This document shows, one piece after another, positions 1-64,000 of a stretch of DNA of 64,000 nucleotides. The DNA comes from Caldisericia bacterium (GTDB lineage Bacteria > Caldisericota > Caldisericia > JAAYUI01). A program made the position numbers and the translations under genes. The stretch covers positions 832,001 to 896,000 of the forward strand of contig OY771555.1 of NCBI GenBank assembly GCA_963674785.1, read 5' to 3'. A model generated the notes under the pieces. It saw only the letters and a list, made by a program, of their open reading frames with translations. It was not told the origin of the DNA and did no database searches. Numbering within the stretch: the first letter of the stretch is position 1; each line of letters opens with the position of its first letter.

Positions 1-1044
1 GAGATCAAGGGTGAACTCGAGGTTGGAGCAAAGGTAGTCTTCACAGCATCAGGCAATGAGATTGAAGGATTCACAGTAGATACTCTCACATCAACCCCAA
101 GACCAGAGCCAAAACCAACCCCAGAAGAACCAAAGGCTGAATTTACCGGTGTTGTTGTGGGTGTTGACATCAATGAAAAACTCATCCTCCTTCATGACGG
201 TTCATCTGTTTTCTATAATAAAAACACAACATTTGCAAACGGAATGACACCATCTGTTGGTCAAAAGATAACAAGCACAGCACTCTCATCAAACACACTC
301 AAGGAAGAGAAATTCCAGGATCAGGCAATAATGGTTGCAGTTGATGATAACCCTGATCTTACAGACAGATTTGAAGTGGCGGGAGAATTCACCGATCACA
401 AATGTCTCAACGGCTGTAACTGGATTAAACCAGAGGGTGTAACAGAGGTTGAACTTGATCATGAAAAAACATCCACATATCTGATTATTCCAATGACCGA
501 AGGACATTCAGTAATCACCCCAAGCTACAAGGGTATGACTGTTATCATGGAGGGATTCAGAGCAAGTGGTGTGAATCTTGTTACAAAGGTCACCGTTGTT
601 GACCCACGTGAAGTAAAGACTCATTCAGGAATCATCACCGACATATCAGAAAAAAATATCCTCACTCTTGATGATGGAACAGAGATTGCTATCAGACCAT
701 ACACAAAAAGCTCAAACCCAATAACAACTGGTGCAAAATTCCAGTTCTCATACTGGGAAGATAAATCAGGGAACAAAAAAGCTCTTGAGATTACCGCTTA
801 CAGAGAAGAGAAAAAAATCATCAAAACAGACTGGCTCATTGTTGTAGTCTTTGATGGAGAAAAGCTTGAGCTTTCAGATGGAACGGTCATCATGGTTGAT
901 GAAAACACAGCCATCAAGGAAGCAATCCTCGGAACAAAGCTTGATGAAACGGCAGTCAAAGCGGGACTCAAAGTTCTTTGCGAATATGAAATAAAGGGGG
1001 GTATAAACACTGCACTCGAGATTTCAGTGTTTGTAAACCCATAA
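1..1044 (+). CDS. DUF5666-like repeat protein, 5'-truncated by the window edge
   Basis: The frame is open from base 1 (EIKGELEVGAKVVFTASG...PRPEPKPTPEEP). It has repeated units such as LDDGTEI/LSDGTVIMVDENT...A(L)EI. Its stop overlaps the next ATG (TAATG). Confidence 0.6.
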   Translation, partial: EIKGELEVGAKVVFTASGNEIEGFTVDTLTSTPRPEPKPTPEEPKAEFTGVVVGVDINEKLILLHDGSSVFYNKNTTFANGMTPSVGQKITSTALSSNTLKEEKFQDQAIMVAVDDNPDLTDRFEVAGEFTDHKCLNGCNWIKPEGVTEVELDHEKTSTYLIIPMTEGHSVITPSYKGMTVIMEGFRASGVNLVTKVTVVDPREVKTHSGIITDISEKNILTLDDGTEIAIRPYTKSSNPITTGAKFQFSYWEDKSGNKKALEITAYREEKKIIKTDWLIVVVFDGEKLELSDGTVIMVDENTAIKEAILGTKLDETAVKAGLKVLCEYEIKGGINTALEISVFVNP

Positions 1045-3032
1045 TGAAAAAAACTCTCTGCCTTATCATAGCACTGCTTCTTTTTGCAGGAATCCCTGCC
1101 TTTTATTCGGCGGGGGTTACTGATTTATGGCTGAGTATTGAACCACAAACAGCAAGCCTGAGGGTAGAGATAACAATAAACGTCAAACTTGATGTTGAAA
1201 TAGACACTGAATCTGAAGTACTTGTAATCTTTCCAGAGCAGATGGTTTTGCCATCAGAAATTGCTGATGGACTTGTAACAGTAAATGACCTGCCGGTTTC
1301 AGATGCTCAAGTTGACCCTGAGACCTCAGAAATAACATTTATTACACCAGCAGAAATTGATGATCTTTTGAATCTAACAGTATTTTTTCCGGTATCGGTT
1401 GGAATAAAAAATCCGTTCAAGGGCGGTACATACGGGATTGAAGTCTGGATTGATGGCAACTCCTTTGAGCGAGATTTTGAAATAAAAAGCATCCTTGAGG
1501 ATTTGCCAATTGTATCTGTTTCACCAGACCTGGTGGGAAAACCAGTTTCAGTTAGTGTGCAGATTCCAGCGTGCCCGGAGCTTGATGTTCCTAAAGGTTC
1601 AACATTAAAGCTTATTTTCCCAGAAGAATTTGCCCTTCCTGAGTTTCCTGAGATGGACTATCTTTCTGTAAATGGTGCAACACCACCGGTTATCTCCATT
1701 GAGGAGAATTATTTTCAGATCGTAATCGGTGAAGATATTGATACCAACAAACCAATTCTTATTACTATCTCTCCAGAATTTGGAATACTCTCTCCAAACT
1801 GGCCAGACACGTTCACTCTCACAGTTGAGATTATTGACATCCTTGAAGAAACCGAAAGCGAGCCTTTCCAGTTACAACCTTTAAAATCAACCACAAGCAT
1901 CTCTTTTACACCAGATATTCCTGAAAGTGGATGGTTTTCAGAGTACCCCGAGATCGAGTTTTCAAGTACTGCTGAGCGCGAAATCTATTACTTCCTGGGT
2001 TCAAGTGCAAAAAAATTATTCACCGAACCTTTAAGCATTGAATCAGAAGGAACAATGGTCATAAGTTTCCTTGGTCGTATAAAAAACGGTGGATGGGAAG
2101 CTCCAAAAAAGGTCACAGTAAACATTGATACGGAACCACCAGTCTTTCCAGAGCTTGGTGATACCGCCTTTACGAACCAGGAAGAATACACCTTCACGTA
2201 CTCTGTTTCTGACACATCACCTGTTGAATCGGGAATTGCTGGGGTAGAAGTAGAAGCCCTCGGATCAAACAGATTTGAAGCGACCGTCACACTTTCCCCC
2301 GGGAAAAATGACTTTGTTTTTTACGCTACCGATTCCTGTGGCAGAGAGGTTGAAGTCACAAAAACAATAACACTAGATGTGACACCTCCATCACTTGAAA
2401 TCTTTATTCCGGAAAGGGCATCAGTTCTTTGTGGTAGAATGGTAAATATCGAGGGAATAACTGAGCCTGGTGCAAAGATAATGGTCGCTGGAAACCCAGC
2501 AAATGTTGATGAAACTGGAAGATTTTGGGCAGTCACATCACCTGCTGAGGAAGGTCCTATAAACATTGAAGTTACATCAACAGATCCTGCCGGAAACACG
2601 ACAACAATCATTGTCCCAATAATCTATATTTCGGGTACATCAATCACGATGAAACTTGATTCAAAGAAAGCAAAATTTGCTGGCATTGAAACTGAACTTC
2701 CAATCGCCCCATACAAAGATTTTGAAATAACCTATATACCTCTTGAAAGAATTGCTGAGGCTCTTGACTTCACTCTTGAAAAAGATGATGAAAGCGAAGA
2801 TAAATGGATTTTAAAAGACGACATTGAAGACAGTGAAATATTCTTTGGTGTTGGCGAAAATAAACTTTTCATCCATCGCGAAGGAAGCGTTTTTGAGGTT
2901 GACCTTTCAAACTCACCGGAAAAAAAGGATGATGTTGTCTGTATCCCACTTGAGTTTGTTGGCAAAGTTTTTGGAAAAACTGCAACTGAATTCGCCGATG
3001 GTCAGATAATTATTAGATTTTGTCCGAGGTGA
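1044..3032 (+). CDS. Secreted Ig-like repeat protein with C-terminal stalk (copper amine oxidase N-terminal-like) domain
   Basis: Signal peptide MKKTLCLIIALLLFAG; two FP..LP...VNG...GI.(N/S)P repeats; DTEPP/DVTPP Ig-like junctions; C-terminal YIPLERIAEAL and CIPLEFVGKVFG motifs. Confidence 0.7.
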   Translation: MKKTLCLIIALLLFAGIPAFYSAGVTDLWLSIEPQTASLRVEITINVKLDVEIDTESEVLVIFPEQMVLPSEIADGLVTVNDLPVSDAQVDPETSEITFITPAEIDDLLNLTVFFPVSVGIKNPFKGGTYGIEVWIDGNSFERDFEIKSILEDLPIVSVSPDLVGKPVSVSVQIPACPELDVPKGSTLKLIFPEEFALPEFPEMDYLSVNGATPPVISIEENYFQIVIGEDIDTNKPILITISPEFGILSPNWPDTFTLTVEIIDILEETESEPFQLQPLKSTTSISFTPDIPESGWFSEYPEIEFSSTAEREIYYFLGSSAKKLFTEPLSIESEGTMVISFLGRIKNGGWEAPKKVTVNIDTEPPVFPELGDTAFTNQEEYTFTYSVSDTSPVESGIAGVEVEALGSNRFEATVTLSPGKNDFVFYATDSCGREVEVTKTITLDVTPPSLEIFIPERASVLCGRMVNIEGITEPGAKIMVAGNPANVDETGRFWAVTSPAEEGPINIEVTSTDPAGNTTTIIVPIIYISGTSITMKLDSKKAKFAGIETELPIAPYKDFEITYIPLERIAEALDFTLEKDDESEDKWILKDDIEDSEIFFGVGENKLFIHREGSVFEVDLSNSPEKKDDVVCIPLEFVGKVFGKTATEFADGQIIIRFCPR

Positions 3033-3037
3033 CCAAA

Positions 3038-6000
3038 ATGATTAGAAGAATCATAATAATGTTGATTCTTTTCGCTTTAATTATTCCTGTGGGCGGAGTA
3101 AACGCCGCCTGCGATATAAGTATCTATGACATAATGGTCAATCCTCCAATTGCACAATCAGAGGCATGCATCAGCATCCTCTTTATTTCGTCATGTGATT
3201 ATGGAGAGGGAGAATATCTCACAATCGGACTTCCGCTTGGTTCAGAGCTTCCATATGGATGCAGAAATTGTGGGGCAAACATTGATGGGAGGAGCGACAG
3301 AGTAACATACAGCGGAAATACAATCACAATCCAGCTCAATTCAATGTTAAACTCCGGAAGACACAGGTTTTATATCTGTAATGTAACAAACCCACCAAGC
3401 AAAGGCCCACACTTTGTCACAATCACAACAAGGGACGGTGTCTTTACATCATCACCATTTGATTTTTCTGATACCTCAATAAGGGCAGCAGAAGTTGACG
3501 TTGACCCAGACTATGTTGAGGCGTGCGCGGAATATGAAATCACATTTAAGACATCAGCAACAGAAAGCTCAACATGCGGATGCAAAAAGAAAACATCAAT
3601 AACAATTCAATTCCCAAAAGGATTTGTATTGCCACAGGAGATTGATCCTCAATTTGTTTTGGTAAACGGCAGACCGGTTGCCTATGTCGGTGTAAGCGGT
3701 ACTACAATCACAATCACCCCGCAGAGTAACCTTGATGCAAATCAGACTGTTCGGGTAAAAATCCTCTCTGGTGCAGGGATAATAAACCCAAAAACCCCCG
3801 GGTGGTACAAACTGAAAATCCATACATCAGCAGACAGAATTCCTGCCGAAAGTGAATCTTTCTACATTAGACCATCAACTGTGACAAGAGCAAAGGTCAA
3901 GATTGATGACCCATTCACATGTGCAAAGGGGTCATTTACAATAGATTTTAAAACTGGTCCATATGGCGAGATCAAAAAAGGTCAGGAGATACATATCATC
4001 TTCCCGCCAGGCTTTACCATACCTGAAGAGATTGGTGAAGGAAGTGTCGCAATAAACAATGTTCCCGTTACAAACATTCCAAAATATGGGGTTGATAATA
4101 TCGATGGCTGGAAAAGAATAATGATTGATTCACCGGTAGATGTTGCCGCGGAATCAGATATTCAGATCATTATCTTCGAATCAGCCGGCATAGTGTTACC
4201 TGAAAACCCGGGAAGTGATTACCAACTCGACATAAGAACCTCGTCTGAGTTTTACCGTGTGCCATCATGGAGTTTCTCAATCTCAAACTCCAGACTCAGG
4301 AATGTCACTCTCGAAATATCTCCAGTATTTGTGAGTCTTCCATCTGTCACCAAGGTCACTTTCAAACTTGGCGGATGTGGAAACCTTAAACCTGGATATG
4401 ACACAATAAATGTTTCTTTTGGAACCGATTTCTGGTTTCCAGAAACCACACTCATGACAGACATCACCGTAAATGGAGTACCAGTTGATAAGCTGGTTAT
4501 AGTTGATGGACATAAAATAACTCTATCGCCTCCAGAAGAAATCGCAGGTGGTGAATGGGTGACCATTGTTTTTGGTGAAAAATGTGGAATAAGAAATCCG
4601 TCAAAAGCAGGAGTTGCCCACAAAGTCAGGGTATGGACAAACCGTGAACCTGAGCCTTCCCCGTCAACTGTTGTGATTTTTGCGACCACAAAAATCAGCG
4701 GTGTCCATGTGGAACTTGATAAACACATGACCACAAAATGGACTGGTGGAAAAATCAGCTTTGTTCTTGGAAAAGCAGGGGCTTTAAAATCCGGCTCTGA
4801 AATCAAGGTTGTTTTCCCAGAAGATTTTGATTTTAAAGGTTCTGTTTCGACCAGAACAATCACAATAAATGGTGAAAAACCGAAGAGAGTTTCCTGGAGC
4901 AGTCCAATTCTAATTTTAAGTAACAATAATGATATTGAAGCAGGCTCAGCAGTTGAGATTGGCATCAATGAAGCAGCGAACCTCAGAAACCCAGAGACTG
5001 CTGGTTACTACAGTATTTTTGTTTCAACATCTGCCGAACCTGAACCAATTCCATCGGTTGAATTCGGTGTTAATGACCCGATGAATATCATCTGCAAGCT
5101 CACACCGGAAGAGCCTGATGGACTCGATGGTTGGTATGCAACTCAGCCCACTCTTGAGATAATCGCAGATAATTCTCTCGATGATTACCCGCAGATATAC
5201 TGCGATATTAATTTTGAGGTGATGCCATACACGGCACCGATGCTTCTTGAGGATGGATTTACAGTCATCACAATCACAGCAAAAGATAAGTTTGGTAACA
5301 CAGCAGAACACAGCCTTAGTCTTGAGATTGACTCACATCCGCCAACATTTGAACCCGAATCAGGGAGAATTTATTCCAGATCAAAAAGCCATCGCGAGTC
5401 TGTGGAAGTTGCTGAAGAAAACAAGTTTACGGTTGATTACGATGAAGGAGCTGATTTTGATATCGAAGTAACCAGGTCTGGAATGGTCTTCATCACAACC
5501 CGATGCCAGGAAGAAAAGACGATCAAAACAAGTTTCACAGCAACAGATGAGGCTGGAAACTCAGCCACATGGGAGCGTGAAATAGTTTTTGACTGGACAG
5601 AACCGGTGCTTGAGCTTCCAAAAACAATAGAAACAAAAACAAGTGTGTGCGAAATATCTGGAAAAACTGAACCCGGAAGCACACTCATGTGCACATATGA
5701 AAAAGGTTTCATCATCAATGTCGATGATGATGGCAGCTTCAGATTCGAGATAAGGGTAAAAGATGGCTTCAACAAGATCAGTTTCACATCCACTGATTCT
5801 GCTGGAAACAGAACAGAAGGATCAGTTTCCGTTTACGCCAACCTTAAAAGCACAGTTGTAATTGAGATTGGTAAAACTGAGGCAACTGTAAACGGAGAGT
5901 CAACAAATCTCTCTCATGCCCCGTACCTCAAAGATGGCAATACTATGATCCCACTAAGATTTGTCAGCAGCTCACTTGGTGCTGAGATCGGGTATGATGC

Positions 6001-6220
6001 CCAAACAAAGAAGATCACTGTCAAGCTTGCAAAGAGAATGGTTGAGATGATAATCGGCAATAAAACAGCTCTAGTAAACGGAGAAGCCCTCGAAATGCCC
6101 GTTGAGCCAGAACTTGTCTCGGGGTCAACCTTTGTGCCACTCAGATTTCTTTGCGAAAATCTGAACATGAAGATAAGTGTTTCTGGCAAAAAGATTACGA
6201 TTTCATATGTTGCGGAGTAA
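3038..6220 (+). CDS. Large secreted beta-sandwich repeat protein with C-terminal stalk domain
   Basis: Start moved to ATG 3038 (GAGGT SD, signal peptide MIRRIIIML). About five ~130-aa repeats, Ig-like domains, and stalk motifs TMIPLRFVSSSLGA and TFVPLRFLCENL. Confidence 0.75.
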   Translation: MIRRIIIMLILFALIIPVGGVNAACDISIYDIMVNPPIAQSEACISILFISSCDYGEGEYLTIGLPLGSELPYGCRNCGANIDGRSDRVTYSGNTITIQLNSMLNSGRHRFYICNVTNPPSKGPHFVTITTRDGVFTSSPFDFSDTSIRAAEVDVDPDYVEACAEYEITFKTSATESSTCGCKKKTSITIQFPKGFVLPQEIDPQFVLVNGRPVAYVGVSGTTITITPQSNLDANQTVRVKILSGAGIINPKTPGWYKLKIHTSADRIPAESESFYIRPSTVTRAKVKIDDPFTCAKGSFTIDFKTGPYGEIKKGQEIHIIFPPGFTIPEEIGEGSVAINNVPVTNIPKYGVDNIDGWKRIMIDSPVDVAAESDIQIIIFESAGIVLPENPGSDYQLDIRTSSEFYRVPSWSFSISNSRLRNVTLEISPVFVSLPSVTKVTFKLGGCGNLKPGYDTINVSFGTDFWFPETTLMTDITVNGVPVDKLVIVDGHKITLSPPEEIAGGEWVTIVFGEKCGIRNPSKAGVAHKVRVWTNREPEPSPSTVVIFATTKISGVHVELDKHMTTKWTGGKISFVLGKAGALKSGSEIKVVFPEDFDFKGSVSTRTITINGEKPKRVSWSSPILILSNNNDIEAGSAVEIGINEAANLRNPETAGYYSIFVSTSAEPEPIPSVEFGVNDPMNIICKLTPEEPDGLDGWYATQPTLEIIADNSLDDYPQIYCDINFEVMPYTAPMLLEDGFTVITITAKDKFGNTAEHSLSLEIDSHPPTFEPESGRIYSRSKSHRESVEVAEENKFTVDYDEGADFDIEVTRSGMVFITTRCQEEKTIKTSFTATDEAGNSATWEREIVFDWTEPVLELPKTIETKTSVCEISGKTEPGSTLMCTYEKGFIINVDDDGSFRFEIRVKDGFNKISFTSTDSAGNRTEGSVSVYANLKSTVVIEIGKTEATVNGESTNLSHAPYLKDGNTMIPLRFVSSSLGAEIGYDAQTKKITVKLAKRMVEMIIGNKTALVNGEALEMPVEPELVSGSTFVPLRFLCENLNMKISVSGKKITISYVAE

Positions 6221-6278
6221 GCCTCCGAATAAGGTGATTCTATAATTCGCTTGCATCATCTTTCGGGTCTGATCCCCA

Positions 6279-6530
6279 CGCCATTCCAGGCAGTTTCTGA
6301 GTTCAGTTTACACTGAGTTTACCTACGTGCCAAGGGGTGACCCGGAATTTCTCCCCTCGTCATTCCCGTCCCGCATCATGCTTCGGCTAAGCTCAGCAAC
6401 CGTGCGGGATGACTGATCGGGAATCCAGGGTTACTTTTGACGTATGAATTCTCTATTCGATAACTCTTGATGTTGGAAAAATCATTTCACCAGACAAAAA
6501 CAAATTTGCTTTTTTATGCCCTAGACCCCG
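6279..6530. repeat. Cluster 1 of CGTC-tagged (REP/dRS3-like) palindromes with nested insertions
   Basis: CGTCATTCCCG...TGATCGGGAATCC and CGCCATTCCAGGC...TGACCCGGAAT units with CTTCG...CTCAG inserts; homologous in reverse orientation to 19562-19985. Confidence 0.85.
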
Positions 6531-6751
6531 GTCTTCACCCCTTAGCCTTGACATACAATCATGAAATGTTGAATGATGAGCATTATAGCATCTCTACACA
6601 GTCTATACTTTTTAATTTGTGACAAAACCTTAGACATAACCAGACGATTCACAACTTCATTTTTATGAAACAAAAACATTAGAAACTAATTTGCATTAAC
6701 AAGATTTTAGCATTATTATTCCCATATCCTAAATTCCTGGGGGTATGTAAA

Positions 6752-8176
6752 ATGCCAAAGAATGTAAAGCTGACTATTGCGATATTTGTTGCCGTTTTCT
6801 TGATTATTCCGATTACTGCTTTTCTGATAAACAAATCAAATTCTGAAGCAATATTTTTAAAAACTGGCTCAAAACACTCATCAAGGCCAACAATTGTATT
6901 AGACTCAAATGATAACCCTCATCTCTCGTGGCTTTCGAGTAGGCTTCATAACAGTTATTCATATGATGATTTCTCAATAAACTACATCAAAAAGGTTGAC
7001 GGGGAATGGGTTAACATTTCTGGCGAAAAACTCGAAAATAAAAACTCAGTAGTCATAAACAATATAGGATATGCTCGGAATGAAAACCTTATTCTGGATA
7101 AAGATGACAATCCACACTTTGTCTGGACAAATGAACATTACAATAGTCATGACGGATATACAGACATAAAATACATTATTGGAAAAAACGATAAATGGTT
7201 GCTTGCAGATGGTCAAAAAAATCACTCTGAATCAGGGGAGATGACAAAAGGGCTGATTGGTCAGGCACCAGTTTTAGCTGTGGATAATAATTGTAATCCT
7301 CATGTAATCTATTTTGGTGGTTTGGATGAAATGGACAGTAGTTTAAAGTATTCCAAGTGGGATGACATAGGCTGGGTTACGGCTGAGGGTAAAGTTTTAT
7401 CCGAAGAAAATATCAAAGATATTCCAATCTATCCAAGTTGGGAAAATTCATCAACAGCGATAAAAATAGACAAAAAAGGGAATCCTTGTGTCTCATGGAT
7501 CAGCAGAGGTAAACATGAACCATGGGGAGACCCACAAAAAAGGGCAGCATTTTTCATGAAATGGGATGGAAAAGATTGGTGCAATGCAGGTGGCCAAAAA
7601 TACGATGCAACTGAGAATCTTGAAATGTTCAAAATCGCTGTCATTGATTGCTACGGTGGTTTTCACGATCTTGAGCTGGATAGTAACGACAACCCTCATA
7701 TTGCCTGGTATGGAGATGCAGAAGAATATGGATTTTCACTGGAATATGGAAAATTATTTTACGCTAAATGGAATGGTGACGAATGGGTTGATATTAACGG
7801 AATTGACCAGAGCAATCAACGCATTAATCCATTCATATCAGGTCTAGGAAGATGGGGAATTGACAGCACATCATTTGTACTTGATTCTAATAACAACCCT
7901 CATTTTTTGTGGACACATGAAGGCAAAGAACTCCACTACTCGAAATGGGATGGTTCAAAATGGGTCAATATTAAAAAAGAAGAAAATACTAGAGAGAACA
8001 CAAATATCACAAAGTCAAAATACTATGTATGTAGCATTTCATTTGATTTGGATTCGAAAGATGATCCTTTCATAGTTTGGGGAATAAATGATTCTGTTCC
8101 AAATCTCAACAAGATCTGTTATCTGGAATGGAACGGCAAAAACTGGGTAACGGCAAATGGGAAGGTCTACAGATGA
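6752..8176 (+). CDS. Exported seven-repeat beta-propeller-like protein
   Basis: N-terminal hydrophobic anchor; seven copies of (L/V)DS..NPH..W...Y.KW(D/N)G..W. Confidence 0.7.
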   Translation: MPKNVKLTIAIFVAVFLIIPITAFLINKSNSEAIFLKTGSKHSSRPTIVLDSNDNPHLSWLSSRLHNSYSYDDFSINYIKKVDGEWVNISGEKLENKNSVVINNIGYARNENLILDKDDNPHFVWTNEHYNSHDGYTDIKYIIGKNDKWLLADGQKNHSESGEMTKGLIGQAPVLAVDNNCNPHVIYFGGLDEMDSSLKYSKWDDIGWVTAEGKVLSEENIKDIPIYPSWENSSTAIKIDKKGNPCVSWISRGKHEPWGDPQKRAAFFMKWDGKDWCNAGGQKYDATENLEMFKIAVIDCYGGFHDLELDSNDNPHIAWYGDAEEYGFSLEYGKLFYAKWNGDEWVDINGIDQSNQRINPFISGLGRWGIDSTSFVLDSNNNPHFLWTHEGKELHYSKWDGSKWVNIKKEENTRENTNITKSKYYVCSISFDLDSKDDPFIVWGINDSVPNLNKICYLEWNGKNWVTANGKVYR

Positions 8177-9183
8177 TAAAAAATTTCAGCATTGAAAAGA
8201 TTTCGATTAAACCGCTGGCAATTGGAGCAATTGTTTTCTTTTTAACCACTGTGATTGTTTACTTCACCATGGTCAACAACATTTTTGTCCCAGATGACCC
8301 TGCATATGTGAGTGATGAAATTCACAGTGCAAAAGATCCAAGAATAACACTCGATAGCTCTGATGTTCCATATATCTCATGGAATCAGGGGAATCCTGAA
8401 GAAACTGTTTATATCAGAAAAGATGGCAACAAATGGGTGGATGCTCCGGGAGAAATTGTTCCAGACCCAAACGGCAATGGTGTTTTTCATCTCCTGAGAA
8501 CTGAGAATAAAAATTCCAATATCAGTTATGATTATAAAAATCACAAACTAGAAACCCAATTTGAAAAAGACGGAAAAACCCAACATTTGTTCATCAATAC
8601 TAACCAAGATTTCATTATCACAGAGGCTATTGCAGTTGATTCGAATGAAAACCCACATGTAGTCTGGATTGAGTCATTAACAAAGAATCTTGATATCATT
8701 AAGCTAATCTATATAAAGTGGGACGGTAACGACTGGGTATATGGAGATGGTCAGAAATTTGATCCAGAAAACAAAAAATATCTAATAGATACTATAATGA
8801 CACGACATGGAAATCTTGAAATAATAATCGATCCAACTGATAAACCACACATTGTTTATGATGGAAATTACAGGGATCAAGACTCTGAATATGATTATGA
8901 ATCCTATAACTCAATTTATTATCTCAGATGGAATGGTCAGGACTGGGTAACGGCAGACGGAAAATCAATTGAAAATGGTATCGATAAAGGCTCTCTTATC
9001 ATCAATGATACAGGAATTGAACAGGTCGATTTTGCACTCGATTCAAGCAATTTCCCTCACATTGTCTGGGGCAGCTGGGTATATAACAAAGACCCGATAT
9101 ACGAGATAGGATTTGGCAGCAGGATTAAGTATGTCTTCTGGAATGGCAAAAACTGGGTGACAGCAAAGGGGAAGGGGTATTAA
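8173..9183 (+). CDS. Paralogous exported beta-propeller-like protein with fewer repeats
   Basis: ATG 8173 overlaps the upstream TGA (ATGA); same repeat; ends WNGKNWVTAKGK like the upstream gene. Confidence 0.7.
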   Translation: MIKNFSIEKISIKPLAIGAIVFFLTTVIVYFTMVNNIFVPDDPAYVSDEIHSAKDPRITLDSSDVPYISWNQGNPEETVYIRKDGNKWVDAPGEIVPDPNGNGVFHLLRTENKNSNISYDYKNHKLETQFEKDGKTQHLFINTNQDFIITEAIAVDSNENPHVVWIESLTKNLDIIKLIYIKWDGNDWVYGDGQKFDPENKKYLIDTIMTRHGNLEIIIDPTDKPHIVYDGNYRDQDSEYDYESYNSIYYLRWNGQDWVTADGKSIENGIDKGSLIINDTGIEQVDFALDSSNFPHIVWGSWVYNKDPIYEIGFGSRIKYVFWNGKNWVTAKGKGY

Positions 9184-9186
9184 GAG

Positions 9187-10089
9187 ATGAAGAAATTAAT
9201 TGGTATTGCTGTTTTGGCAATCCTTATTTTGTCTGTTGGGTGCGGAATGCCAAAATATTACCAAGAAGGCAGCATAAAATTTTTTGTAGATTTTGCAGTT
9301 CATGGAGTATTTAGTCAGTATTCACAGATGGAGGAGCAAGAAATATACGAACATATCCAGTTAATTGGTCAAAAATCTGATGAATTCTTGTTAACATTGC
9401 TCGATTCTGGCTCTACTATACCTAATGATCCCAAAATGTTAGGGAAATATGCCTGGATAACAATCTTAAGAAGCTGTTTGGATTTCGAGCAAGATAATGG
9501 ATTTGGTTCAAGTTTTGAAAATCCTGGAATATTTGGAGTATTCACAAGAGAGCTTGAAATAAAGTCAATTAATCGAGTGGTCGAATTAGGATATCTTCGG
9601 TATACTCCTGCTGAAAAAATTTTCGAGGAAGAAAGTGAACTAGATGAGATTTTGAGAATGTTTATCCCGTATGATAGGTCAAATTTTCCGGTATGGGAGG
9701 ATGAATCCTTTCGGGAAAAATGGGACATCTACACAAGCAATGAGTATTATGACGAAACAAAGAAAAAATCAGGGGAGCTTGCCGAAAAACTCTTGTCTGA
9801 AAAGGTTTTAAACTATAATGGCAGCGAAAAAATGAACAAAGATGAGGAGATTGAGTTTTTTCATGCACTCATCTTCAGATGGCAGTATGAGTTTGATAAA
9901 TTCAATGAATCTTTTGTCCCATTTGATAGTAATGGTCTTATCAATAAGTGGCAGGATTTCCTTATCAATGAGTTTAGAGATCGAGAAAACACGATTGAGA
10001 TAAGAGATATTGAATCCCTGAAGGCTTCCGTTGATTTGGTTTATGGATTAGATGTCCAGAGAGATACAATCAGAATTGATGAGAAGTAG
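9187..10089 (+). CDS. Hypothetical lipoprotein
   Basis: Lipobox-type signal MKKLIGIAVLAILILSVGC; 300-aa ORF. Confidence 0.65.
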   Translation: MKKLIGIAVLAILILSVGCGMPKYYQEGSIKFFVDFAVHGVFSQYSQMEEQEIYEHIQLIGQKSDEFLLTLLDSGSTIPNDPKMLGKYAWITILRSCLDFEQDNGFGSSFENPGIFGVFTRELEIKSINRVVELGYLRYTPAEKIFEEESELDEILRMFIPYDRSNFPVWEDESFREKWDIYTSNEYYDETKKKSGELAEKLLSEKVLNYNGSEKMNKDEEIEFFHALIFRWQYEFDKFNESFVPFDSNGLINKWQDFLINEFRDRENTIEIRDIESLKASVDLVYGLDVQRDTIRIDEK

Positions 10090-10153
10090 TAATCCCTGAA
10101 AACTAAATTCAACTTTGATTTCAGCTCAAGTCGCGTATGAGGTAAAGGACGAG

Positions 10154-11242
10154 TCAGGAATATTTGTTTAATAAACCTTTTTTCTCACAGAAGGTACCCG
10201 CCCAAGGATTGTTCAAGAAATTGGTAATCTGCTCTTCCTTTTTATTTTGTGAGAGGTTTATTTCGAATTCATCATATTCATTCAAGTCAAAATTCTCTCC
10301 GACTATTCTTGGGCTGGCTTCATCTTGTACAATATCATAGTATTGATTAAGTGAATCGAATGAACTTAAACCCCATCCTCCCACAATTGAACCATAAAAG
10401 AATGTATCAACCACATCGAGGATTGTTCCAAGAATGTATTCCCCATCAAAGTTATTCAAAACATATTCTAAAGTATAAGAGGTATATGTGCATATCTCTC
10501 CAATATTCTGGAAGGTTGTGCCTCCTGATTTACTGAATCTCCAAATCAAACCTTCTGCTTTATTCATTTCATCAAACATCTTTGGGCTTAGACCACTTTC
10601 AATATCGATTCTTATTGAGTGAATAAATTTTGAGGGATCCTTGTTTGTTTCAATTTCTTCTTGCAATTCATAAATCTTTTCTGCCACAAACATGTTTGCC
10701 TCAATCTGATCTATGATACCAGCCTTATCATATAACCCCTGCTTTTCCTTAATAGACACAAAAGGATGATTTAAACTGAAACTTTCTCCATCACACCTCA
10801 TATTCCAATAGCAAGTCCAGAATCCAGCATCCATAGCTACCTCAAAAAAACTGGTTTCATCAGAGTTATTGATACATTTATATCCTACATCAGGCAATGA
10901 TCTTGCGGTCAGATACCCCAGAGATGCACAGAACATAAACCTCTCTTTAGTTTCACCTGGAATCATATTTCTAAATCTTTTGAGGTTTTGTTTAGCAAAT
11001 TTGTCAATCTGGTTTTTATAGTCGTTGATAGTGTCTTTTTCTGAAAAATCTAGTTGTGATTCTTCAACAAAAACCTTAAGTGAATCATTTAAAGCATTTA
11101 CTACATCAATATTTTCATCAAGAGACACAAATATATTTTTTTCTGTATCAAAGGACAAATCATCTGGTAAACTAGCTTGTTCAGAACAGCCAGACAAAAT
11201 CAAGATAACTGCCAACGCCATTATAGTTATTCTTTTCAACAT
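10154..11242 (-). CDS. Hypothetical lipoprotein
   Basis: AGGAGG SD; lipobox ILSGC; 362-aa ORF. Confidence 0.7.
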   Translation of the reverse strand: MLKRITIMALAVILILSGCSEQASLPDDLSFDTEKNIFVSLDENIDVVNALNDSLKVFVEESQLDFSEKDTINDYKNQIDKFAKQNLKRFRNMIPGETKERFMFCASLGYLTARSLPDVGYKCINNSDETSFFEVAMDAGFWTCYWNMRCDGESFSLNHPFVSIKEKQGLYDKAGIIDQIEANMFVAEKIYELQEEIETNKDPSKFIHSIRIDIESGLSPKMFDEMNKAEGLIWRFSKSGGTTFQNIGEICTYTSYTLEYVLNNFDGEYILGTILDVVDTFFYGSIVGGWGLSSFDSLNQYYDIVQDEASPRIVGENFDLNEYDEFEINLSQNKKEEQITNFLNNPWAGTFCEKKGLLNKYS

Positions 11243-11319
11243 CCCAACCTCCTTGACTGCCGACTATTGTAATCCAAACGACCACAAAAACAACAATTAA
11301 AAATCATTAAGAGCCGATA

Positions 11320-11347
11320 TGAACCAAATGGGGTGCTTATACGTTTA
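11320..11347 (+). promoter_or_regulatory. Putative ECF-sigma promoter
   Basis: TGAACC-N16-CGTTTA just upstream of the SD for 11366; the motif recurs at four other gene starts. Confidence 0.7.
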
Positions 11348-11365
11348 ACTGTTAAGGAGGCAGGA

Positions 11366-12637
11366 ATGAATACTAGACTTTGCTTTGTTTTATCATTGAT
11401 TATTGTTTTATTGGTGTGTGTTTCTTGTACTTCAGTTGCTGGGGAGTCGGCGGGTGGAATTGCAAGTATTGAAATCCCCGAATCTGACATGGAACTTATG
11501 AATGAGTTATTCAGAGAAATTGACAACATTGATTTGAACTACAACCCAGGAAAGTATAAAGAAGCAGGTAAGCTTGAGAAACGCTGGGAAATTGATGGAT
11601 GCCCAACCTATGTTAATGCTGTGTATGGTGACTATATCATACCACGAAAAGAGGGATGGATTTTTTCGACATGGGACGACATTGATAACTACAATACTGG
11701 GGAATCAGAGCATCTAGCATTCATCACAAACCCTGAAAACGGTGAAAGATATGGTGATGATATTACAAAGTTTTTTGGATTGATATGCAATTCTGGAAAT
11801 AAGGAAGGATGTTTGAATTTCAATAAAAAACTCATTGAAAGCATTAATGACAAATATTATCTCATTCACCTCAAAAAAACCTATCTGGTAGATAAAAAAA
11901 CAAAAGAGATCAAGGCATCATTTAATCCGGGTGATAGAATAACTGTTTCACCAAAAAACAATCTTTATTCACACAATTTTGCGGTAGCCAAAAAAATGAA
12001 TCTGGACTTTCCAGATAAAAATGGAGAGATGCCTGGATTTTATGACGACATCTTCATGATTGATTCGAATATCTGGCTACACTATGGAAACGGTGCCTTG
12101 GGTCTGCTTGATGAAGATCTAAATTTGGTAACCAAACGTGAGTACCCAGACTCAATGGTTGACCTTGAAATTCCACACGACCTCAACAATATCCCAACAA
12201 TCCAGCTATTTAAAAACGGTGTCTATGAAGATTTCATCCTTGGTCGAGTTGTCAACTATGATGAGCTTCAGGAAAAATATGGAATAAATGTTCTATATTC
12301 TTATGAGTTTGAATACTCTTTATCAAATATGTATCCAATAGAAAACAAATTCGATATTCAAGAGTTTGTGCTCATCAACCCAAATACTCCTGATGTGAGC
12401 TACAGACTTGATAATGAAATATTGGGTGACCCAAACACCGTTTCAATCAAGTTGAAGAATCGTCACTTCATTGTTGAAAATGATGAAGTCCTCAAGTGCA
12501 TTGACCCATTTGAGGGGGAAGACATCTGGTGGGTCAGTCGAGATGATGTTGGAGAAAAGGCAAAGGTTATTTGGGCAGATGAAAGAGGAGTGTTGGTTTA
12601 TTCTCAGACAAATGGGAAGCTTTACTGTTTTGAATAA
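11366..12637 (+). CDS. Hypothetical lipoprotein (paralogue of 12674-13927)
   Basis: AAGGAGG SD before ATG 11366; lipobox CVSC; C-terminus LKCIDPF...WADERGVLVYS...KLYCFE. Confidence 0.7.
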   Translation: MNTRLCFVLSLIIVLLVCVSCTSVAGESAGGIASIEIPESDMELMNELFREIDNIDLNYNPGKYKEAGKLEKRWEIDGCPTYVNAVYGDYIIPRKEGWIFSTWDDIDNYNTGESEHLAFITNPENGERYGDDITKFFGLICNSGNKEGCLNFNKKLIESINDKYYLIHLKKTYLVDKKTKEIKASFNPGDRITVSPKNNLYSHNFAVAKKMNLDFPDKNGEMPGFYDDIFMIDSNIWLHYGNGALGLLDEDLNLVTKREYPDSMVDLEIPHDLNNIPTIQLFKNGVYEDFILGRVVNYDELQEKYGINVLYSYEFEYSLSNMYPIENKFDIQEFVLINPNTPDVSYRLDNEILGDPNTVSIKLKNRHFIVENDEVLKCIDPFEGEDIWWVSRDDVGEKAKVIWADERGVLVYSQTNGKLYCFE

Positions 12638-12673
12638 TCAAGCTATACTATACCTAACAGGAGGGAATGCAAA

Positions 12674-13927
12674 ATGAATAGAAAACTGTATGTGGGACTC
12701 GTCGTATCACTTATACTTGTGTGTCTTGCCGGATGTGGGATTGTCGCCAGCGAAAAACCAAAATACATCGGAATAGAAAAACCGGGATTCACACCTGATT
12801 ATCAAGAGCTAGTTGATACAATCATGGATGAAATAAACGTGGATGATTATAAATACTCTGAAACCACCTATTCCAAAACAGGAGCTTTATCTCAAAGATG
12901 GGTTATAGATGTGTCAGACGAGAAGGAAAGTGATTTAAATAAATTCAGTGCCCACCCATGCAAAAATGGCTGGGTTTTATATAACGGATACAGGGGAACA
13001 ACAACACTTATTGACCCCCTTGATGCAAACAACAAAACAGAAAACCCAGACAAATTCACAGACATTAGACCAGCCTATTTAGGTGAAGAAAAGACTGGGT
13101 TTACTATGGTAAAACCGATTATCAATGTTTTTGATTCATATCTATTTTATCATATTGGTTATAACACCTATATCTACAACACAGAAACAAAAGATTTGCT
13201 TTACGTTATGGCAAATATCAGAATCACTCGGACTAAGTTTTTTGTATATGAAGATAAACTATATCTAGTAAATGGACTGGATGATATCAGGGAATATTCA
13301 GTGATTGATTTAAAAGATGGAAGCACAGCGACAATAGATAATGTGAAACCACATGACAGCATCTACAACATCAGTGGAAATATCTGGATAAAAACACGTG
13401 ATAATAACCTCATCAAAATTGATACAGAAAACAATACCTTCTCAAATATTATCATGTCACTGGATGGGACAGAAAGCGTATTCGAAGATGTGCTTGCAAA
13501 GCTGTTTGATGCTGAACAATATGGAGACTATATCCTTGGCTGCACGTACACTCCGCTTGAACATGAATATGATGACAGATGGTTTCATAGAGGTGCGCAC
13601 TTCAATAGATTTGTTGAATACAATGACAAATACATCCCAAAAACAATTCAGACCTATTTCCTCATGAATCCAGAACACTGGAAGATTTATCATCTTGATG
13701 AAACTGTTCTTGGGCAAATGGATGCAAGAGTCAATGTTGTTGGTTCCCATTTCATCATTGAAAATGACGATGTTCTTAAGTGCATTGACCCATTCAAATT
13801 CGAGAAAAAGGAAATCTGGTGGATTGATAGAAGTGATGTTGGAGATGATGCAACCATACTTTGGGCAGATGAGCGTGGAGTATTGGTTTATAGTTTTTCA
13901 AACCAAAAACTTTATTGTTTTGAGTAA
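12674..13927 (+). CDS. Hypothetical lipoprotein
   Basis: GGAGG SD; lipobox LAGC; shares the conserved C-terminus with the previous gene. Confidence 0.75.
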   Translation: MNRKLYVGLVVSLILVCLAGCGIVASEKPKYIGIEKPGFTPDYQELVDTIMDEINVDDYKYSETTYSKTGALSQRWVIDVSDEKESDLNKFSAHPCKNGWVLYNGYRGTTTLIDPLDANNKTENPDKFTDIRPAYLGEEKTGFTMVKPIINVFDSYLFYHIGYNTYIYNTETKDLLYVMANIRITRTKFFVYEDKLYLVNGLDDIREYSVIDLKDGSTATIDNVKPHDSIYNISGNIWIKTRDNNLIKIDTENNTFSNIIMSLDGTESVFEDVLAKLFDAEQYGDYILGCTYTPLEHEYDDRWFHRGAHFNRFVEYNDKYIPKTIQTYFLMNPEHWKIYHLDETVLGQMDARVNVVGSHFIIENDDVLKCIDPFKFEKKEIWWIDRSDVGDDATILWADERGVLVYSFSNQKLYCFE

Positions 13928-14035
13928 CAAGAAAAAGCTGTAACCTTAACAAAAAATAAATCATAAAATGCTTTATCCGAGCTTGGCTGCATGATAGGCT
14001 CAACTATGGTAATCAAAGTGCGAAGGGGGAGTTAG

Positions 14036-15295
14036 ATGAAAAAGTTTGGTATCTCGGTTTTAGTAGCTGTTTTTTTGGTGAGTTTCCTTTTTTATAGTGG
14101 GAACATTGTTCTTTCAACTGAAAACAGTGATGTAGAAAATATCAAAGCGCCGTTTTCTTCATTCACAATTGCGTATCAGGTTGACCCAGATAATCCCGAT
14201 CCAAAGAGGGATAATGTCCCAATGATAGAGTATGACCCCAGTACTGGTTGGAGATTCTATAGAGTTGAATGGGTCAACAACGACAAAATTCAAATAACGC
14301 TAGACAAAAACGATAATAGGATTCAGCTCTCACCTCAAGAAGATGATTATCTGAAACAGCTAAACATGATTTTTCAAAAGAATGTTAGACTTCAATCAAC
14401 CACTGATATTGAGGCAGATAGTTTCAGTATTGTCTATTTTTGTGAACCTGAAAAAGGTGGGGGATGTGGATTCGACTCGCTACGTCGGCAACAATCCATA
14501 GGTTTTTCTAAAAGTGATGATGGAAAATTCTTTGGCGGTTCTGGCTCAACATCATGTATGGAAAATAGTTACTATATTTTTGATCCACAGGTTGGAACTC
14601 TACAGATTTATGATGACAGTCTTCAATTCGAACAATGGAAACTTGGTAATCACAGACATGTGCTTGATGTTAGAGAAGCTATTAATCCAGACATCAGAGA
14701 CATCGGAAGGATACATCAAATGCAAAACCATACACATGGTGTCTCAGTGGTTTCCGGTACAACTGCCTACAAAGGTTATATTGAATACTTTATAGATGAA
14801 GACTATTTCATCCTGAATGGTCAAAAATATAACTTCAGAGTTGATGATAGACTCAAAGAAATGGAGATTCCGAATTATAATTGTTGCAAACTCTACAAAG
14901 GTGAAGTGTTTGTTCCATTACGCTCATTTGCAGATTTAATGGGATTCGAATTTTCCTCAGGAGAATGGGGCAAAGACCAACCGTACATTGAATTCGATGT
15001 TTTTAGAAGCATTGACCAGAGAATCAAATTTGACTTGAATAGCAATCTAGTCAAAACAAGATACGGAGATGATTTTGAATTGCCACTTAAACCATTCATA
15101 AAACCGGATGATCCAGAGGCTCAATATGGATTATTTCAATTCATGGTTCCTCTCTATGCTCTGCTTGATAATCTTCCAAGGCATTATGGAAAAGGCTACT
15201 GGTACAGACCAATGAACAACTCAATTCTTATAAGCAGACTAATTGACCATGATGAATACAGAGATGAGAGGATACCAGTCCCTCTGCTTGATTAA
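14036..15295 (+). CDS. Secreted protein with divergent C-terminal stalk domain
   Basis: Signal peptide; VFVPLRSFADLMG and FMVPLYALLDNL motifs; similar to 24744-25904. Confidence 0.65.
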   Translation: MKKFGISVLVAVFLVSFLFYSGNIVLSTENSDVENIKAPFSSFTIAYQVDPDNPDPKRDNVPMIEYDPSTGWRFYRVEWVNNDKIQITLDKNDNRIQLSPQEDDYLKQLNMIFQKNVRLQSTTDIEADSFSIVYFCEPEKGGGCGFDSLRRQQSIGFSKSDDGKFFGGSGSTSCMENSYYIFDPQVGTLQIYDDSLQFEQWKLGNHRHVLDVREAINPDIRDIGRIHQMQNHTHGVSVVSGTTAYKGYIEYFIDEDYFILNGQKYNFRVDDRLKEMEIPNYNCCKLYKGEVFVPLRSFADLMGFEFSSGEWGKDQPYIEFDVFRSIDQRIKFDLNSNLVKTRYGDDFELPLKPFIKPDDPEAQYGLFQFMVPLYALLDNLPRHYGKGYWYRPMNNSILISRLIDHDEYRDERIPVPLLD

Positions 15296-15307
15296 TTCTT
15301 TTGACTC

Positions 15308-15337
15308 AAAGAGGCAACTCATGTTGCCTCTTTTTTT
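15308..15337 (+). terminator. Intrinsic terminator
   Basis: GAGGCAAC-TCAT-GTTGCCTC followed by T7. Confidence 0.85.
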
Positions 15338-15366
15338 AAGCCCTCAATATTTTTCTTTTTTCCCTT

Positions 15367-15395
15367 TTGCTAAAAATCATCTAAGCAGCTATACT
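15367..15395 (+). promoter_or_regulatory. Sigma70-like promoter
   Basis: TTGCTA-N17-TATACT upstream of 15448. Confidence 0.55.
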
Positions 15396-15447
15396 AAAAA
15401 CAAATGAAAAAAGCTCCGCACAAAAAAACCAGGAGAGAAGATAGCTG

Positions 15448-17406
15448 ATGCTTGCCACCCTCTATACCCTTGCAATCTTTGCATATATCTACTCCTTTGT
15501 GCTTTTCATCAGGTTTTTCATCTGGCGGAGGCTTTCGTGGGCAAAACACTGGAAGAGCAAGGTCAAAGTCACCCTCGACCAGGTGAAATCAATTGCAAGA
15601 AGTCGAGGTCAGTCGCTACCATTTTTCACGGTCATGGTTCCGGCAAGAGATGAATCAAAAGTAATCGGAAGGACAATCGAAAACCTCACAAAAATTGATT
15701 ATCCCAAAAATCACTTCCAGATAATGGTTGTCACAGATGAAAAAGAGCGTATTGCAAGAACAGAGAGCAAAGATGAGGTCATCACAGAGCTTTCAGGGAT
15801 TCTTGCTGGTAACCCTGCCGATCAGGTTTCAGCTTCGGCAAGGGAGCTTTTGATAGCCTGGATAATTGACATTCTTCCTCTGGGCAAGTTAACACATACC
15901 GTGCTTTCGCTTGATTCAAAAGTAAAAAGGGATGAATTCACATATGAATTCAAGCAATTCCTTTTCCAGTTCATGACAACGATCACCGAAGGAAAACCCA
16001 CTGACATCAGCAATATCCTTTACTTCCTCAGACGCTCAATGGTTGGCAAGTCTGATAGAGACCTGTCCGACCCAACAGTTGAGATAATCATGCTTTCAAG
16101 GCTTGTCGCAAGAGGGGTTCTGTTGATTCTTGGGGAGAGTGAAAAGTACCTCACGATAAAAACTCAAAATATAAGCACCCAAATCAAAAGTTTTCCAAAA
16201 AAAGATACGATGAACCGTATTTCAGAATTAGACTCTGTGGTGTCTTCGGAAAGAACAAAAAACAATGATTTGAAGTCTCTCTACACCCGATATTTCCTCA
16301 CTACCCAGCAGGTGGTTGAGCAGAGCATCAAACGCTATGGAGGAGAAGGATTCCAGATAACCCATGCTGAGGTGCCGTTTGATTTTGATGGAAAGTTTGG
16401 CGGAGTCTGCACAGGAGAGCCTGTCCGCTCCACAAAGGGAAGGGCATTAAACTACGCCTTTGGTCTTGTTAATCCGCAGTGTGAGATGGTTTGTTTCTAT
16501 GATGCAGAGTCCCACCCCGATCATGATGTGATGATTCACCTTGCAAGGTGGCTTCTTCGAGATAATACACCAGATATTTTGCAAGGACCACTTTTCCAGG
16601 TCAGGAACTATTACAGGATGGGAGTTCTTTCAAGAATCGGTGGTCTATACAAAGCGATTGCCCACGACTGGTATCTTCCGCTCATGTTTACAAGCCTTCC
16701 TTTTGTTGGTGGCACAAACCTCCATATCAGCTGGGATCTGCTCAAGAAGATGAAAGGTTTTGATGATACCTCGCTTACTGAAGACCTAGAGTTTGGATGC
16801 CGTGCGTACCTCAACTACGGTATAAAACTGGATTTCTTAACTGTTGTTTCAACTGAACAAACCCCGCCCACCATGGGGCAATATTTCCGTCAGCGTCTTC
16901 GCTGGGCTTCTGGTCATCTTCAAATCATCCGTCGAATCAGAGAATACCCAAGAGAAAAAGATGCAGCAGGAGACAAGCGTGATTTTGTAAACCGTGCAAA
17001 CCAGCTTTTCAGAAACCTTATCACAGTCGGTCCACTCGAATGGATTATCTATCAGCTCTCAACCCTTGTCGTGCTTGCCATGAACCTCATCCTCATCATA
17101 AACCTGTTTGGTACCGGCATCCCTGGCCCATATTTTGCCGAAAACGAAATTCTCAGATGGATTCTGATCGGGCTGAATGTGCCATATCTGGCGTTTACTT
17201 TCTACTGTTACCTCCGCTATGATGAGGTTTTCGACAGCACCTTCCGCCCCGCTGGCAGATTTTCTGGCATCATCGACTTTGCAAAACTACTGATTGCAAG
17301 TTTCATTGTTTTCCTTCTTCCCGCCCCCTACACATGGTCAGTTGTGCTTGCAATGATCGGCAAAGCCCCAAAGACCTGGGTAAAAACGCCTAGGACGAGT
17401 GAGTAG
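15448..17406 (+). CDS. Family 2 processive-type glycosyltransferase with a large internal insertion
   Basis: VPARDE, TKGRALN, YDAE, TEDLE and QRLRW (QxxRW) motifs; N- and C-terminal TM helices. Confidence 0.85.
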   Translation: MLATLYTLAIFAYIYSFVLFIRFFIWRRLSWAKHWKSKVKVTLDQVKSIARSRGQSLPFFTVMVPARDESKVIGRTIENLTKIDYPKNHFQIMVVTDEKERIARTESKDEVITELSGILAGNPADQVSASARELLIAWIIDILPLGKLTHTVLSLDSKVKRDEFTYEFKQFLFQFMTTITEGKPTDISNILYFLRRSMVGKSDRDLSDPTVEIIMLSRLVARGVLLILGESEKYLTIKTQNISTQIKSFPKKDTMNRISELDSVVSSERTKNNDLKSLYTRYFLTTQQVVEQSIKRYGGEGFQITHAEVPFDFDGKFGGVCTGEPVRSTKGRALNYAFGLVNPQCEMVCFYDAESHPDHDVMIHLARWLLRDNTPDILQGPLFQVRNYYRMGVLSRIGGLYKAIAHDWYLPLMFTSLPFVGGTNLHISWDLLKKMKGFDDTSLTEDLEFGCRAYLNYGIKLDFLTVVSTEQTPPTMGQYFRQRLRWASGHLQIIRRIREYPREKDAAGDKRDFVNRANQLFRNLITVGPLEWIIYQLSTLVVLAMNLILIINLFGTGIPGPYFAENEILRWILIGLNVPYLAFTFYCYLRYDEVFDSTFRPAGRFSGIIDFAKLLIASFIVFLLPAPYTWSVVLAMIGKAPKTWVKTPRTSE

Positions 17407-19459
17407 GGCTCTCATTATAATTGTCTTTAATGATATTGCCCCAAAATCCTCGATTGCAGGGCCTCGGGTTTGTGAACACAACTTTCATTTTTGGTTGAGT
17501 ATCCAGTGCTTCTAAAGCCAACATAGCAATGAGTTTTTCCTCAAAAAAAATAGGGTGTTCAACTCCGTTTATGGTAACTCTGTTTTTAGTTCTAATACTT
17601 TTTGTGAGTTTTAAAACAATAGAATTCTCGCTTCTACTGAAAACAATAGAGTTTATCAAATCATACCTTGATTTATCTATATCTCCAGCTGATTTATCAA
17701 TCGTTTGATATGTTGTGAATTTAACTAATAGCATTTTGAAAATATTACATGCAACCGAAAACAACTTATCTTTTCTTTCATCGGAAAAAAGATTTTTTAA
17801 AAATAATACATGCAAAAGCCTATTAAGCGATCGGAAAATACTTTTGAAATTTAAATGATTATTGTCTCTTATCTTTGAGTTGAGATATCTTAAAAAGTAA
17901 ACCATTGAATCAATAGGTAAAGTGCAATCATTAACCACATCTCTTATACTATTCATCTCAAAGATTTTAAGTATGGTGGTATCACTAAACCCGATGCAAA
18001 ACCCAGTATCCTTTTCTAACAGTTTTATTAGGTTAGCTCTACTTCTAAGACTTACTAAAGTATTTTTGTCGTAAAGTGTTCCGAAGTAAAAAGGGAAATT
18101 CATTAGATTATCTGGTCTGTAGAATTCATATGAGTTATCCAGTTTTTCTGAAAATAACATTTCTTCAACCCTTACAATACTGTTAAATTTATTGAATAAT
18201 ACAACTGTGGCATAAATCAAGAATTTTATTTTTGGAATACTAAGCAGTGATTCTATGAATTCTTGCTCAGTTTCGACTGGATTTGTTATAAACGATTTGT
18301 ATTCATTGTTAAGAAACTCAAAAAAATTATTTCTAAACCGCACTTTGCTTCGATTTGAATCTGAAAGCAGTTTTTCTATATTATTCTTTAAAAAATCAAA
18401 CCAATCTGAATCAACATGCTTCATCATTGTGATAAGAAAAAAATCGTGCTTATTCACCCCAGATTTTACTGCATAATAATCAATAATCAGTTTGTTGAGC
18501 ATCCTTTTTAGTTCTCTCGGTGTTTTTATTCTTATGCATTCAAAACTGATACCTCGTAAATAATTGTTGAATACTTTGGACTTATCTTCAATTGATTCAG
18601 GAGTTATTGAGATAAACTTATCATATAATTTATCAACTTCTTCACTGCTTTTAATCTCTTTTATAGGTATTTCGACTTGAATTATCTTATCAAGGAAATC
18701 TTTTCCATAATTTTCATTTTGTCCATGAAGCATTTTGCAAATATGTTTTTTATCATAGGCAACAACAAAATATGTGTTTTTAAAATCACATGCTGTCTTT
18801 AGAAGTCTTAGAACAACATTTAATTCTTCTTTATTCAATCGGTCAAGATTGTCTACAAAAACTATAATAGGTTCGACATCCGATTTTAATACATCATTGA
18901 TCTTCTTTTTAAGATGTTCTGCACAATCACAGAAATCATCAACAACTTTCGAAAGTTTTAGAGACAAGTTTTTCCCTAAAGATATTGAGTCAAAGATAAA
19001 TCGATAATTCTTGAAAGCTCTTTTTATAGCTTTCAGCTTTCTCTTTGTTTGAAAAAACTCTTTCGAGCTTTTCCAGGTTGTGGTTTCACTTTTCTCTCGT
19101 GCGATTAATCTGTAGTGATTCATCACAACTTTTTGAAAATTACTGAAAAAATAATTAGTTATCTGATCGATGCTTTTTACCATCCAAGGATCAAAATTCA
19201 CAATTATTGGTTCGGGTTTTTTATCTGATAGTTGCTCTTTAACAAGATTCAAAAGAGATGTCTTACCAGAACCCCACTCTCCCTCAATCCCAAAAACCGC
19301 ACTATCTTTGATTGGGTTACCATCATAATCAACCTGTTTTGTAGTATTTATAATGATTTCTTTTATATATTTTGCATAATCAGTGAATTCATATCTGTCT
19401 TCTGATTTTGTTTTTATAGCCGAGTCATGATCGGCTGCACCATCTCTATACTGGTTCAT
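17390..19459 (-). CDS. KAP family P-loop NTPase
   Basis: Walker A GEWGSGKTS, NFDPW, Walker B IVFVDNLDR, FLDKIIQV, TPRELKR; AT-rich; GGAGG SD. Confidence 0.88.
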   Translation of the reverse strand: MNQYRDGAADHDSAIKTKSEDRYEFTDYAKYIKEIIINTTKQVDYDGNPIKDSAVFGIEGEWGSGKTSLLNLVKEQLSDKKPEPIIVNFDPWMVKSIDQITNYFFSNFQKVVMNHYRLIAREKSETTTWKSSKEFFQTKRKLKAIKRAFKNYRFIFDSISLGKNLSLKLSKVVDDFCDCAEHLKKKINDVLKSDVEPIIVFVDNLDRLNKEELNVVLRLLKTACDFKNTYFVVAYDKKHICKMLHGQNENYGKDFLDKIIQVEIPIKEIKSSEEVDKLYDKFISITPESIEDKSKVFNNYLRGISFECIRIKTPRELKRMLNKLIIDYYAVKSGVNKHDFFLITMMKHVDSDWFDFLKNNIEKLLSDSNRSKVRFRNNFFEFLNNEYKSFITNPVETEQEFIESLLSIPKIKFLIYATVVLFNKFNSIVRVEEMLFSEKLDNSYEFYRPDNLMNFPFYFGTLYDKNTLVSLRSRANLIKLLEKDTGFCIGFSDTTILKIFEMNSIRDVVNDCTLPIDSMVYFLRYLNSKIRDNNHLNFKSIFRSLNRLLHVLFLKNLFSDERKDKLFSVACNIFKMLLVKFTTYQTIDKSAGDIDKSRYDLINSIVFSRSENSIVLKLTKSIRTKNRVTINGVEHPIFFEEKLIAMLALEALDTQPKMKVVFTNPRPCNRGFWGNIIKDNYNESPTHSS

Positions 19460-19498
19460 TTATCCTCCCAAATCGCACTTGTGTTCTCACAAACACCG

Positions 19499-19527
19499 AT
19501 TGTATTCCAGACTCACAAAGATTTCAA
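19499..19527 (-). promoter_or_regulatory. Sigma70-like promoter of the KAP NTPase
   Basis: Minus strand TTGAAA-N17-TACAAT. Confidence 0.6.
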
Positions 19528-19561
19528 TTCGATTTGAAAGAATAAATGTCGCTTTTGAAAA

Positions 19562-20145
19562 CCCGTCATTCCCGATCAAGTCGGGAATGACGGGGAGTGA
19601 CATTCCGGGTCAAGCCCGGAATGACGGGGAGAGAGAATGCCGGTCATGCTTCGACCCTTCGGCACGTAGGTAAACTCAGTGTAAACCGAGCTCAGAAACC
19701 GTCAGGCATGACGTAGCAAGAGAATATCTTTCTACGCATAATGACATCTTTTTCTCTATGTCTCTCCAGCGGAAGCTGGAAACCAGGGCATAGAAAGGCG
19801 TATTTGTTTTGTCCGGTGAAATAGTTTGACCATCATCAACAAATTCCCACAAAATATTTCATGCATCAAGAGTAACCCTAGATTCCGGGTCAAGCCCGGA
19901 ATGACGGGGGAGAGTATCCTCGATTACCCTTCAGTGCTTTGATAAACTCAGTGTAAACTGAGTTCAGGAACCGTGCGGAATGACAGAAGAAAAAGCACTG
20001 GAAAAACCAGTGCTTTGAGATTGTTTTTAGATTCTGAACCAAAAATCCTAGATGCCGCATCAAGTGCGGCATGACAGGGAGTGTTGTGCGGGATGATGTG
20101 TTTGGAATGAAGTGACAAGCTTTAACCCTCCCTCTTCAGGGAGGG
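19562..20145. repeat. Cluster 2 of CGTC-tagged palindromes with nested insertions
   Basis: ATTCCGGGTCAAGCCCGGAATGACGGGG occurs twice (19602, 19882). Also CCCGTCATTCCCGATCAAGTCGGGAATGACGGG, ATGCCGCATCAAGTGCGGCATGAC, and hairpins at 19992-20016 and 20126-20145. Confidence 0.9.
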
Positions 20146-20155
20146 CATTTATGGG

Positions 20156-20599
20156 TTATCCTTCCGTATGCAACAACTCCACCCCATTGCTTTTCAGCAC
20201 ATCTTTGACAATCTCACTGTGGGGATAATCATCTCTGAAATAGAGACGCTCAAGGTTTGGGAAGGTGTTTGCAATGACCTTCGCGCAGTGGTAACAGGGA
20301 AGGCATGTCACATAGATTTCTGTTATATCCTTCCTGCGTCCCTCATATCGGGAGATTGCATTGATCTCGGCATGAATGACAGGGCATTCCCAAAGCTCTG
20401 AACCAGAGGCAGTAAGTTCGCGGTTACAGGTTTCGCAATGTGGGGCACCAGAGACAACGCCATTGTATCCAGTCGATTTGATGTTTTTGTCAGAATCAAC
20501 AAGTATGCAGCCAACCTGACGACGAAGACAGGTAGACCTGGATGCGACCATCTCGGTGATTTTCATGAAATATGTTACTTTATCGGGTCTGTCTGTCAT
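20156..20599 (-). CDS. dCMP deaminase family protein
   Basis: RSTCLRRQVGC, TGYNG, HAEINAI and PCYHC zinc motifs; ATG 20599 overlaps the upstream TGA. Confidence 0.9.
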   Translation of the reverse strand: MTDRPDKVTYFMKITEMVASRSTCLRRQVGCILVDSDKNIKSTGYNGVVSGAPHCETCNRELTASGSELWECPVIHAEINAISRYEGRRKDITEIYVTCLPCYHCAKVIANTFPNLERLYFRDDYPHSEIVKDVLKSNGVELLHTEG

Positions 20600-22305
20600 G
20601 ATTTTGGATACCTCACAAGGATTGTTTTTGTAGCTGAATACCACTCAACACTTGCTCCGAGGTTATCGGTGATGAAGCGAACTGGAACAAGGGTTGAACC
20701 ACTGATGATCTGTGGTGGAGGGTCAACCGTGACTGATTTACCATTTACCTTTGCAACCTTTTGGCCGATCCACATCTCAACAATCTTTCCCTCAAGTTCG
20801 TATGTGACCTTGTAGGCGTTTCCGTCCCAGCCGATTTTTGCACCCAAAGATTCACCCAAAAATCTGAAAGGAACCAACGAGCGACCATCTACAATTGTGG
20901 GCGGAACAGGCATTGCGTCTTTCACATATTGGCCATTTATTGTGGCATCCTTGAATCCAACTGTCATGATGATTGTTGTAACCGGTGCGAAATTGATGCT
21001 GAAGCGGTAAGAGTATGTGTTGTCTGGATTTGGATTGACAATTGGGTCTGTGATTGGGTCAACACAAACAATATCGATTGGGTTGACACCATTTTTAAGC
21101 ATCACGCCATGAGTGAATGTGCCATCTGGATTGAGTGGAACCGGCTGACCATTGATTACAAGAGAGGAATTTGGTTCAACTTTGCCGGTTATCTCAAAAT
21201 ACTGTTTCCTTGTTACCTGTCCATCTTCAATATTGAAACTTGGTTCAATGAGGTTTGGCAACACTTTCACTTCAGCTGATGCATCTGATTCGATTCCGTT
21301 CTGGTCAACTGCTTTGATGATGTAGTAATATGTGATTCCATTTTGCACGTTCGGGTCTGTGTACTGCATCCCTGAAACAAAGAAATCTGTGATTGCCATG
21401 TCTGAGTAACCATCTGGATATGTTGCACGGTAGATATTGTATCCAACAACTGGCATACCACCAGATACAGCAACAACAGGATCCCAGAAAAGATGGACTT
21501 TGTTATTTCCGGGGTATGCAAAGAATGTCTCAACCTGTGGTGGTGGAGCAGAACTTGCAAGTACTGTCATTTTTACGGTGACATTTATAACCTTCTTGAC
21601 AGGGTCAGGGTCATTTGAAGAGACGATGATTGTTGCATAATAATCACCAGGTTTGAGGGTGGAGGCATCAACAAGCACGACAGTTGCTGTGCTTTTCCCG
21701 CCGTCAACCATTCCGTTTGCTGGGTCAAAGCTGAGCCAATCCTTGATGTTTGATGTTGCGACCTGAAGAAGGATTGGAACCTGCTGCATTCCTGCATTTG
21801 ATGAGAGGATAACATTGCCTCTGTAGAGCTGTCCCTGCACAAGATCATTGAGATTGATTGTTACAAGCACTGTTACAACGTCTTTACTGACGTTCTGAAC
21901 CTGTGTTGAAATCCAGCCCTGGTCACCAGTTGCTGCAATCTGAAGGTATTCTTCGCCAGTTACTGTACATGTGATTGTCCTTGTGAGACTGCCTCTGTTT
22001 GGAACGGTGCCAAAATCAAGATATGGCGGGTCAACAAGCATCTTTCCATTTGCTGCATATTTTCCTTCTGTGAGGGCTGATGTTTCCGGGGCATCTTGAT
22101 AGGTTTTTGACAGTGCAAACATTAATTTACCAATTCCTCTGTTGTATATACCGAGGTTTTGGCTTGACTGAGTCCCCTGTTTTACAAAAAACACCATCTC
22201 AGTTGCTGTCAGTTCTATGTTGCAGTCATCTGCCGCTGCCGTTGTGCCTGGAATAGTGGCAATAAGCATTATGGCGACTATTAGAATGATCAGTGGCTTT
22301 TTCAT
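20596..22305 (-). CDS. Secreted protein with BACON-like, fibronectin type III, Ig-like and stalk domains
   Basis: AGGAGG SD and signal peptide at 22305; FN3 motifs GYNIYR and YTDPNVQNGITYYY; stalk motifs SLVPFRFLGESLGA and TLVPVRFITDNLGA. Confidence 0.8.
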   Translation of the reverse strand: MKKPLIILIVAIMLIATIPGTTAAADDCNIELTATEMVFFVKQGTQSSQNLGIYNRGIGKLMFALSKTYQDAPETSALTEGKYAANGKMLVDPPYLDFGTVPNRGSLTRTITCTVTGEEYLQIAATGDQGWISTQVQNVSKDVVTVLVTINLNDLVQGQLYRGNVILSSNAGMQQVPILLQVATSNIKDWLSFDPANGMVDGGKSTATVVLVDASTLKPGDYYATIIVSSNDPDPVKKVINVTVKMTVLASSAPPPQVETFFAYPGNNKVHLFWDPVVAVSGGMPVVGYNIYRATYPDGYSDMAITDFFVSGMQYTDPNVQNGITYYYIIKAVDQNGIESDASAEVKVLPNLIEPSFNIEDGQVTRKQYFEITGKVEPNSSLVINGQPVPLNPDGTFTHGVMLKNGVNPIDIVCVDPITDPIVNPNPDNTYSYRFSINFAPVTTIIMTVGFKDATINGQYVKDAMPVPPTIVDGRSLVPFRFLGESLGAKIGWDGNAYKVTYELEGKIVEMWIGQKVAKVNGKSVTVDPPPQIISGSTLVPVRFITDNLGASVEWYSATKTILVRYPKS

Positions 22306-22321
22306 ACTCCACCTCCTATTG

Positions 22322-23104
22322 CTATTTTTCAATTTTTTCACACCTTACATTTTCTATACCGATTAACGCTTGTATTAGTTTATTCGTTTTTTCAAGATTT
22401 CCAGATGTGAAGAATTTCAGTTTACCGGTTTCACCAGTTTTGGGCAAATCCTTTGCAAGCGTTTCGATGCGGTTGCAAACAGCGATGCTTGTGTCGATAA
22501 TGTTTATACTATCTGGAAGGATTTTTCTGATACAATCATAAAGAAATGGGAAGTGTGTACATCCGAGGACTATCTGGTCAACGTCAGCAGTGATTACAGG
22601 ATCAAGGATTTCAGAAAGTCTTGCCTCTTTGCAGAAGCTAAGACTGATTGAATCATTTTCGACCCAATCAACAAGTTCTGGTGCTGGTATCACAATCACT
22701 TTTCCATGGTGACCATATTTTTCTTTTGTGTTTAAAAACTTTTCACCACGACTTGTGGCACGTGTTGCAAGCACTGCAACCCTACCTTTTTTTGTGGCAA
22801 GAAGAGCAGGTTTAACACCAGGTTCAACACCAACAAAGGGAATATCGGGATACTTTTCTCTGAGTTTTTCGATGGTATTTACACTTGCACTGTTACAAGC
22901 GACTACAATCATTTTTGCGCCTTTTCCAAGCAGAAACTCGGTGATTCTACTTGCCCGATTTAAAATGAACTCATCAGATTTTTCGCCCCATGGGCAGTTT
23001 GCTGAATCCGCAACATAGAGAAAATCAAAGTCGGGAAGCCTTTTTATAGCGTGTCTGAATATTGAAAGTCCACCAACGCCTGAATCAAAAAAACCAATTG
23101 ACAC
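22322..23104 (-). CDS. murI: Glutamate racemase
   Basis: FDSGVGG, VACNSA and LGCTHFP catalytic motifs. Confidence 0.95.
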   Translation of the reverse strand: MSIGFFDSGVGGLSIFRHAIKRLPDFDFLYVADSANCPWGEKSDEFILNRASRITEFLLGKGAKMIVVACNSASVNTIEKLREKYPDIPFVGVEPGVKPALLATKKGRVAVLATRATSRGEKFLNTKEKYGHHGKVIVIPAPELVDWVENDSISLSFCKEARLSEILDPVITADVDQIVLGCTHFPFLYDCIRKILPDSINIIDTSIAVCNRIETLAKDLPKTGETGKLKFFTSGNLEKTNKLIQALIGIENVRCEKIEK

Positions 23105-23105
23105 C

Positions 23106-24266
23106 TTATTCTATATCCTTGTCGTCAATGTGTCCTTCTGCTATTCGCTCATGGCTGTGTTCCATTTTTTCAGACATATCATGTGTTACTTTATCTATTT
23201 CATTGTCGGTGAATTTTGAACCGAGCTTTTGTGTGAGCATGGAGATTGCAAATGGGCCACTGACAAGAATATCCATGTGGAAATCAAGGATTCGATATAC
23301 AAGCAGGAATGAGCCAACAACGGCACCATCGACACCTGCGATTCCGCTGAAGAAAACTGCAGTTCCAACCTCAACTCCGCCGACAGCACCTGGTGTTGGA
23401 ACCCATGCTGTTGAAAGCTGGGCGATAACACCCATTGCGATTACTGCAAGCACGTTTGGGAATATTCCCAGAGCAACCAACACAAAATATGGCATGAGTT
23501 TTAAGATTGTCCATGTGATGATTGAATTGATGACTGCAAACGCGACAGCCCACTTGTTCCCTGAGAGCATTTTTCTTGCAGAATATCGGACTTCGTTTAG
23601 AACCTGCTTGCCTTTTTTGTAAAACTCGGTTGGAGTTTTTGAGTTTGTCCATTTCCTCAAAAGTCTGAATCTGGCAAGGAATTTGAACAGGAATGAAAAC
23701 CATACTGGATTCATGATGATTATGAATCCACCAACGACCAAAAGAAGGAATCCAAAAACTGTTACCAAAAACACAACATACTGGGCGGTCTCAAGATTAA
23801 GATTGAAACCGAATGGAATCATTGCAAAGATTATCACAACATAGATGATTCTGACAAGTACTGAGATAAGACCCTTTACAGTGACAAGTACCGTCCCTTC
23901 AGCAACTGAATATCCCTCATCGGTAAGAAACCACACCTGCATTGGCTGACCACCGGATGTTGATGGAGTCGTGTACTCGAAAAATAGACCCAGAAAGTAT
24001 ATCCTCATCATTCGCCAGTAGCTTGTGAACTTGCCCATCGCACGTGCTAAAAACCAGTGTTGGAAAGTCTCAAGCACAAATGATAGGATGTTTGTCAATC
24101 CAGCAATTATGATCAACCACCACTTGGCATTTTTTATTGTCTCCCATGCCTCAGTCAGGTCAAACCCCGATGTGTAGACAAGAATAATAAAAATAACAAC
24201 AAATGAGGCGATTCCGGCAAGAATCGACATAATCATAATGTTTTTGCGTTTATATTGCTTTGCCAT
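23106..24266 (-). CDS. UPF0104 / lysylphosphatidylglycerol synthase TM-region (flippase-like) membrane protein
   Basis: Multi-TM; TPSTSGGQP and PTPGAVGGVE motifs; start uncertain. Confidence 0.8.
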   Translation of the reverse strand: MAKQYKRKNIMIMSILAGIASFVVIFIILVYTSGFDLTEAWETIKNAKWWLIIIAGLTNILSFVLETFQHWFLARAMGKFTSYWRMMRIYFLGLFFEYTTPSTSGGQPMQVWFLTDEGYSVAEGTVLVTVKGLISVLVRIIYVVIIFAMIPFGFNLNLETAQYVVFLVTVFGFLLLVVGGFIIIMNPVWFSFLFKFLARFRLLRKWTNSKTPTEFYKKGKQVLNEVRYSARKMLSGNKWAVAFAVINSIITWTILKLMPYFVLVALGIFPNVLAVIAMGVIAQLSTAWVPTPGAVGGVEVGTAVFFSGIAGVDGAVVGSFLLVYRILDFHMDILVSGPFAISMLTQKLGSKFTDNEIDKVTHDMSEKMEHSHERIAEGHIDDKDIE

Positions 24267-24500
24267 AAATTGCTTTCTTTTATAAGTGCTTGAAATCGGA
24301 TTACTCGATTCTAGTCGCACACATGAATTGCATTTTACACACAATTGTTCTCAATTACAAATTCATGAGACAAACTTCGGTGAGTTTTGTTTCATTTAAG
24401 TATTCTCCATCCTAATTTGCATGCTCAGTATGTGGATACAGAGTGATGGGAGAAGTGGTTGAAAACTACATACTTCTTCAGTGCTTCCTCTGCCCTTTTA

Positions 24501-24625
24501 GGTCTTTCCAGCGTTCGCTGGAATCTAGGGCGTTAAAGAGCGAGTGTGTCAATGTCAAAAAAACAAATCAGTAAACAACAAGAATTGATGAATAGAATAA
24601 TAATCTCTGACCCAAAAGTAATAGA
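24501..24625. repeat. Degenerate palindrome plus conserved spacer of the same repeat family
   Basis: TTCCAGCGTTCGCTGGAATCTAGGGC...CAAAAGTAA resembles 19765-19880. Confidence 0.55.
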
Positions 24626-24677
24626 TTTTATGATTTGACACTTTAACGAGGTTTTTTGGTAATCAAATAATGACAAT

Positions 24678-24705
24678 TGAACCAAACAATAATTTTAATC
24701 GTTTC
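24678..24705 (+). promoter_or_regulatory. Putative ECF-sigma promoter
   Basis: TGAACC-N16-CGTTTC upstream of 24744. Confidence 0.7.
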
Positions 24706-24743
24706 AATTATTGAATACAGAACTTATTTCACGGAGGGATTCG

Positions 24744-25904
24744 ATGAATTTAAAAAGATTTTTGGCGGTTGTTTTGTGTGTTTTGATTGTTGCGTCATTA
24801 TTCAGCATAAGCATCTCTGCAAACGAAGAGGGAATCGAAAGCGCTCTTGCTGGTGATTTTACGGCTGAAGCGTTTTATAATTTTTGCGATGATACTAAAA
24901 ACAAAGTTACTTTTGATCCTATTCCTATTATAACGTTCAAACATGATCAAGTATTGATTACAAAAGTTGAGGAAACATCAGATGAAAATGGAAAATATCA
25001 CAAGCCGGTTACAAAAGATGGTAAGCCTGTGTACATAAAACCTAGTGATGATTACTACTATGAAAATATGATGGAAATTCTGCAAAGTAACCTAACTGCA
25101 ATTGTGGAATCTGATGCTCGAATCAATAACTTATTCATAGCAATGAAATTGAAAAATGAATCAGGTAGAGGTCACCACTTTACTGCAGCGAAGATGATTA
25201 AGAGTCAAAAAAACGAGCTTTACAAAAAATATAGTTACAGTGATTATATATTTGAAGAACATCCATTGTTTGGATTATCACCTGGATCAATAATCATTTA
25301 CGACTCAAATCTAAACTTCAATGTTTATGATGTGAAAACTGGTGAATTCAGGCTTGTAGAATCAGGATGTGTTAACCCTGATATTTACAGAGATAAAGAA
25401 ACATTGCATCTTCAGTATCCTGAACTTCTTTGGTTCCTTGATGAGATGTATTTACCTCCAAATTATGGTTACCTAGAATTGTTTGATGGAGAGAGGAATA
25501 TCATAACCGATGGAGAGGGAACAAGATCAGACATCAATTTCAAGGTAATTGATGGTATTCCAACAATTGAAAACTACTATACATTAGCAAGTATCCTAGA
25601 TATGAGAGCTTCATTGCCAGATGATAATGGAGTGATTAGGTTCTACAAATTGTTAGATGATCCATCAGGAGATGATTTCTATAGGATACTTGAAATACAG
25701 GAAAACTCAAAAGAAGCTAAGATAATCACAGCAGATGGTGAAAAAGAATTTGAGCTTTCCTTTGCACCATATCCAAAAGATGAAAAGAAGAAATGGTCAA
25801 CTCACATTTACCCTCTTCTTGATATCCTAAATGCACTTCAAATCACATACCATTACCCCCGATGTGATGGAAGTATTCTTATTTCTTTGAATAAAGGATG
25901 GTAG
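24744..25904 (+). CDS. Secreted protein, paralogue of 14036-15295
   Basis: GGAGG SD, signal peptide; shared G.(I/L).IYD..L.F, NPDI and SILIS motifs. Confidence 0.7.
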   Translation: MNLKRFLAVVLCVLIVASLFSISISANEEGIESALAGDFTAEAFYNFCDDTKNKVTFDPIPIITFKHDQVLITKVEETSDENGKYHKPVTKDGKPVYIKPSDDYYYENMMEILQSNLTAIVESDARINNLFIAMKLKNESGRGHHFTAAKMIKSQKNELYKKYSYSDYIFEEHPLFGLSPGSIIIYDSNLNFNVYDVKTGEFRLVESGCVNPDIYRDKETLHLQYPELLWFLDEMYLPPNYGYLELFDGERNIITDGEGTRSDINFKVIDGIPTIENYYTLASILDMRASLPDDNGVIRFYKLLDDPSGDDFYRILEIQENSKEAKIITADGEKEFELSFAPYPKDEKKKWSTHIYPLLDILNALQITYHYPRCDGSILISLNKGW

Positions 25905-25934
25905 TACAAAATTCTGTTGAATGAAAAACACTGT

Positions 25935-26017
25935 ATTCCGGGTCATCCTTCGACAGGCTCAGGAACCGCTGGGAATGAAAGTAGGAAATCTTCATGCTGA
26001 ATCGAGTTCAACATGAA
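25935..26017. repeat. Cluster 3 palindromes with loop insertion
   Basis: ATTCCGGGTCA[TCCTTCGACAGGCTCAGGAACC]GCTGGGAATGA, then TTCATGCTGAATCGAGTTCAACATGAA. Confidence 0.8.
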
Positions 26018-26029
26018 AACCTGGGGAGG

Positions 26030-27022
26030 TTACCTTCCACAACTCTGATTTCTGATTATGAAAACCTCGTCATCCTCTCTGATTCTTATCTCTGAAACTG
26101 GGTTTAATGAGGTTTCATCGTTTCTGATGAGTGCGATTGGCAGAAAACCCATTGTAGATTTGACATAAGAGGAGTACTCACCATAGGTTTTCCCAATGAA
26201 CTCTTTTGGGATGGGACTTCGGTCAAGTTGATTGTCCCCAGAACTTGTCAGAAGTTTTCTGATGAGGTTTGCTGTACCGGGGTTTCTCACGGTTCTTGAT
26301 ATAACATCCCCTGCAACAGATGACCTTACGATAACCTCGTCTGCCCCTGCTCCCTCAAGATACTCAAGGTCTTCAGCAGAGATTACCTCACAGATAATTC
26401 TGATGTTTTTCTCTGTGATACGTCTGAGAGCCATGGTTGTAAGAATAACTCTGGAGTCCATGTCTGATGTGCCAGATGATTGGTCAGCAAGTACAACTGC
26501 AACCTTTGCTTTGCTTGGAGCGACTTTCTTGAGAGAGTCGAGTCTTGTTGAATCACCAGAAACAAAAATGATGTTTGGAGGAAGGTCAGGTGCACGCTCT
26601 CTATCGGCAAGCACGACGATTGTCTCACCAGACTTGTTGCATTGGTCAATCAGTTCGGTAATTATTCTCAATCCATTTTCATTCCATCCGCAGATGAGAA
26701 TGTGGTCTGAAAGCTTGCCAACAACTCTTTTTCCGATTCTTGTTACCACCCTTTCAACAACCTTTCCCACAATTGTTGCGGTCATCACAGCCACAAACAG
26801 GATGCCAATGAGTATGGCAATGGTTCCAACTATCTTGCCAGCAGTGGTCACAGGGACAAGATTCCCGTAACCCAGCGTTGACATCGTCACGATTATCCAC
26901 CAAACAGCGTCTCCGAAGGTTCTTATTGTGGCATCAGCGCCTGCCTGACTTTCAAAGAAAAGTGCAAGATAGGAAAGCGCAATTATTGGTGTCAGGATGA
27001 TCAGTAACCACCTGAACACCAA
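26030..27022 (-). CDS. Two-TM potassium channel with RCK (TrkA-N) domain
   Basis: Pore WW...TMSTLGYG; HILICGWN; GADEVI. Start placed at TTG 27022 to avoid a long overlap (uncertain). Confidence 0.85.
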   Translation of the reverse strand: MVFRWLLIILTPIIALSYLALFFESQAGADATIRTFGDAVWWIIVTMSTLGYGNLVPVTTAGKIVGTIAILIGILFVAVMTATIVGKVVERVVTRIGKRVVGKLSDHILICGWNENGLRIITELIDQCNKSGETIVVLADRERAPDLPPNIIFVSGDSTRLDSLKKVAPSKAKVAVVLADQSSGTSDMDSRVILTTMALRRITEKNIRIICEVISAEDLEYLEGAGADEVIVRSSVAGDVISRTVRNPGTANLIRKLLTSSGDNQLDRSPIPKEFIGKTYGEYSSYVKSTMGFLPIALIRNDETSLNPVSEIRIREDDEVFIIRNQSCGR

Positions 27023-27041
27023 TGTTGCGTTATCTTTTAAG

Positions 27042-28067
27042 TTACGATAATTTTGCGCCACAACCTGGACAGAAACTTGCTCCCGATGGGATTTCTTCAC
27101 CACATTTTGCGCATCTTCCGGTTTGAAGATTAGCTCCACAGCTTGGGCAGAATTTGGCATCCGCAGGGTGAGGTTTTCCGCAGTTTGGACAATGTGGTTC
27201 ATTTGATGCTGGTTCAGATTTTTTTCCTGAGAATCCATCGCCCATTTCAGATACTATCTTTGCACCCATCATGATTCCGGCACCAGCTTGTGCTGCAGTT
27301 CCTGCAAGTCCTCCGCCTCCATTTTTATCCATTGACTTGGCGGCTTTGTATGCTAGATACTTGTTCATATCAGAGATTGCGTTCATGCCTGCTCTTTCAT
27401 CAACTGCTTTTTCAACTTCCTCTGGGAGTGAAATTGACATGATGTATGCATCTGAGCATTTGAGACCGTACTGGGAAAGCTCTTTTGATGCTGATGCAGC
27501 AAGGGCATCCCCAAGCTCTTCATAAACACTTGGAAGATCAAAAACAGTGCCAACTGTTTCACCCAAAGCGTCTGTAAATCTTGAGCTTATAATTGATCTG
27601 AATTTATCCTCGATGCGGTCGCGAGTCATGAATCCGCGTGTACCGACAAAATCAGCGATGAAGCGTTTTGGCTCTTCAACTTGGAGTGTGTAGTTACCAA
27701 AGGCTTTAACTCTTACTATTCCAAGCTCTTTGTCGCGGAATGGGATTGGCTCTGGTGTGCCAAATTTGAAATCAGGGTGAAGAGTTGTTGAGATGAAGAG
27801 TACCTCGGATCTGAATGGGGATTTGAATCCATAGGGAAGCGAGAGGAGTTTTGTAACAATTGGGATGTTTTCTGTTGAAAGCGTGTATTTTCCAGGACCA
27901 AACATGTCGGCAAGTTTGCCATCGGAAATAAACATTGCGATTTGTCCATCACGAACGATGAGCTGTGCACCCATCTTGATGTCTGCTGAACCCTGTGGTG
28001 GTTCACGGTGCATCAATTCAACACCAAATTTGTCTAACCATTCAATAATCTCGAGGTATACACCCAT
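27042..28067 (-). CDS. SPFH domain protein with C-terminal double zinc ribbon (YdjI-like)
   Basis: [32 protein letters not shown]; CPNCG/FCPSCG/CAKCG/FCPGCG. Confidence 0.88.
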
Positions 28068-29528
28068 CTAAATCTCCTTTTTTCTAAGTTGTGGGAACAT
28101 CAAGACTTCTCTGATACTGACTTGATTTGTAAGCAGCATTACGAGTCTATCAATTCCGATTCCAAGTCCTCCTGTAGGTGGCATTCCAACACCAAGTGCT
28201 TCAACGTAGTCTGTATCAATTTCGTGTGACTCATCGTCACCGGATTTTTTAAGTCTGCTCTGAGAGGTGAATCTTTCAAGCTGATCGACTGGGTCGTTAA
28301 GCTCTGAGAAGGCGTTTCCAATCTCGAGTCCATTGATAATAAATTGGAACCTCTCAACGTATTTATCAGAACCGGGGATGAGTTTTGCAAGTGGTGACAT
28401 CTCGATTGGATAGTCATAGATAAATGTTGGCTGGATGAGATTTACTACAACCTTCTTCTTGAAGACTTCATCACAGTAGCCCTTGAAGTTCAAGGCCTTT
28501 TCCATCTTGATGCCTTCTTTCTTGATGTAGTCCATTGCAAATTTCTCATCTCTCAGGTCTTCAATACTTATACCCGCAAACTGCTTGAATGATTCCTCCA
28601 TGGTGATTCGCTTCCATGGGGACGCGAAGTTGATTTCTTTGTCCTGGTAGGTTACCGATTCTTTGCCAGTTACACTCTTTACAACCGATGAGACAAGCTG
28701 CTCTGAAATATCCATCATTCCATGGTAGTCAGACCATGCCTCGTAGAGTTCGAGCATTGTGAATTCTGGGTTGTGGAACAGGGAAATACCTTCATTTCTG
28801 AAGCATTTGCCTACTTCAAAAATCTTCGTCATTCCACCAACAATCAGTCTTTTCAGGTAAAGCTCAGGAGCGATTCTCATGTACAGATCCATATCGAGAG
28901 TGTTGTGATGGGTTTCAAATGGTTTTGCTAAAGCTCCACCATAAAGTGGCTGAAGGATGGGGGTTTCTACCTCTTCGTAATCTTTGCTCCAGAGGAATTC
29001 TCTTACCGCCTTGACAACAAGACCTCTTGTTTTGAATCTTGAAAGAACATCGGGGTCTGAGATCATGTCCATATGACGTTTTCTGTATCTAATCTCAGAA
29101 TCTGTAAGTCCGTGGAATTTTTCAGGAAGTGGGATGAGTGCCTTGTTTGCCCACTGGAATTTTGTCACTTCAACTGAAATCTCTTCAGTTCTAGTTTTAA
29201 AAAGTGTTCCTGATGCAACAACGATGTCACCTATATCGAGACCTTTTTTTATAAGCTCATATTCTTCTTCGCCAACGGCGTCAACCCTGACATAAATCTG
29301 AATTTCACCGACACCGTCACGGAGTACAATAAACCTTGCCTTGCCGTGTCCTCGAATAGCCATGACTCTTCCGCCGACAGCAACAACTGTTTTGTTTTCT
29401 GACAGATTTTCAAAATCCGCTTTCAGGTCTGTGGAAAGCGAAAGCTCCATATCAACTCGTGGTGGATACGGAGCAACTCCTCGACTTACCAAGAAATCGA
29501 GCTTGTCCTTCATTGATTCGTTAAACAT
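28068..29528 (-). CDS. lysS: Lysyl-tRNA synthetase (class II)
   Basis: YMRIAPELYLKRL, FRNEG, HNPEFTMLE, GMPPTGGLGIGIDRL. Confidence 0.98.
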   Translation of the reverse strand: MFNESMKDKLDFLVSRGVAPYPPRVDMELSLSTDLKADFENLSENKTVVAVGGRVMAIRGHGKARFIVLRDGVGEIQIYVRVDAVGEEEYELIKKGLDIGDIVVASGTLFKTRTEEISVEVTKFQWANKALIPLPEKFHGLTDSEIRYRKRHMDMISDPDVLSRFKTRGLVVKAVREFLWSKDYEEVETPILQPLYGGALAKPFETHHNTLDMDLYMRIAPELYLKRLIVGGMTKIFEVGKCFRNEGISLFHNPEFTMLELYEAWSDYHGMMDISEQLVSSVVKSVTGKESVTYQDKEINFASPWKRITMEESFKQFAGISIEDLRDEKFAMDYIKKEGIKMEKALNFKGYCDEVFKKKVVVNLIQPTFIYDYPIEMSPLAKLIPGSDKYVERFQFIINGLEIGNAFSELNDPVDQLERFTSQSRLKKSGDDESHEIDTDYVEALGVGMPPTGGLGIGIDRLVMLLTNQVSIREVLMFPQLRKKEI

Positions 29529-29533
29529 ATATA

Positions 29534-30022
29534 TTATGCCCTTCTGACTTTAATTATCCTGTATTTTTTAACAGCTTTTGGAGACTTGACCATAACAATG
29601 TCTCCGGTTTTTTTACCGAGAAGCATTGCTCCGATTGGGGATTTGTTGCTGATGTGACCTTTTTCTGGGTCTGATTCGTAGCTACCAACAATCTTGTATG
29701 TGATCTCTTTGTTTACAACAAGATCAATCATGGTGACCTTGCATCCAATTCCGATCTCGTTTACATCAACATCTGATTTTTCAACAATCTCACAATCATT
29801 AAGGATTGCCTCAAGGTGCTGGATTCTGCCCTCAATAAAAGACTGGTCTCTTCTTGCTTCTTCGTACTCAGCGTTTTCTGAGAGGTCGCCGTGCTGTTTC
29901 GCGGTTCTGATTCTATCGGCAATCTCTGGTCTCTTATTTTCTTTAAGATCAGTAAGCTCGGCAACGAGTTTATCGTGACCCTCTTTTGTGAGGATATACG
30001 CAGTTTTATCACTATAATCCAT
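29534..30022 (-). CDS. greA: Transcription elongation factor GreA
   Basis: HGDLSENAEY, ISNKSPIG. Confidence 0.97.
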   Translation of the reverse strand: MDYSDKTAYILTKEGHDKLVAELTDLKENKRPEIADRIRTAKQHGDLSENAEYEEARRDQSFIEGRIQHLEAILNDCEIVEKSDVDVNEIGIGCKVTMIDLVVNKEITYKIVGSYESDPEKGHISNKSPIGAMLLGKKTGDIVMVKSPKAVKKYRIIKVRRA

Positions 30023-30023
30023 T

Positions 30024-30932
30024 TTAGTCCTCCTTGGTAAGGTCGATTATGTTTGGTTTGAAATCGAGTTTACCAATTATTTCTTTGTATTCATCTTCTG
30101 TGGTTTCCTGAGGAGTTTTCCCAAGGATACCACATATCATCGCTTCAATAACATTTGCGCCAAATGTTCTTCCATTCATGTCTGGTGTCACTGTGGCAAG
30201 GGTTTTTACACCACGCTTTTTGAACTCGGCTCTATTTTTCTCAGTTGTTGTATTTGTGACAACAATTTTTCCGTTCATATCCGGTGGCATGTTTTTCCAG
30301 ATATAGTGAAGGTCTCCCGCGATAACATCTGCCCAGGCAAAGAATCTGTTCTTTTTTGTACCTGGGTCATTTTGTTTTGAGCCGAGTGGATAAAGCCAGG
30401 AATATGGAAGCTTCACGATTATTGGCATAAGAACTGCTGCAAGGAAGTTTACCATTTTGAGACTTCTGATTGCGGCAGGGATTCCTAGAGAAAATGCCAG
30501 ATCCCCATATGTTGTTTTGCATCCATGATCAGAGAAGACCTTTGCAAGGTAATATCTGTCAACTGCTGTCATGACGAGTACTTTCTGGTCTGAGTTCAAA
30601 ATCCCAGAATCAAAAAGCTGATCAACTATCATCGGTTCAAGCACGGCTTTTAGGAATGCACCATCACAAACTGGTTTTTCTGGTGCTGCTTTTGACCATT
30701 TGTATGGTTCACCCATGATGTATGTTTTACCGGCGGGACGCATGTAGATGTCCCCACCTCCCATACCAAATGCCGAAACCTCTGAATCAAGTTCAGCAAA
30801 AAGCTCCATCATTTTCTTTGGGTCTCCGTCTGTTCCGATCCTGCTTATTTCAAACTTTTCACCCAACAGCTCTGTCTCGTATGAATGGTTTCTTTTAGAT
30901 GACCCCAAACTGACAGATACGATCTTCTTCAT
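30024..30932 (-). CDS. Conserved uncharacterised protein (family often labelled 'quinate 5-dehydrogenase')
   Basis: VSVSLGSSKR, RIGTDGD, TNTT and GRTFGANV.EA motifs; function not supported by the sequence itself. Confidence 0.6.
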   Translation of the reverse strand: MKKIVSVSLGSSKRNHSYETELLGEKFEISRIGTDGDPKKMMELFAELDSEVSAFGMGGGDIYMRPAGKTYIMGEPYKWSKAAPEKPVCDGAFLKAVLEPMIVDQLFDSGILNSDQKVLVMTAVDRYYLAKVFSDHGCKTTYGDLAFSLGIPAAIRSLKMVNFLAAVLMPIIVKLPYSWLYPLGSKQNDPGTKKNRFFAWADVIAGDLHYIWKNMPPDMNGKIVVTNTTTEKNRAEFKKRGVKTLATVTPDMNGRTFGANVIEAMICGILGKTPQETTEDEYKEIIGKLDFKPNIIDLTKED

Positions 30933-30949
30933 TCCATCTTCCTTCTTTC

Positions 30950-31459
30950 CTATTTGTGCCTTATCACTTCAAATCTTTTGATTGTGATTTTCTCACCATC
31001 GTGAATTCCGGCTTTTGCTCTTGCTATTCTGAGTTGTTCTGCAACCGTGTCAACCCCTTCAAGGTCAGGTAACAGTAACCCCTTTCTCATTCCAAGGCTG
31101 ACAATCACGCCGTAAATCTTTGGATCAAGTTCTGCGATGTCATTTACCAGTTCAGGTTCAGTCAATACATCAACATTGATATCAATGTCATCCAACTCAG
31201 CTTTTGTGACAGGAGGGAATCTGGGGTCTTCAGTTGATGATGCAATCGCCATGTTTATTATTTCCTGTGCGATAGAATCTGACATTGGGGCAAATGTTCC
31301 AATGCATCCTCTGAGTCTGCCAAATTTGTGCAAGGATACGAACACCCCCGCTCTTGATTTCATATCTTCTGGCAATGGGCTTGGGGGAGAAATCTCCTTG
31401 CCTGTTGTTATATAGACTGAAATCGTTTTCCTGGCAAGCTCAGTGAATGCGTCTGGCAT
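30950..31459 (-). CDS. amrA: AMMECR1-domain AmmeMemoRadiSam system protein A
   Basis: GVFVSL, LRGCIGT, DPRFPPV, GLLLPDL. Confidence 0.9.
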
Positions 31460-34396
31460 TTATGAGAACCTCTCCACGTGAATGATGTTTAGCTTGCCCA
31501 TGTGCATTGGAAGTTTTGCTGATGTCAGGTAGTATTTTACCTTCTTCTTTTCGGCGACAATGAGAGCACGCGATGCCTCTGGGAATATCCCGTATTCATC
31601 TGACAGTTTATCTGCTTTTTTCGCATCTTTGCCCATGACAGTCACTTTTTCGAGCCTATGGTCATTTAAAAGTTCCTCGGGCAGGAAGATTGATGCAGTA
31701 TGGCTGATATAGATTTTATTAAACAGATGAATCAATCCATCGTGATGAAGTCTCACAATCGCACCAGCATCTGCAACAACGCCACCGATATTCAGCTTGT
31801 TTGCAAGTTCCTGTTGGGCCGAGGTTACCGCAGGAGTTTCATTGTCAATTTTGGCAACAGCAGGAATATCAGAATCGGTGTTTGGGATAGCAACCGGCTT
31901 GATTATCTTTGATTCTCTTTTTGGAGTTTGTGGAATTGGTTTTTGTGGCTCTGGATTATATTCAGGTTCGGGTTCAGGCTCTGTGGTAATGATCTCTGGT
32001 TCTGGGGCGATGGCTTTTTCAGTAATCTGCTCGTCTATTTTTTCTTCTTCAGTCACAGAATCAAAAAGTGACGATTTTTCAATTGCTGGTTCAGGGAAGA
32101 GCTGTTCCTGCTCCTGATTCCGGATTGGTTCTGGCTCTGGTTCAGGTTTTTTTACCTGTGGATCTTCCACAATTTCAGGTGGTTTTGGTTTTTCAACTGG
32201 AGGCTTGAGAATCTCAGGTTCTGTTTTTGGCTTTGATTCCTGTGCAGGTTTTTTGTTCATGAATTGGGTTATGTCTGGCGGTCGAAGTCTTGGTGTCCTG
32301 AATGTTCCTGTCTTTCTTGTTTGTTTTGGTATGACCCTTTTTTCTGTTTCTGGTTTTTTTTCAACCTGTTTTGGTTTTTGTGGCTCTGGTTGAGGTTTTT
32401 TAACTGGTTCTGTTGTTAATGGTTCAACCTTTTCAGTCTCTACCTGTTCAAATTCTTCCTCGATTGTAGGTTGAGGTTCTTCCACAATTTCTGGCTCTTC
32501 TTCAAACTCTGGTTTATGTGAAAGTGTTGGTTCTTGTTTGTCTACAATTGGGATTTCTTCCTCTGTGTAAACGACTTCTTCCTTTTTGAAATTGCCGAGT
32601 TTATCAAGTGGTCTTTCTTCGCTATCGAAATCAGTCTTGAGGAATTCGTCATCATCCCCTTTTCCGGAGAATTTCACAAATAATGCAACGATTCCGAGGA
32701 TTATCAGGAAGATAAAGAAAAGAGTAGCAAGAAAAACAAAAAGATATTTTTGCGGGTTTTTAAAAGCCTTAGGAATATCCCTGAAGAAATTTCCTATCGA
32801 GTATCCAGTTGTTTTGTCTTCAGGCTTCTCTGGTTCTGGTTCGGGATCTACCATGGGAGCATCGTCAGGGGCACCCTCTGGTGTCCAGCCGGCAACACCA
32901 GATGCCTTCTGTGGGTTTCCGATCGTTCTTGAAACTGATAGATCAAGTGATGATGGAACCTGGAAAAATCCAGCTTTCTTGCCTGGGTCTCCATCAAGAA
33001 GAAGCATTGTTTCAGTAACTGAGAAATTCGCTTTTGAATGAGAACCTTTTGCTAAAGCCTCCGTTGTTTGAACAGCTTTTCCGGTTACCTCAAAAAACAA
33101 ACTTCCAGTTTCTTTGACTTCACCACTGGAAAATGGTTCCATCAACCAAAGTTTTCTGTTTCCGCCTTCAGTATCTGATGGACCAGTAAATGTATTCCAT
33201 GTGTCACCCATATTATTTGCGGTGATTGATGGGAGAAAGGTCGCACCGTTGTCTGCTGACTCAGACCCCATCGCAAGTACTGTTATTGGTCTAGTAGAAA
33301 CAATCGTTGTTGCATTCATGAATTCAGATTTTTCGGGAAGACCGTTTGCAAATATCTTTTTTTCACCTGCATTCATGACAAAAGTTTCAGGATTTTTGCT
33401 TTTGTCAGACCAGATGACATCGATTTTTGTGTCGTCAAATGTTGCACCAATGAGAACCTTGCCAATTGGCATATATGAATACTTCAGTCCCTTCTGAGGA
33501 ACTGAAAAAACAGATGTTCTTGGGGATGAGCCGTATTGAATCACACAGTTTTTGTCGGTGTCTACTGTACAGAAAGTTTGTGAAAGTTCATCAATATAGA
33601 GGGTCTGACCTTTTGATAAAACTTCGCTTTTATATTGACTTCCCCTGGCACTTACTCTTACGGTGTTCTGGTCGTGAAGAGATGTTATTGCAAGAATGTC
33701 TGGGACATAGATATGACAGAAAGAGCTGTTGGGTATAAAAGCTGTCATGTCCCCATTTTTTGAGCTGAAATTGCCAACCGCAACTGAGCACATTCCGGTT
33801 TCGCTGTATATCTTCAGTGTGGTTGGTTCTTTGAGTGAGAATTGCCTGAGTGATCCTGGGCCATAAACCTCTGCTGCAACGGTTCTCCCAGTTTTTGCAT
33901 CCTTGATGAAGTTTCCCTCTGAATCTTCGATTGTGATCTTGTTATCTTTTGAATAGGAACTGATTTTGACATCACCCCAGGCATATGTCACAAAAAACTT
34001 GCCAAGGTATCTTTCAACACCAGCATGGGTCTGAAGAGGTTTATTTGCGTCAGGATTGCCGTAATAGATGTAATAATCCTCTGTGCCATTTGCAGGGATA
34101 TCGGCACCGATGCGAATTTTAATGAGGTTTCCTGCCGGATTTTTTGAGGTGATCTGGAATGGGATGATGTTTCCCTTGCTGTCTGTGACCCTGATATCAG
34201 AACCGTCCTGGTTCATGTGTTCCATGGATAGTTGAATGTCAATTGGGTGTGAAAGTCTTGGGATTCCCGCCTTTTCATTTACCGTAACAATAGATCGGTA
34301 CTCCCAGTATTTGGACTTAGTATCTGCTTTGGTGGAGATTGCAAATATCCCAAAGGTAAGAAGTATGATTAGTAAGGAGATTAGTCCTTTTTTCAT
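31460..34396 (-). CDS. Single-pass membrane protein: DUF2341-like and IgGFc-binding-like ectodomain, Pro/Glu-rich linker, C-terminal PIN-like domain
   Basis: Signal peptide; W.YR, DGSDIRV and YYIYYGNP motifs; TM LFVFLATLFFIFLIILGIVALFV; PEPE/KP repeats; VVADAGAI...PEASRALIVAE. Confidence 0.65.
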   Translation of the reverse strand: MKKGLISLLIILLTFGIFAISTKADTKSKYWEYRSIVTVNEKAGIPRLSHPIDIQLSMEHMNQDGSDIRVTDSKGNIIPFQITSKNPAGNLIKIRIGADIPANGTEDYYIYYGNPDANKPLQTHAGVERYLGKFFVTYAWGDVKISSYSKDNKITIEDSEGNFIKDAKTGRTVAAEVYGPGSLRQFSLKEPTTLKIYSETGMCSVAVGNFSSKNGDMTAFIPNSSFCHIYVPDILAITSLHDQNTVRVSARGSQYKSEVLSKGQTLYIDELSQTFCTVDTDKNCVIQYGSSPRTSVFSVPQKGLKYSYMPIGKVLIGATFDDTKIDVIWSDKSKNPETFVMNAGEKKIFANGLPEKSEFMNATTIVSTRPITVLAMGSESADNGATFLPSITANNMGDTWNTFTGPSDTEGGNRKLWLMEPFSSGEVKETGSLFFEVTGKAVQTTEALAKGSHSKANFSVTETMLLLDGDPGKKAGFFQVPSSLDLSVSRTIGNPQKASGVAGWTPEGAPDDAPMVDPEPEPEKPEDKTTGYSIGNFFRDIPKAFKNPQKYLFVFLATLFFIFLIILGIVALFVKFSGKGDDDEFLKTDFDSEERPLDKLGNFKKEEVVYTEEEIPIVDKQEPTLSHKPEFEEEPEIVEEPQPTIEEEFEQVETEKVEPLTTEPVKKPQPEPQKPKQVEKKPETEKRVIPKQTRKTGTFRTPRLRPPDITQFMNKKPAQESKPKTEPEILKPPVEKPKPPEIVEDPQVKKPEPEPEPIRNQEQEQLFPEPAIEKSSLFDSVTEEEKIDEQITEKAIAPEPEIITTEPEPEPEYNPEPQKPIPQTPKRESKIIKPVAIPNTDSDIPAVAKIDNETPAVTSAQQELANKLNIGGVVADAGAIVRLHHDGLIHLFNKIYISHTASIFLPEELLNDHRLEKVTVMGKDAKKADKLSDEYGIFPEASRALIVAEKKKVKYYLTSAKLPMHMGKLNIIHVERFS

Positions 34397-35035
34397 CTAT
34401 TCGTCCTGTTTTCTAACTCTCGTTGTACAGAATGGACAAACCTTCCATTCGGTTTCAAGAAGCCTTCCACAGCTTGGGCAGCTCATCTTGAGTTGCTTAA
34501 AGCAGTTTGGGCAAACCTGATAATCATCAGAAATTGGAGTTCCGCAAACAGGACAGATATGTTTTTCTTTTGATAAAACGTACTGATAATAATCACTTTC
34601 AATCTTTCGAAGTCTTGCATCAGACTCAATGATTTTTTGCTCCTCGGTCGTAAGAACCGGTCTCCAGAGAAGGTATATGATCCATGGGATAATAAGAAGA
34701 GACGCAATCCCCCAGACCCAACCGTAGTTTGTTCTTCTGTCCGCATCAAAGTAGACCCAGAGAGCGATGAAGACAACGGTCATAATAAGAATCCATGGGA
34801 GAAGTCTTGCAAAAAGACTTAGGAAATTATTGATGCTTGTGAGAAGGTCGGGTGGACTTCCAGGGTCAGTTAATGCGACTTCGGGGGTGCTTGTAACTTC
34901 AGTCACAGTTTCAGTAACATCTTCAGCATCTGCAACAATCATGGTGGAATCATAGTTAATCTCTGCAGCAACCACGGTTATTACTGGCATCAGTACGATA
35001 ACAAATACAACAATCAGCAGTGCAAATCTCTTCAC
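34397..35035 (-). CDS. Membrane protein with C-terminal double zinc ribbon
   Basis: GGAGGT SD before GTG 35035; WVYFDA and IYLLWRP motifs; CPVCG/CPNC/CPSCG/CPFC. Confidence 0.8.
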   Translation of the reverse strand: MKRFALLIVVFVIVLMPVITVVAAEINYDSTMIVADAEDVTETVTEVTSTPEVALTDPGSPPDLLTSINNFLSLFARLLPWILIMTVVFIALWVYFDADRRTNYGWVWGIASLLIIPWIIYLLWRPVLTTEEQKIIESDARLRKIESDYYQYVLSKEKHICPVCGTPISDDYQVCPNCFKQLKMSCPSCGRLLETEWKVCPFCTTRVRKQDE

Positions 35036-35054
35036 AGCATACCTCCGTTCGTCA

Positions 35055-35082
35055 ATTCTAGTCAGCATGTCGATGTTTGCAA
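35055..35082 (-). promoter_or_regulatory. Sigma70-like promoter for the 35035-26030 operon
   Basis: Minus strand TTGCAA-N16-TAGAAT. Confidence 0.5.
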
Positions 35083-35092
35083 GGATTTTTGG

Positions 35093-35125
35093 AAAGAAAA
35101 AAGCCCCTCATGTTTCAAGGGGCTT
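35093..35125 (-). terminator. Intrinsic terminator after the stalk-protein array
   Basis: Minus strand AAGCCCCT...AGGGGCTT followed by a T-rich tail. Confidence 0.8.
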
Positions 35126-35156
35126 ATACTTAAAATGATTTTCAAAACAGCTTTTA

Positions 35157-36512
35157 TTATTCTGGATGAATGATCTTATCAATCATCACAAGTTTTTCGT
35201 TTGCATCATACTGCACGCTCGCATCAAAAGTTTCTGCTACAAACCTTAACGGTACCATGGTTCTTCCATTTATGATGGTGGCAGGTGGATCGATAGCTGA
35301 TTCCTTGCCGTCTATTGTGACGATGGGGCTGCCAATTGGCATTAAGACTCTGGTTTTTCCATATATGAACACAACAGTCCTGGTTTCTGAAACCCACTCT
35401 GTTGTCGCACTGAAACTGTCTGCAACAGCTCTAAAAGGTATCATTGTCCTGTCACGAAGGATGGTGGCCGGAGTATCCAGTTTGATCATTTCTCCATTTA
35501 CTTCCATCTCATCACGACCAATCCACACCCTCATGTTCAGATAGTCACAGTTTTCATAATCAATATCCCTTGTTTCAAGGATTTCTCCATCAGCGTCGAA
35601 AACCTCAACTTTTATCGGGGTAAATGATGGCTCTTTATTGAGTGCTACTTCATGGTCGAATTGATGGTATATCTTGGATTCCTTTGAGTTTACGGAAACG
35701 AATGTTTCGTAGGGGATTTCACCAAAGATTTCGTATTGTGTCTGGTTAAATATTTTGGGGTTTGGTGTATCCAGCTTGAGAATGTCTTCAGGTGGAAAGT
35801 CGTTTTGGGGTTCATCTGGTTCTGGTACTGTCTCTTGTATGATTACAAAATCTTCGCCATTGGTATCGCCAACTTTGAAGTCGAATGCCTGCAGGATGAA
35901 GGGCAGATGAACCATGATTTGGTTGTCAATCATTGATGGTGCAGCTTCCATTTGGAATGTTTCACCGTTAATAGTCGCCCATGTTGATCCAACTGTTAAA
36001 ACCGCGACATGAGAACCAAGAGTAATTGTAGCTGAAGATCCTACAGGAGTTACTGCAACGCCGTCAAAACCTTCATATAATAATTGAAGCGGTACCATTG
36101 TGTAATCATTTATCAACTGTGGGGCGACATCAAGCTCAATCCTTTTTCCACTTGCATAAATCGTTTTTTTATCTAAATAAATTGATAATTCTCTTCTAAA
36201 AATATTTTTTAACTGGAAATCAAATGACTTTATAACCTCCCCATCTTTATCTGTTACCTCAATGTTTGCAGTGGTTATCGATGGTGCCTTATCAAGATAC
36301 ACAGTGTGTCTGAATTTCCTTTTTACTTCTGCATCTTCGCCATTTACTTTGACGTTTGTGCTCTCCCAAACTTTGCCAGAGATTGTGACACTCTCAGCTT
36401 TGATCGATGAGAGTTCAGAATTCAAAATCACAAGCGTTGGGATTTCAGCAGATACAATCCCTCCTCCAAAAACCAATCCCACAATCAATATTAAAGTTAC
36501 CAGTTTTCTCAT
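35157..36512 (-). CDS. Stalk-domain surface protein (2 Ig-like+stalk units)
   Basis: Signal peptide; TMIPFRAVA and TMVPLRFVAETF motifs. Confidence 0.85.
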   Translation of the reverse strand: MRKLVTLILIVGLVFGGGIVSAEIPTLVILNSELSSIKAESVTISGKVWESTNVKVNGEDAEVKRKFRHTVYLDKAPSITTANIEVTDKDGEVIKSFDFQLKNIFRRELSIYLDKKTIYASGKRIELDVAPQLINDYTMVPLQLLYEGFDGVAVTPVGSSATITLGSHVAVLTVGSTWATINGETFQMEAAPSMIDNQIMVHLPFILQAFDFKVGDTNGEDFVIIQETVPEPDEPQNDFPPEDILKLDTPNPKIFNQTQYEIFGEIPYETFVSVNSKESKIYHQFDHEVALNKEPSFTPIKVEVFDADGEILETRDIDYENCDYLNMRVWIGRDEMEVNGEMIKLDTPATILRDRTMIPFRAVADSFSATTEWVSETRTVVFIYGKTRVLMPIGSPIVTIDGKESAIDPPATIINGRTMVPLRFVAETFDASVQYDANEKLVMIDKIIHPE

Positions 36513-36525
36513 TTTGTTTCTCCCA

Positions 36526-37905
36526 TCATGGATAAATTTTTTGTCTTATCACAATTGCTTTCTCATCAGCAATCCACTCAAGTTCTGCGTTAAAGGCTTC
36601 TACGACAAACCTCAATGGTACCATTATACTACCGTTTACAACCTGTGCAGGAACATCAAGCTCAATCTCTTGGTCATTATATTTTGCAGTTTTTGACCCG
36701 AGTTTTAATTCGATTCTTGTTTCTCCACCGGCGTTGTTGACCCGTATTTTAACAGTTTTTATTGCATCAATCCATTCTAGCTCTGCTCCAAATACCTCGG
36801 TAATTGATCTAAATGGAACCAAGGTTGAGCCGTCAATTACTTGTGGGGGTGCGTATAATTCATATGGAGTTCCATTCACCATCATTTCAGTTTTATCAAC
36901 CCAAAGTTGGATTACAAGCTCGCTGGCATTCACAAACAGTTCCGTTTTAAAATTAATTGGTTCTCCCTCTGGATCTTCAGATTCAATGTTTATTACAGTA
37001 AATGACGGAGCTTCTTTGACCGGCATTGTTATCCTGAATTTCTTGAAGATTTCTGCTTCAAGCCCATTTACAAATACTGATGATCCCGCTGGCACTTCAC
37101 CCTCAATCATGTAGTGTTCTGCTTCTAAAACTGAAGGTTCCCAGTCATCAAGGATGAGGTTTCCAGTATTTTTCACCTTTGGGGTTTTGAAATCTGGTGC
37201 GGGATTAGACTCTCTCTTTATTATGATTGATTGGTTAGCTCCATCCCAAAAAACCTTAGCACCAAATGTTTCTGCTACGAATCTTATTGGTACAAACGTA
37301 TGGCCATCTACAAGTTTTGCAGGCGCATCAAGTTTGAGCTCCTCCCCATTTATTATTGCAACTGTTTTGTCAAGTGAAAGCTCCAGCTTTATTTTGTCTC
37401 CTGTCATTAGGATTGTTTTTGTTTCTTGAACCCAAGCAACTTCAGCTCCAAGATTTTCTGCAATACTCCTAAATGGGAGCATTGTTCTCCAGTTTTTTGT
37501 GTCAATAAATGGTGCTGCTGAGATTTCTTGTTTTATGCCATTTACTTCCATGACGGTGCTGTTTATCTGGTATTTCAGTTCTATCATAGACTTGTTTGCA
37601 ACCTGGAGTGTGTAACTCTCAATATTCTCACCGGCCTCATTTTTTACAACAATTCCTGCAGGAGTATATGAAGGTGCTTTGTCGAGGGGAACTGAGATTC
37701 TGAATTTTGTAAATACCTCCGCTTCACTTCCATTCACCCAGATTTTTTCTAAATCGTATGGAATCTCCCCTTCAAGATAGTATTCAGTTAATTTAAAACC
37801 CGATAGTTCCGGGTCATCCAAGATAATAACCGGCTCATCAGCCCAAATTATCCCAGCACCAAAAACCAACCCTATGATTACAAGCAATGCAATAAACTTC
37901 TTCAT
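36526..37905 (-). CDS. Stalk-domain surface protein (2 units)
   Basis: ILDDPEL...YLEGEIP; TMLPFRSIAENLGA; VPIRFVAETFGA. Confidence 0.85.
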   Translation of the reverse strand: MKKFIALLVIIGLVFGAGIIWADEPVIILDDPELSGFKLTEYYLEGEIPYDLEKIWVNGSEAEVFTKFRISVPLDKAPSYTPAGIVVKNEAGENIESYTLQVANKSMIELKYQINSTVMEVNGIKQEISAAPFIDTKNWRTMLPFRSIAENLGAEVAWVQETKTILMTGDKIKLELSLDKTVAIINGEELKLDAPAKLVDGHTFVPIRFVAETFGAKVFWDGANQSIIIKRESNPAPDFKTPKVKNTGNLILDDWEPSVLEAEHYMIEGEVPAGSSVFVNGLEAEIFKKFRITMPVKEAPSFTVINIESEDPEGEPINFKTELFVNASELVIQLWVDKTEMMVNGTPYELYAPPQVIDGSTLVPFRSITEVFGAELEWIDAIKTVKIRVNNAGGETRIELKLGSKTAKYNDQEIELDVPAQVVNGSIMVPLRFVVEAFNAELEWIADEKAIVIRQKIYP

Positions 37906-37917
37906 TTCTACTTCCTC

Positions 37918-39270
37918 CTATTTCCTGATTTCTATTGATCTTTCAGCTGCAAACCATGTTATTTCTGCATCAAAGGCTTCGATAATAAACCTTATGGGTA
38001 CCAATGCTCTCCCATTGATAACTTGTGCTGCGACATCCAGTGTGACATCTTGACCATTTACGGTTGATATTTTGCTGCCCAGAGGCAAAAGAATTCTTGT
38101 TGAGCCAAACTCGATAATGATGGTTTTTGTTTCATTAATCCATGTTGTTTCTGCATCAAATCCATCGGCAATTGCTCTGATTGGCACCATTGTCCTGTCA
38201 TAGACAATTTGCGGAGGAACATCAATTGGTACCATTTCTCTTTTAACCTGCATCTCAGATTTGCCAAGCCAAAGTTTGATATAGATGCCATCAAATCCGT
38301 TTATCATTTCTTCTTTTGTTTCAAGGATTTTTCCGTCTTTACCAAAAGCTTCAATTCTAACAGGAGTCATTGTGGGTTCATTTTTAAGAGACACAGTGGT
38401 TCTGAACTTTTGAATTAATTCCAAATCTTTCCCATCAACCATGATTATTGTTTTGTCTGGAATTTCTCCCTTTATGCCTAACTCCGGTTCACTGATTAGT
38501 GATGTTCTGAACCCATCAAAATCAATGACTGAATTCTCATTTTCCTCAGATACCTCAAAATCTTTTTCTGGATGGAATTCTTTTACATATTCAACAGTGT
38601 TTTTGTCGTTGCTCCAAGGTCTTGTGCAATCAAGAGCGTCTTCTGGGAACCAATGTGGAACAAAGGTTTTGTTATCCACTCTAAATGGTCTGTGTTGGAA
38701 AAGCTTTTTCTTTTCACCGTTAACATAGTAATATTTTGAATCAAACGGGATGCTGACATCATACCCTCCACCACTAAATGTCTCGGTTTGTGTTTCTTCA
38801 TCCCAGGTTGAGCCTTTGCCGTAGAATGCTTTGCAAACATCATCAAATGGAACGTAGAGGTAAATCCCGGATTTTCTAGCAGGAGCATCAATTTCAATCT
38901 CATCACCGTTGATCAGCATTGTGTTTTTGTCGAGAGTGAAAACAACTTCAGTTTTATAATAGTTTTCAATATGAAGAGTTTGATTTTCAATTATGTTGTT
39001 ATCTTCGTCAAAAGCTTCAACTTTGATGTGTGTATATGAGGGTGCAGGATTGAGTGGCACCACTGATTCGAACCTTCTAAACATTTCAACATCAGCACCA
39101 TTTACCTTAACAGATGTCCCAAGTGGGACAGTCCCCTCAAGGTGATATTCAGTTGCAACGTATGCTTTTAACTCCGGATCATCCAGGATGATTACAGATT
39201 CAGTTGCCCAAATAATCCCAGCACTAACAACCAACCCCATAACCAAAAGCAATGCGATAAACTTCTTCAT
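37918..39270 (-). CDS. Stalk-domain surface protein (2 units)
   Basis: Same architecture; TMVPIRAIA and LVPIRFII motifs. Confidence 0.85.
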   Translation of the reverse strand: MKKFIALLLVMGLVVSAGIIWATESVIILDDPELKAYVATEYHLEGTVPLGTSVKVNGADVEMFRRFESVVPLNPAPSYTHIKVEAFDEDNNIIENQTLHIENYYKTEVVFTLDKNTMLINGDEIEIDAPARKSGIYLYVPFDDVCKAFYGKGSTWDEETQTETFSGGGYDVSIPFDSKYYYVNGEKKKLFQHRPFRVDNKTFVPHWFPEDALDCTRPWSNDKNTVEYVKEFHPEKDFEVSEENENSVIDFDGFRTSLISEPELGIKGEIPDKTIIMVDGKDLELIQKFRTTVSLKNEPTMTPVRIEAFGKDGKILETKEEMINGFDGIYIKLWLGKSEMQVKREMVPIDVPPQIVYDRTMVPIRAIADGFDAETTWINETKTIIIEFGSTRILLPLGSKISTVNGQDVTLDVAAQVINGRALVPIRFIIEAFDAEITWFAAERSIEIRK

Positions 39271-39282
39271 TTCTACTCCCTC

Positions 39283-40635
39283 CTATTTCGTAACCTTCAC
39301 AATTTTTTCAGCAGCAATCCATTCAACACATAATCCCAAAGCCTCGACTATTGCTCTAAGTGGAACTGTGGCTTGGTTATCAATTATAACAACCGATGGT
39401 GCAGATGTTGCTGCTATTATACCATTTACAATGAAGAAACACTCATCTTGCGGTAACTCGATTTTGACCTGGCCATTCCTAATGACATATGTCTTTGATT
39501 CTCCAAGGTAAGAGCTTTCCAAGTCAAAAGCCTCAATTATGGCTTCAATTGGTACAATTGAGCTTCCATTAATAATATATGGAGACACTCCGTAAGCTTT
39601 GACTTTCCCGTTTATAAGCATATTTGGTTTATCGATCCAAGTCATCATGAGTACTTCATCATCCGATAAATCAATGTTCTTGCTTTCAACAAACTCATCA
39701 TTTTCATCAAAAACCTCAATGAAAACTGGATTGTCTGCTGGTTTTTCGATTATGTTTATGGTCTTCCTGAATTTCTGATATATCTCAGCTGTTTCTCCAT
39801 TTAATTTCACGCTATATTCATTTGGGATATTTCCCTTAAGGTCAATCGTTTGTTTGTCGATCACAGATTTTTGTAGTTTGACAAATTCGATGGCTGATTC
39901 TGGGTTTGGTATCATTTCCTCAAAATCTTTTTCTGGATGAAATTCTTTTTCAAAAATAATTGTGTTTGAATACCTGCCTCCTGGATTTTTGCAGTCAAAT
40001 GCTTCTTCTGGTAACCACTTGGGAACAAGTGTCTCTCCTCCAGCACGAATTGGCTCGTGCTGAAAAAACTTCTTTTTTTCTCCATTAACATAGAAATATT
40101 CAGAGTCAAGCGGAATGCTGACGTCATATCCTCCGCCACTGAATGTCTCAATTTGACTCTCTTCATCCCAGGTTGAACTTTTCCCAAAAAAACCTTCGCA
40201 AATGTACTTAAAAGGGACATACATATGGATCCCAACTTTTTGTGGAAGAACATCTATTGCAGTAGTGCAGCCATTAACTGTCATAGTCAACCCATTTGTG
40301 TAGAAAATAATTTCGGTTTTCCTATAGTTTTCGATTTGCAAGGCTTGACTTTCTATCAAGTTTTTATTTTCATCCAACACCTCGATTTTGATGCGTGTGT
40401 ATGATGGAGCAGGATTGAGTGGAACCGTAGATTCGAATCTTCGGAACATCTCTGCATCTTTACCATTCACTTTTACGATTGACTCAAGTGGGGCTGTTCC
40501 TTCAAGATTGTAGAATGCAGAACTTAGGTATTTCAGTTCAGGATCATCGAGGATGATTACAGACTCGGTTGCCGATATCGGTGATATTGAGAGAATCAAG
40601 CAAAATACTAAAAGTAGTGTAGTTACTTTTCTCAT
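39283..40635 (-). CDS. Stalk-domain surface protein (2 units)
   Basis: N-half closely similar to 37918-39270 (STWDEE.Q.ETFSGGGYDVSIP). Confidence 0.85.
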   Translation of the reverse strand: MRKVTTLLLVFCLILSISPISATESVIILDDPELKYLSSAFYNLEGTAPLESIVKVNGKDAEMFRRFESTVPLNPAPSYTRIKIEVLDENKNLIESQALQIENYRKTEIIFYTNGLTMTVNGCTTAIDVLPQKVGIHMYVPFKYICEGFFGKSSTWDEESQIETFSGGGYDVSIPLDSEYFYVNGEKKKFFQHEPIRAGGETLVPKWLPEEAFDCKNPGGRYSNTIIFEKEFHPEKDFEEMIPNPESAIEFVKLQKSVIDKQTIDLKGNIPNEYSVKLNGETAEIYQKFRKTINIIEKPADNPVFIEVFDENDEFVESKNIDLSDDEVLMMTWIDKPNMLINGKVKAYGVSPYIINGSSIVPIEAIIEAFDLESSYLGESKTYVIRNGQVKIELPQDECFFIVNGIIAATSAPSVVIIDNQATVPLRAIVEALGLCVEWIAAEKIVKVTK

Positions 40636-40642
40636 TTATCTC

Positions 40643-43345
40643 CTATTTTGTGATAACGATCCAGCCTTCATCCCCATTCCATTCGGTTGTTGCCCCAAAC
40701 TCTTCTGCGATATGGTTTATCGGTGACATTGCTCGACCCTCAATTATTTGAGTTTTGGTTTTCATTTTCTTTTCTACACCATTAACTCTCATGATGTCAC
40801 TGTCAACTGGAAGTTCGATTGTTATATCATCTTTTTCCATTGTGAAGGTTCTTGTCTGACCATCCCAATCTGGTTCTGCATCTAAAAAATCGGAGATGAG
40901 GAGGGTTGGAACCATCATGCACTCAGATATTATGATGGGGTTGCAACCCAGGTCGAATGTGCCACCGTTTAGGAATATCTCCGGATTGTTCTTCCAAATC
41001 TTTAGGTAAAGTGTTTTGTTGAAGATGACAATTTCCTCGCTAAATGCCAAATTACCCTCTTCATTATAGACTGCAATAATCACTGGGTTTTCAGATGGGT
41101 GACTATCCACAAGGATCTCTGCTCTGAATTTGTTGGATGTTTCGGCTTCTATCCCGTTGATCTTAACCGCCGCTCCCATGGGGATTTCACCCTCAAGCTT
41201 ATATGTTTTTCCGTTTGCGACAGATGAATTTAAATCATCAAGGATGAGGTTTTTTTCATCATTTAATTTTGAATCAGTTTGGGTAGGATTTGGGTGGTAT
41301 TGCCTTGTGATTATGGCTGTTTTTTCAATCAGGTTCCATGACACTTTTGTGTCTGTGAAAGCACTCTCGACCAATCTGAATGGGACAAAAATTGTATCGC
41401 TGAATGATATTATTTCTGCACCAATGGATACCTTTTCCTCATTAATTGTCACAAAATCATCCCCGACTTTCAGTTCGGTCAGTTTAGATTTCGTAAAAAT
41501 TGTCGCTGTTTGTGATTCTTCATCCCAGGAGAATTCACCATCAAGAGCCTCTGCGACGTCTTTTATTGGAATCATGAAGCTTCCAGAAACGATCATTGCT
41601 CCTACAGAGATTTCAACTTCCTCCCCATCAACTTTCATTGAGTCGTCCATCATGACAAGCTTTACAGTCTTTTCTTTATAGTTTTCAATATTGAGGGTAT
41701 ATGATTCAAGTTCATTTCCATCTTTGTCTGTTATCTCGATTATGGCAGGTGTAAATGATGGTGCGTCATTTAACACAACAGATGTTTTGAATTTCTGGAA
41801 AATCTCGGCTTCAACATAGTTTGCATTTAATGTGTGTCCAGCTGGAATTGTTCCCTCAAGGTGATAGGTTTCTGCTTTGTAAGTTGTAAAAGTCGGGTCG
41901 TCGTATGCTAATGTGAATTCATCTTCAATTACTTCTTTTGGTTCATCTTTTAGCTTTTCGGGATATATCCATTTTTTTATGTCAACTGATCTGTCATCAG
42001 AGTTCCAGATGACCTCAGCACCAAATGCCTCACCGACGAATCTGAGTGGCACAAGAGTTGAGCCATTGATGATTGTTGCAGCAGTTGTGAGTTCAACTTC
42101 AATACCATTAAGAACCGCAATCTTGCTATCTATTGTGAGGTCGAGGGAAGTTTTCCCTGTTGTCTCATGGAGTGTCATCCTTACAGTTCTTGTTGCTGCA
42201 ATCCATTCAACCTCGGCGCCAAATGCCTCAGCAATTGCCCTGAATGGAAGTAACATACTTCCACCAACATTTGTTGGGGGAACTGAAAGAGTATCGTTGA
42301 TATAATTGACCATCCAGGTTGGATTGTTCTGCTGTAACCACATTGTCAGTTCACCAACGTTTTCGATTGCGATTTTTCTTGATTCAACCTTTTTCCCTTT
42401 TGAATCGAACACTTCCAGTTTGACACGAGTATAGGATGGATGCTCTTCAAGCTTTACTTCAGTCCTGAATTTATGGAAAATCTCAGCATCAACTCCGTCA
42501 ACTGTGACTGTCGCTCCCATGGGGATTTCTCCCTCAATCATGTATTCTGTTCCAAGAAGTACTGATGGTTCTGGGTCATCGAGGATGAGGTTGTTTGAGC
42601 CATTGAGTGTTGATTTTTCGAAGTTTACATCTGCTCCAAACTCCATTCGAATTGTCACCGATCTGTCATCACCATGCCAGACAACTTCTGCTCCGAAGGC
42701 CTCGGCTATAAATCTAAATGGAACCAACAGGGTATCCTCGACCACCTCCGCAGGAGCAGTTAGTCTTATTTTTTCACTGCCGACCATAGCAAATTCTTCA
42801 CCTGCTGCAATTGTTATTATGGTTGAACCATTTGTGATTGTCATAAATTCTTTTTGTGGATGATTTGAAACCTTTGCCCTTAATGCCATTGCGACATCCC
42901 TCAGTGGCACCATTGCACTACCCCGAATAATGTGCATTGGGACTTCAAGCGGAAACTTCTCTCCATTAATCTCAATTGTTGGGTCTCTTAGAACAAGCTT
43001 AAGATTTATCTCCCCGCGGTTTTCAATGTGGTGGGTGTAATTTTCCAATTCATTTCCAGCCTCATCCTTCACCACAATTTCTACTGGGGTGTATGTTTCG
43101 GGTTTATCAAGTGGGATAGTTATCCGAAATTTCCTGAAAACCTCAGCCTTTTCCCCATCAACCTCAACTGTGTTCCCAATTGGAAGCTCACCCTCCAGGT
43201 GATAAGTTTCAGCCTTGAAGGTGGAAAGCTCAGGATCATCAAAAATCAGTTTTGATTCAGAAGCGTCTGTTAAAGCTCCATTAAATGAAAATCCAACCAA
43301 TACAAACACTAACGTAAGAACCAAAAAGCATCGCAAATTCCTCAT
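40643..43345 (-). CDS. Stalk-domain surface protein (4 units, double length)
   Basis: 900 aa; four DD(P/L)...Y.(L/I)EG.(I/L)P units, each followed by stalk motifs. Confidence 0.85.
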   Translation of the reverse strand: MRNLRCFLVLTLVFVLVGFSFNGALTDASESKLIFDDPELSTFKAETYHLEGELPIGNTVEVDGEKAEVFRKFRITIPLDKPETYTPVEIVVKDEAGNELENYTHHIENRGEINLKLVLRDPTIEINGEKFPLEVPMHIIRGSAMVPLRDVAMALRAKVSNHPQKEFMTITNGSTIITIAAGEEFAMVGSEKIRLTAPAEVVEDTLLVPFRFIAEAFGAEVVWHGDDRSVTIRMEFGADVNFEKSTLNGSNNLILDDPEPSVLLGTEYMIEGEIPMGATVTVDGVDAEIFHKFRTEVKLEEHPSYTRVKLEVFDSKGKKVESRKIAIENVGELTMWLQQNNPTWMVNYINDTLSVPPTNVGGSMLLPFRAIAEAFGAEVEWIAATRTVRMTLHETTGKTSLDLTIDSKIAVLNGIEVELTTAATIINGSTLVPLRFVGEAFGAEVIWNSDDRSVDIKKWIYPEKLKDEPKEVIEDEFTLAYDDPTFTTYKAETYHLEGTIPAGHTLNANYVEAEIFQKFKTSVVLNDAPSFTPAIIEITDKDGNELESYTLNIENYKEKTVKLVMMDDSMKVDGEEVEISVGAMIVSGSFMIPIKDVAEALDGEFSWDEESQTATIFTKSKLTELKVGDDFVTINEEKVSIGAEIISFSDTIFVPFRLVESAFTDTKVSWNLIEKTAIITRQYHPNPTQTDSKLNDEKNLILDDLNSSVANGKTYKLEGEIPMGAAVKINGIEAETSNKFRAEILVDSHPSENPVIIAVYNEEGNLAFSEEIVIFNKTLYLKIWKNNPEIFLNGGTFDLGCNPIIISECMMVPTLLISDFLDAEPDWDGQTRTFTMEKDDITIELPVDSDIMRVNGVEKKMKTKTQIIEGRAMSPINHIAEEFGATTEWNGDEGWIVITK

Positions 43346-43382
43346 TCGAACCCCCTTAGAGTATATTATGTGTATATGTATT

Positions 43383-43410
43383 TAAACGAACAAGGAGGAT
43401 GTTTGGTTCA
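43383..43410 (-). promoter_or_regulatory. Putative ECF-sigma promoter
   Basis: Minus strand TGAACC-N16-CGTTTA. Confidence 0.7.
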
Positions 43411-43414
43411 AATA

Positions 43415-44785
43415 TTACTCGGGTTTAATCTCCCTAACTATTTGAATAATTTTTAAGCCTTTATTGAATGTGCAGTTTGTTTTGAAAATAAGTGGAATTG
43501 AAGTGTAGGATAAGTACATCTCTTCATTGATTATTCTCGGAAGAATGGGGATACGTATTAAGCTTTTATCGGTTTCTACGAATCGATTATCTTCGGTTAT
43601 TTTGAAATTCTTTCCCATGTATTCAAAGTTTATTGTTTTTCGATCTTCAGTGTAAACTACATCAAAATAAAATATTTCAGAAAGTGTAGATATTGGAATC
43701 ATTGGAATTTCATCTACAATCTTTACTGGTGTTTTAAGTTCAACTGTTTCTCCACCTACATCCATCTCTGGTTTTGAAACAAACAATCTGTAAACGATGA
43801 GTTCTATGTTTTCTATTTCAACTGTTTTTGTTTCAACCACATCTAAGTTTGAGTCATAGAGCCTAATCTCAATAACGGTAAATGATGGTGGCTCATTCAA
43901 AGTGCCTAGGCACGAAAATGATATTTTAAGCGGGACTGGTTTGCCATCAACATATACTTTGTGGTTGTTTGGAATATCTGCTGAGATTGGAACGTAGTAT
44001 TTCCCTTCGATCAAAGAGATTTCCCCTATCTGAAAATTCTTGTAAAATGGACCAAATACGTAAGGTTTTTTTCCGTAAAGAAATGGCTCAAATTCTTTTC
44101 GGATGTTTATCTCTTTATTATCTTCATTCCAGGTAACTTCAGCTCCAAAGCTTTCAGCGATGAATCTTAATGGGACAACTGTTGATCCGTTAATCACTGT
44201 TGGTGCAACATCAAGCTCAACTTTCTCTCCGTTTATCTTGCCATTCTTTTTGTCAATTTGGATTTCAATTCTGGTATCCTCAAAATCTATTCCCACAGTT
44301 TTTGTTGCAGGGATCCATTCTACATTTGCTCCAAAAGCCTCAGCTATAGCTCTAAAAGGAACCATTGTTCTGTTCTCGATTATTAGAGGTGGGATGGCTA
44401 AACGATCTTTCACAGAGTTAACCTCCCATTCCCCGTTATCAATCCAAAGCTTCATAACCAACTCTGAAAACAATATGAATGAATGAGATTCCATTATGTA
44501 TCCGGGTTTACTCTTGAGTATAAGTGTGGTTTTTTTGTTGCCATATCCATCTTCAAAAACCAGGTTTGTTTCAAACCTTGCGGAAGTCTTTGCTTTTTTT
44601 CCATTTACAATTATGCTCTCGGAGTCTTCGGGAATTATGCCTTTCAACTCGAATGTTGTTTTGTTTTTGTACGAAAGTGTCGATTCATCAATTACAATCA
44701 ATGATTCTTTGGCATTAACTCTAAAAGGAAATATTGGAGTAATCAAAATCACTGCCATCAGGACATGGATTAGCTTTTTTATCAT
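43415..44785 (-). CDS. Stalk-domain surface protein (2 units)
   Basis: GAGGAG SD; TMVPFRAIAEAFGA; VVPLRFIAESFGA. Confidence 0.85.
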   Translation of the reverse strand: MIKKLIHVLMAVILITPIFPFRVNAKESLIVIDESTLSYKNKTTFELKGIIPEDSESIIVNGKKAKTSARFETNLVFEDGYGNKKTTLILKSKPGYIMESHSFILFSELVMKLWIDNGEWEVNSVKDRLAIPPLIIENRTMVPFRAIAEAFGANVEWIPATKTVGIDFEDTRIEIQIDKKNGKINGEKVELDVAPTVINGSTVVPLRFIAESFGAEVTWNEDNKEINIRKEFEPFLYGKKPYVFGPFYKNFQIGEISLIEGKYYVPISADIPNNHKVYVDGKPVPLKISFSCLGTLNEPPSFTVIEIRLYDSNLDVVETKTVEIENIELIVYRLFVSKPEMDVGGETVELKTPVKIVDEIPMIPISTLSEIFYFDVVYTEDRKTINFEYMGKNFKITEDNRFVETDKSLIRIPILPRIINEEMYLSYTSIPLIFKTNCTFNKGLKIIQIVREIKPE

Positions 44786-44806
44786 AAACTCTCCTCCTCA
44801 AATCCT

Positions 44807-44834
44807 TACACGAAAATGAGTGGGAGATGGTTCA
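44807..44834 (-). promoter_or_regulatory. Putative ECF-sigma promoter
   Basis: Minus strand TGAACC-N16-CGTGTA. Confidence 0.7.
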
Positions 44835-44838
44835 TTTT

Positions 44839-46209
44839 TTATTGTGGGTGAATCTCTTTTATAATCTGTATGGTTTTTATTCCCCGAAGATATTTTGTTT
44901 CCACGCCAAACAGTGGCTCGACAGAGTCTGAACTGATCATTAATTCTTCATCAACAAATTGTGGTTTGTGCGGAAGAATAACGGTTTCTGAGTCTATCTT
45001 TGCTGTTACATCGTGGACAGATAACTCAATGGTTTGGTCTTCATGTTTGATGGTCAATGTTTCATTGTCATTTGACCAACTGCTTTCAAAACCAAATATC
45101 TCCTTGAGAGTGGATATTGGAATGATTGGAATTTCATCTACAATCTTTACTGGTGTTTTAAGTTCAACTGTTTCTCCATCTACATCCATCTCTGGTTTTG
45201 AAACAAACAATCTGTAAACGATGAGTTTTATGTTTTCGATTTTCAAGGGTTTTTCTTCAATGGTTTTGCCATCTTTATCAAATAGTTCCAGTTTTATGTC
45301 TGTGAACGATGGCGCTGGATTGAGCTTGCCCTTGAAATTAAAGGTTGAGTAGCCTGTGATTTTTTCACCATTTAGCTTTACATAAGAATCATCTGGGATT
45401 TCTGCATAAATATGACAGGATTCTTTGATGTCATGTGTTGGTTCGATTCTGATGTTTTTGAACTTTGAGTCATCAAACATAAGATCATCGCTATCAATGT
45501 ATTGTTCAGAATTCTTCTCAATGATGAATGTTTGTTCATTTGAGTCGAGTCCAATCTCAAAATCTAAAACATCCTGAAAAAATCTGATTGGCATCATGAC
45601 TCTTCCATCAATTATTATTGCTGGTGTCTCGAGTTTTATCTTTTCACCGTTAACTATGGCATAATTTCCACCAATAACTTGAAGTTCAACTTTAATGTTT
45701 TCTGATTCAACAATAACTGTTCTAGTTTCAGCAATCCAACATACATCCATTCCAAATACTTCTACCATATCCCTTATTGGAATCCTTATTTTGTTTTCAA
45801 TAAAAACAGGCGGAGTACTAATGCTGTAGAATTTTCCGTTTATCTCCATTTTTGTTTCATTCTCTTTGAGTTTTACCTGAATCTTTTTGTGAATCTTGAT
45901 CTCTCTTGATTCAATGAGATTTTCTGTGCTGTCGAAAAGTTCTAGTTTGATTAACTCCCAATAATTCCCGTCACCGTTCAGCTCAAAGTCCTCGTCAAAG
46001 ATGCTTGTTGTTTTTTGAGTTTCACCGTTTATTTTTAATAGAGTAAAGGCTGGAATTTGTCCCTGGAGAGTAAACTCGTTTTTTTGATTATATGAAAGAG
46101 GGTTTTTGTCTGTTGAAATCAACGATTCAGAGGCGTTCAATTTGATCAAAACGACACAGAAAATAAGAATAAATGTTAACAAACAGGTGACCAGCTTTTT
46201 CATTTGCAC
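44839..46209 (-). CDS. Stalk-domain surface protein (2 units)
   Basis: AAGGAGG SD (start GTG 46209 or ATG 46203); IPIRDMV and MMPIRFF motifs. Confidence 0.85.
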   Translation of the reverse strand: MQMKKLVTCLLTFILIFCVVLIKLNASESLISTDKNPLSYNQKNEFTLQGQIPAFTLLKINGETQKTTSIFDEDFELNGDGNYWELIKLELFDSTENLIESREIKIHKKIQVKLKENETKMEINGKFYSISTPPVFIENKIRIPIRDMVEVFGMDVCWIAETRTVIVESENIKVELQVIGGNYAIVNGEKIKLETPAIIIDGRVMMPIRFFQDVLDFEIGLDSNEQTFIIEKNSEQYIDSDDLMFDDSKFKNIRIEPTHDIKESCHIYAEIPDDSYVKLNGEKITGYSTFNFKGKLNPAPSFTDIKLELFDKDGKTIEEKPLKIENIKLIVYRLFVSKPEMDVDGETVELKTPVKIVDEIPIIPISTLKEIFGFESSWSNDNETLTIKHEDQTIELSVHDVTAKIDSETVILPHKPQFVDEELMISSDSVEPLFGVETKYLRGIKTIQIIKEIHPQ

Positions 46210-46224
46210 CCTCCTTACAAATGT

Positions 46225-46252
46225 ATTACGAATAAAAGTCTGCCTTGGTTCT
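46225..46252 (-). promoter_or_regulatory. Putative ECF-sigma promoter
   Basis: Minus strand AGAACC-N16-CGTAAT. Confidence 0.65.
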
Positions 46253-46910
46253 AATCTTCTTCCTCAAAAATCCAGCGGTTTTTCTTCAAAACCTCTCGAA
46301 CTTCTTTATCCCCCACAGCATCAAACATTCTGTAATATGATGAAACCGCAAAAACCCTTGTTTCGGATTCAACAATCTGTGTTATGCCGTCAATGTCTTT
46401 TGAAAGAAATGTTGAGGCTGTTTTGTGAACTACAGGGGCTGCAACATAAATGTTTTCTGCACCAGATTTTTTCAGGTCTTTGACTGCCCCAAGTGCTGTA
46501 AAACCAGTTGCAAGACCATCGTCAATTATAAGAATATTTTTCCCGGTGACATCCTCTGCTTCAAGGTTTTTTTCAGACAAAATATTTCCCTGACGGCGTT
46601 TTAGAAATGACAATCTCTCTCTTGTGATTTTTTGTAAATCCATGAACGAGAGACCAATTTTTCTATATAACCCTTCGTTGGTGAGAACCTTACCCGAAAC
46701 TGCAACAACTCCGATCGCGGTTTCAGGATTCCAGGGAAGTGGAAGTTTTGAAACAAAAGCGACATCAAGCCTTTTTTTTAAGTATGTGGAAACCTCGGAT
46801 GCAACGATGACTCCACCGTTTGCGATTCCATAAATGGTGTCTATTTTCCAGTCCTCGGGGATGATTTTTGCAAGCTTTTTCCCAGCAGAGATTCTGTCGT
46901 TAAATTTCAT
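46251..46910 (-). CDS. Phosphoribosyltransferase family protein
   Basis: F.DR..AG N-terminus; PRPP-binding motif ILIIDDGLATGFT. Confidence 0.88.
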   Translation of the reverse strand: MKFNDRISAGKKLAKIIPEDWKIDTIYGIANGGVIVASEVSTYLKKRLDVAFVSKLPLPWNPETAIGVVAVSGKVLTNEGLYRKIGLSFMDLQKITRERLSFLKRRQGNILSEKNLEAEDVTGKNILIIDDGLATGFTALGAVKDLKKSGAENIYVAAPVVHKTASTFLSKDIDGITQIVESETRVFAVSSYYRMFDAVGDKEVREVLKKNRWIFEEED

Positions 46911-46931
46911 GTCATCAATTCCTCTCTGCCA

Positions 46932-47660
46932 TCATGGGATGATATAAATCCTTTTTCTGATGACTTTTTGTCTTCCAAGAGAATCAGTTATCCTGCAGAC
47001 AATATTGTATTCACCTTTTTTGCTGAAGGTGTGAGAAAGCTCGATTTTCCCCTCAAAAAGAAGTCCACCGCTGTTTTGTTCTCCTGGTTCATCCCAGTAG
47101 ACGTTGTATTCATAAGGGGGATATCCACCCTCAATTATCAGGTCGTAATCAATTCTGGTTCGCTCTCTTGCAGTTTCTTTAAGTTGAGCTTCAATCAATG
47201 GATATTTTGATGGAGTCCAAAGTAGGACTGCTGCTTGTTTCTTTGCTGTGGCTTTGTTCCCGTTCCCGTGTGAGATTGTGCATTCTGTGAGCATTGCAAA
47301 ACCAAGTTTTGTTTCAGTTGTATTCACTTTGAGCTTTATCTTTACGCTATAACTCGTTCCGGGGGATAGCTCCGGTGTTGTGAAGCTCACAACGTCTCCG
47401 AGAATGGTCAATGATGGCTCAGTAGATATGATCTCCAAGTCCTTGCAAACTTTGAATGTGACATATCCTTTTTCAAGATCAGTGTTAGTATTGTTTTTGT
47501 AAAGAATTGTAAAAGTTACCTTAGATTTGTTTGGGCAAAAAAATCTGTTCGGAGTGACGAACAATTTCCCTGTCTGGTTTTCTGTGCATTCCGCAGTCTT
47601 TGCACCAATCTGTGCAAAAACGATTGTAATTGCTAGAATCACCAGAAGGAATTTTTTCAT
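46932..47660 (-). CDS. Secreted protein with DUF11-like and PKD-like domains
   Basis: Signal peptide; VTFTILYKN; GGYPPYEY..W...HTFSKKGEY. Confidence 0.6.
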   Translation of the reverse strand: MKKFLLVILAITIVFAQIGAKTAECTENQTGKLFVTPNRFFCPNKSKVTFTILYKNNTNTDLEKGYVTFKVCKDLEIISTEPSLTILGDVVSFTTPELSPGTSYSVKIKLKVNTTETKLGFAMLTECTISHGNGNKATAKKQAAVLLWTPSKYPLIEAQLKETARERTRIDYDLIIEGGYPPYEYNVYWDEPGEQNSGGLLFEGKIELSHTFSKKGEYNIVCRITDSLGRQKVIRKRIYIIP

Positions 47661-47666
47661 CGATTA

Positions 47667-48776
47667 TTAGTCTCTGTTCCTTGCATATTTTTCCCAGATT
47701 TTTTCAGTACTTCTGACCATGTGTTCTGTTGTGAATTCTTCCTCAACTCGTGCTCTGCCATTTATTGAAAGAGACTTTGCAAGCTCTTTATTTTTCATGA
47801 TTTTGATGATTCCGTCAGCAAGTGTTTTTGGGTCTTTTGGTGGAGTTAAGATTCCAAATTTTTCAGATGTAATGACCTCAGGAATCCCGCAGACGTTTGT
47901 TGCAACAACCGGAACATCAAGTGCCATAAACTCAAGGAGTGCAAGCCCGATTGCCTCTGCAAGTGATGGGAATACTCCCACTTCACAAGCAGCCATTATA
48001 TCAAACGGAGGAGTGATTCGTCCGGGGAGGAAGACCCTGTCAGTGAGCCTCATCTCTTCAGCCTGTTTTCTTAGTGGCTCAAGGCATCTGCCGTCACCAA
48101 CGATTATCACACCCGCATCAGGGATTTTTTGTAAAATCATGGGGAGGGCAGAAACAAGGTCATCATGACCTTTAACTTCAACAAGTCTTCCAACTGTTCC
48201 AATGAGTCTGATGTGTTCAGGAACGCCAAGGTTTTTCTTGGCCTCAGCCGCTAATATATTTGATTTTACCGCATCGAGGTTGATGCCGTTTCTGACAGTA
48301 TGAATTTTATCTCTTGGAATGCCACGACTTGCGAGTTTATCTGACATGTCGTCTGAAACTCCGATGAACCCATCTGCCCAGCTGTTTAACATGTTATCGA
48401 TAAACCAAACCGCACGTTCTTTGAGCCTTGTTTTGTAGTCAAGTCTTGAGTCGCTGTGCATAGTGCAGATTGATGGGATGCCTGTGAGTTTTGATGCGAT
48501 TCGACCTGTGAAATTCGCCCTTACGCCGTGAGTGTGTATAAGGTCAAGGTCGAGTTTCCTTATGAGTTTTGCAATTTCAAATGGATTTTGTCTTGTAACA
48601 TATGGCTCAATGCCAGCTTCTCTTGCCTCTTTTGTTGTCATTCCCTCAAGAGGGTGAATGTGGTAAACTTTGAATTTTTCAGGGTTTGCAAGTTTTGCAA
48701 GGTCTATTGTGTAGCCTTTTGCTCCTGCTACATCAGTTCCTGTGATTACCTGTGCTAGTTTGATTATTTTTCCCAT
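47667..48776 (-). CDS. GT4 (GT-B) glycosyltransferase
   Basis: IHTHG, GRLVEVKG, PSLAEAIGLALLE; AGGAG SD before ATG 48776. Confidence 0.9.
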   Translation of the reverse strand: MGKIIKLAQVITGTDVAGAKGYTIDLAKLANPEKFKVYHIHPLEGMTTKEAREAGIEPYVTRQNPFEIAKLIRKLDLDLIHTHGVRANFTGRIASKLTGIPSICTMHSDSRLDYKTRLKERAVWFIDNMLNSWADGFIGVSDDMSDKLASRGIPRDKIHTVRNGINLDAVKSNILAAEAKKNLGVPEHIRLIGTVGRLVEVKGHDDLVSALPMILQKIPDAGVIIVGDGRCLEPLRKQAEEMRLTDRVFLPGRITPPFDIMAACEVGVFPSLAEAIGLALLEFMALDVPVVATNVCGIPEVITSEKFGILTPPKDPKTLADGIIKIMKNKELAKSLSINGRARVEEEFTTEHMVRSTEKIWEKYARNRD

Positions 48777-49912
48777 AGTGATAATAGCTCCTGAGAAAAT
48801 CTTTGAGTTCGGTTGCTCCAAGTATTCTCAGATACAAATTCAGAAATTGCTTTCTGGTCTGGCTCTGAGCTTGTAATTTTTTTTATGGCTTTTATGAACT
48901 CATCTGTGGTGTTTGCTTTAATGACAACAGAATCATGGAATGATTCAAGTTCACTCATTGGAACTGAAACTGTTGGTAAACCCATTGAAGCGTATTCATA
49001 TAGTTTGAGTGGGGAGACAGATTTTGTAAGTTCAACTTGCTTAAATGGTATTATTCCACATGAAGACCCACTCATCAGTGACGGTAACTCTTCTTGAGGT
49101 TTTCTTCCGAGGAAGTGGACATTCGGCAGACTTCTGAGGTTCGTCCCATTCTTTCCGAGTTCGCTTCCTCTTTCTCCACCGATGATTATGAAAGAAATAT
49201 CAGACAAAGCCTTCGAGATGCTGTAGAGCAATTCAGAATCAAACCACCATCTGAGTGCTCCAGCATAAACAACCCTTGGTTTTTTTATATCCCTTACAGC
49301 ATCCGATTCGTCAGTTTTTTTAAACAGGTTCTCATCAACTGCATTTGGCAGATATATTGCGTTATCATTATGTTTCTTCAGGTTGTCAGTGAGGAATTTT
49401 GCGGTTGCAAACACTGCATCACATGATTTTGCAAGTTCGCCTTCAACTCTGTCCAGGAATTTAACACATTGGGTACCGCCATATCCTGTGTGGTCGTCAA
49501 CACAATCATAAACCGCAACCTTTGGGTTGATGGATTTCAGAATTGGATTCATCCAGGGCAGGTAAAACAAGGCTATGAATTCATCTGGAAAATCTGTCTT
49601 TTCCATCACATGATTCACGAACTTTGTGAGTTTGTCGCATGCAGCTTTCTGCATGGTTTTATATCTTCCGTAGAATGGCATAATAGGTGGTGGAGATGCA
49701 ACCCAGAGGTTATCTCTCACCTTCTCTATTTGTCCGGATTTTTTTACCTTCAGGTTATAGGACTTGTCTGCGTATCTGGAAAGATATGTGAATGGTGCCT
49801 CAACAAAAAGAACCGGATTCCCATTTTCAGCAAATGCTTTGGCGAATCTGTGTTTCCTTGTCGGGAGATCGTCCCAGTCCTGAGATGAAAAAATCAGAAG
49901 AGGTGTTTTCAT
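48764..49912 (-). CDS. GT-B glycosyltransferase (TuaH-like)
   Basis: VYDCVDD, LPNAVD, PLKLYEYASMGLP. Confidence 0.85.
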   Translation of the reverse strand: MKTPLLIFSSQDWDDLPTRKHRFAKAFAENGNPVLFVEAPFTYLSRYADKSYNLKVKKSGQIEKVRDNLWVASPPPIMPFYGRYKTMQKAACDKLTKFVNHVMEKTDFPDEFIALFYLPWMNPILKSINPKVAVYDCVDDHTGYGGTQCVKFLDRVEGELAKSCDAVFATAKFLTDNLKKHNDNAIYLPNAVDENLFKKTDESDAVRDIKKPRVVYAGALRWWFDSELLYSISKALSDISFIIIGGERGSELGKNGTNLRSLPNVHFLGRKPQEELPSLMSGSSCGIIPFKQVELTKSVSPLKLYEYASMGLPTVSVPMSELESFHDSVVIKANTTDEFIKAIKKITSSEPDQKAISEFVSENTWSNRTQRFSQELLSLWEK

Positions 49913-51225
49913 GGATTATATGTTGGCTCCAGTTCTGCAATCAGTTCTCTTATCTCTTTACGGTCAACTCGTTCTGCAGCATCGATTAATCTCTTCAGAT
50001 TCATATCAAAATCATCTGGATGGTCATCGATTGCTGGAATGATAAAAATTCCATTGAGTTTCTTCTGTCTTGCCATCTCAGCTTTTGTAACCAACTCTTC
50101 AGACATTTTTTCACCTGGTCTTGGTTTCGTGTACACTATTTCAAAATCTTTCCCCTCAGCGTATCCCATGACCTTTCCAATTGTTGAAGCAAGTGTTGAA
50201 ATATTGATTGGGGGGCCGGCATCTGGTACAAAAACCTCACCATTTTCTGCGAGGTTTGATGCTCTGATAATGAAAAGTGATGCGTGGTCTCGGGTGATGA
50301 AGTATCTATCCATCTTTGGTGAGGTGACTGTCAACTTGCTGCCACGTCTGAGCTGTCTGAGGAATGTGTATACAACATTTCCCCTAGAATCAAGAACGTT
50401 TTCGAACCTGACAATACATCGTTTCATTAAAGGTCTGTTATATCTTTGAATGATACGTTCTGCGATCCTTTTTGTGGCACCCATTATGTTTGCTGGGTCT
50501 GCAGCCTTGTCGGTAGAAATGAATGTGAATCTTTCTGCACCAACTCGATCTGCCTCTTCAAGTACAATCATTGTTCCGTTTATATTTGTTGTTACTGCCT
50601 CTTCAGGGTACATCTCCATCAATGGAACGTGTTTTCTCGCAGCGATATGGAAAACGATATCTGGTTTTACATATTCCATTATCGAGCGAACTCGAGATCT
50701 GTTTCTGATATCAGAAACTATTGGAGTTTTATCAGCGAAACCATCAATTGACATCTCAAGGTCTATTTCGTAAACACCATTTTCGGTGTTATCAACAAGT
50801 GCAATGTGTGATGGATTAAACCTTAAAAGCTTTCTTGCAAGGTCAGATCCAATTGAACCACCAGCTCCTGTAATCAGTACCCTTTTCCCGTTGATAAATG
50901 CCCCTTCCCCATCTGTACATTTTGTTTGTTCGCGGATAAGCCCTGTTGCAATGAGTCTTTCTATGAGTTTGTCATCATTGATATAATGGGTGGTGGAACT
51001 TCCGTTTGGGATGATCTGCACTGGGATTCCTTCATCGATAAATGATAGCATCAATTCTTTGTATCCATCAAAACTCGAATCGATAAATACAATATCTGTA
51101 CTTTCTTTATTTATGTCCGTTTTTTTGTCGCCAAAACAGCTTACTACCAGAGTTCCGCTAGAGTTGATGTCTGACTTTAAGGTTTCACACCATTTCTTGT
51201 TGCCTATAAGTCCAACTCTCTTCAT
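49909..51225 (-). CDS. CapD/PglF-like nucleotide-sugar 4,6-dehydratase (no N-terminal TM region)
   Basis: TGAGGSIG, HIAARKHVP, STDKA, MGATK, RPGEK. Confidence 0.85.
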   Translation of the reverse strand: MKRVGLIGNKKWCETLKSDINSSGTLVVSCFGDKKTDINKESTDIVFIDSSFDGYKELMLSFIDEGIPVQIIPNGSSTTHYINDDKLIERLIATGLIREQTKCTDGEGAFINGKRVLITGAGGSIGSDLARKLLRFNPSHIALVDNTENGVYEIDLEMSIDGFADKTPIVSDIRNRSRVRSIMEYVKPDIVFHIAARKHVPLMEMYPEEAVTTNINGTMIVLEEADRVGAERFTFISTDKAADPANIMGATKRIAERIIQRYNRPLMKRCIVRFENVLDSRGNVVYTFLRQLRRGSKLTVTSPKMDRYFITRDHASLFIIRASNLAENGEVFVPDAGPPINISTLASTIGKVMGYAEGKDFEIVYTKPRPGEKMSEELVTKAEMARQKKLNGIFIIPAIDDHPDDFDMNLKRLIDAAERVDRKEIRELIAELEPTYNP

Positions 51226-52427
51226 TAAAGAATCTCCTTGAGCTTTTCTGCGTTCTCATGTGCAGCAATAATTGTGGATGAGACTGCCTTTATCTGAGCA
51301 TCTGACATCGAACCAAAAAGTGGAGGACAGATCATTTCGTGTGAGAGTCTTGTGGCGTTTGGACAACTATCTTCTTCGGTATCGGACTTAAAGTATTCGT
51401 GGCTATGAACTGGTGGATAGAAGTATGTTTTACATTCAATGTTTTCTGCATCCATTACTTTGATAAGTTGATCGCGAGTTAGTCCAAACTTTTCAGCGTC
51501 GATTCTGATACCAAAATCTTTGTATGAGCATCTATCATCATCAGCGATGCATTGGTAAGAAAGACCACCTACACCAGAGAGTTTGTCTTTGTATTTCTTT
51601 ACGAAATGGTTTCTCGCTTCAGCTTCTTTTTCAACTTGAGTGAGTCCCCATCTGCCAATGATTGCGTGGATTTCAGACATTCTTCCATTAAGACCGGGGA
51701 AGACAGTGTCATGTGCTCCTGGCTTCGTGCCGTACTCTCTTAAGATTCTTATGTTGAGTGCCATCTGCTCATCATTTGTTGTTATGAATCCACCTTCACC
51801 AGAGGTTAGAAGTTTTGTAGGTGTCATTGAGAACGATGAACCGAGACCCTGGCTACCGACGGGTTTTCCACTGTGAAGGATACCAAATCCATGTGCTGAA
51901 TCGAAAACAACGGGGATGTCACGTTTTTTCGCTGCGCTTAAAACCTGATCAATTCCTGATGGCGAACCAAAGACATGAGTAAATATTATTGCTGAAATGT
52001 CATTGTTTTCGTCAAGTTTTTTTTCTAGGTCTGAAACGATGACATTATATGTTCTTAGGTCTGAGTCTACGAAAATTGGGTCATAACCAGCCCACATAGA
52101 GGCGGTTGCGGTTGCCAGAAATGTAAAACTTGGAACGAGGATTTTCTCACGCTTTTCGAGTCTTACACCTCTTGCCATCTTGTGGGCGGCGAGAATCAAC
52201 GCTAAACCAACTGTGCAACTTGAAACGCCAAAAGCAAACTCAACACCCATTGTGTCTGCAACCTCTGCTTCAAATGCTGCGAGTTCTGTGCCTTTTGTTA
52301 AGATTCCGCTGCTGAGAGTTGCAGTTAACCTTTCGGTGATGTTTGAAAGTTCGGGAAGCGGTGGTTTGCAAAGCTGAATTCTTCCAGGGTAAAATCCCGG
52401 TCCACCAAGTATCCTAAGTCGTGACAT
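51225..52427 (-). CDS. DegT/DnrJ/EryC1/StrS PLP-dependent sugar aminotransferase
   Basis: VPSFTFLAT, DSAHG, SFSMTPTKLLTSGEGG. Confidence 0.92.
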   Translation of the reverse strand: MSRLRILGGPGFYPGRIQLCKPPLPELSNITERLTATLSSGILTKGTELAAFEAEVADTMGVEFAFGVSSCTVGLALILAAHKMARGVRLEKREKILVPSFTFLATATASMWAGYDPIFVDSDLRTYNVIVSDLEKKLDENNDISAIIFTHVFGSPSGIDQVLSAAKKRDIPVVFDSAHGFGILHSGKPVGSQGLGSSFSMTPTKLLTSGEGGFITTNDEQMALNIRILREYGTKPGAHDTVFPGLNGRMSEIHAIIGRWGLTQVEKEAEARNHFVKKYKDKLSGVGGLSYQCIADDDRCSYKDFGIRIDAEKFGLTRDQLIKVMDAENIECKTYFYPPVHSHEYFKSDTEEDSCPNATRLSHEMICPPLFGSMSDAQIKAVSSTIIAAHENAEKLKEIL

Positions 52428-53076
52428 TGTTGTCCTCCATATCTGGATTTGTTACACCATCGAGTCTGCTTATTGGGTCGTCGGGTTCAACATCTGCATA
52501 AACATTAGGTTTAAGCAGTATTCGAGGTGTATCAAAGATTATCTTCATATCGAGTTTAAAGGAAAAATTCTCCGTATACCAAACATCAAGGTCTATCTTT
52601 TCAGGCCAGGAGAGCTCATTTCTACCATTGATCTGTGCCCATCCAGTGATGCCTGGTTTTACAAGAAGCCTCTTTTTTTGATGTTCGTCGTACCTTTTGC
52701 ATTGGTAGATAAGTGATGGTCGTGGTCCAACGATACTCATGCTTCCCGTTATGACATTGAAAATCTGTGGAAGTTCGTCGATGAATGACCTGAGTTTTTT
52801 ACCAACTCTTGTGATTCGGGGATCGTTTTCACTTGTCCAGATTCCTGTGCCGATATTGGAAGCATTCTTAACCATTGTCCTGAATTTCACACAGTTAAAA
52901 ACTTTGCTGTCTCTTCCAACTCTTTTTTGGATGAAGAAAACTGGAAATCCGTCATCAATAACAATAAGAATAGAAATAATAAAAAGAACAGGTGATAGAA
53001 TCACCAGAGCCAAAAGACCAAAAACGAGGTCAAATGCTCTTTTCCAGAAAGGATTATAAACCTTTTTTGCTTTCAA
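52414..53076 (-). CDS. Priming phosphoglycosyltransferase (PglC/WcaJ-type)
   Basis: KRAFD, KFRTM, DPRITRVG, DELPQ, VGPRP, KPGITGWAQ. Confidence 0.93.
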   Translation of the reverse strand: MKAKKVYNPFWKRAFDLVFGLLALVILSPVLFIISILIVIDDGFPVFFIQKRVGRDSKVFNCVKFRTMVKNASNIGTGIWTSENDPRITRVGKKLRSFIDELPQIFNVITGSMSIVGPRPSLIYQCKRYDEHQKKRLLVKPGITGWAQINGRNELSWPEKIDLDVWYTENFSFKLDMKIIFDTPRILLKPNVYADVEPDDPISRLDGVTNPDMEDNNVTT

Positions 53077-53078
53077 AG

Positions 53079-54170
53079 TTATTCATTCCTCCAGTTGCAT
53101 CGATAGATCGGGAAAAAACCAATCGATGTTGGATCAAAATCGAGTCTCCCCTGAGTATGCTCAAATTCGGTTTTAATTTCAATGATACGTTTGTAAGTTT
53201 CGGGATCATGAAGTCGATCAAAGATATAGAAGTCCTTTTCAAGACTTGAAAAATTCAGTTTGAATCTGTACGTTCCGTCATTACCTGCTGCTCCACCACC
53301 AAGCACAAAATACTTCAAACCCATCTGTTTGCATTTCCCCAACATCTTCCAGAAGAGGAAATTATTCGGGCGATAGTTTTGAAACTCTCTGTTTGTTGCA
53401 GAAAGGTATGAGTATCCAACTTCTCCACCCGTAAGAACAATCACGCTTGAAACAAGCTGCTCTTCAACGAATGCCCCCATGACAAAACAAAACTCCTCGG
53501 GGGTTTTCATCATGTTTTCAAAGAATATATCTGGATAGAGGTATCGTTCATTTGCCAGATGATGTTCCATTGTTTCTCTATAGAGAGGAATAAAATCTGT
53601 AAAACCATCAGGCGGAAGCAGTTTAACTTCAACCCCTCTGCTTTCAGCCTGTCGAAGTTTTTTTCTGCCTTCTTTTGATACTTCAGACAGAAGTTCCTCT
53701 TCAGATTTGGTCAGATCAACCCAAACAATTTGCCCAACCCTTCGAACGTTGTATCCCGAACCTAACACTATGTTGTTTTGAATTGGTTGGACTCTTCCAA
53801 ATTCGGTTATGATTTTTTTTTCTTTGCACCACGCACCAAACTCAGCGTTGAATTTTGAAATTATATCAAATGACAACTCATCACCAGTGCTATTTACAAA
53901 ACCACCGTATTCGGGGGTCGTGATGTCAAAAACCTCACCAAACTCAGAGGCGATTTTTTCACCAAATGGAAGTTCTGTAAGTGGTCTTATTAAAAAGGTG
54001 TAGAGAATGGTAACTCCATCATACTCACCCCAAACCCCTTCAAACCTATATGGATATGAGCCTTCCCAGATTGTTCCAAAATGTGGAGAACAATAGCAGT
54101 CAGCCCCAGATACTTTTTTTAGTACCTCTAACCATTCAGATTTATTTTGGGTTGTAAGGTGATGTAACAT
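53079..54170 (-). CDS. FemAB-like GNAT-fold protein
   Basis: DITTPEYGG, YRETM, YSYLSAT..YRPNN, LGGG, FKLNF. Confidence 0.75.
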   Translation of the reverse strand: MLHHLTTQNKSEWLEVLKKVSGADCYCSPHFGTIWEGSYPYRFEGVWGEYDGVTILYTFLIRPLTELPFGEKIASEFGEVFDITTPEYGGFVNSTGDELSFDIISKFNAEFGAWCKEKKIITEFGRVQPIQNNIVLGSGYNVRRVGQIVWVDLTKSEEELLSEVSKEGRKKLRQAESRGVEVKLLPPDGFTDFIPLYRETMEHHLANERYLYPDIFFENMMKTPEEFCFVMGAFVEEQLVSSVIVLTGGEVGYSYLSATNREFQNYRPNNFLFWKMLGKCKQMGLKYFVLGGGAAGNDGTYRFKLNFSSLEKDFYIFDRLHDPETYKRIIEIKTEFEHTQGRLDFDPTSIGFFPIYRCNWRNE

Positions 54171-54171
54171 A

Positions 54172-54696
54172 TTATTTCAGGAAATCAGACTTAAGTAACC
54201 CCATAATGATTACATCAACGAACTGGTTGTTTCTGAAATTATGCTCTCTGAGCTTTCCTTCTCTTATAAATCCTAGCCTTTCAAAGTGTTTTTGTGAGGG
54301 GATGTTTGTATCGAGTATATATACCCAAACCCGATTCATTCCGATTTCAGAAAAGGTGAAGTTAAGAAGGGAATGCGATGCATCATTTGCATACCCTTGC
54401 CCTCTATAGTTTTTGTCACCAATAAAAAGACCAAAACCACATTGTCTGTTTATCCAATCTATATCATATACTCCAATGTTGCCAATGTGTCTTCCGTCGT
54501 CGGCTTCAATTGCAAATCGTTTATTAACTTGGTCGTTTCTTATCGCATGAAGCCAGTCTTCTTCGTTTGTGTGTGATGTTGGCCAGTGCCATCCGATCAA
54601 CTGTTCCTGGATTTCCCAGTCGTTTCTCCATGCAGTCAATCTATCTCTGTCGCCCTTTTCAAGAGCTCTTATACGTGTTTTTTTCCCTGAAATCAT
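54172..54696 (-). CDS. RimJ/RimL-type GNAT N-acetyltransferase (PseH-like)
   Basis: WRND, HIGNIG, YRGQGYA, LGFIREGKLRE. Confidence 0.85.
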   Translation of the reverse strand: MISGKKTRIRALEKGDRDRLTAWRNDWEIQEQLIGWHWPTSHTNEEDWLHAIRNDQVNKRFAIEADDGRHIGNIGVYDIDWINRQCGFGLFIGDKNYRGQGYANDASHSLLNFTFSEIGMNRVWVYILDTNIPSQKHFERLGFIREGKLREHNFRNNQFVDVIIMGLLKSDFLK

Positions 54697-54758
54697 TGGA
54701 TAATCTCCTATAACCTATCCAATGTATCGGAATTTGACATTATCGCAAGTCTTTCCTT

Positions 54759-54780
54759 GTCAATATGCTAGCATATTGAC
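54759..54780. promoter_or_regulatory. Perfect 22-bp palindrome (candidate operator)
   Basis: GTCAATATGCTAGCATATTGAC, next to an extended -10 (TGCGATAAT, minus strand 54739-54747). Confidence 0.55.
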
Positions 54781-54783
54781 GTC

Positions 54784-55143
54784 TTATAGCCCTCTTGGTG
54801 ACCTTGTTGATTTTGGTGGTTTTGTAAAAAGTGTTCTTATGATGTGCCTTATCGCACTTAGTGGGTGTACCCAGATCATTCGTGGTCCGGCATAACGCAT
54901 AACCCGCCGAACTAGTTCTCGTTTTTCTGGTTCAAAACAATGGATGGGGCATTTTTTACAAACAGGTTTCCTCGTACCAAATACGCAATTCTCTATCTTT
55001 TTTGAGGCATATGAGAAAAGCTCGTTGCATTTTTTGCAAATGTCGTCATTTTTTCGGTGAAACGAACTACAATAAATTTTAACCATTTGATAAATGGTAT
55101 CTATTTCTCTTTTCATGAATATTTCTTTGGATTTTTTTCTCAT
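54784..55143 (-). CDS. YgbA-like (nitrous-oxide-stimulated promoter family) Cys-rich protein
   Basis: RE..TI..M..IYC, KPVCKKCPIHC, VMRYAGPRM..HP. Confidence 0.85.
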   Translation of the reverse strand: MRKKSKEIFMKREIDTIYQMVKIYCSSFHRKNDDICKKCNELFSYASKKIENCVFGTRKPVCKKCPIHCFEPEKRELVRRVMRYAGPRMIWVHPLSAIRHIIRTLFTKPPKSTRSPRGL

Positions 55144-55239
55144 TTTGTTTAGATCGTACTCTTTTGGATCAGATCGTCAAGATTTCCATCCAAAATTTTC
55201 TGAAAAACCAGATACTTTTTCCAAAAAATCACAAAGTAT

Positions 55240-55358
55240 TGTGGATAACGCAGGATTTATTGTGGATAAATTGACGCAATTTTTTGCCGGAAGTTTTGTT
55301 AAACCATTTTTTGGAATTCTTGTTAAATGAGTTGGGGATTATCCAAAATAATCCCCAT
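55240..55358. promoter_or_regulatory. DnaA-box cluster
   Basis: Perfect TGTGGATAA at 55240 and 55261; TTATCCAAA at 55339; inverted repeat TGGGGATTAT-CCAAA-ATAATCCCCA. Confidence 0.6.
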
Positions 55359-55402
55359 GAATAAATAAAAAATCGGATTTAATTTTGAAATAAAATCGGT
55401 GC

Positions 55403-55430
55403 TTGACATTAGCGGCTGGTTTGATATATT
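55403..55430 (+). promoter_or_regulatory. rRNA promoter
   Basis: TTGACA-N16-TATATT with extended-10 TG and an AT-rich UP-like tract upstream. Confidence 0.8.
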
Positions 55431-55438
55431 TGTCATTC

Positions 55439-55496
55439 GTCTCGAGGGGGAAATATGTTCTTCTCTCAAGACTGCAAGAGTGGTACCTTGAAAACT
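55439..55496 (+). promoter_or_regulatory. rRNA leader antitermination elements (boxB-like hairpin, boxA-like)
   Basis: Hairpin at 55439-55472; GTACCTTGAAAACT at 55483-55496. Confidence 0.6.
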
Positions 55497-55553
55497 ATGT
55501 AGAAGATATTAAGAAATTAGCAAGTAGCTATTTCAGATAGAAAAAAATTAGGT

Positions 55554-58546
<2,993 letters not shown>

Positions 58547-58639
58547 TAATCTAATTTTTTCTATCTAAAAGTACTTCTACATAGTTTTCTTGGGATCGCT
58601 CCCAAGTTGAAATTGATATTTAATCAACTGATTAAAGGG

Positions 58640-58757
58640 TTTTGGTGACGATGCAGTCCAGGAAACACCCGTTCTCATTCCGAACACGGCAGTTAAGCTG
58701 GACATGGCCGATGGTACTGTGAGGGAAGCTTTATGGAAGAGTAGGATGTCGCCAAAC
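58640..58757 (+). rRNA. rrf: 5S ribosomal RNA
   Basis: CACCCGTTCTCATTCCGAACACG, GCCGATGGTACT, GAGTAGG; terminal helix TTTGGTGAC/GTCGCCAAA. Confidence 0.95.
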
Positions 58758-58798
58758 CCTTTTTTCTATTTCTAGAGAAAATATCAGAAAACTTGAAA

Positions 58799-58830
58799 CC
58801 TCAACTCCGGTTGGGGCTTTTTTTATTTTT
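58799..58830 (+). terminator. rRNA operon terminator
   Basis: CCTCAAC-TCCG-GTTGGGG stem with a UNCG loop, followed by a T run. Confidence 0.8.
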
Positions 58831-58935
58831 GGGCAAATCTTATTTCTATTTTTCTATCCCACTTCAAGTTTGTATTTCTCCAATTTATCTATATCTTATA
58901 ACTGTTGGATAGTGTTAGTTTGGAGGAGCAGACAG

Positions 58936-61074
58936 GTGAGAAAATCTTTAAAGATAGCGGTTGTAATAGTATTATTTTTCGGACTTTTGTTTAGTGTGAT
59001 CGGTGCTTTTTCTTTCGGGATGATAGTATCTGATACTCTTCCAGAGGATTATGGTAAATACAATATCCTCCAAAAGACTATTACCTTTTACAATAAAGGG
59101 ATTGAAATAATTAATGTTCCAATTGCAAGAAATGATGGGTTTATTTATTTTGCTGAAAGAGATAGGAAATCAAACTCAATTCACATAAAATGTCATGATG
59201 AGATAATGCTTAAAGAAGTTTGGAGCACCGATATAGGAGATGCTGATGTGTTCTCGATTACAGTTCATGATTTTTATCTCTTTTGTGTCGATCTGAATAG
59301 TGGTTTAATAATTTTAGGAAATAGAGATGGCGAAGTAATAAAGAATATTAATCTATGTGATGAGCTTGGAATAGATAATAAAAATGATGATTTTAAAGGG
59401 ATCATATGTACTCCTGTTCCCGTAAGCAGCAAAATCTATTGTAAATATGTACTTACCGATTCAAATGAGAATTCAACAATTGGGGTTGCATGTTTTTCCC
59501 AAGGTGATTTTTCAACCTTTTTTATTGAAGAATACCTCACTTCAGCAAACATCAGGAATTTCTCACCAACATTGTTTACAGATGGTGAATTTGCATATGG
59601 AATTTTTGAAACAACCAGAAATGATAACAAGCTCATCAGGATAAATCCGTATGGTGGAACAACAGAAATTATTATTGATGAGGATATTGAAGAACCTTTT
59701 TTCTACGGTGATTCTTTGCAGATAAAAGATAAGCATATTTATATTGTGATGAGAGATTTAATGTGTTATCTGCTTGATTACGATTTGGAAAGTGGAACTG
59801 CAAAAATATCGAGTACTTCATATATGGAGCTTGAAGAAGCGGAAACAAACGTTACAGATAAAAACGTTATCATTACAACATGCGGAGACATTTCTGTTTA
59901 TAGCAGGGAAAGCCTTAAGTTAATCCGAAAAATCTCAAATGTGAATTTTGATTTTTCTCCTAGGACTTTTATTAATAACACATATATTTATGTTCCTACA
60001 ATTGATATGACACTAAATCGTAATACATTTATTTCTAAAATTGAAATTGAGACCGGAGAGATTTTATTTGTGGATACTGGTGTGGAGATTACTAATCCAG
60101 AATTGTTTCTAATTGGCAAAAATGGTGTTTTCATCATCGAAGATAGTTATGAGAAAGGCTCTATTGTTTCAAATATCATCTCAAAATATAGCTATATTGA
60201 AGATTATGATTTAATTGCTGATATTTCGTCTGGCATACTTGACGGTGAGGTGAATGATCTCTGTGCCCATGAAATGAAACTCCAAATCGGTAATAGATAC
60301 TGGGCAACAAATGGATATATGATTGAAAAACCACTTGATATGGCACCGGTGGTAAGACATGACAGAACATTTATTGAGATAAGGTCTGTCACAGAAAAAG
60401 TTGGGGCTGAGATTTCATGGATTGCAAATGAACGTGCAGTTGTGATAAAAGGGCTAAAGGGCGAGGACATAAAGCTTAAAATCGGAAATCCTGTTGCCAC
60501 GGTCAATGGTGAAGAGGTGCAGATCGATGAGGCTGGAATCATACCTTTCATCGAAAATGGAAGAACCATGCTTCCGCTTCGCTTTGTGTCAGAATCACTT
60601 GGGCTTGTTGTAGGTTGGGATGCAAAGAAAAAGATAATAACTCTGCATTATGAAAATCCTGCTTGCAATCCTTGTAGTGTGAAGTTGAAAGGATTTGATG
60701 GAGAAACGTACAATACCTGCGAATTTCTGGGGGAACCAGTTTTGTTGAACTTTATTGCTGGATGGTGCGAACCCTGCATTAAATCATTTCCTGCATTGAA
60801 TAACATTTTTGATAAATATGGAGATGATATCCGTGTGATTTCCGTGGATATCGACAGCTGGGAAGAAATCGTGGAGATGACAAATGAACATGAAATCCCT
60901 TGGTTGCTGCTTGTTGATGACAATAGGGAGCTAGCAAAAACAATGGGAATCACAGCTATCCCAACATTTATTTTGTACGATTTGGAGGGCGAGGTGGTTT
61001 TCAAGGATGTTGGACTCAAGCCTGACACTGAGAAAATACTATCCGATGAAATCGAAAAACTCCTGAATCCGTGA
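58936..61074 (+). CDS. Exported fusion: PQQ-like propeller + stalk + TlpA-like thioredoxin
   Basis: GGAGG SD before GTG 58936; stalk motif TMLPLRFVSESLG; VLLNFIAGWCEPC...GITAIPT. Confidence 0.8.
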   Translation: MRKSLKIAVVIVLFFGLLFSVIGAFSFGMIVSDTLPEDYGKYNILQKTITFYNKGIEIINVPIARNDGFIYFAERDRKSNSIHIKCHDEIMLKEVWSTDIGDADVFSITVHDFYLFCVDLNSGLIILGNRDGEVIKNINLCDELGIDNKNDDFKGIICTPVPVSSKIYCKYVLTDSNENSTIGVACFSQGDFSTFFIEEYLTSANIRNFSPTLFTDGEFAYGIFETTRNDNKLIRINPYGGTTEIIIDEDIEEPFFYGDSLQIKDKHIYIVMRDLMCYLLDYDLESGTAKISSTSYMELEEAETNVTDKNVIITTCGDISVYSRESLKLIRKISNVNFDFSPRTFINNTYIYVPTIDMTLNRNTFISKIEIETGEILFVDTGVEITNPELFLIGKNGVFIIEDSYEKGSIVSNIISKYSYIEDYDLIADISSGILDGEVNDLCAHEMKLQIGNRYWATNGYMIEKPLDMAPVVRHDRTFIEIRSVTEKVGAEISWIANERAVVIKGLKGEDIKLKIGNPVATVNGEEVQIDEAGIIPFIENGRTMLPLRFVSESLGLVVGWDAKKKIITLHYENPACNPCSVKLKGFDGETYNTCEFLGEPVLLNFIAGWCEPCIKSFPALNNIFDKYGDDIRVISVDIDSWEEIVEMTNEHEIPWLLLVDDNRELAKTMGITAIPTFILYDLEGEVVFKDVGLKPDTEKILSDEIEKLLNP

Positions 61075-61081
61075 CTCCAGA

Positions 61082-61110
61082 TTGACTGTAAATTTTATCA
61101 GACATATAAT
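61082..61110 (+). promoter_or_regulatory. Sigma70 promoter
   Basis: TTGACT-N17-TATAAT. Confidence 0.75.
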
Positions 61111-61139
61111 AAAAACACTTAAGAAAAGGAGGTAGATTT

Positions 61140-61748
61140 ATGATTGATAGTCCAGTTAAGTTTGATATTGAGTATCCCGAGAAGTTATCGAGAGGAATCC
61201 TGCTTTTAAAGACATTCTTGGGGCAGGTTTATGTTGGAATCCCGCATATGTTCTGTTTGATGTTTTATGCAATTGCAATTGCATTTGTGCAGATTTACGT
61301 TTGGTTTGCCATTTTGTTTACTGGTAAATATCCAGAGAAGTCTTTCCATTTCATCCTCGGTTATTACAGGTGGTTATTCAGGGTGCTGGCATATTGGACA
61401 CTCATGATGACTGACAAATATCCTCCTTTCACAAACAAAGAAATCCCCGGTGACCCAGTAACATTCAACATTGAGTATCCAACAAACCTTTCAAAAGGAA
61501 TCCTTCTTCTAAAGACTTTCTTTGGGTTCATCTATGTTGGAATCCCTCATATGTTCTGCATCATGTTTTATGCTATTGCAGTCATGTTTGTGCAGATTTA
61601 TGTCTGGTTCTATATCTTGTTCAAAGGCAAATATCCAGAGAGTTCATTTGAATTTGTTAAAGGTCTGTATAGGTGGACAATGAGGGTCAATGCTTATTGG
61701 TCTCTCATGATGACTGATGTTTATCCACCATTTACGGGTAAGGTTTAG
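61140..61748 (+). CDS. DUF4389 membrane protein (two tandem repeats)
   Basis: Two copies of IEYP..LS.G...IPH...W..ILF.GKYP...RW..RV.AY...TD.YPPF; AGGAGG SD. Confidence 0.85.
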   Translation: MIDSPVKFDIEYPEKLSRGILLLKTFLGQVYVGIPHMFCLMFYAIAIAFVQIYVWFAILFTGKYPEKSFHFILGYYRWLFRVLAYWTLMMTDKYPPFTNKEIPGDPVTFNIEYPTNLSKGILLLKTFFGFIYVGIPHMFCIMFYAIAVMFVQIYVWFYILFKGKYPESSFEFVKGLYRWTMRVNAYWSLMMTDVYPPFTGKV

Positions 61749-61768
61749 ACTGAAATAAAGTTAGATAG

Positions 61769-62500
61769 TTAAGGATTTGTAGAGAGATGCCTGGTGAGGC
61801 TGGGCATCTCATCCCATGTTTTGCCGTGTAGGAGTCTTCCATTTTTCTTTTTATTGAAACCACCCCATTGTTTAAAGAAGAAATCTGTGTTGCTTCGGTG
61901 GCAAGCGACTTGTATTTCATCAATCCATTCTGTTTTAATGGGTCGTGATTTATAACCTGATTCTCCCCCAACAATAGCCCAGTCAATTCCATCAAGATTG
62001 GGATTTTCTACTCTCCCTATTAATGGTTCAAATGAAATAAACTTTACTTTTGCATCTGTGTTTTTTAGATGATCTAATCTGAATTTGTAATCATCGTTTT
62101 CGATACTTACTCCCATCCAGATGTTTTTTGACCAAGGAAGTTTCTTTGATAATTTTACAAGCCTTTCAGTTCTTTTGGTGAGCACTTGGAAAATATGTTG
62201 TTTTGCAAGATTCATTGTAACAAATACTCGTAAAATATACTCAAATGGAATATCCTTGTGAAACAAATCGCTCATCGAATTTACAAAAAAGATTGAGGGC
62301 TTTTTTCTTTTTAGAGGATAATCAAGAAGCTGCTCTTGAAGGGTTACTTCAAACCCATTTCTGTAGCTTGGGTTTCCCATAGCTTTAAGTCTTTTTGCCA
62401 TTTTCTCAGCATAACAATTATCGCAGCCAGGGCTAATTTTTGTGCAACCTGTCACGGGGTTCCAGCTGTTTTCTGTCCATTCGATTGTTGTTTTCGCCAT
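61769..62500 (-). CDS. DUF5131 (phage Gp37/Gp68-like, three-Cys motif) protein
   Basis: IEWT..WNPVTGCTKISPGCDNCYA, FVNSMSDLFH, VGGESG, FFKQWGG. Confidence 0.92.
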   Translation of the reverse strand: MAKTTIEWTENSWNPVTGCTKISPGCDNCYAEKMAKRLKAMGNPSYRNGFEVTLQEQLLDYPLKRKKPSIFFVNSMSDLFHKDIPFEYILRVFVTMNLAKQHIFQVLTKRTERLVKLSKKLPWSKNIWMGVSIENDDYKFRLDHLKNTDAKVKFISFEPLIGRVENPNLDGIDWAIVGGESGYKSRPIKTEWIDEIQVACHRSNTDFFFKQWGGFNKKKNGRLLHGKTWDEMPSLTRHLSTNP

Positions 62501-62509
62501 TTACCCCAC

Positions 62510-63598
62510 CTATTTAAATGTGATTATCCTTTTATCACCCATTGTGTTTTTTGGTCGTTTTTCTAAAGGTTTATCAACCTCTATCTTACCATCTTTTTCC
62601 AGTAGTATAAGGGCATCCTTATAATTTCTTGGAATATACCAGGTTCCAATGTTATGCATTTCAAAAATTTCTTTTGTTGTGAGTGTTTGACCTTTAAACT
62701 TTGTCACTAAGTCATTCATCAACTCATCTAATGGTTTTGATGTTTCAAACAATTGAGGAATGTTTCTTGAGTCTGGTTTAAATTTAAAGCTTGCGACTCC
62801 TTGAGTGATTTTATGACTAAACTTTGCCATAACCTCTTTCATGATCTTGTAACCAGTTTTATTTTTTGAAATAAAGAACAAATAATGGCTTGTTTTATCT
62901 TTGTCTTTATGTTCAAAGGAAAACGGTAAAATGAAATCTGAATCTAGTTTTTCTTTTATAGATTTTTGAAAAGTTTTTATTATGGTTGATTCTCTTTCTT
63001 GAACATCCATGTTGTGTATTTCTTTACGTAAAAAGTCAGCGTTTTCCTTCCCAAAAATGCTGTCAATGTGTTCAGAAACTATGGGATTTGTGATTGCCAT
63101 ATTGATTCGGTTATAATTAAAAAATAGAATGCATTCCGATCCATATGATTCTGTTAGTAGAGTAATAGCTTCAAGCGTTAACCCTTTGTATCCCCATGGA
63201 TCTAAGAAGCTAAGTTTTGGGCATTTGTATTTGGAAATCAAATCAATAATCAGTTCTCTAGAAACTTCATTATTTTCAATAATAGGTTTATGCTTTAATG
63301 TGTTTATACCGTTAATCTCAAAAATATTCTGTTTTAGCTCCTCTACGTATGTTTGATCAACATCATTAAAAAATGAATCAAAGCAATTTCTGAAATTAGA
63401 ATCAGCAATAACTTTATTGATAACCAATAGGGGAGTAGAATTTGATCCATCATCAAACTTACCTTTACCAGAAAATAGGTCTATATAACAAAACCTTTTA
63501 TGCTTTTTCATTACGTTAGCCCAAGCATTGAAGTATTTCTCAACAATAATTGATTTGATTAAAGAGTGCGGATCTTGTTCAATGAAGAATTCATTCAT
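62510..63598 (-). CDS. tcmP: Three-Cys-motif partner protein (methyltransferase-like, C-terminal wHTH)
   Basis: HS..K...Y..AW, YIDLFSGKG, FLDPWGY; directly upstream of DUF5131. Confidence 0.85.
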   Translation of the reverse strand: MNEFFIEQDPHSLIKSIIVEKYFNAWANVMKKHKRFCYIDLFSGKGKFDDGSNSTPLLVINKVIADSNFRNCFDSFFNDVDQTYVEELKQNIFEINGINTLKHKPIIENNEVSRELIIDLISKYKCPKLSFLDPWGYKGLTLEAITLLTESYGSECILFFNYNRINMAITNPIVSEHIDSIFGKENADFLRKEIHNMDVQERESTIIKTFQKSIKEKLDSDFILPFSFEHKDKDKTSHYLFFISKNKTGYKIMKEVMAKFSHKITQGVASFKFKPDSRNIPQLFETSKPLDELMNDLVTKFKGQTLTTKEIFEMHNIGTWYIPRNYKDALILLEKDGKIEVDKPLEKRPKNTMGDKRIITFK

Positions 63599-63690
63599 TT
63601 GATGTTACCCTCCACCTATGTGGTTTATAAATATAGTATATCACAAATATATTCAACTTGCTGATCCAAGCCAAAAATAAAATGTCGCTT

Positions 63691-63999
63691 TTACTTGATC
63701 ATCTCCCCCAACCCCTCACCCGGAACCACATACCTAAACGTAGCATTATCATACGGTGAATAGTCCGGGGTAAGGAAGAATTCCCCAGGTATTGTGCCGG
63801 TCACACCAGAATAGCACATGCTGATGGTTGTAAATGGTTCAACAGACCAATCGGTGGTGTTCATGATGCCTACTGAATGGCAATCAGAGCTTATCGCTAC
63901 AAGCTGTTCGGGAATCTCAAAAACCTCACAAATTGGCATCCAGTCCGACTCAATTTTCTGATATGTGACGATGTTATCGAAAAAGCCGATCTCATCTTC
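63691..63999 (-). CDS. C-terminal end of a hypothetical protein running off the window
   Basis: The frame is open to the window end (EDEIGFFDNIVTYQKIESDWMPICEV...). Confidence 0.55.
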   Translation of the reverse strand, partial: EDEIGFFDNIVTYQKIESDWMPICEVFEIPEQLVAISSDCHSVGIMNTTDWSVEPFTTISMCYSGVTGTIPGEFFLTPDYSPYDNATFRYVVPGEGLGEMIK

Positions 64000-64000
64000 G

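Follow-up and report, generated by a model that had tools for sequence, protein, structure and literature searches.

Two widespread families of short hairpins are nested one inside the other in the genome of a Caldisericia bacterium (G000), and each family occurs next to the genes of a different clade of small GIY-YIG nucleases. The nests described here lie in a window of 64,000 nucleotides, the whole stretch of DNA analysed (Table 1). The outer host hairpin is of the known CGTC-tagged REP type and is NTS-like, whereas the inner piece, E2, carries a GGT tag and can itself hold further pieces. With moderate confidence, we read the nests as the outcome of a few loop-biased insertions of GGT hairpins into CGTC hosts by break-and-join, followed by passenger copying and recombination.

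Table 1. Hairpin features of the window (positions of the whole stretch).
Feature	Positions	Strand	Remarks
Filled host hairpin	6279..6348	+	decayed tag 6279-6282; arms 6283-6290 and 6341-6348; residual loop 6338-6340; 1 arm mismatch
Inner composite	6292..6337	+	left half of GGT-tagged element, E3 (long-tag family member), 8-bp piece
Three-level nest	6358..6429	+	outer host tag 6358-6361, tail 6425-6429; opposite-oriented host 6368-6414 within
E2 (GGT-tagged inner element)	6379..6401	-	variant with 6-nt inner loop
Empty host, tag on both ends	19564..19592	.	
Empty host	19602..19626	-	5-nt loop, 8-bp stem
Filled host, arms mismatched	19637..19713	-	
E2, apical loop split by E3	19647..19700	-	
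E3, long-tag member of E2's family	19655..19687	-	free-standing in 3/3 viral contigs
Fourth piece, 8-bp, in E3 loop	19662..19669	.	3 copies genome-wide
Host variant, 4-nt loop	19757..19788	+	read from sequence, with related copies seen; inward dimer partner, dimer end 19906
Empty host and tail	19882..19906	-	
Filled host, decayed, 4 arm mismatches	19916..19985	-	E2 and E3 at 19927-19972
Empty host, stem variant	20052..20076	-	
Filled host	25935..25980	-	2 arm mismatches
E2, 22-bp copy, intact	25946..25967	-	close relative without E2 at orthologous site
Empty host, decayed	25995..26017	-	read from sequence

All five nested copies listed in the initial annotation, including the reversed one, and its four empty hosts are seen in the sequence where it had placed them. 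So are the three-level nest, in which the opposite-oriented host carries the inner element, and the further piece within the second element. E3 occurs in three of the five copies (those at 6292, 19647 and 19927) and the additional 8-bp piece in two (6292 and 19647); at 6292 and 19927 the matching half of the outer element is apparently missing. The composite at 6292–6337 has decayed through C-to-T and G-to-A changes, and a comparable composite lies at G000 807309. Minimum-energy folding kept the nested stems clearly only for 6358–6429 and did not recover the nesting of the other, decayed composites. Between 6000 and 26200, no Rfam family matched at gathering score.

The genome holds 68 hosts in total, mostly intergenic, dispersed and often arranged as inverted dimers. 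They have an unpaired CGTC or TGTC tag at one end, an 8–9-bp stem beginning with AT, a 4–5-nt loop and a CCA-like tail, in keeping with the earlier view that these CGTC-tagged palindromes are of a known kind. Genome-wide, 33 perfect and 16 one-mismatch empty hosts have a 5-nt loop. Three single-domain GIY-YIG genes of G000 (<150 aa, one frameshifted), all outside the window, are flanked by hosts, and G001 and G003 each have one repeat-flanked gene of this type. NTS is present in the genome as two exact and six near matches, one of them directly behind a gene, and the SRM string has 35 matches genome-wide, compared with 0–6 in shuffles, with none among the window's hosts. The Ssn-like proteins had no PDB relative at E 0.01; no Ssn relatives were found in viral contigs either, so the reciprocal control was limited to 5 loci.

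Both the 22-bp inner piece and the one lodged within it are members of a widespread family of GGT-tagged hairpins, which combine that tag with a stem of 4 bp and a structured loop of 11–12 nt. We found 123 loci in 2 of 64 parts of GTDB and estimate that ~4000 GTDB stretches carry the element. It stands free in phages and many phyla, its ends are constant across phyla, and in tandem arrays it repeats with a period of 23. Its tag is GGT, whereas the SRM string requires GTC, and SRM has no match in the window. Single copies lie in phage genes, far from any other copy. Two phage pairs are filled at the same site in both members; a third shows a net gain of 15 at a divergence too high for an exact junction. 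Across phyla, the element is lodged in frame inside genes, and insertion at a coding site comes with a small target loss and a net gain of 18. Five of 20 putA loci could be parsed, four of them empty and one with a separate family-like insert. Sequence searches for the 8-bp fourth piece elsewhere gave chance-like matches only, as did a scan of viral contigs for the element joined to a host arm (2 matches). Our literature search, confined to main texts outside subscription journals, returned no publication describing the inner family, the nuclease clade beside it or the nested arrangement, and none containing any of four exact 15-base strings.

A search for nucleases flanked by either repeat yielded the Ssn-like genes in the case of the host and, for the inner element, another GIY-YIG clade (clade 2). 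A stem-closed family core lies at 72 of 80 clade-2 gene loci, where shuffling predicts 0.25, and a CGTC host at none of the 80. Family hairpins stand on both sides of the gene at 24 of 48 full-length loci and flank all seven matches of at least 50% identity in element-bearing genomes. Of the 46 upstream cases, 37 have the tag facing outward from the gene, as do 56 of the 64 downstream ones, and stem pairing at these loci reaches 87% versus 40% when shuffled. Relative to local Ssn-like proteins, which served as the reference in place of SsnA itself, clade 2 has a mean identity of 31% and a highest identity of 39%, against 74% inside the clade. By sequence it appears to be a clade separate from the Ssn-like one, with UPF0213 proteins as its nearest solved relatives. 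No clade-2 gene was found in G000, which is 92% complete, and one query did not find the clade in 17 of 25 element-bearing genomes, many of them incomplete. The mobiliser postulated in the initial annotation has candidates in the repeat-flanked GIY-YIG nucleases, but its presence in this genome is not supported, as searches of it found neither the inner element's nuclease clade nor RAYT/IS200 or IS110.

Across G000, about 22 hosts are filled, in three junction classes, and 21 of 22 filled copies lie outside ORFs of at least 150 aa. Eighteen copies have one common junction across many host stems and with several covarying inner stems. The insertion had been placed between T(C/T)A and G; the position stands, but the insertion is not clean, as one loop base is lost, TCA-A-G becoming TCA-(22 bp)-G (two bases if the G is counted to the element). 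On its tag side the element lies flush against the host stem arm, 0–3 loop bases are lost, and neither a duplication signal nor consistent microhomology appears at the junctions. Single bases flanking 149 unique sites are uncorrelated, and a one-base target duplication was rejected on this ground. A scored genome scan gave 15 matches, 10 of them within host loops; the other five equal chance level (5–8 in three Markov shuffles), so free copies in the genome are not above chance. Every convincing G000 copy lies in a host loop, as do all five in G003, a genome of the same genus, where they are on the other strand. Such near-total placement is more than a mild bias would produce, unless copying as passengers prevails or free copies are eliminated.

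Strict loop specificity is not supported by copies elsewhere: among 119 sampled copies, ~85% are outside hairpins, 12 are in family cores, and 5 are in stems of at least 7 bp. Those five compare with 0.7 expected, and all are flush at the tag end. The junction is nevertheless non-random, as first proposed, and it recurs in all five G003 copies and in 9 of 38 copies of the Bacteroidales genome G041. Flush geometry is seen in five unrelated hairpin types, non-CGTC hosts included, and also in G003, G041 and G044. Insertions in family cores and one stem-arm insertion (G043) break the rule.

Genes of G001–G005 are 66–73% identical to those of this genome and have different neighbours; these genomes offered no orthologous sites for comparison. 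In a close relative (run X1), 25942 is joined to 25968 and E2 is absent from the orthologous site 25943–25967, a comparison comprising the joint positions of one site on a single contig at depth 4.6, where the insert may instead have been lost by later deletion. This absence and the free-standing copies in phages and many phyla support the proposal that the inner piece is separate and mobile.

The initial annotation took the differing host stems as evidence that each filled copy arose independently. Such a history would require a dedicated loop-targeting enzyme making a site-specific insertion every time, possibly the clade-2 nuclease acting in strand transfer. The 18 copies sharing one junction across diverse host and inner stems fit this account, as do the eight arm/loop combinations found at the same junction in G041 and the empty orthologous site. 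It also accommodates a host-in-host composite that occurs both without the inner element, at five loci (G000 513051, 555378, 514432, 584555 and 829691), and filled, at window position 6358. We nonetheless judge it unlikely, because most sampled copies lie outside hairpins, 29 of the 38 G041 copies are not flush in a loop, the junction class of G000 differs from that of G003, the number of target bases lost varies, and no recombinase candidate was found in the genome. Passenger amplification, moreover, is seen directly: all six fetched loci are identical in each of G043 and G044.

The arms of filled hosts often mismatch each other, with two or more mismatches in 8 of 15 filled hosts versus 5 of 54 empties (p = 0.0006), a mosaic pattern. 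A host-in-host composite with one odd junction also occurs in forms whose outer arms covary. Given mosaic filled hosts and amplified composites, differing stems are no proof of independent events. These features would suit a single founding insertion for each of the three junction classes of this genome and no true loop preference; variety would have come later through recombination and template-switching arm correction, and similar junctions elsewhere would be old composites moved between lineages or reflect tolerance of loop insertions. The E3 and 8-bp cassette, present in three different shells, agrees with such a history, as does G003, in which four of five copies have a near-identical arm behind the element and a variable other arm. 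The inner stem variants of this genome, however, match free-standing variants in other genomes, flush geometry extends to unrelated hairpin types, and G041 shows this junction in combination with different loops and stems. We therefore regard founding insertions alone as an improbable explanation.

Template switching would need no cut donor: the replication polymerase, stalled at the host loop, would switch template, copy a nearby GGT hairpin and return, and nucleases would only shape hairpin persistence. Partial duplications and deletions within composites (G000 812421 and 807309), small target losses and the period-23 arrays are compatible with it, but the constant element ends, the lack of consistent microhomology or duplication and the remote single copies in phage genes make it highly improbable. 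That misassembly or chance produced the nests can practically be discounted: short repeats may be misjoined in assemblies, but independently assembled short-read contigs from two runs of one sample (possibly the source sample, hence no independent biology) show 0 differences from the window over 6100–19686 and 19666–26050, which rules out an assembly artefact, while the copies differ among themselves and shuffles yield no such structure.

Under our preferred reading of few insertions and later copying, clade 2 would bind the GGT hairpin in single-stranded DNA and cut just 5' of the tag, by analogy with SsnA on NTS. The released piece would end at the stem base, trimmed by an exonuclease or severed by the following cut within a tandem array of 23-bp units, and would be joined to a 3' end created at the stem-loop junction of the host hairpin. 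The available text of a review reports that SbcCD cuts at this point of a hairpin, and sbcD is present in the genome. Since loop extensions are tolerated by SsnA (Chenal et al. 2025, PMC11893778, accessible text), filled hosts would still serve as substrates for Ssn, and composites would then be copied as passengers and reshuffled through recombination. Because our search of the genome in its present state did not find the second nuclease, the nests are likely relics. Mobilisation by a small GIY-YIG nuclease is a candidate role assigned by analogy, SsnA being known only to cut. A more far-reaching reading, which we consider less likely than not, is that small single-domain GIY-YIG ssDNA nucleases themselves move their cognate hairpins: a UPF0213-like clade would release 22–23-nt tagged hairpins as single strands for joining into hairpin loops that have been opened, and hairpin families of different nuclease clades would parasitise one another in layers.

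Searches of G000 for other mobilisers found no RAYT/IS200 (PF01797), IS110 (PF02371) or four-helix-bundle IVS protein, and DUF559 only within two frames of ~1240 aa. GTAG REP/RAYT was rejected on its different tag and the missing PF01797 hit. A MITE or REP-targeting IS was likewise rejected: target bases are lost wherever the empty form is known, there is no duplication signal, and PF02371 was not found.

Because the nested copies supply targets of known sequence both with and without the insert, the ends of the moving unit can be read: 22–23 nt, flush at the tag end, with its tail end at the stem base and 0–3 target bases lost. Such ends can be set against the position at which a nuclease cuts. 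The additional pairing of hairpin and nuclease suggests a testable activity for a UPF0213-like clade and a further specificity among ssDNA nucleases, and in-frame landings add short peptides to proteins across phyla. If nucleases are the movers, the hairpin would represent a mobile unit that needs no transposase and approaches the minimum possible size, layered hairpins would be carried along as the host family spreads, and the multiplication of tagged palindromes without a transposase would be explained; the spread of CGTC-type palindromes is stated as an open question in the accessible part of PMC3733652.

Among known systems, the cyanobacterial small dispersed repeats that Elhai and colleagues are said to have described in 2008 are reportedly mobile, ~20–60 bp long and also enter genes. 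In REP/RAYT systems (REPtrons), as in the present elements, ssDNA hairpins bearing a tag and a structured loop flank a small nuclease gene and form dimers and arrays, but the enzyme there is an HUH tyrosine transposase, not found here (PMC3733652, accessible text). REP-targeting IS elements (ISPpu9, ISPpu10, ISPa11, IS621, IS1397) also occupy a fixed position in a palindromic repeat; as far as the available text of PMC1525189 and PMC3184786 goes, they are full IS that encode a transposase of their own and often show direct repeats, whereas the insert here is 22–23 bp and non-coding, shows target loss and no duplication signal, and has no IS110 gene found with it. CGTC-tagged REPs (8-bp stem, 5-nt loop) share with our hosts the CGTC/TGTC tag, the AT stem start, the CCA-like tail and head-to-head dimers; in the accessible part of Di Nocera et al. 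2013 (PMC3733652) they have no associated transposase, some REP dimers lie within other palindromes, and no loop-borne second element is described. The NTS/SRM-Ssn system has the same outward tags on hairpins around a single-domain GIY-YIG gene of ~95 aa, and exact NTS copies occur in this genome, but the window's 5-nt-loop hosts depart from the published SRM string. The accessible text of that publication (PMC11893778) shows Ssn nucleases cutting ssDNA and describes neither nesting nor mobility. The inner element repeats this hairpin-gene-hairpin layout with outward tags, and differs in its GGT tag, its 4-bp stem and a cognate gene that appears to lie outside the Ssn clade.

All five filled hairpins and the empty ones lie where the initial annotation placed them in the window (G000:C1:832001-896000, from a single-contig genome, G000, of 2.23 Mb and 92% completeness), as do the three-level nest and the third piece. 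The insertion place also held, but a clean insertion did not: an empty TCAAG loop becomes TCA, 22 bp and G, with one loop base lost, or two if the G is counted to the element.

Judged by its layout, the outer (host) hairpin is a known type of repeat. Read on the other strand, it comprises a CGTC tag, an 8-bp stem beginning AT, a 5-nt loop and a CCA-like tail, matching the description of CGTC-tagged REPs in the accessible text of PMC3733652. An unbiased search of G000 yielded about 54 empty copies of the 5-nt-loop type (33 perfect, 16 with one mismatch); hosts of all loop types number 68. The nuclease gene proposed to sit beside such a repeat was found for the host: three single-domain GIY-YIG genes of about 95 aa are flanked by host hairpins, with an exact NTS directly behind one of them. 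The Ssn system has the same arrangement: there SsnA binds single-stranded DNA at the hairpin, makes its cut a few bases 5′ of the tag and accepts extended loops (accessible text of PMC11893778). The published SRM string matches 35 times in G000 versus 0-6 in shuffles, with no match in the window's 5-nt-loop hosts. Neither RAYT/IS200 nor IS110 genes were found in G000 (92% complete).

The third Ssn-like gene has a frameshift close to its end, and a decayed nested composite lies about 400 bp upstream. Within G000, 56 of 68 host hairpins fall in a 600-kb span that includes the window (G000:C1:400000-1000000), and none lies before 0.2 Mb or past 1.4 Mb. That span also contains the minimum of the cumulative GC skew (694 kb) and the densest cluster of DnaA boxes (652 kb), so the hosts are concentrated near the likely origin. 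Another hairpin family, with CCCTCCCT arms, is dispersed in about 10 copies and often carries a second hairpin in its loop. The KAP gene occupies what looks like a variable slot, because genomes G001, G002 and G003 have different genes after the deaminase gene. In G000, DUF559 domains are confined to two frames of about 1240 aa.

Features of the window and of G000, with positions
Feature	Position	Remark
Three-level nest	window 6358-6429	
Third piece	window, about 19655-19687	inside the inner element
KAP-family P-loop NTPase gene	window 17390-19459	adjoins repeat cluster
CCCTCCCT-arm hairpin family	window 20119-20143; G000 807025, 733075, 734815, 829940	same intergenic clusters as the repeats
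GIY-YIG (Ssn-like) genes	G000 302680, 787262; G000:C1:732742-733025	last one frameshifted

The inner element is a second hairpin family, distinct from the host. From its tag it runs GGT, a 4-bp stem and an 11-12-nt loop, with GA at both loop sides and a small inner pair within the loop. Its exact 20-base pattern occurs at 29 viral loci and at 123 GTDB loci in 2 of 64 parts, from which a total of about 4000 stretches is estimated, among Bacteroidota, Actinomycetota, Spirochaetota, Fibrobacter, Chloroflexota and others. The copies have mutually unrelated flanks, occur alone, as inverted pairs, as tandem arrays with a period of 23 or in frame in genes, and show no correlation between the preceding and following base (149 unique sites). 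The third piece combines a longer tag with an unchanged core, and in 3 of 3 viral contigs it stands free; the 8-bp piece within it has three copies in G000, and searches for it returned no explaining match. Within the phylum, 2 of 93 genomes (G000 and its congener G003) combine element and host arm, which suggests lateral arrival.

In-frame translation of the element is seen at L073, L359, L093, L043, L031 and L049, including a Winogradskyella protein, phage proteins and a gene that resembles putA of Microbacterium. The latter carries two separate inserts at one loop. Nesting is also seen at L088:750-800, where a family hairpin twice holds an 18-bp insert of yet another type.

The inner repeat also has a flanked nuclease gene, in other genomes. 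A GIY-YIG frame occurs in 2 of 152 inner-element loci, and at L100 the gene is bracketed by inner-family hairpins. Among the best 80 of 436 metagenome relatives of the L100 protein examined, 39 have a GGT-tagged hairpin within 600 bp (0.55 in shuffles), 72 have a tag-free stem-closed core (0.25 in shuffles) and none has a CGTC host nearby. Of 48 full-length loci, 24 have the core on each side of the gene; of 5 Ssn-like loci, 0 have it at all. Among the six seed peptides, one derives from the repeat itself; none of the loci encodes it. Across 129 distinct hairpins, for which pairing was no selection criterion, 87% of stem positions pair versus 40% after shuffling. Of the hairpins upstream of the gene, 37 of 46 have the tag facing away from it; of those downstream, 56 of 64 do. 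One query from this clade matched in 8 of 25 genomes picked for carrying the element and gave no match in 17; all seven matches of at least 50% identity are flanked by family hairpins. The clade shares 31% identity with the local Ssn-like proteins, its nearest solved relatives are UPF0213 proteins, and no member was found in G000 (92% complete) or G003.

At L100:300-820, direct repeats spaced by 400 bp, each consisting of four family hairpins, delimit a unit that contains the gene. In many clade genes at L189-L268 the reading frame runs through the gene's own hairpin arrays into long low-complexity tails.

How the pieces came to be nested is best accounted for, we propose with about even confidence, by a scheme whose enzymatic steps are conjectural. 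The second nuclease clade would cut 5′ of the tag in single-stranded DNA, releasing a piece that ends at its own stem base; this would be joined to hairpin loops that had been opened close to the stem junction, the reported cutting site of SbcCD (the accessible part of a review). G000 has sbcD. From then on, composites would multiply along with the host family and undergo recombination.

Insertion is partly targeted. G000 holds 22 filled hosts, by pattern and by eye, several badly decayed: 18 have the window's junction, one (732330) has an intact loop with the element against the other arm, and three (504950, 517329, 563339) have a 4-nt-loop host. A scored scan gave 15 matches, 10 within hosts, the other 5 at the chance level of 5-8. 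In G003, 5 of 5 copies occupy intact host loops on the other strand; in the Bacteroidales genome G041, 9 of 38 copies show the window's junction, in 8 combinations of arm and loop, and the empties of G041 indicate the same one-base loss. Two or three loop bases are lost in G044, and the putA site has a net gain of 18. Five of 119 unique GTDB sites lie inside a perfect stem of at least 7 bp (0.7 expected), and a further 12 fall within cores of the element's own family, a count without control. In all five stem copies the tag end abuts the arm. About 85% of sites lie in neither stem nor family core, and the flush rule fails for insertions into family cores and for one into a stem arm (G043). We think a dedicated loop-specific integrase acting at each insertion unlikely.

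The proposed presence/absence comparison gave one empty site: a contig from a close relative (another study) joins 25942 to 25968, and at least 83 bases match on the shorter side of the joint; the element is thus missing from this site (one contig, depth 4.6, letters between not given). In the same relative (run X1), 50 other letters link 10905 to 15128, so that it lacks about 4.2 kb (three frames, 417-434 aa).

Differing stems had been taken as a sign of independent events. Some evidence favours several events, but not all filled copies are independent. In G043 and in G044, 6 of 6 fetched loci each represent one composite copied whole. Several events are favoured by the three junction classes in G000, inner stem variants that agree with free variants elsewhere, the double host existing empty (five loci) and filled (window 6358), and nesting in unrelated genomes. 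We think a single founder per junction with later shuffling unlikely as well. The double host's outer arms covary though four of five empties share one odd junction, so stems can apparently be rewritten after a composite forms. Some filled hosts combine arms of different stem types, at least two arm mismatches occur in 8 of 15 filled hosts versus 5 of 54 empties (hand-tallied; Fisher p = 0.0006), and the third-plus-fourth-piece cassette sits in three different shells. Template switching, which would dispense with a cut donor, has a slim chance. Artefact can be set aside, because over 6100-19686 and 19666-26050 the window shows 0 differences from contigs of two runs of one sample, so the nests are not misassemblies.

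The host hairpin and its nuclease family are already published. For the inner family, its nuclease clade and the nesting geometry, no report was found in the literature covered, which took in few subscription journals or supplements. Known precedents include IS elements that target REPs, yet these come with transposases.
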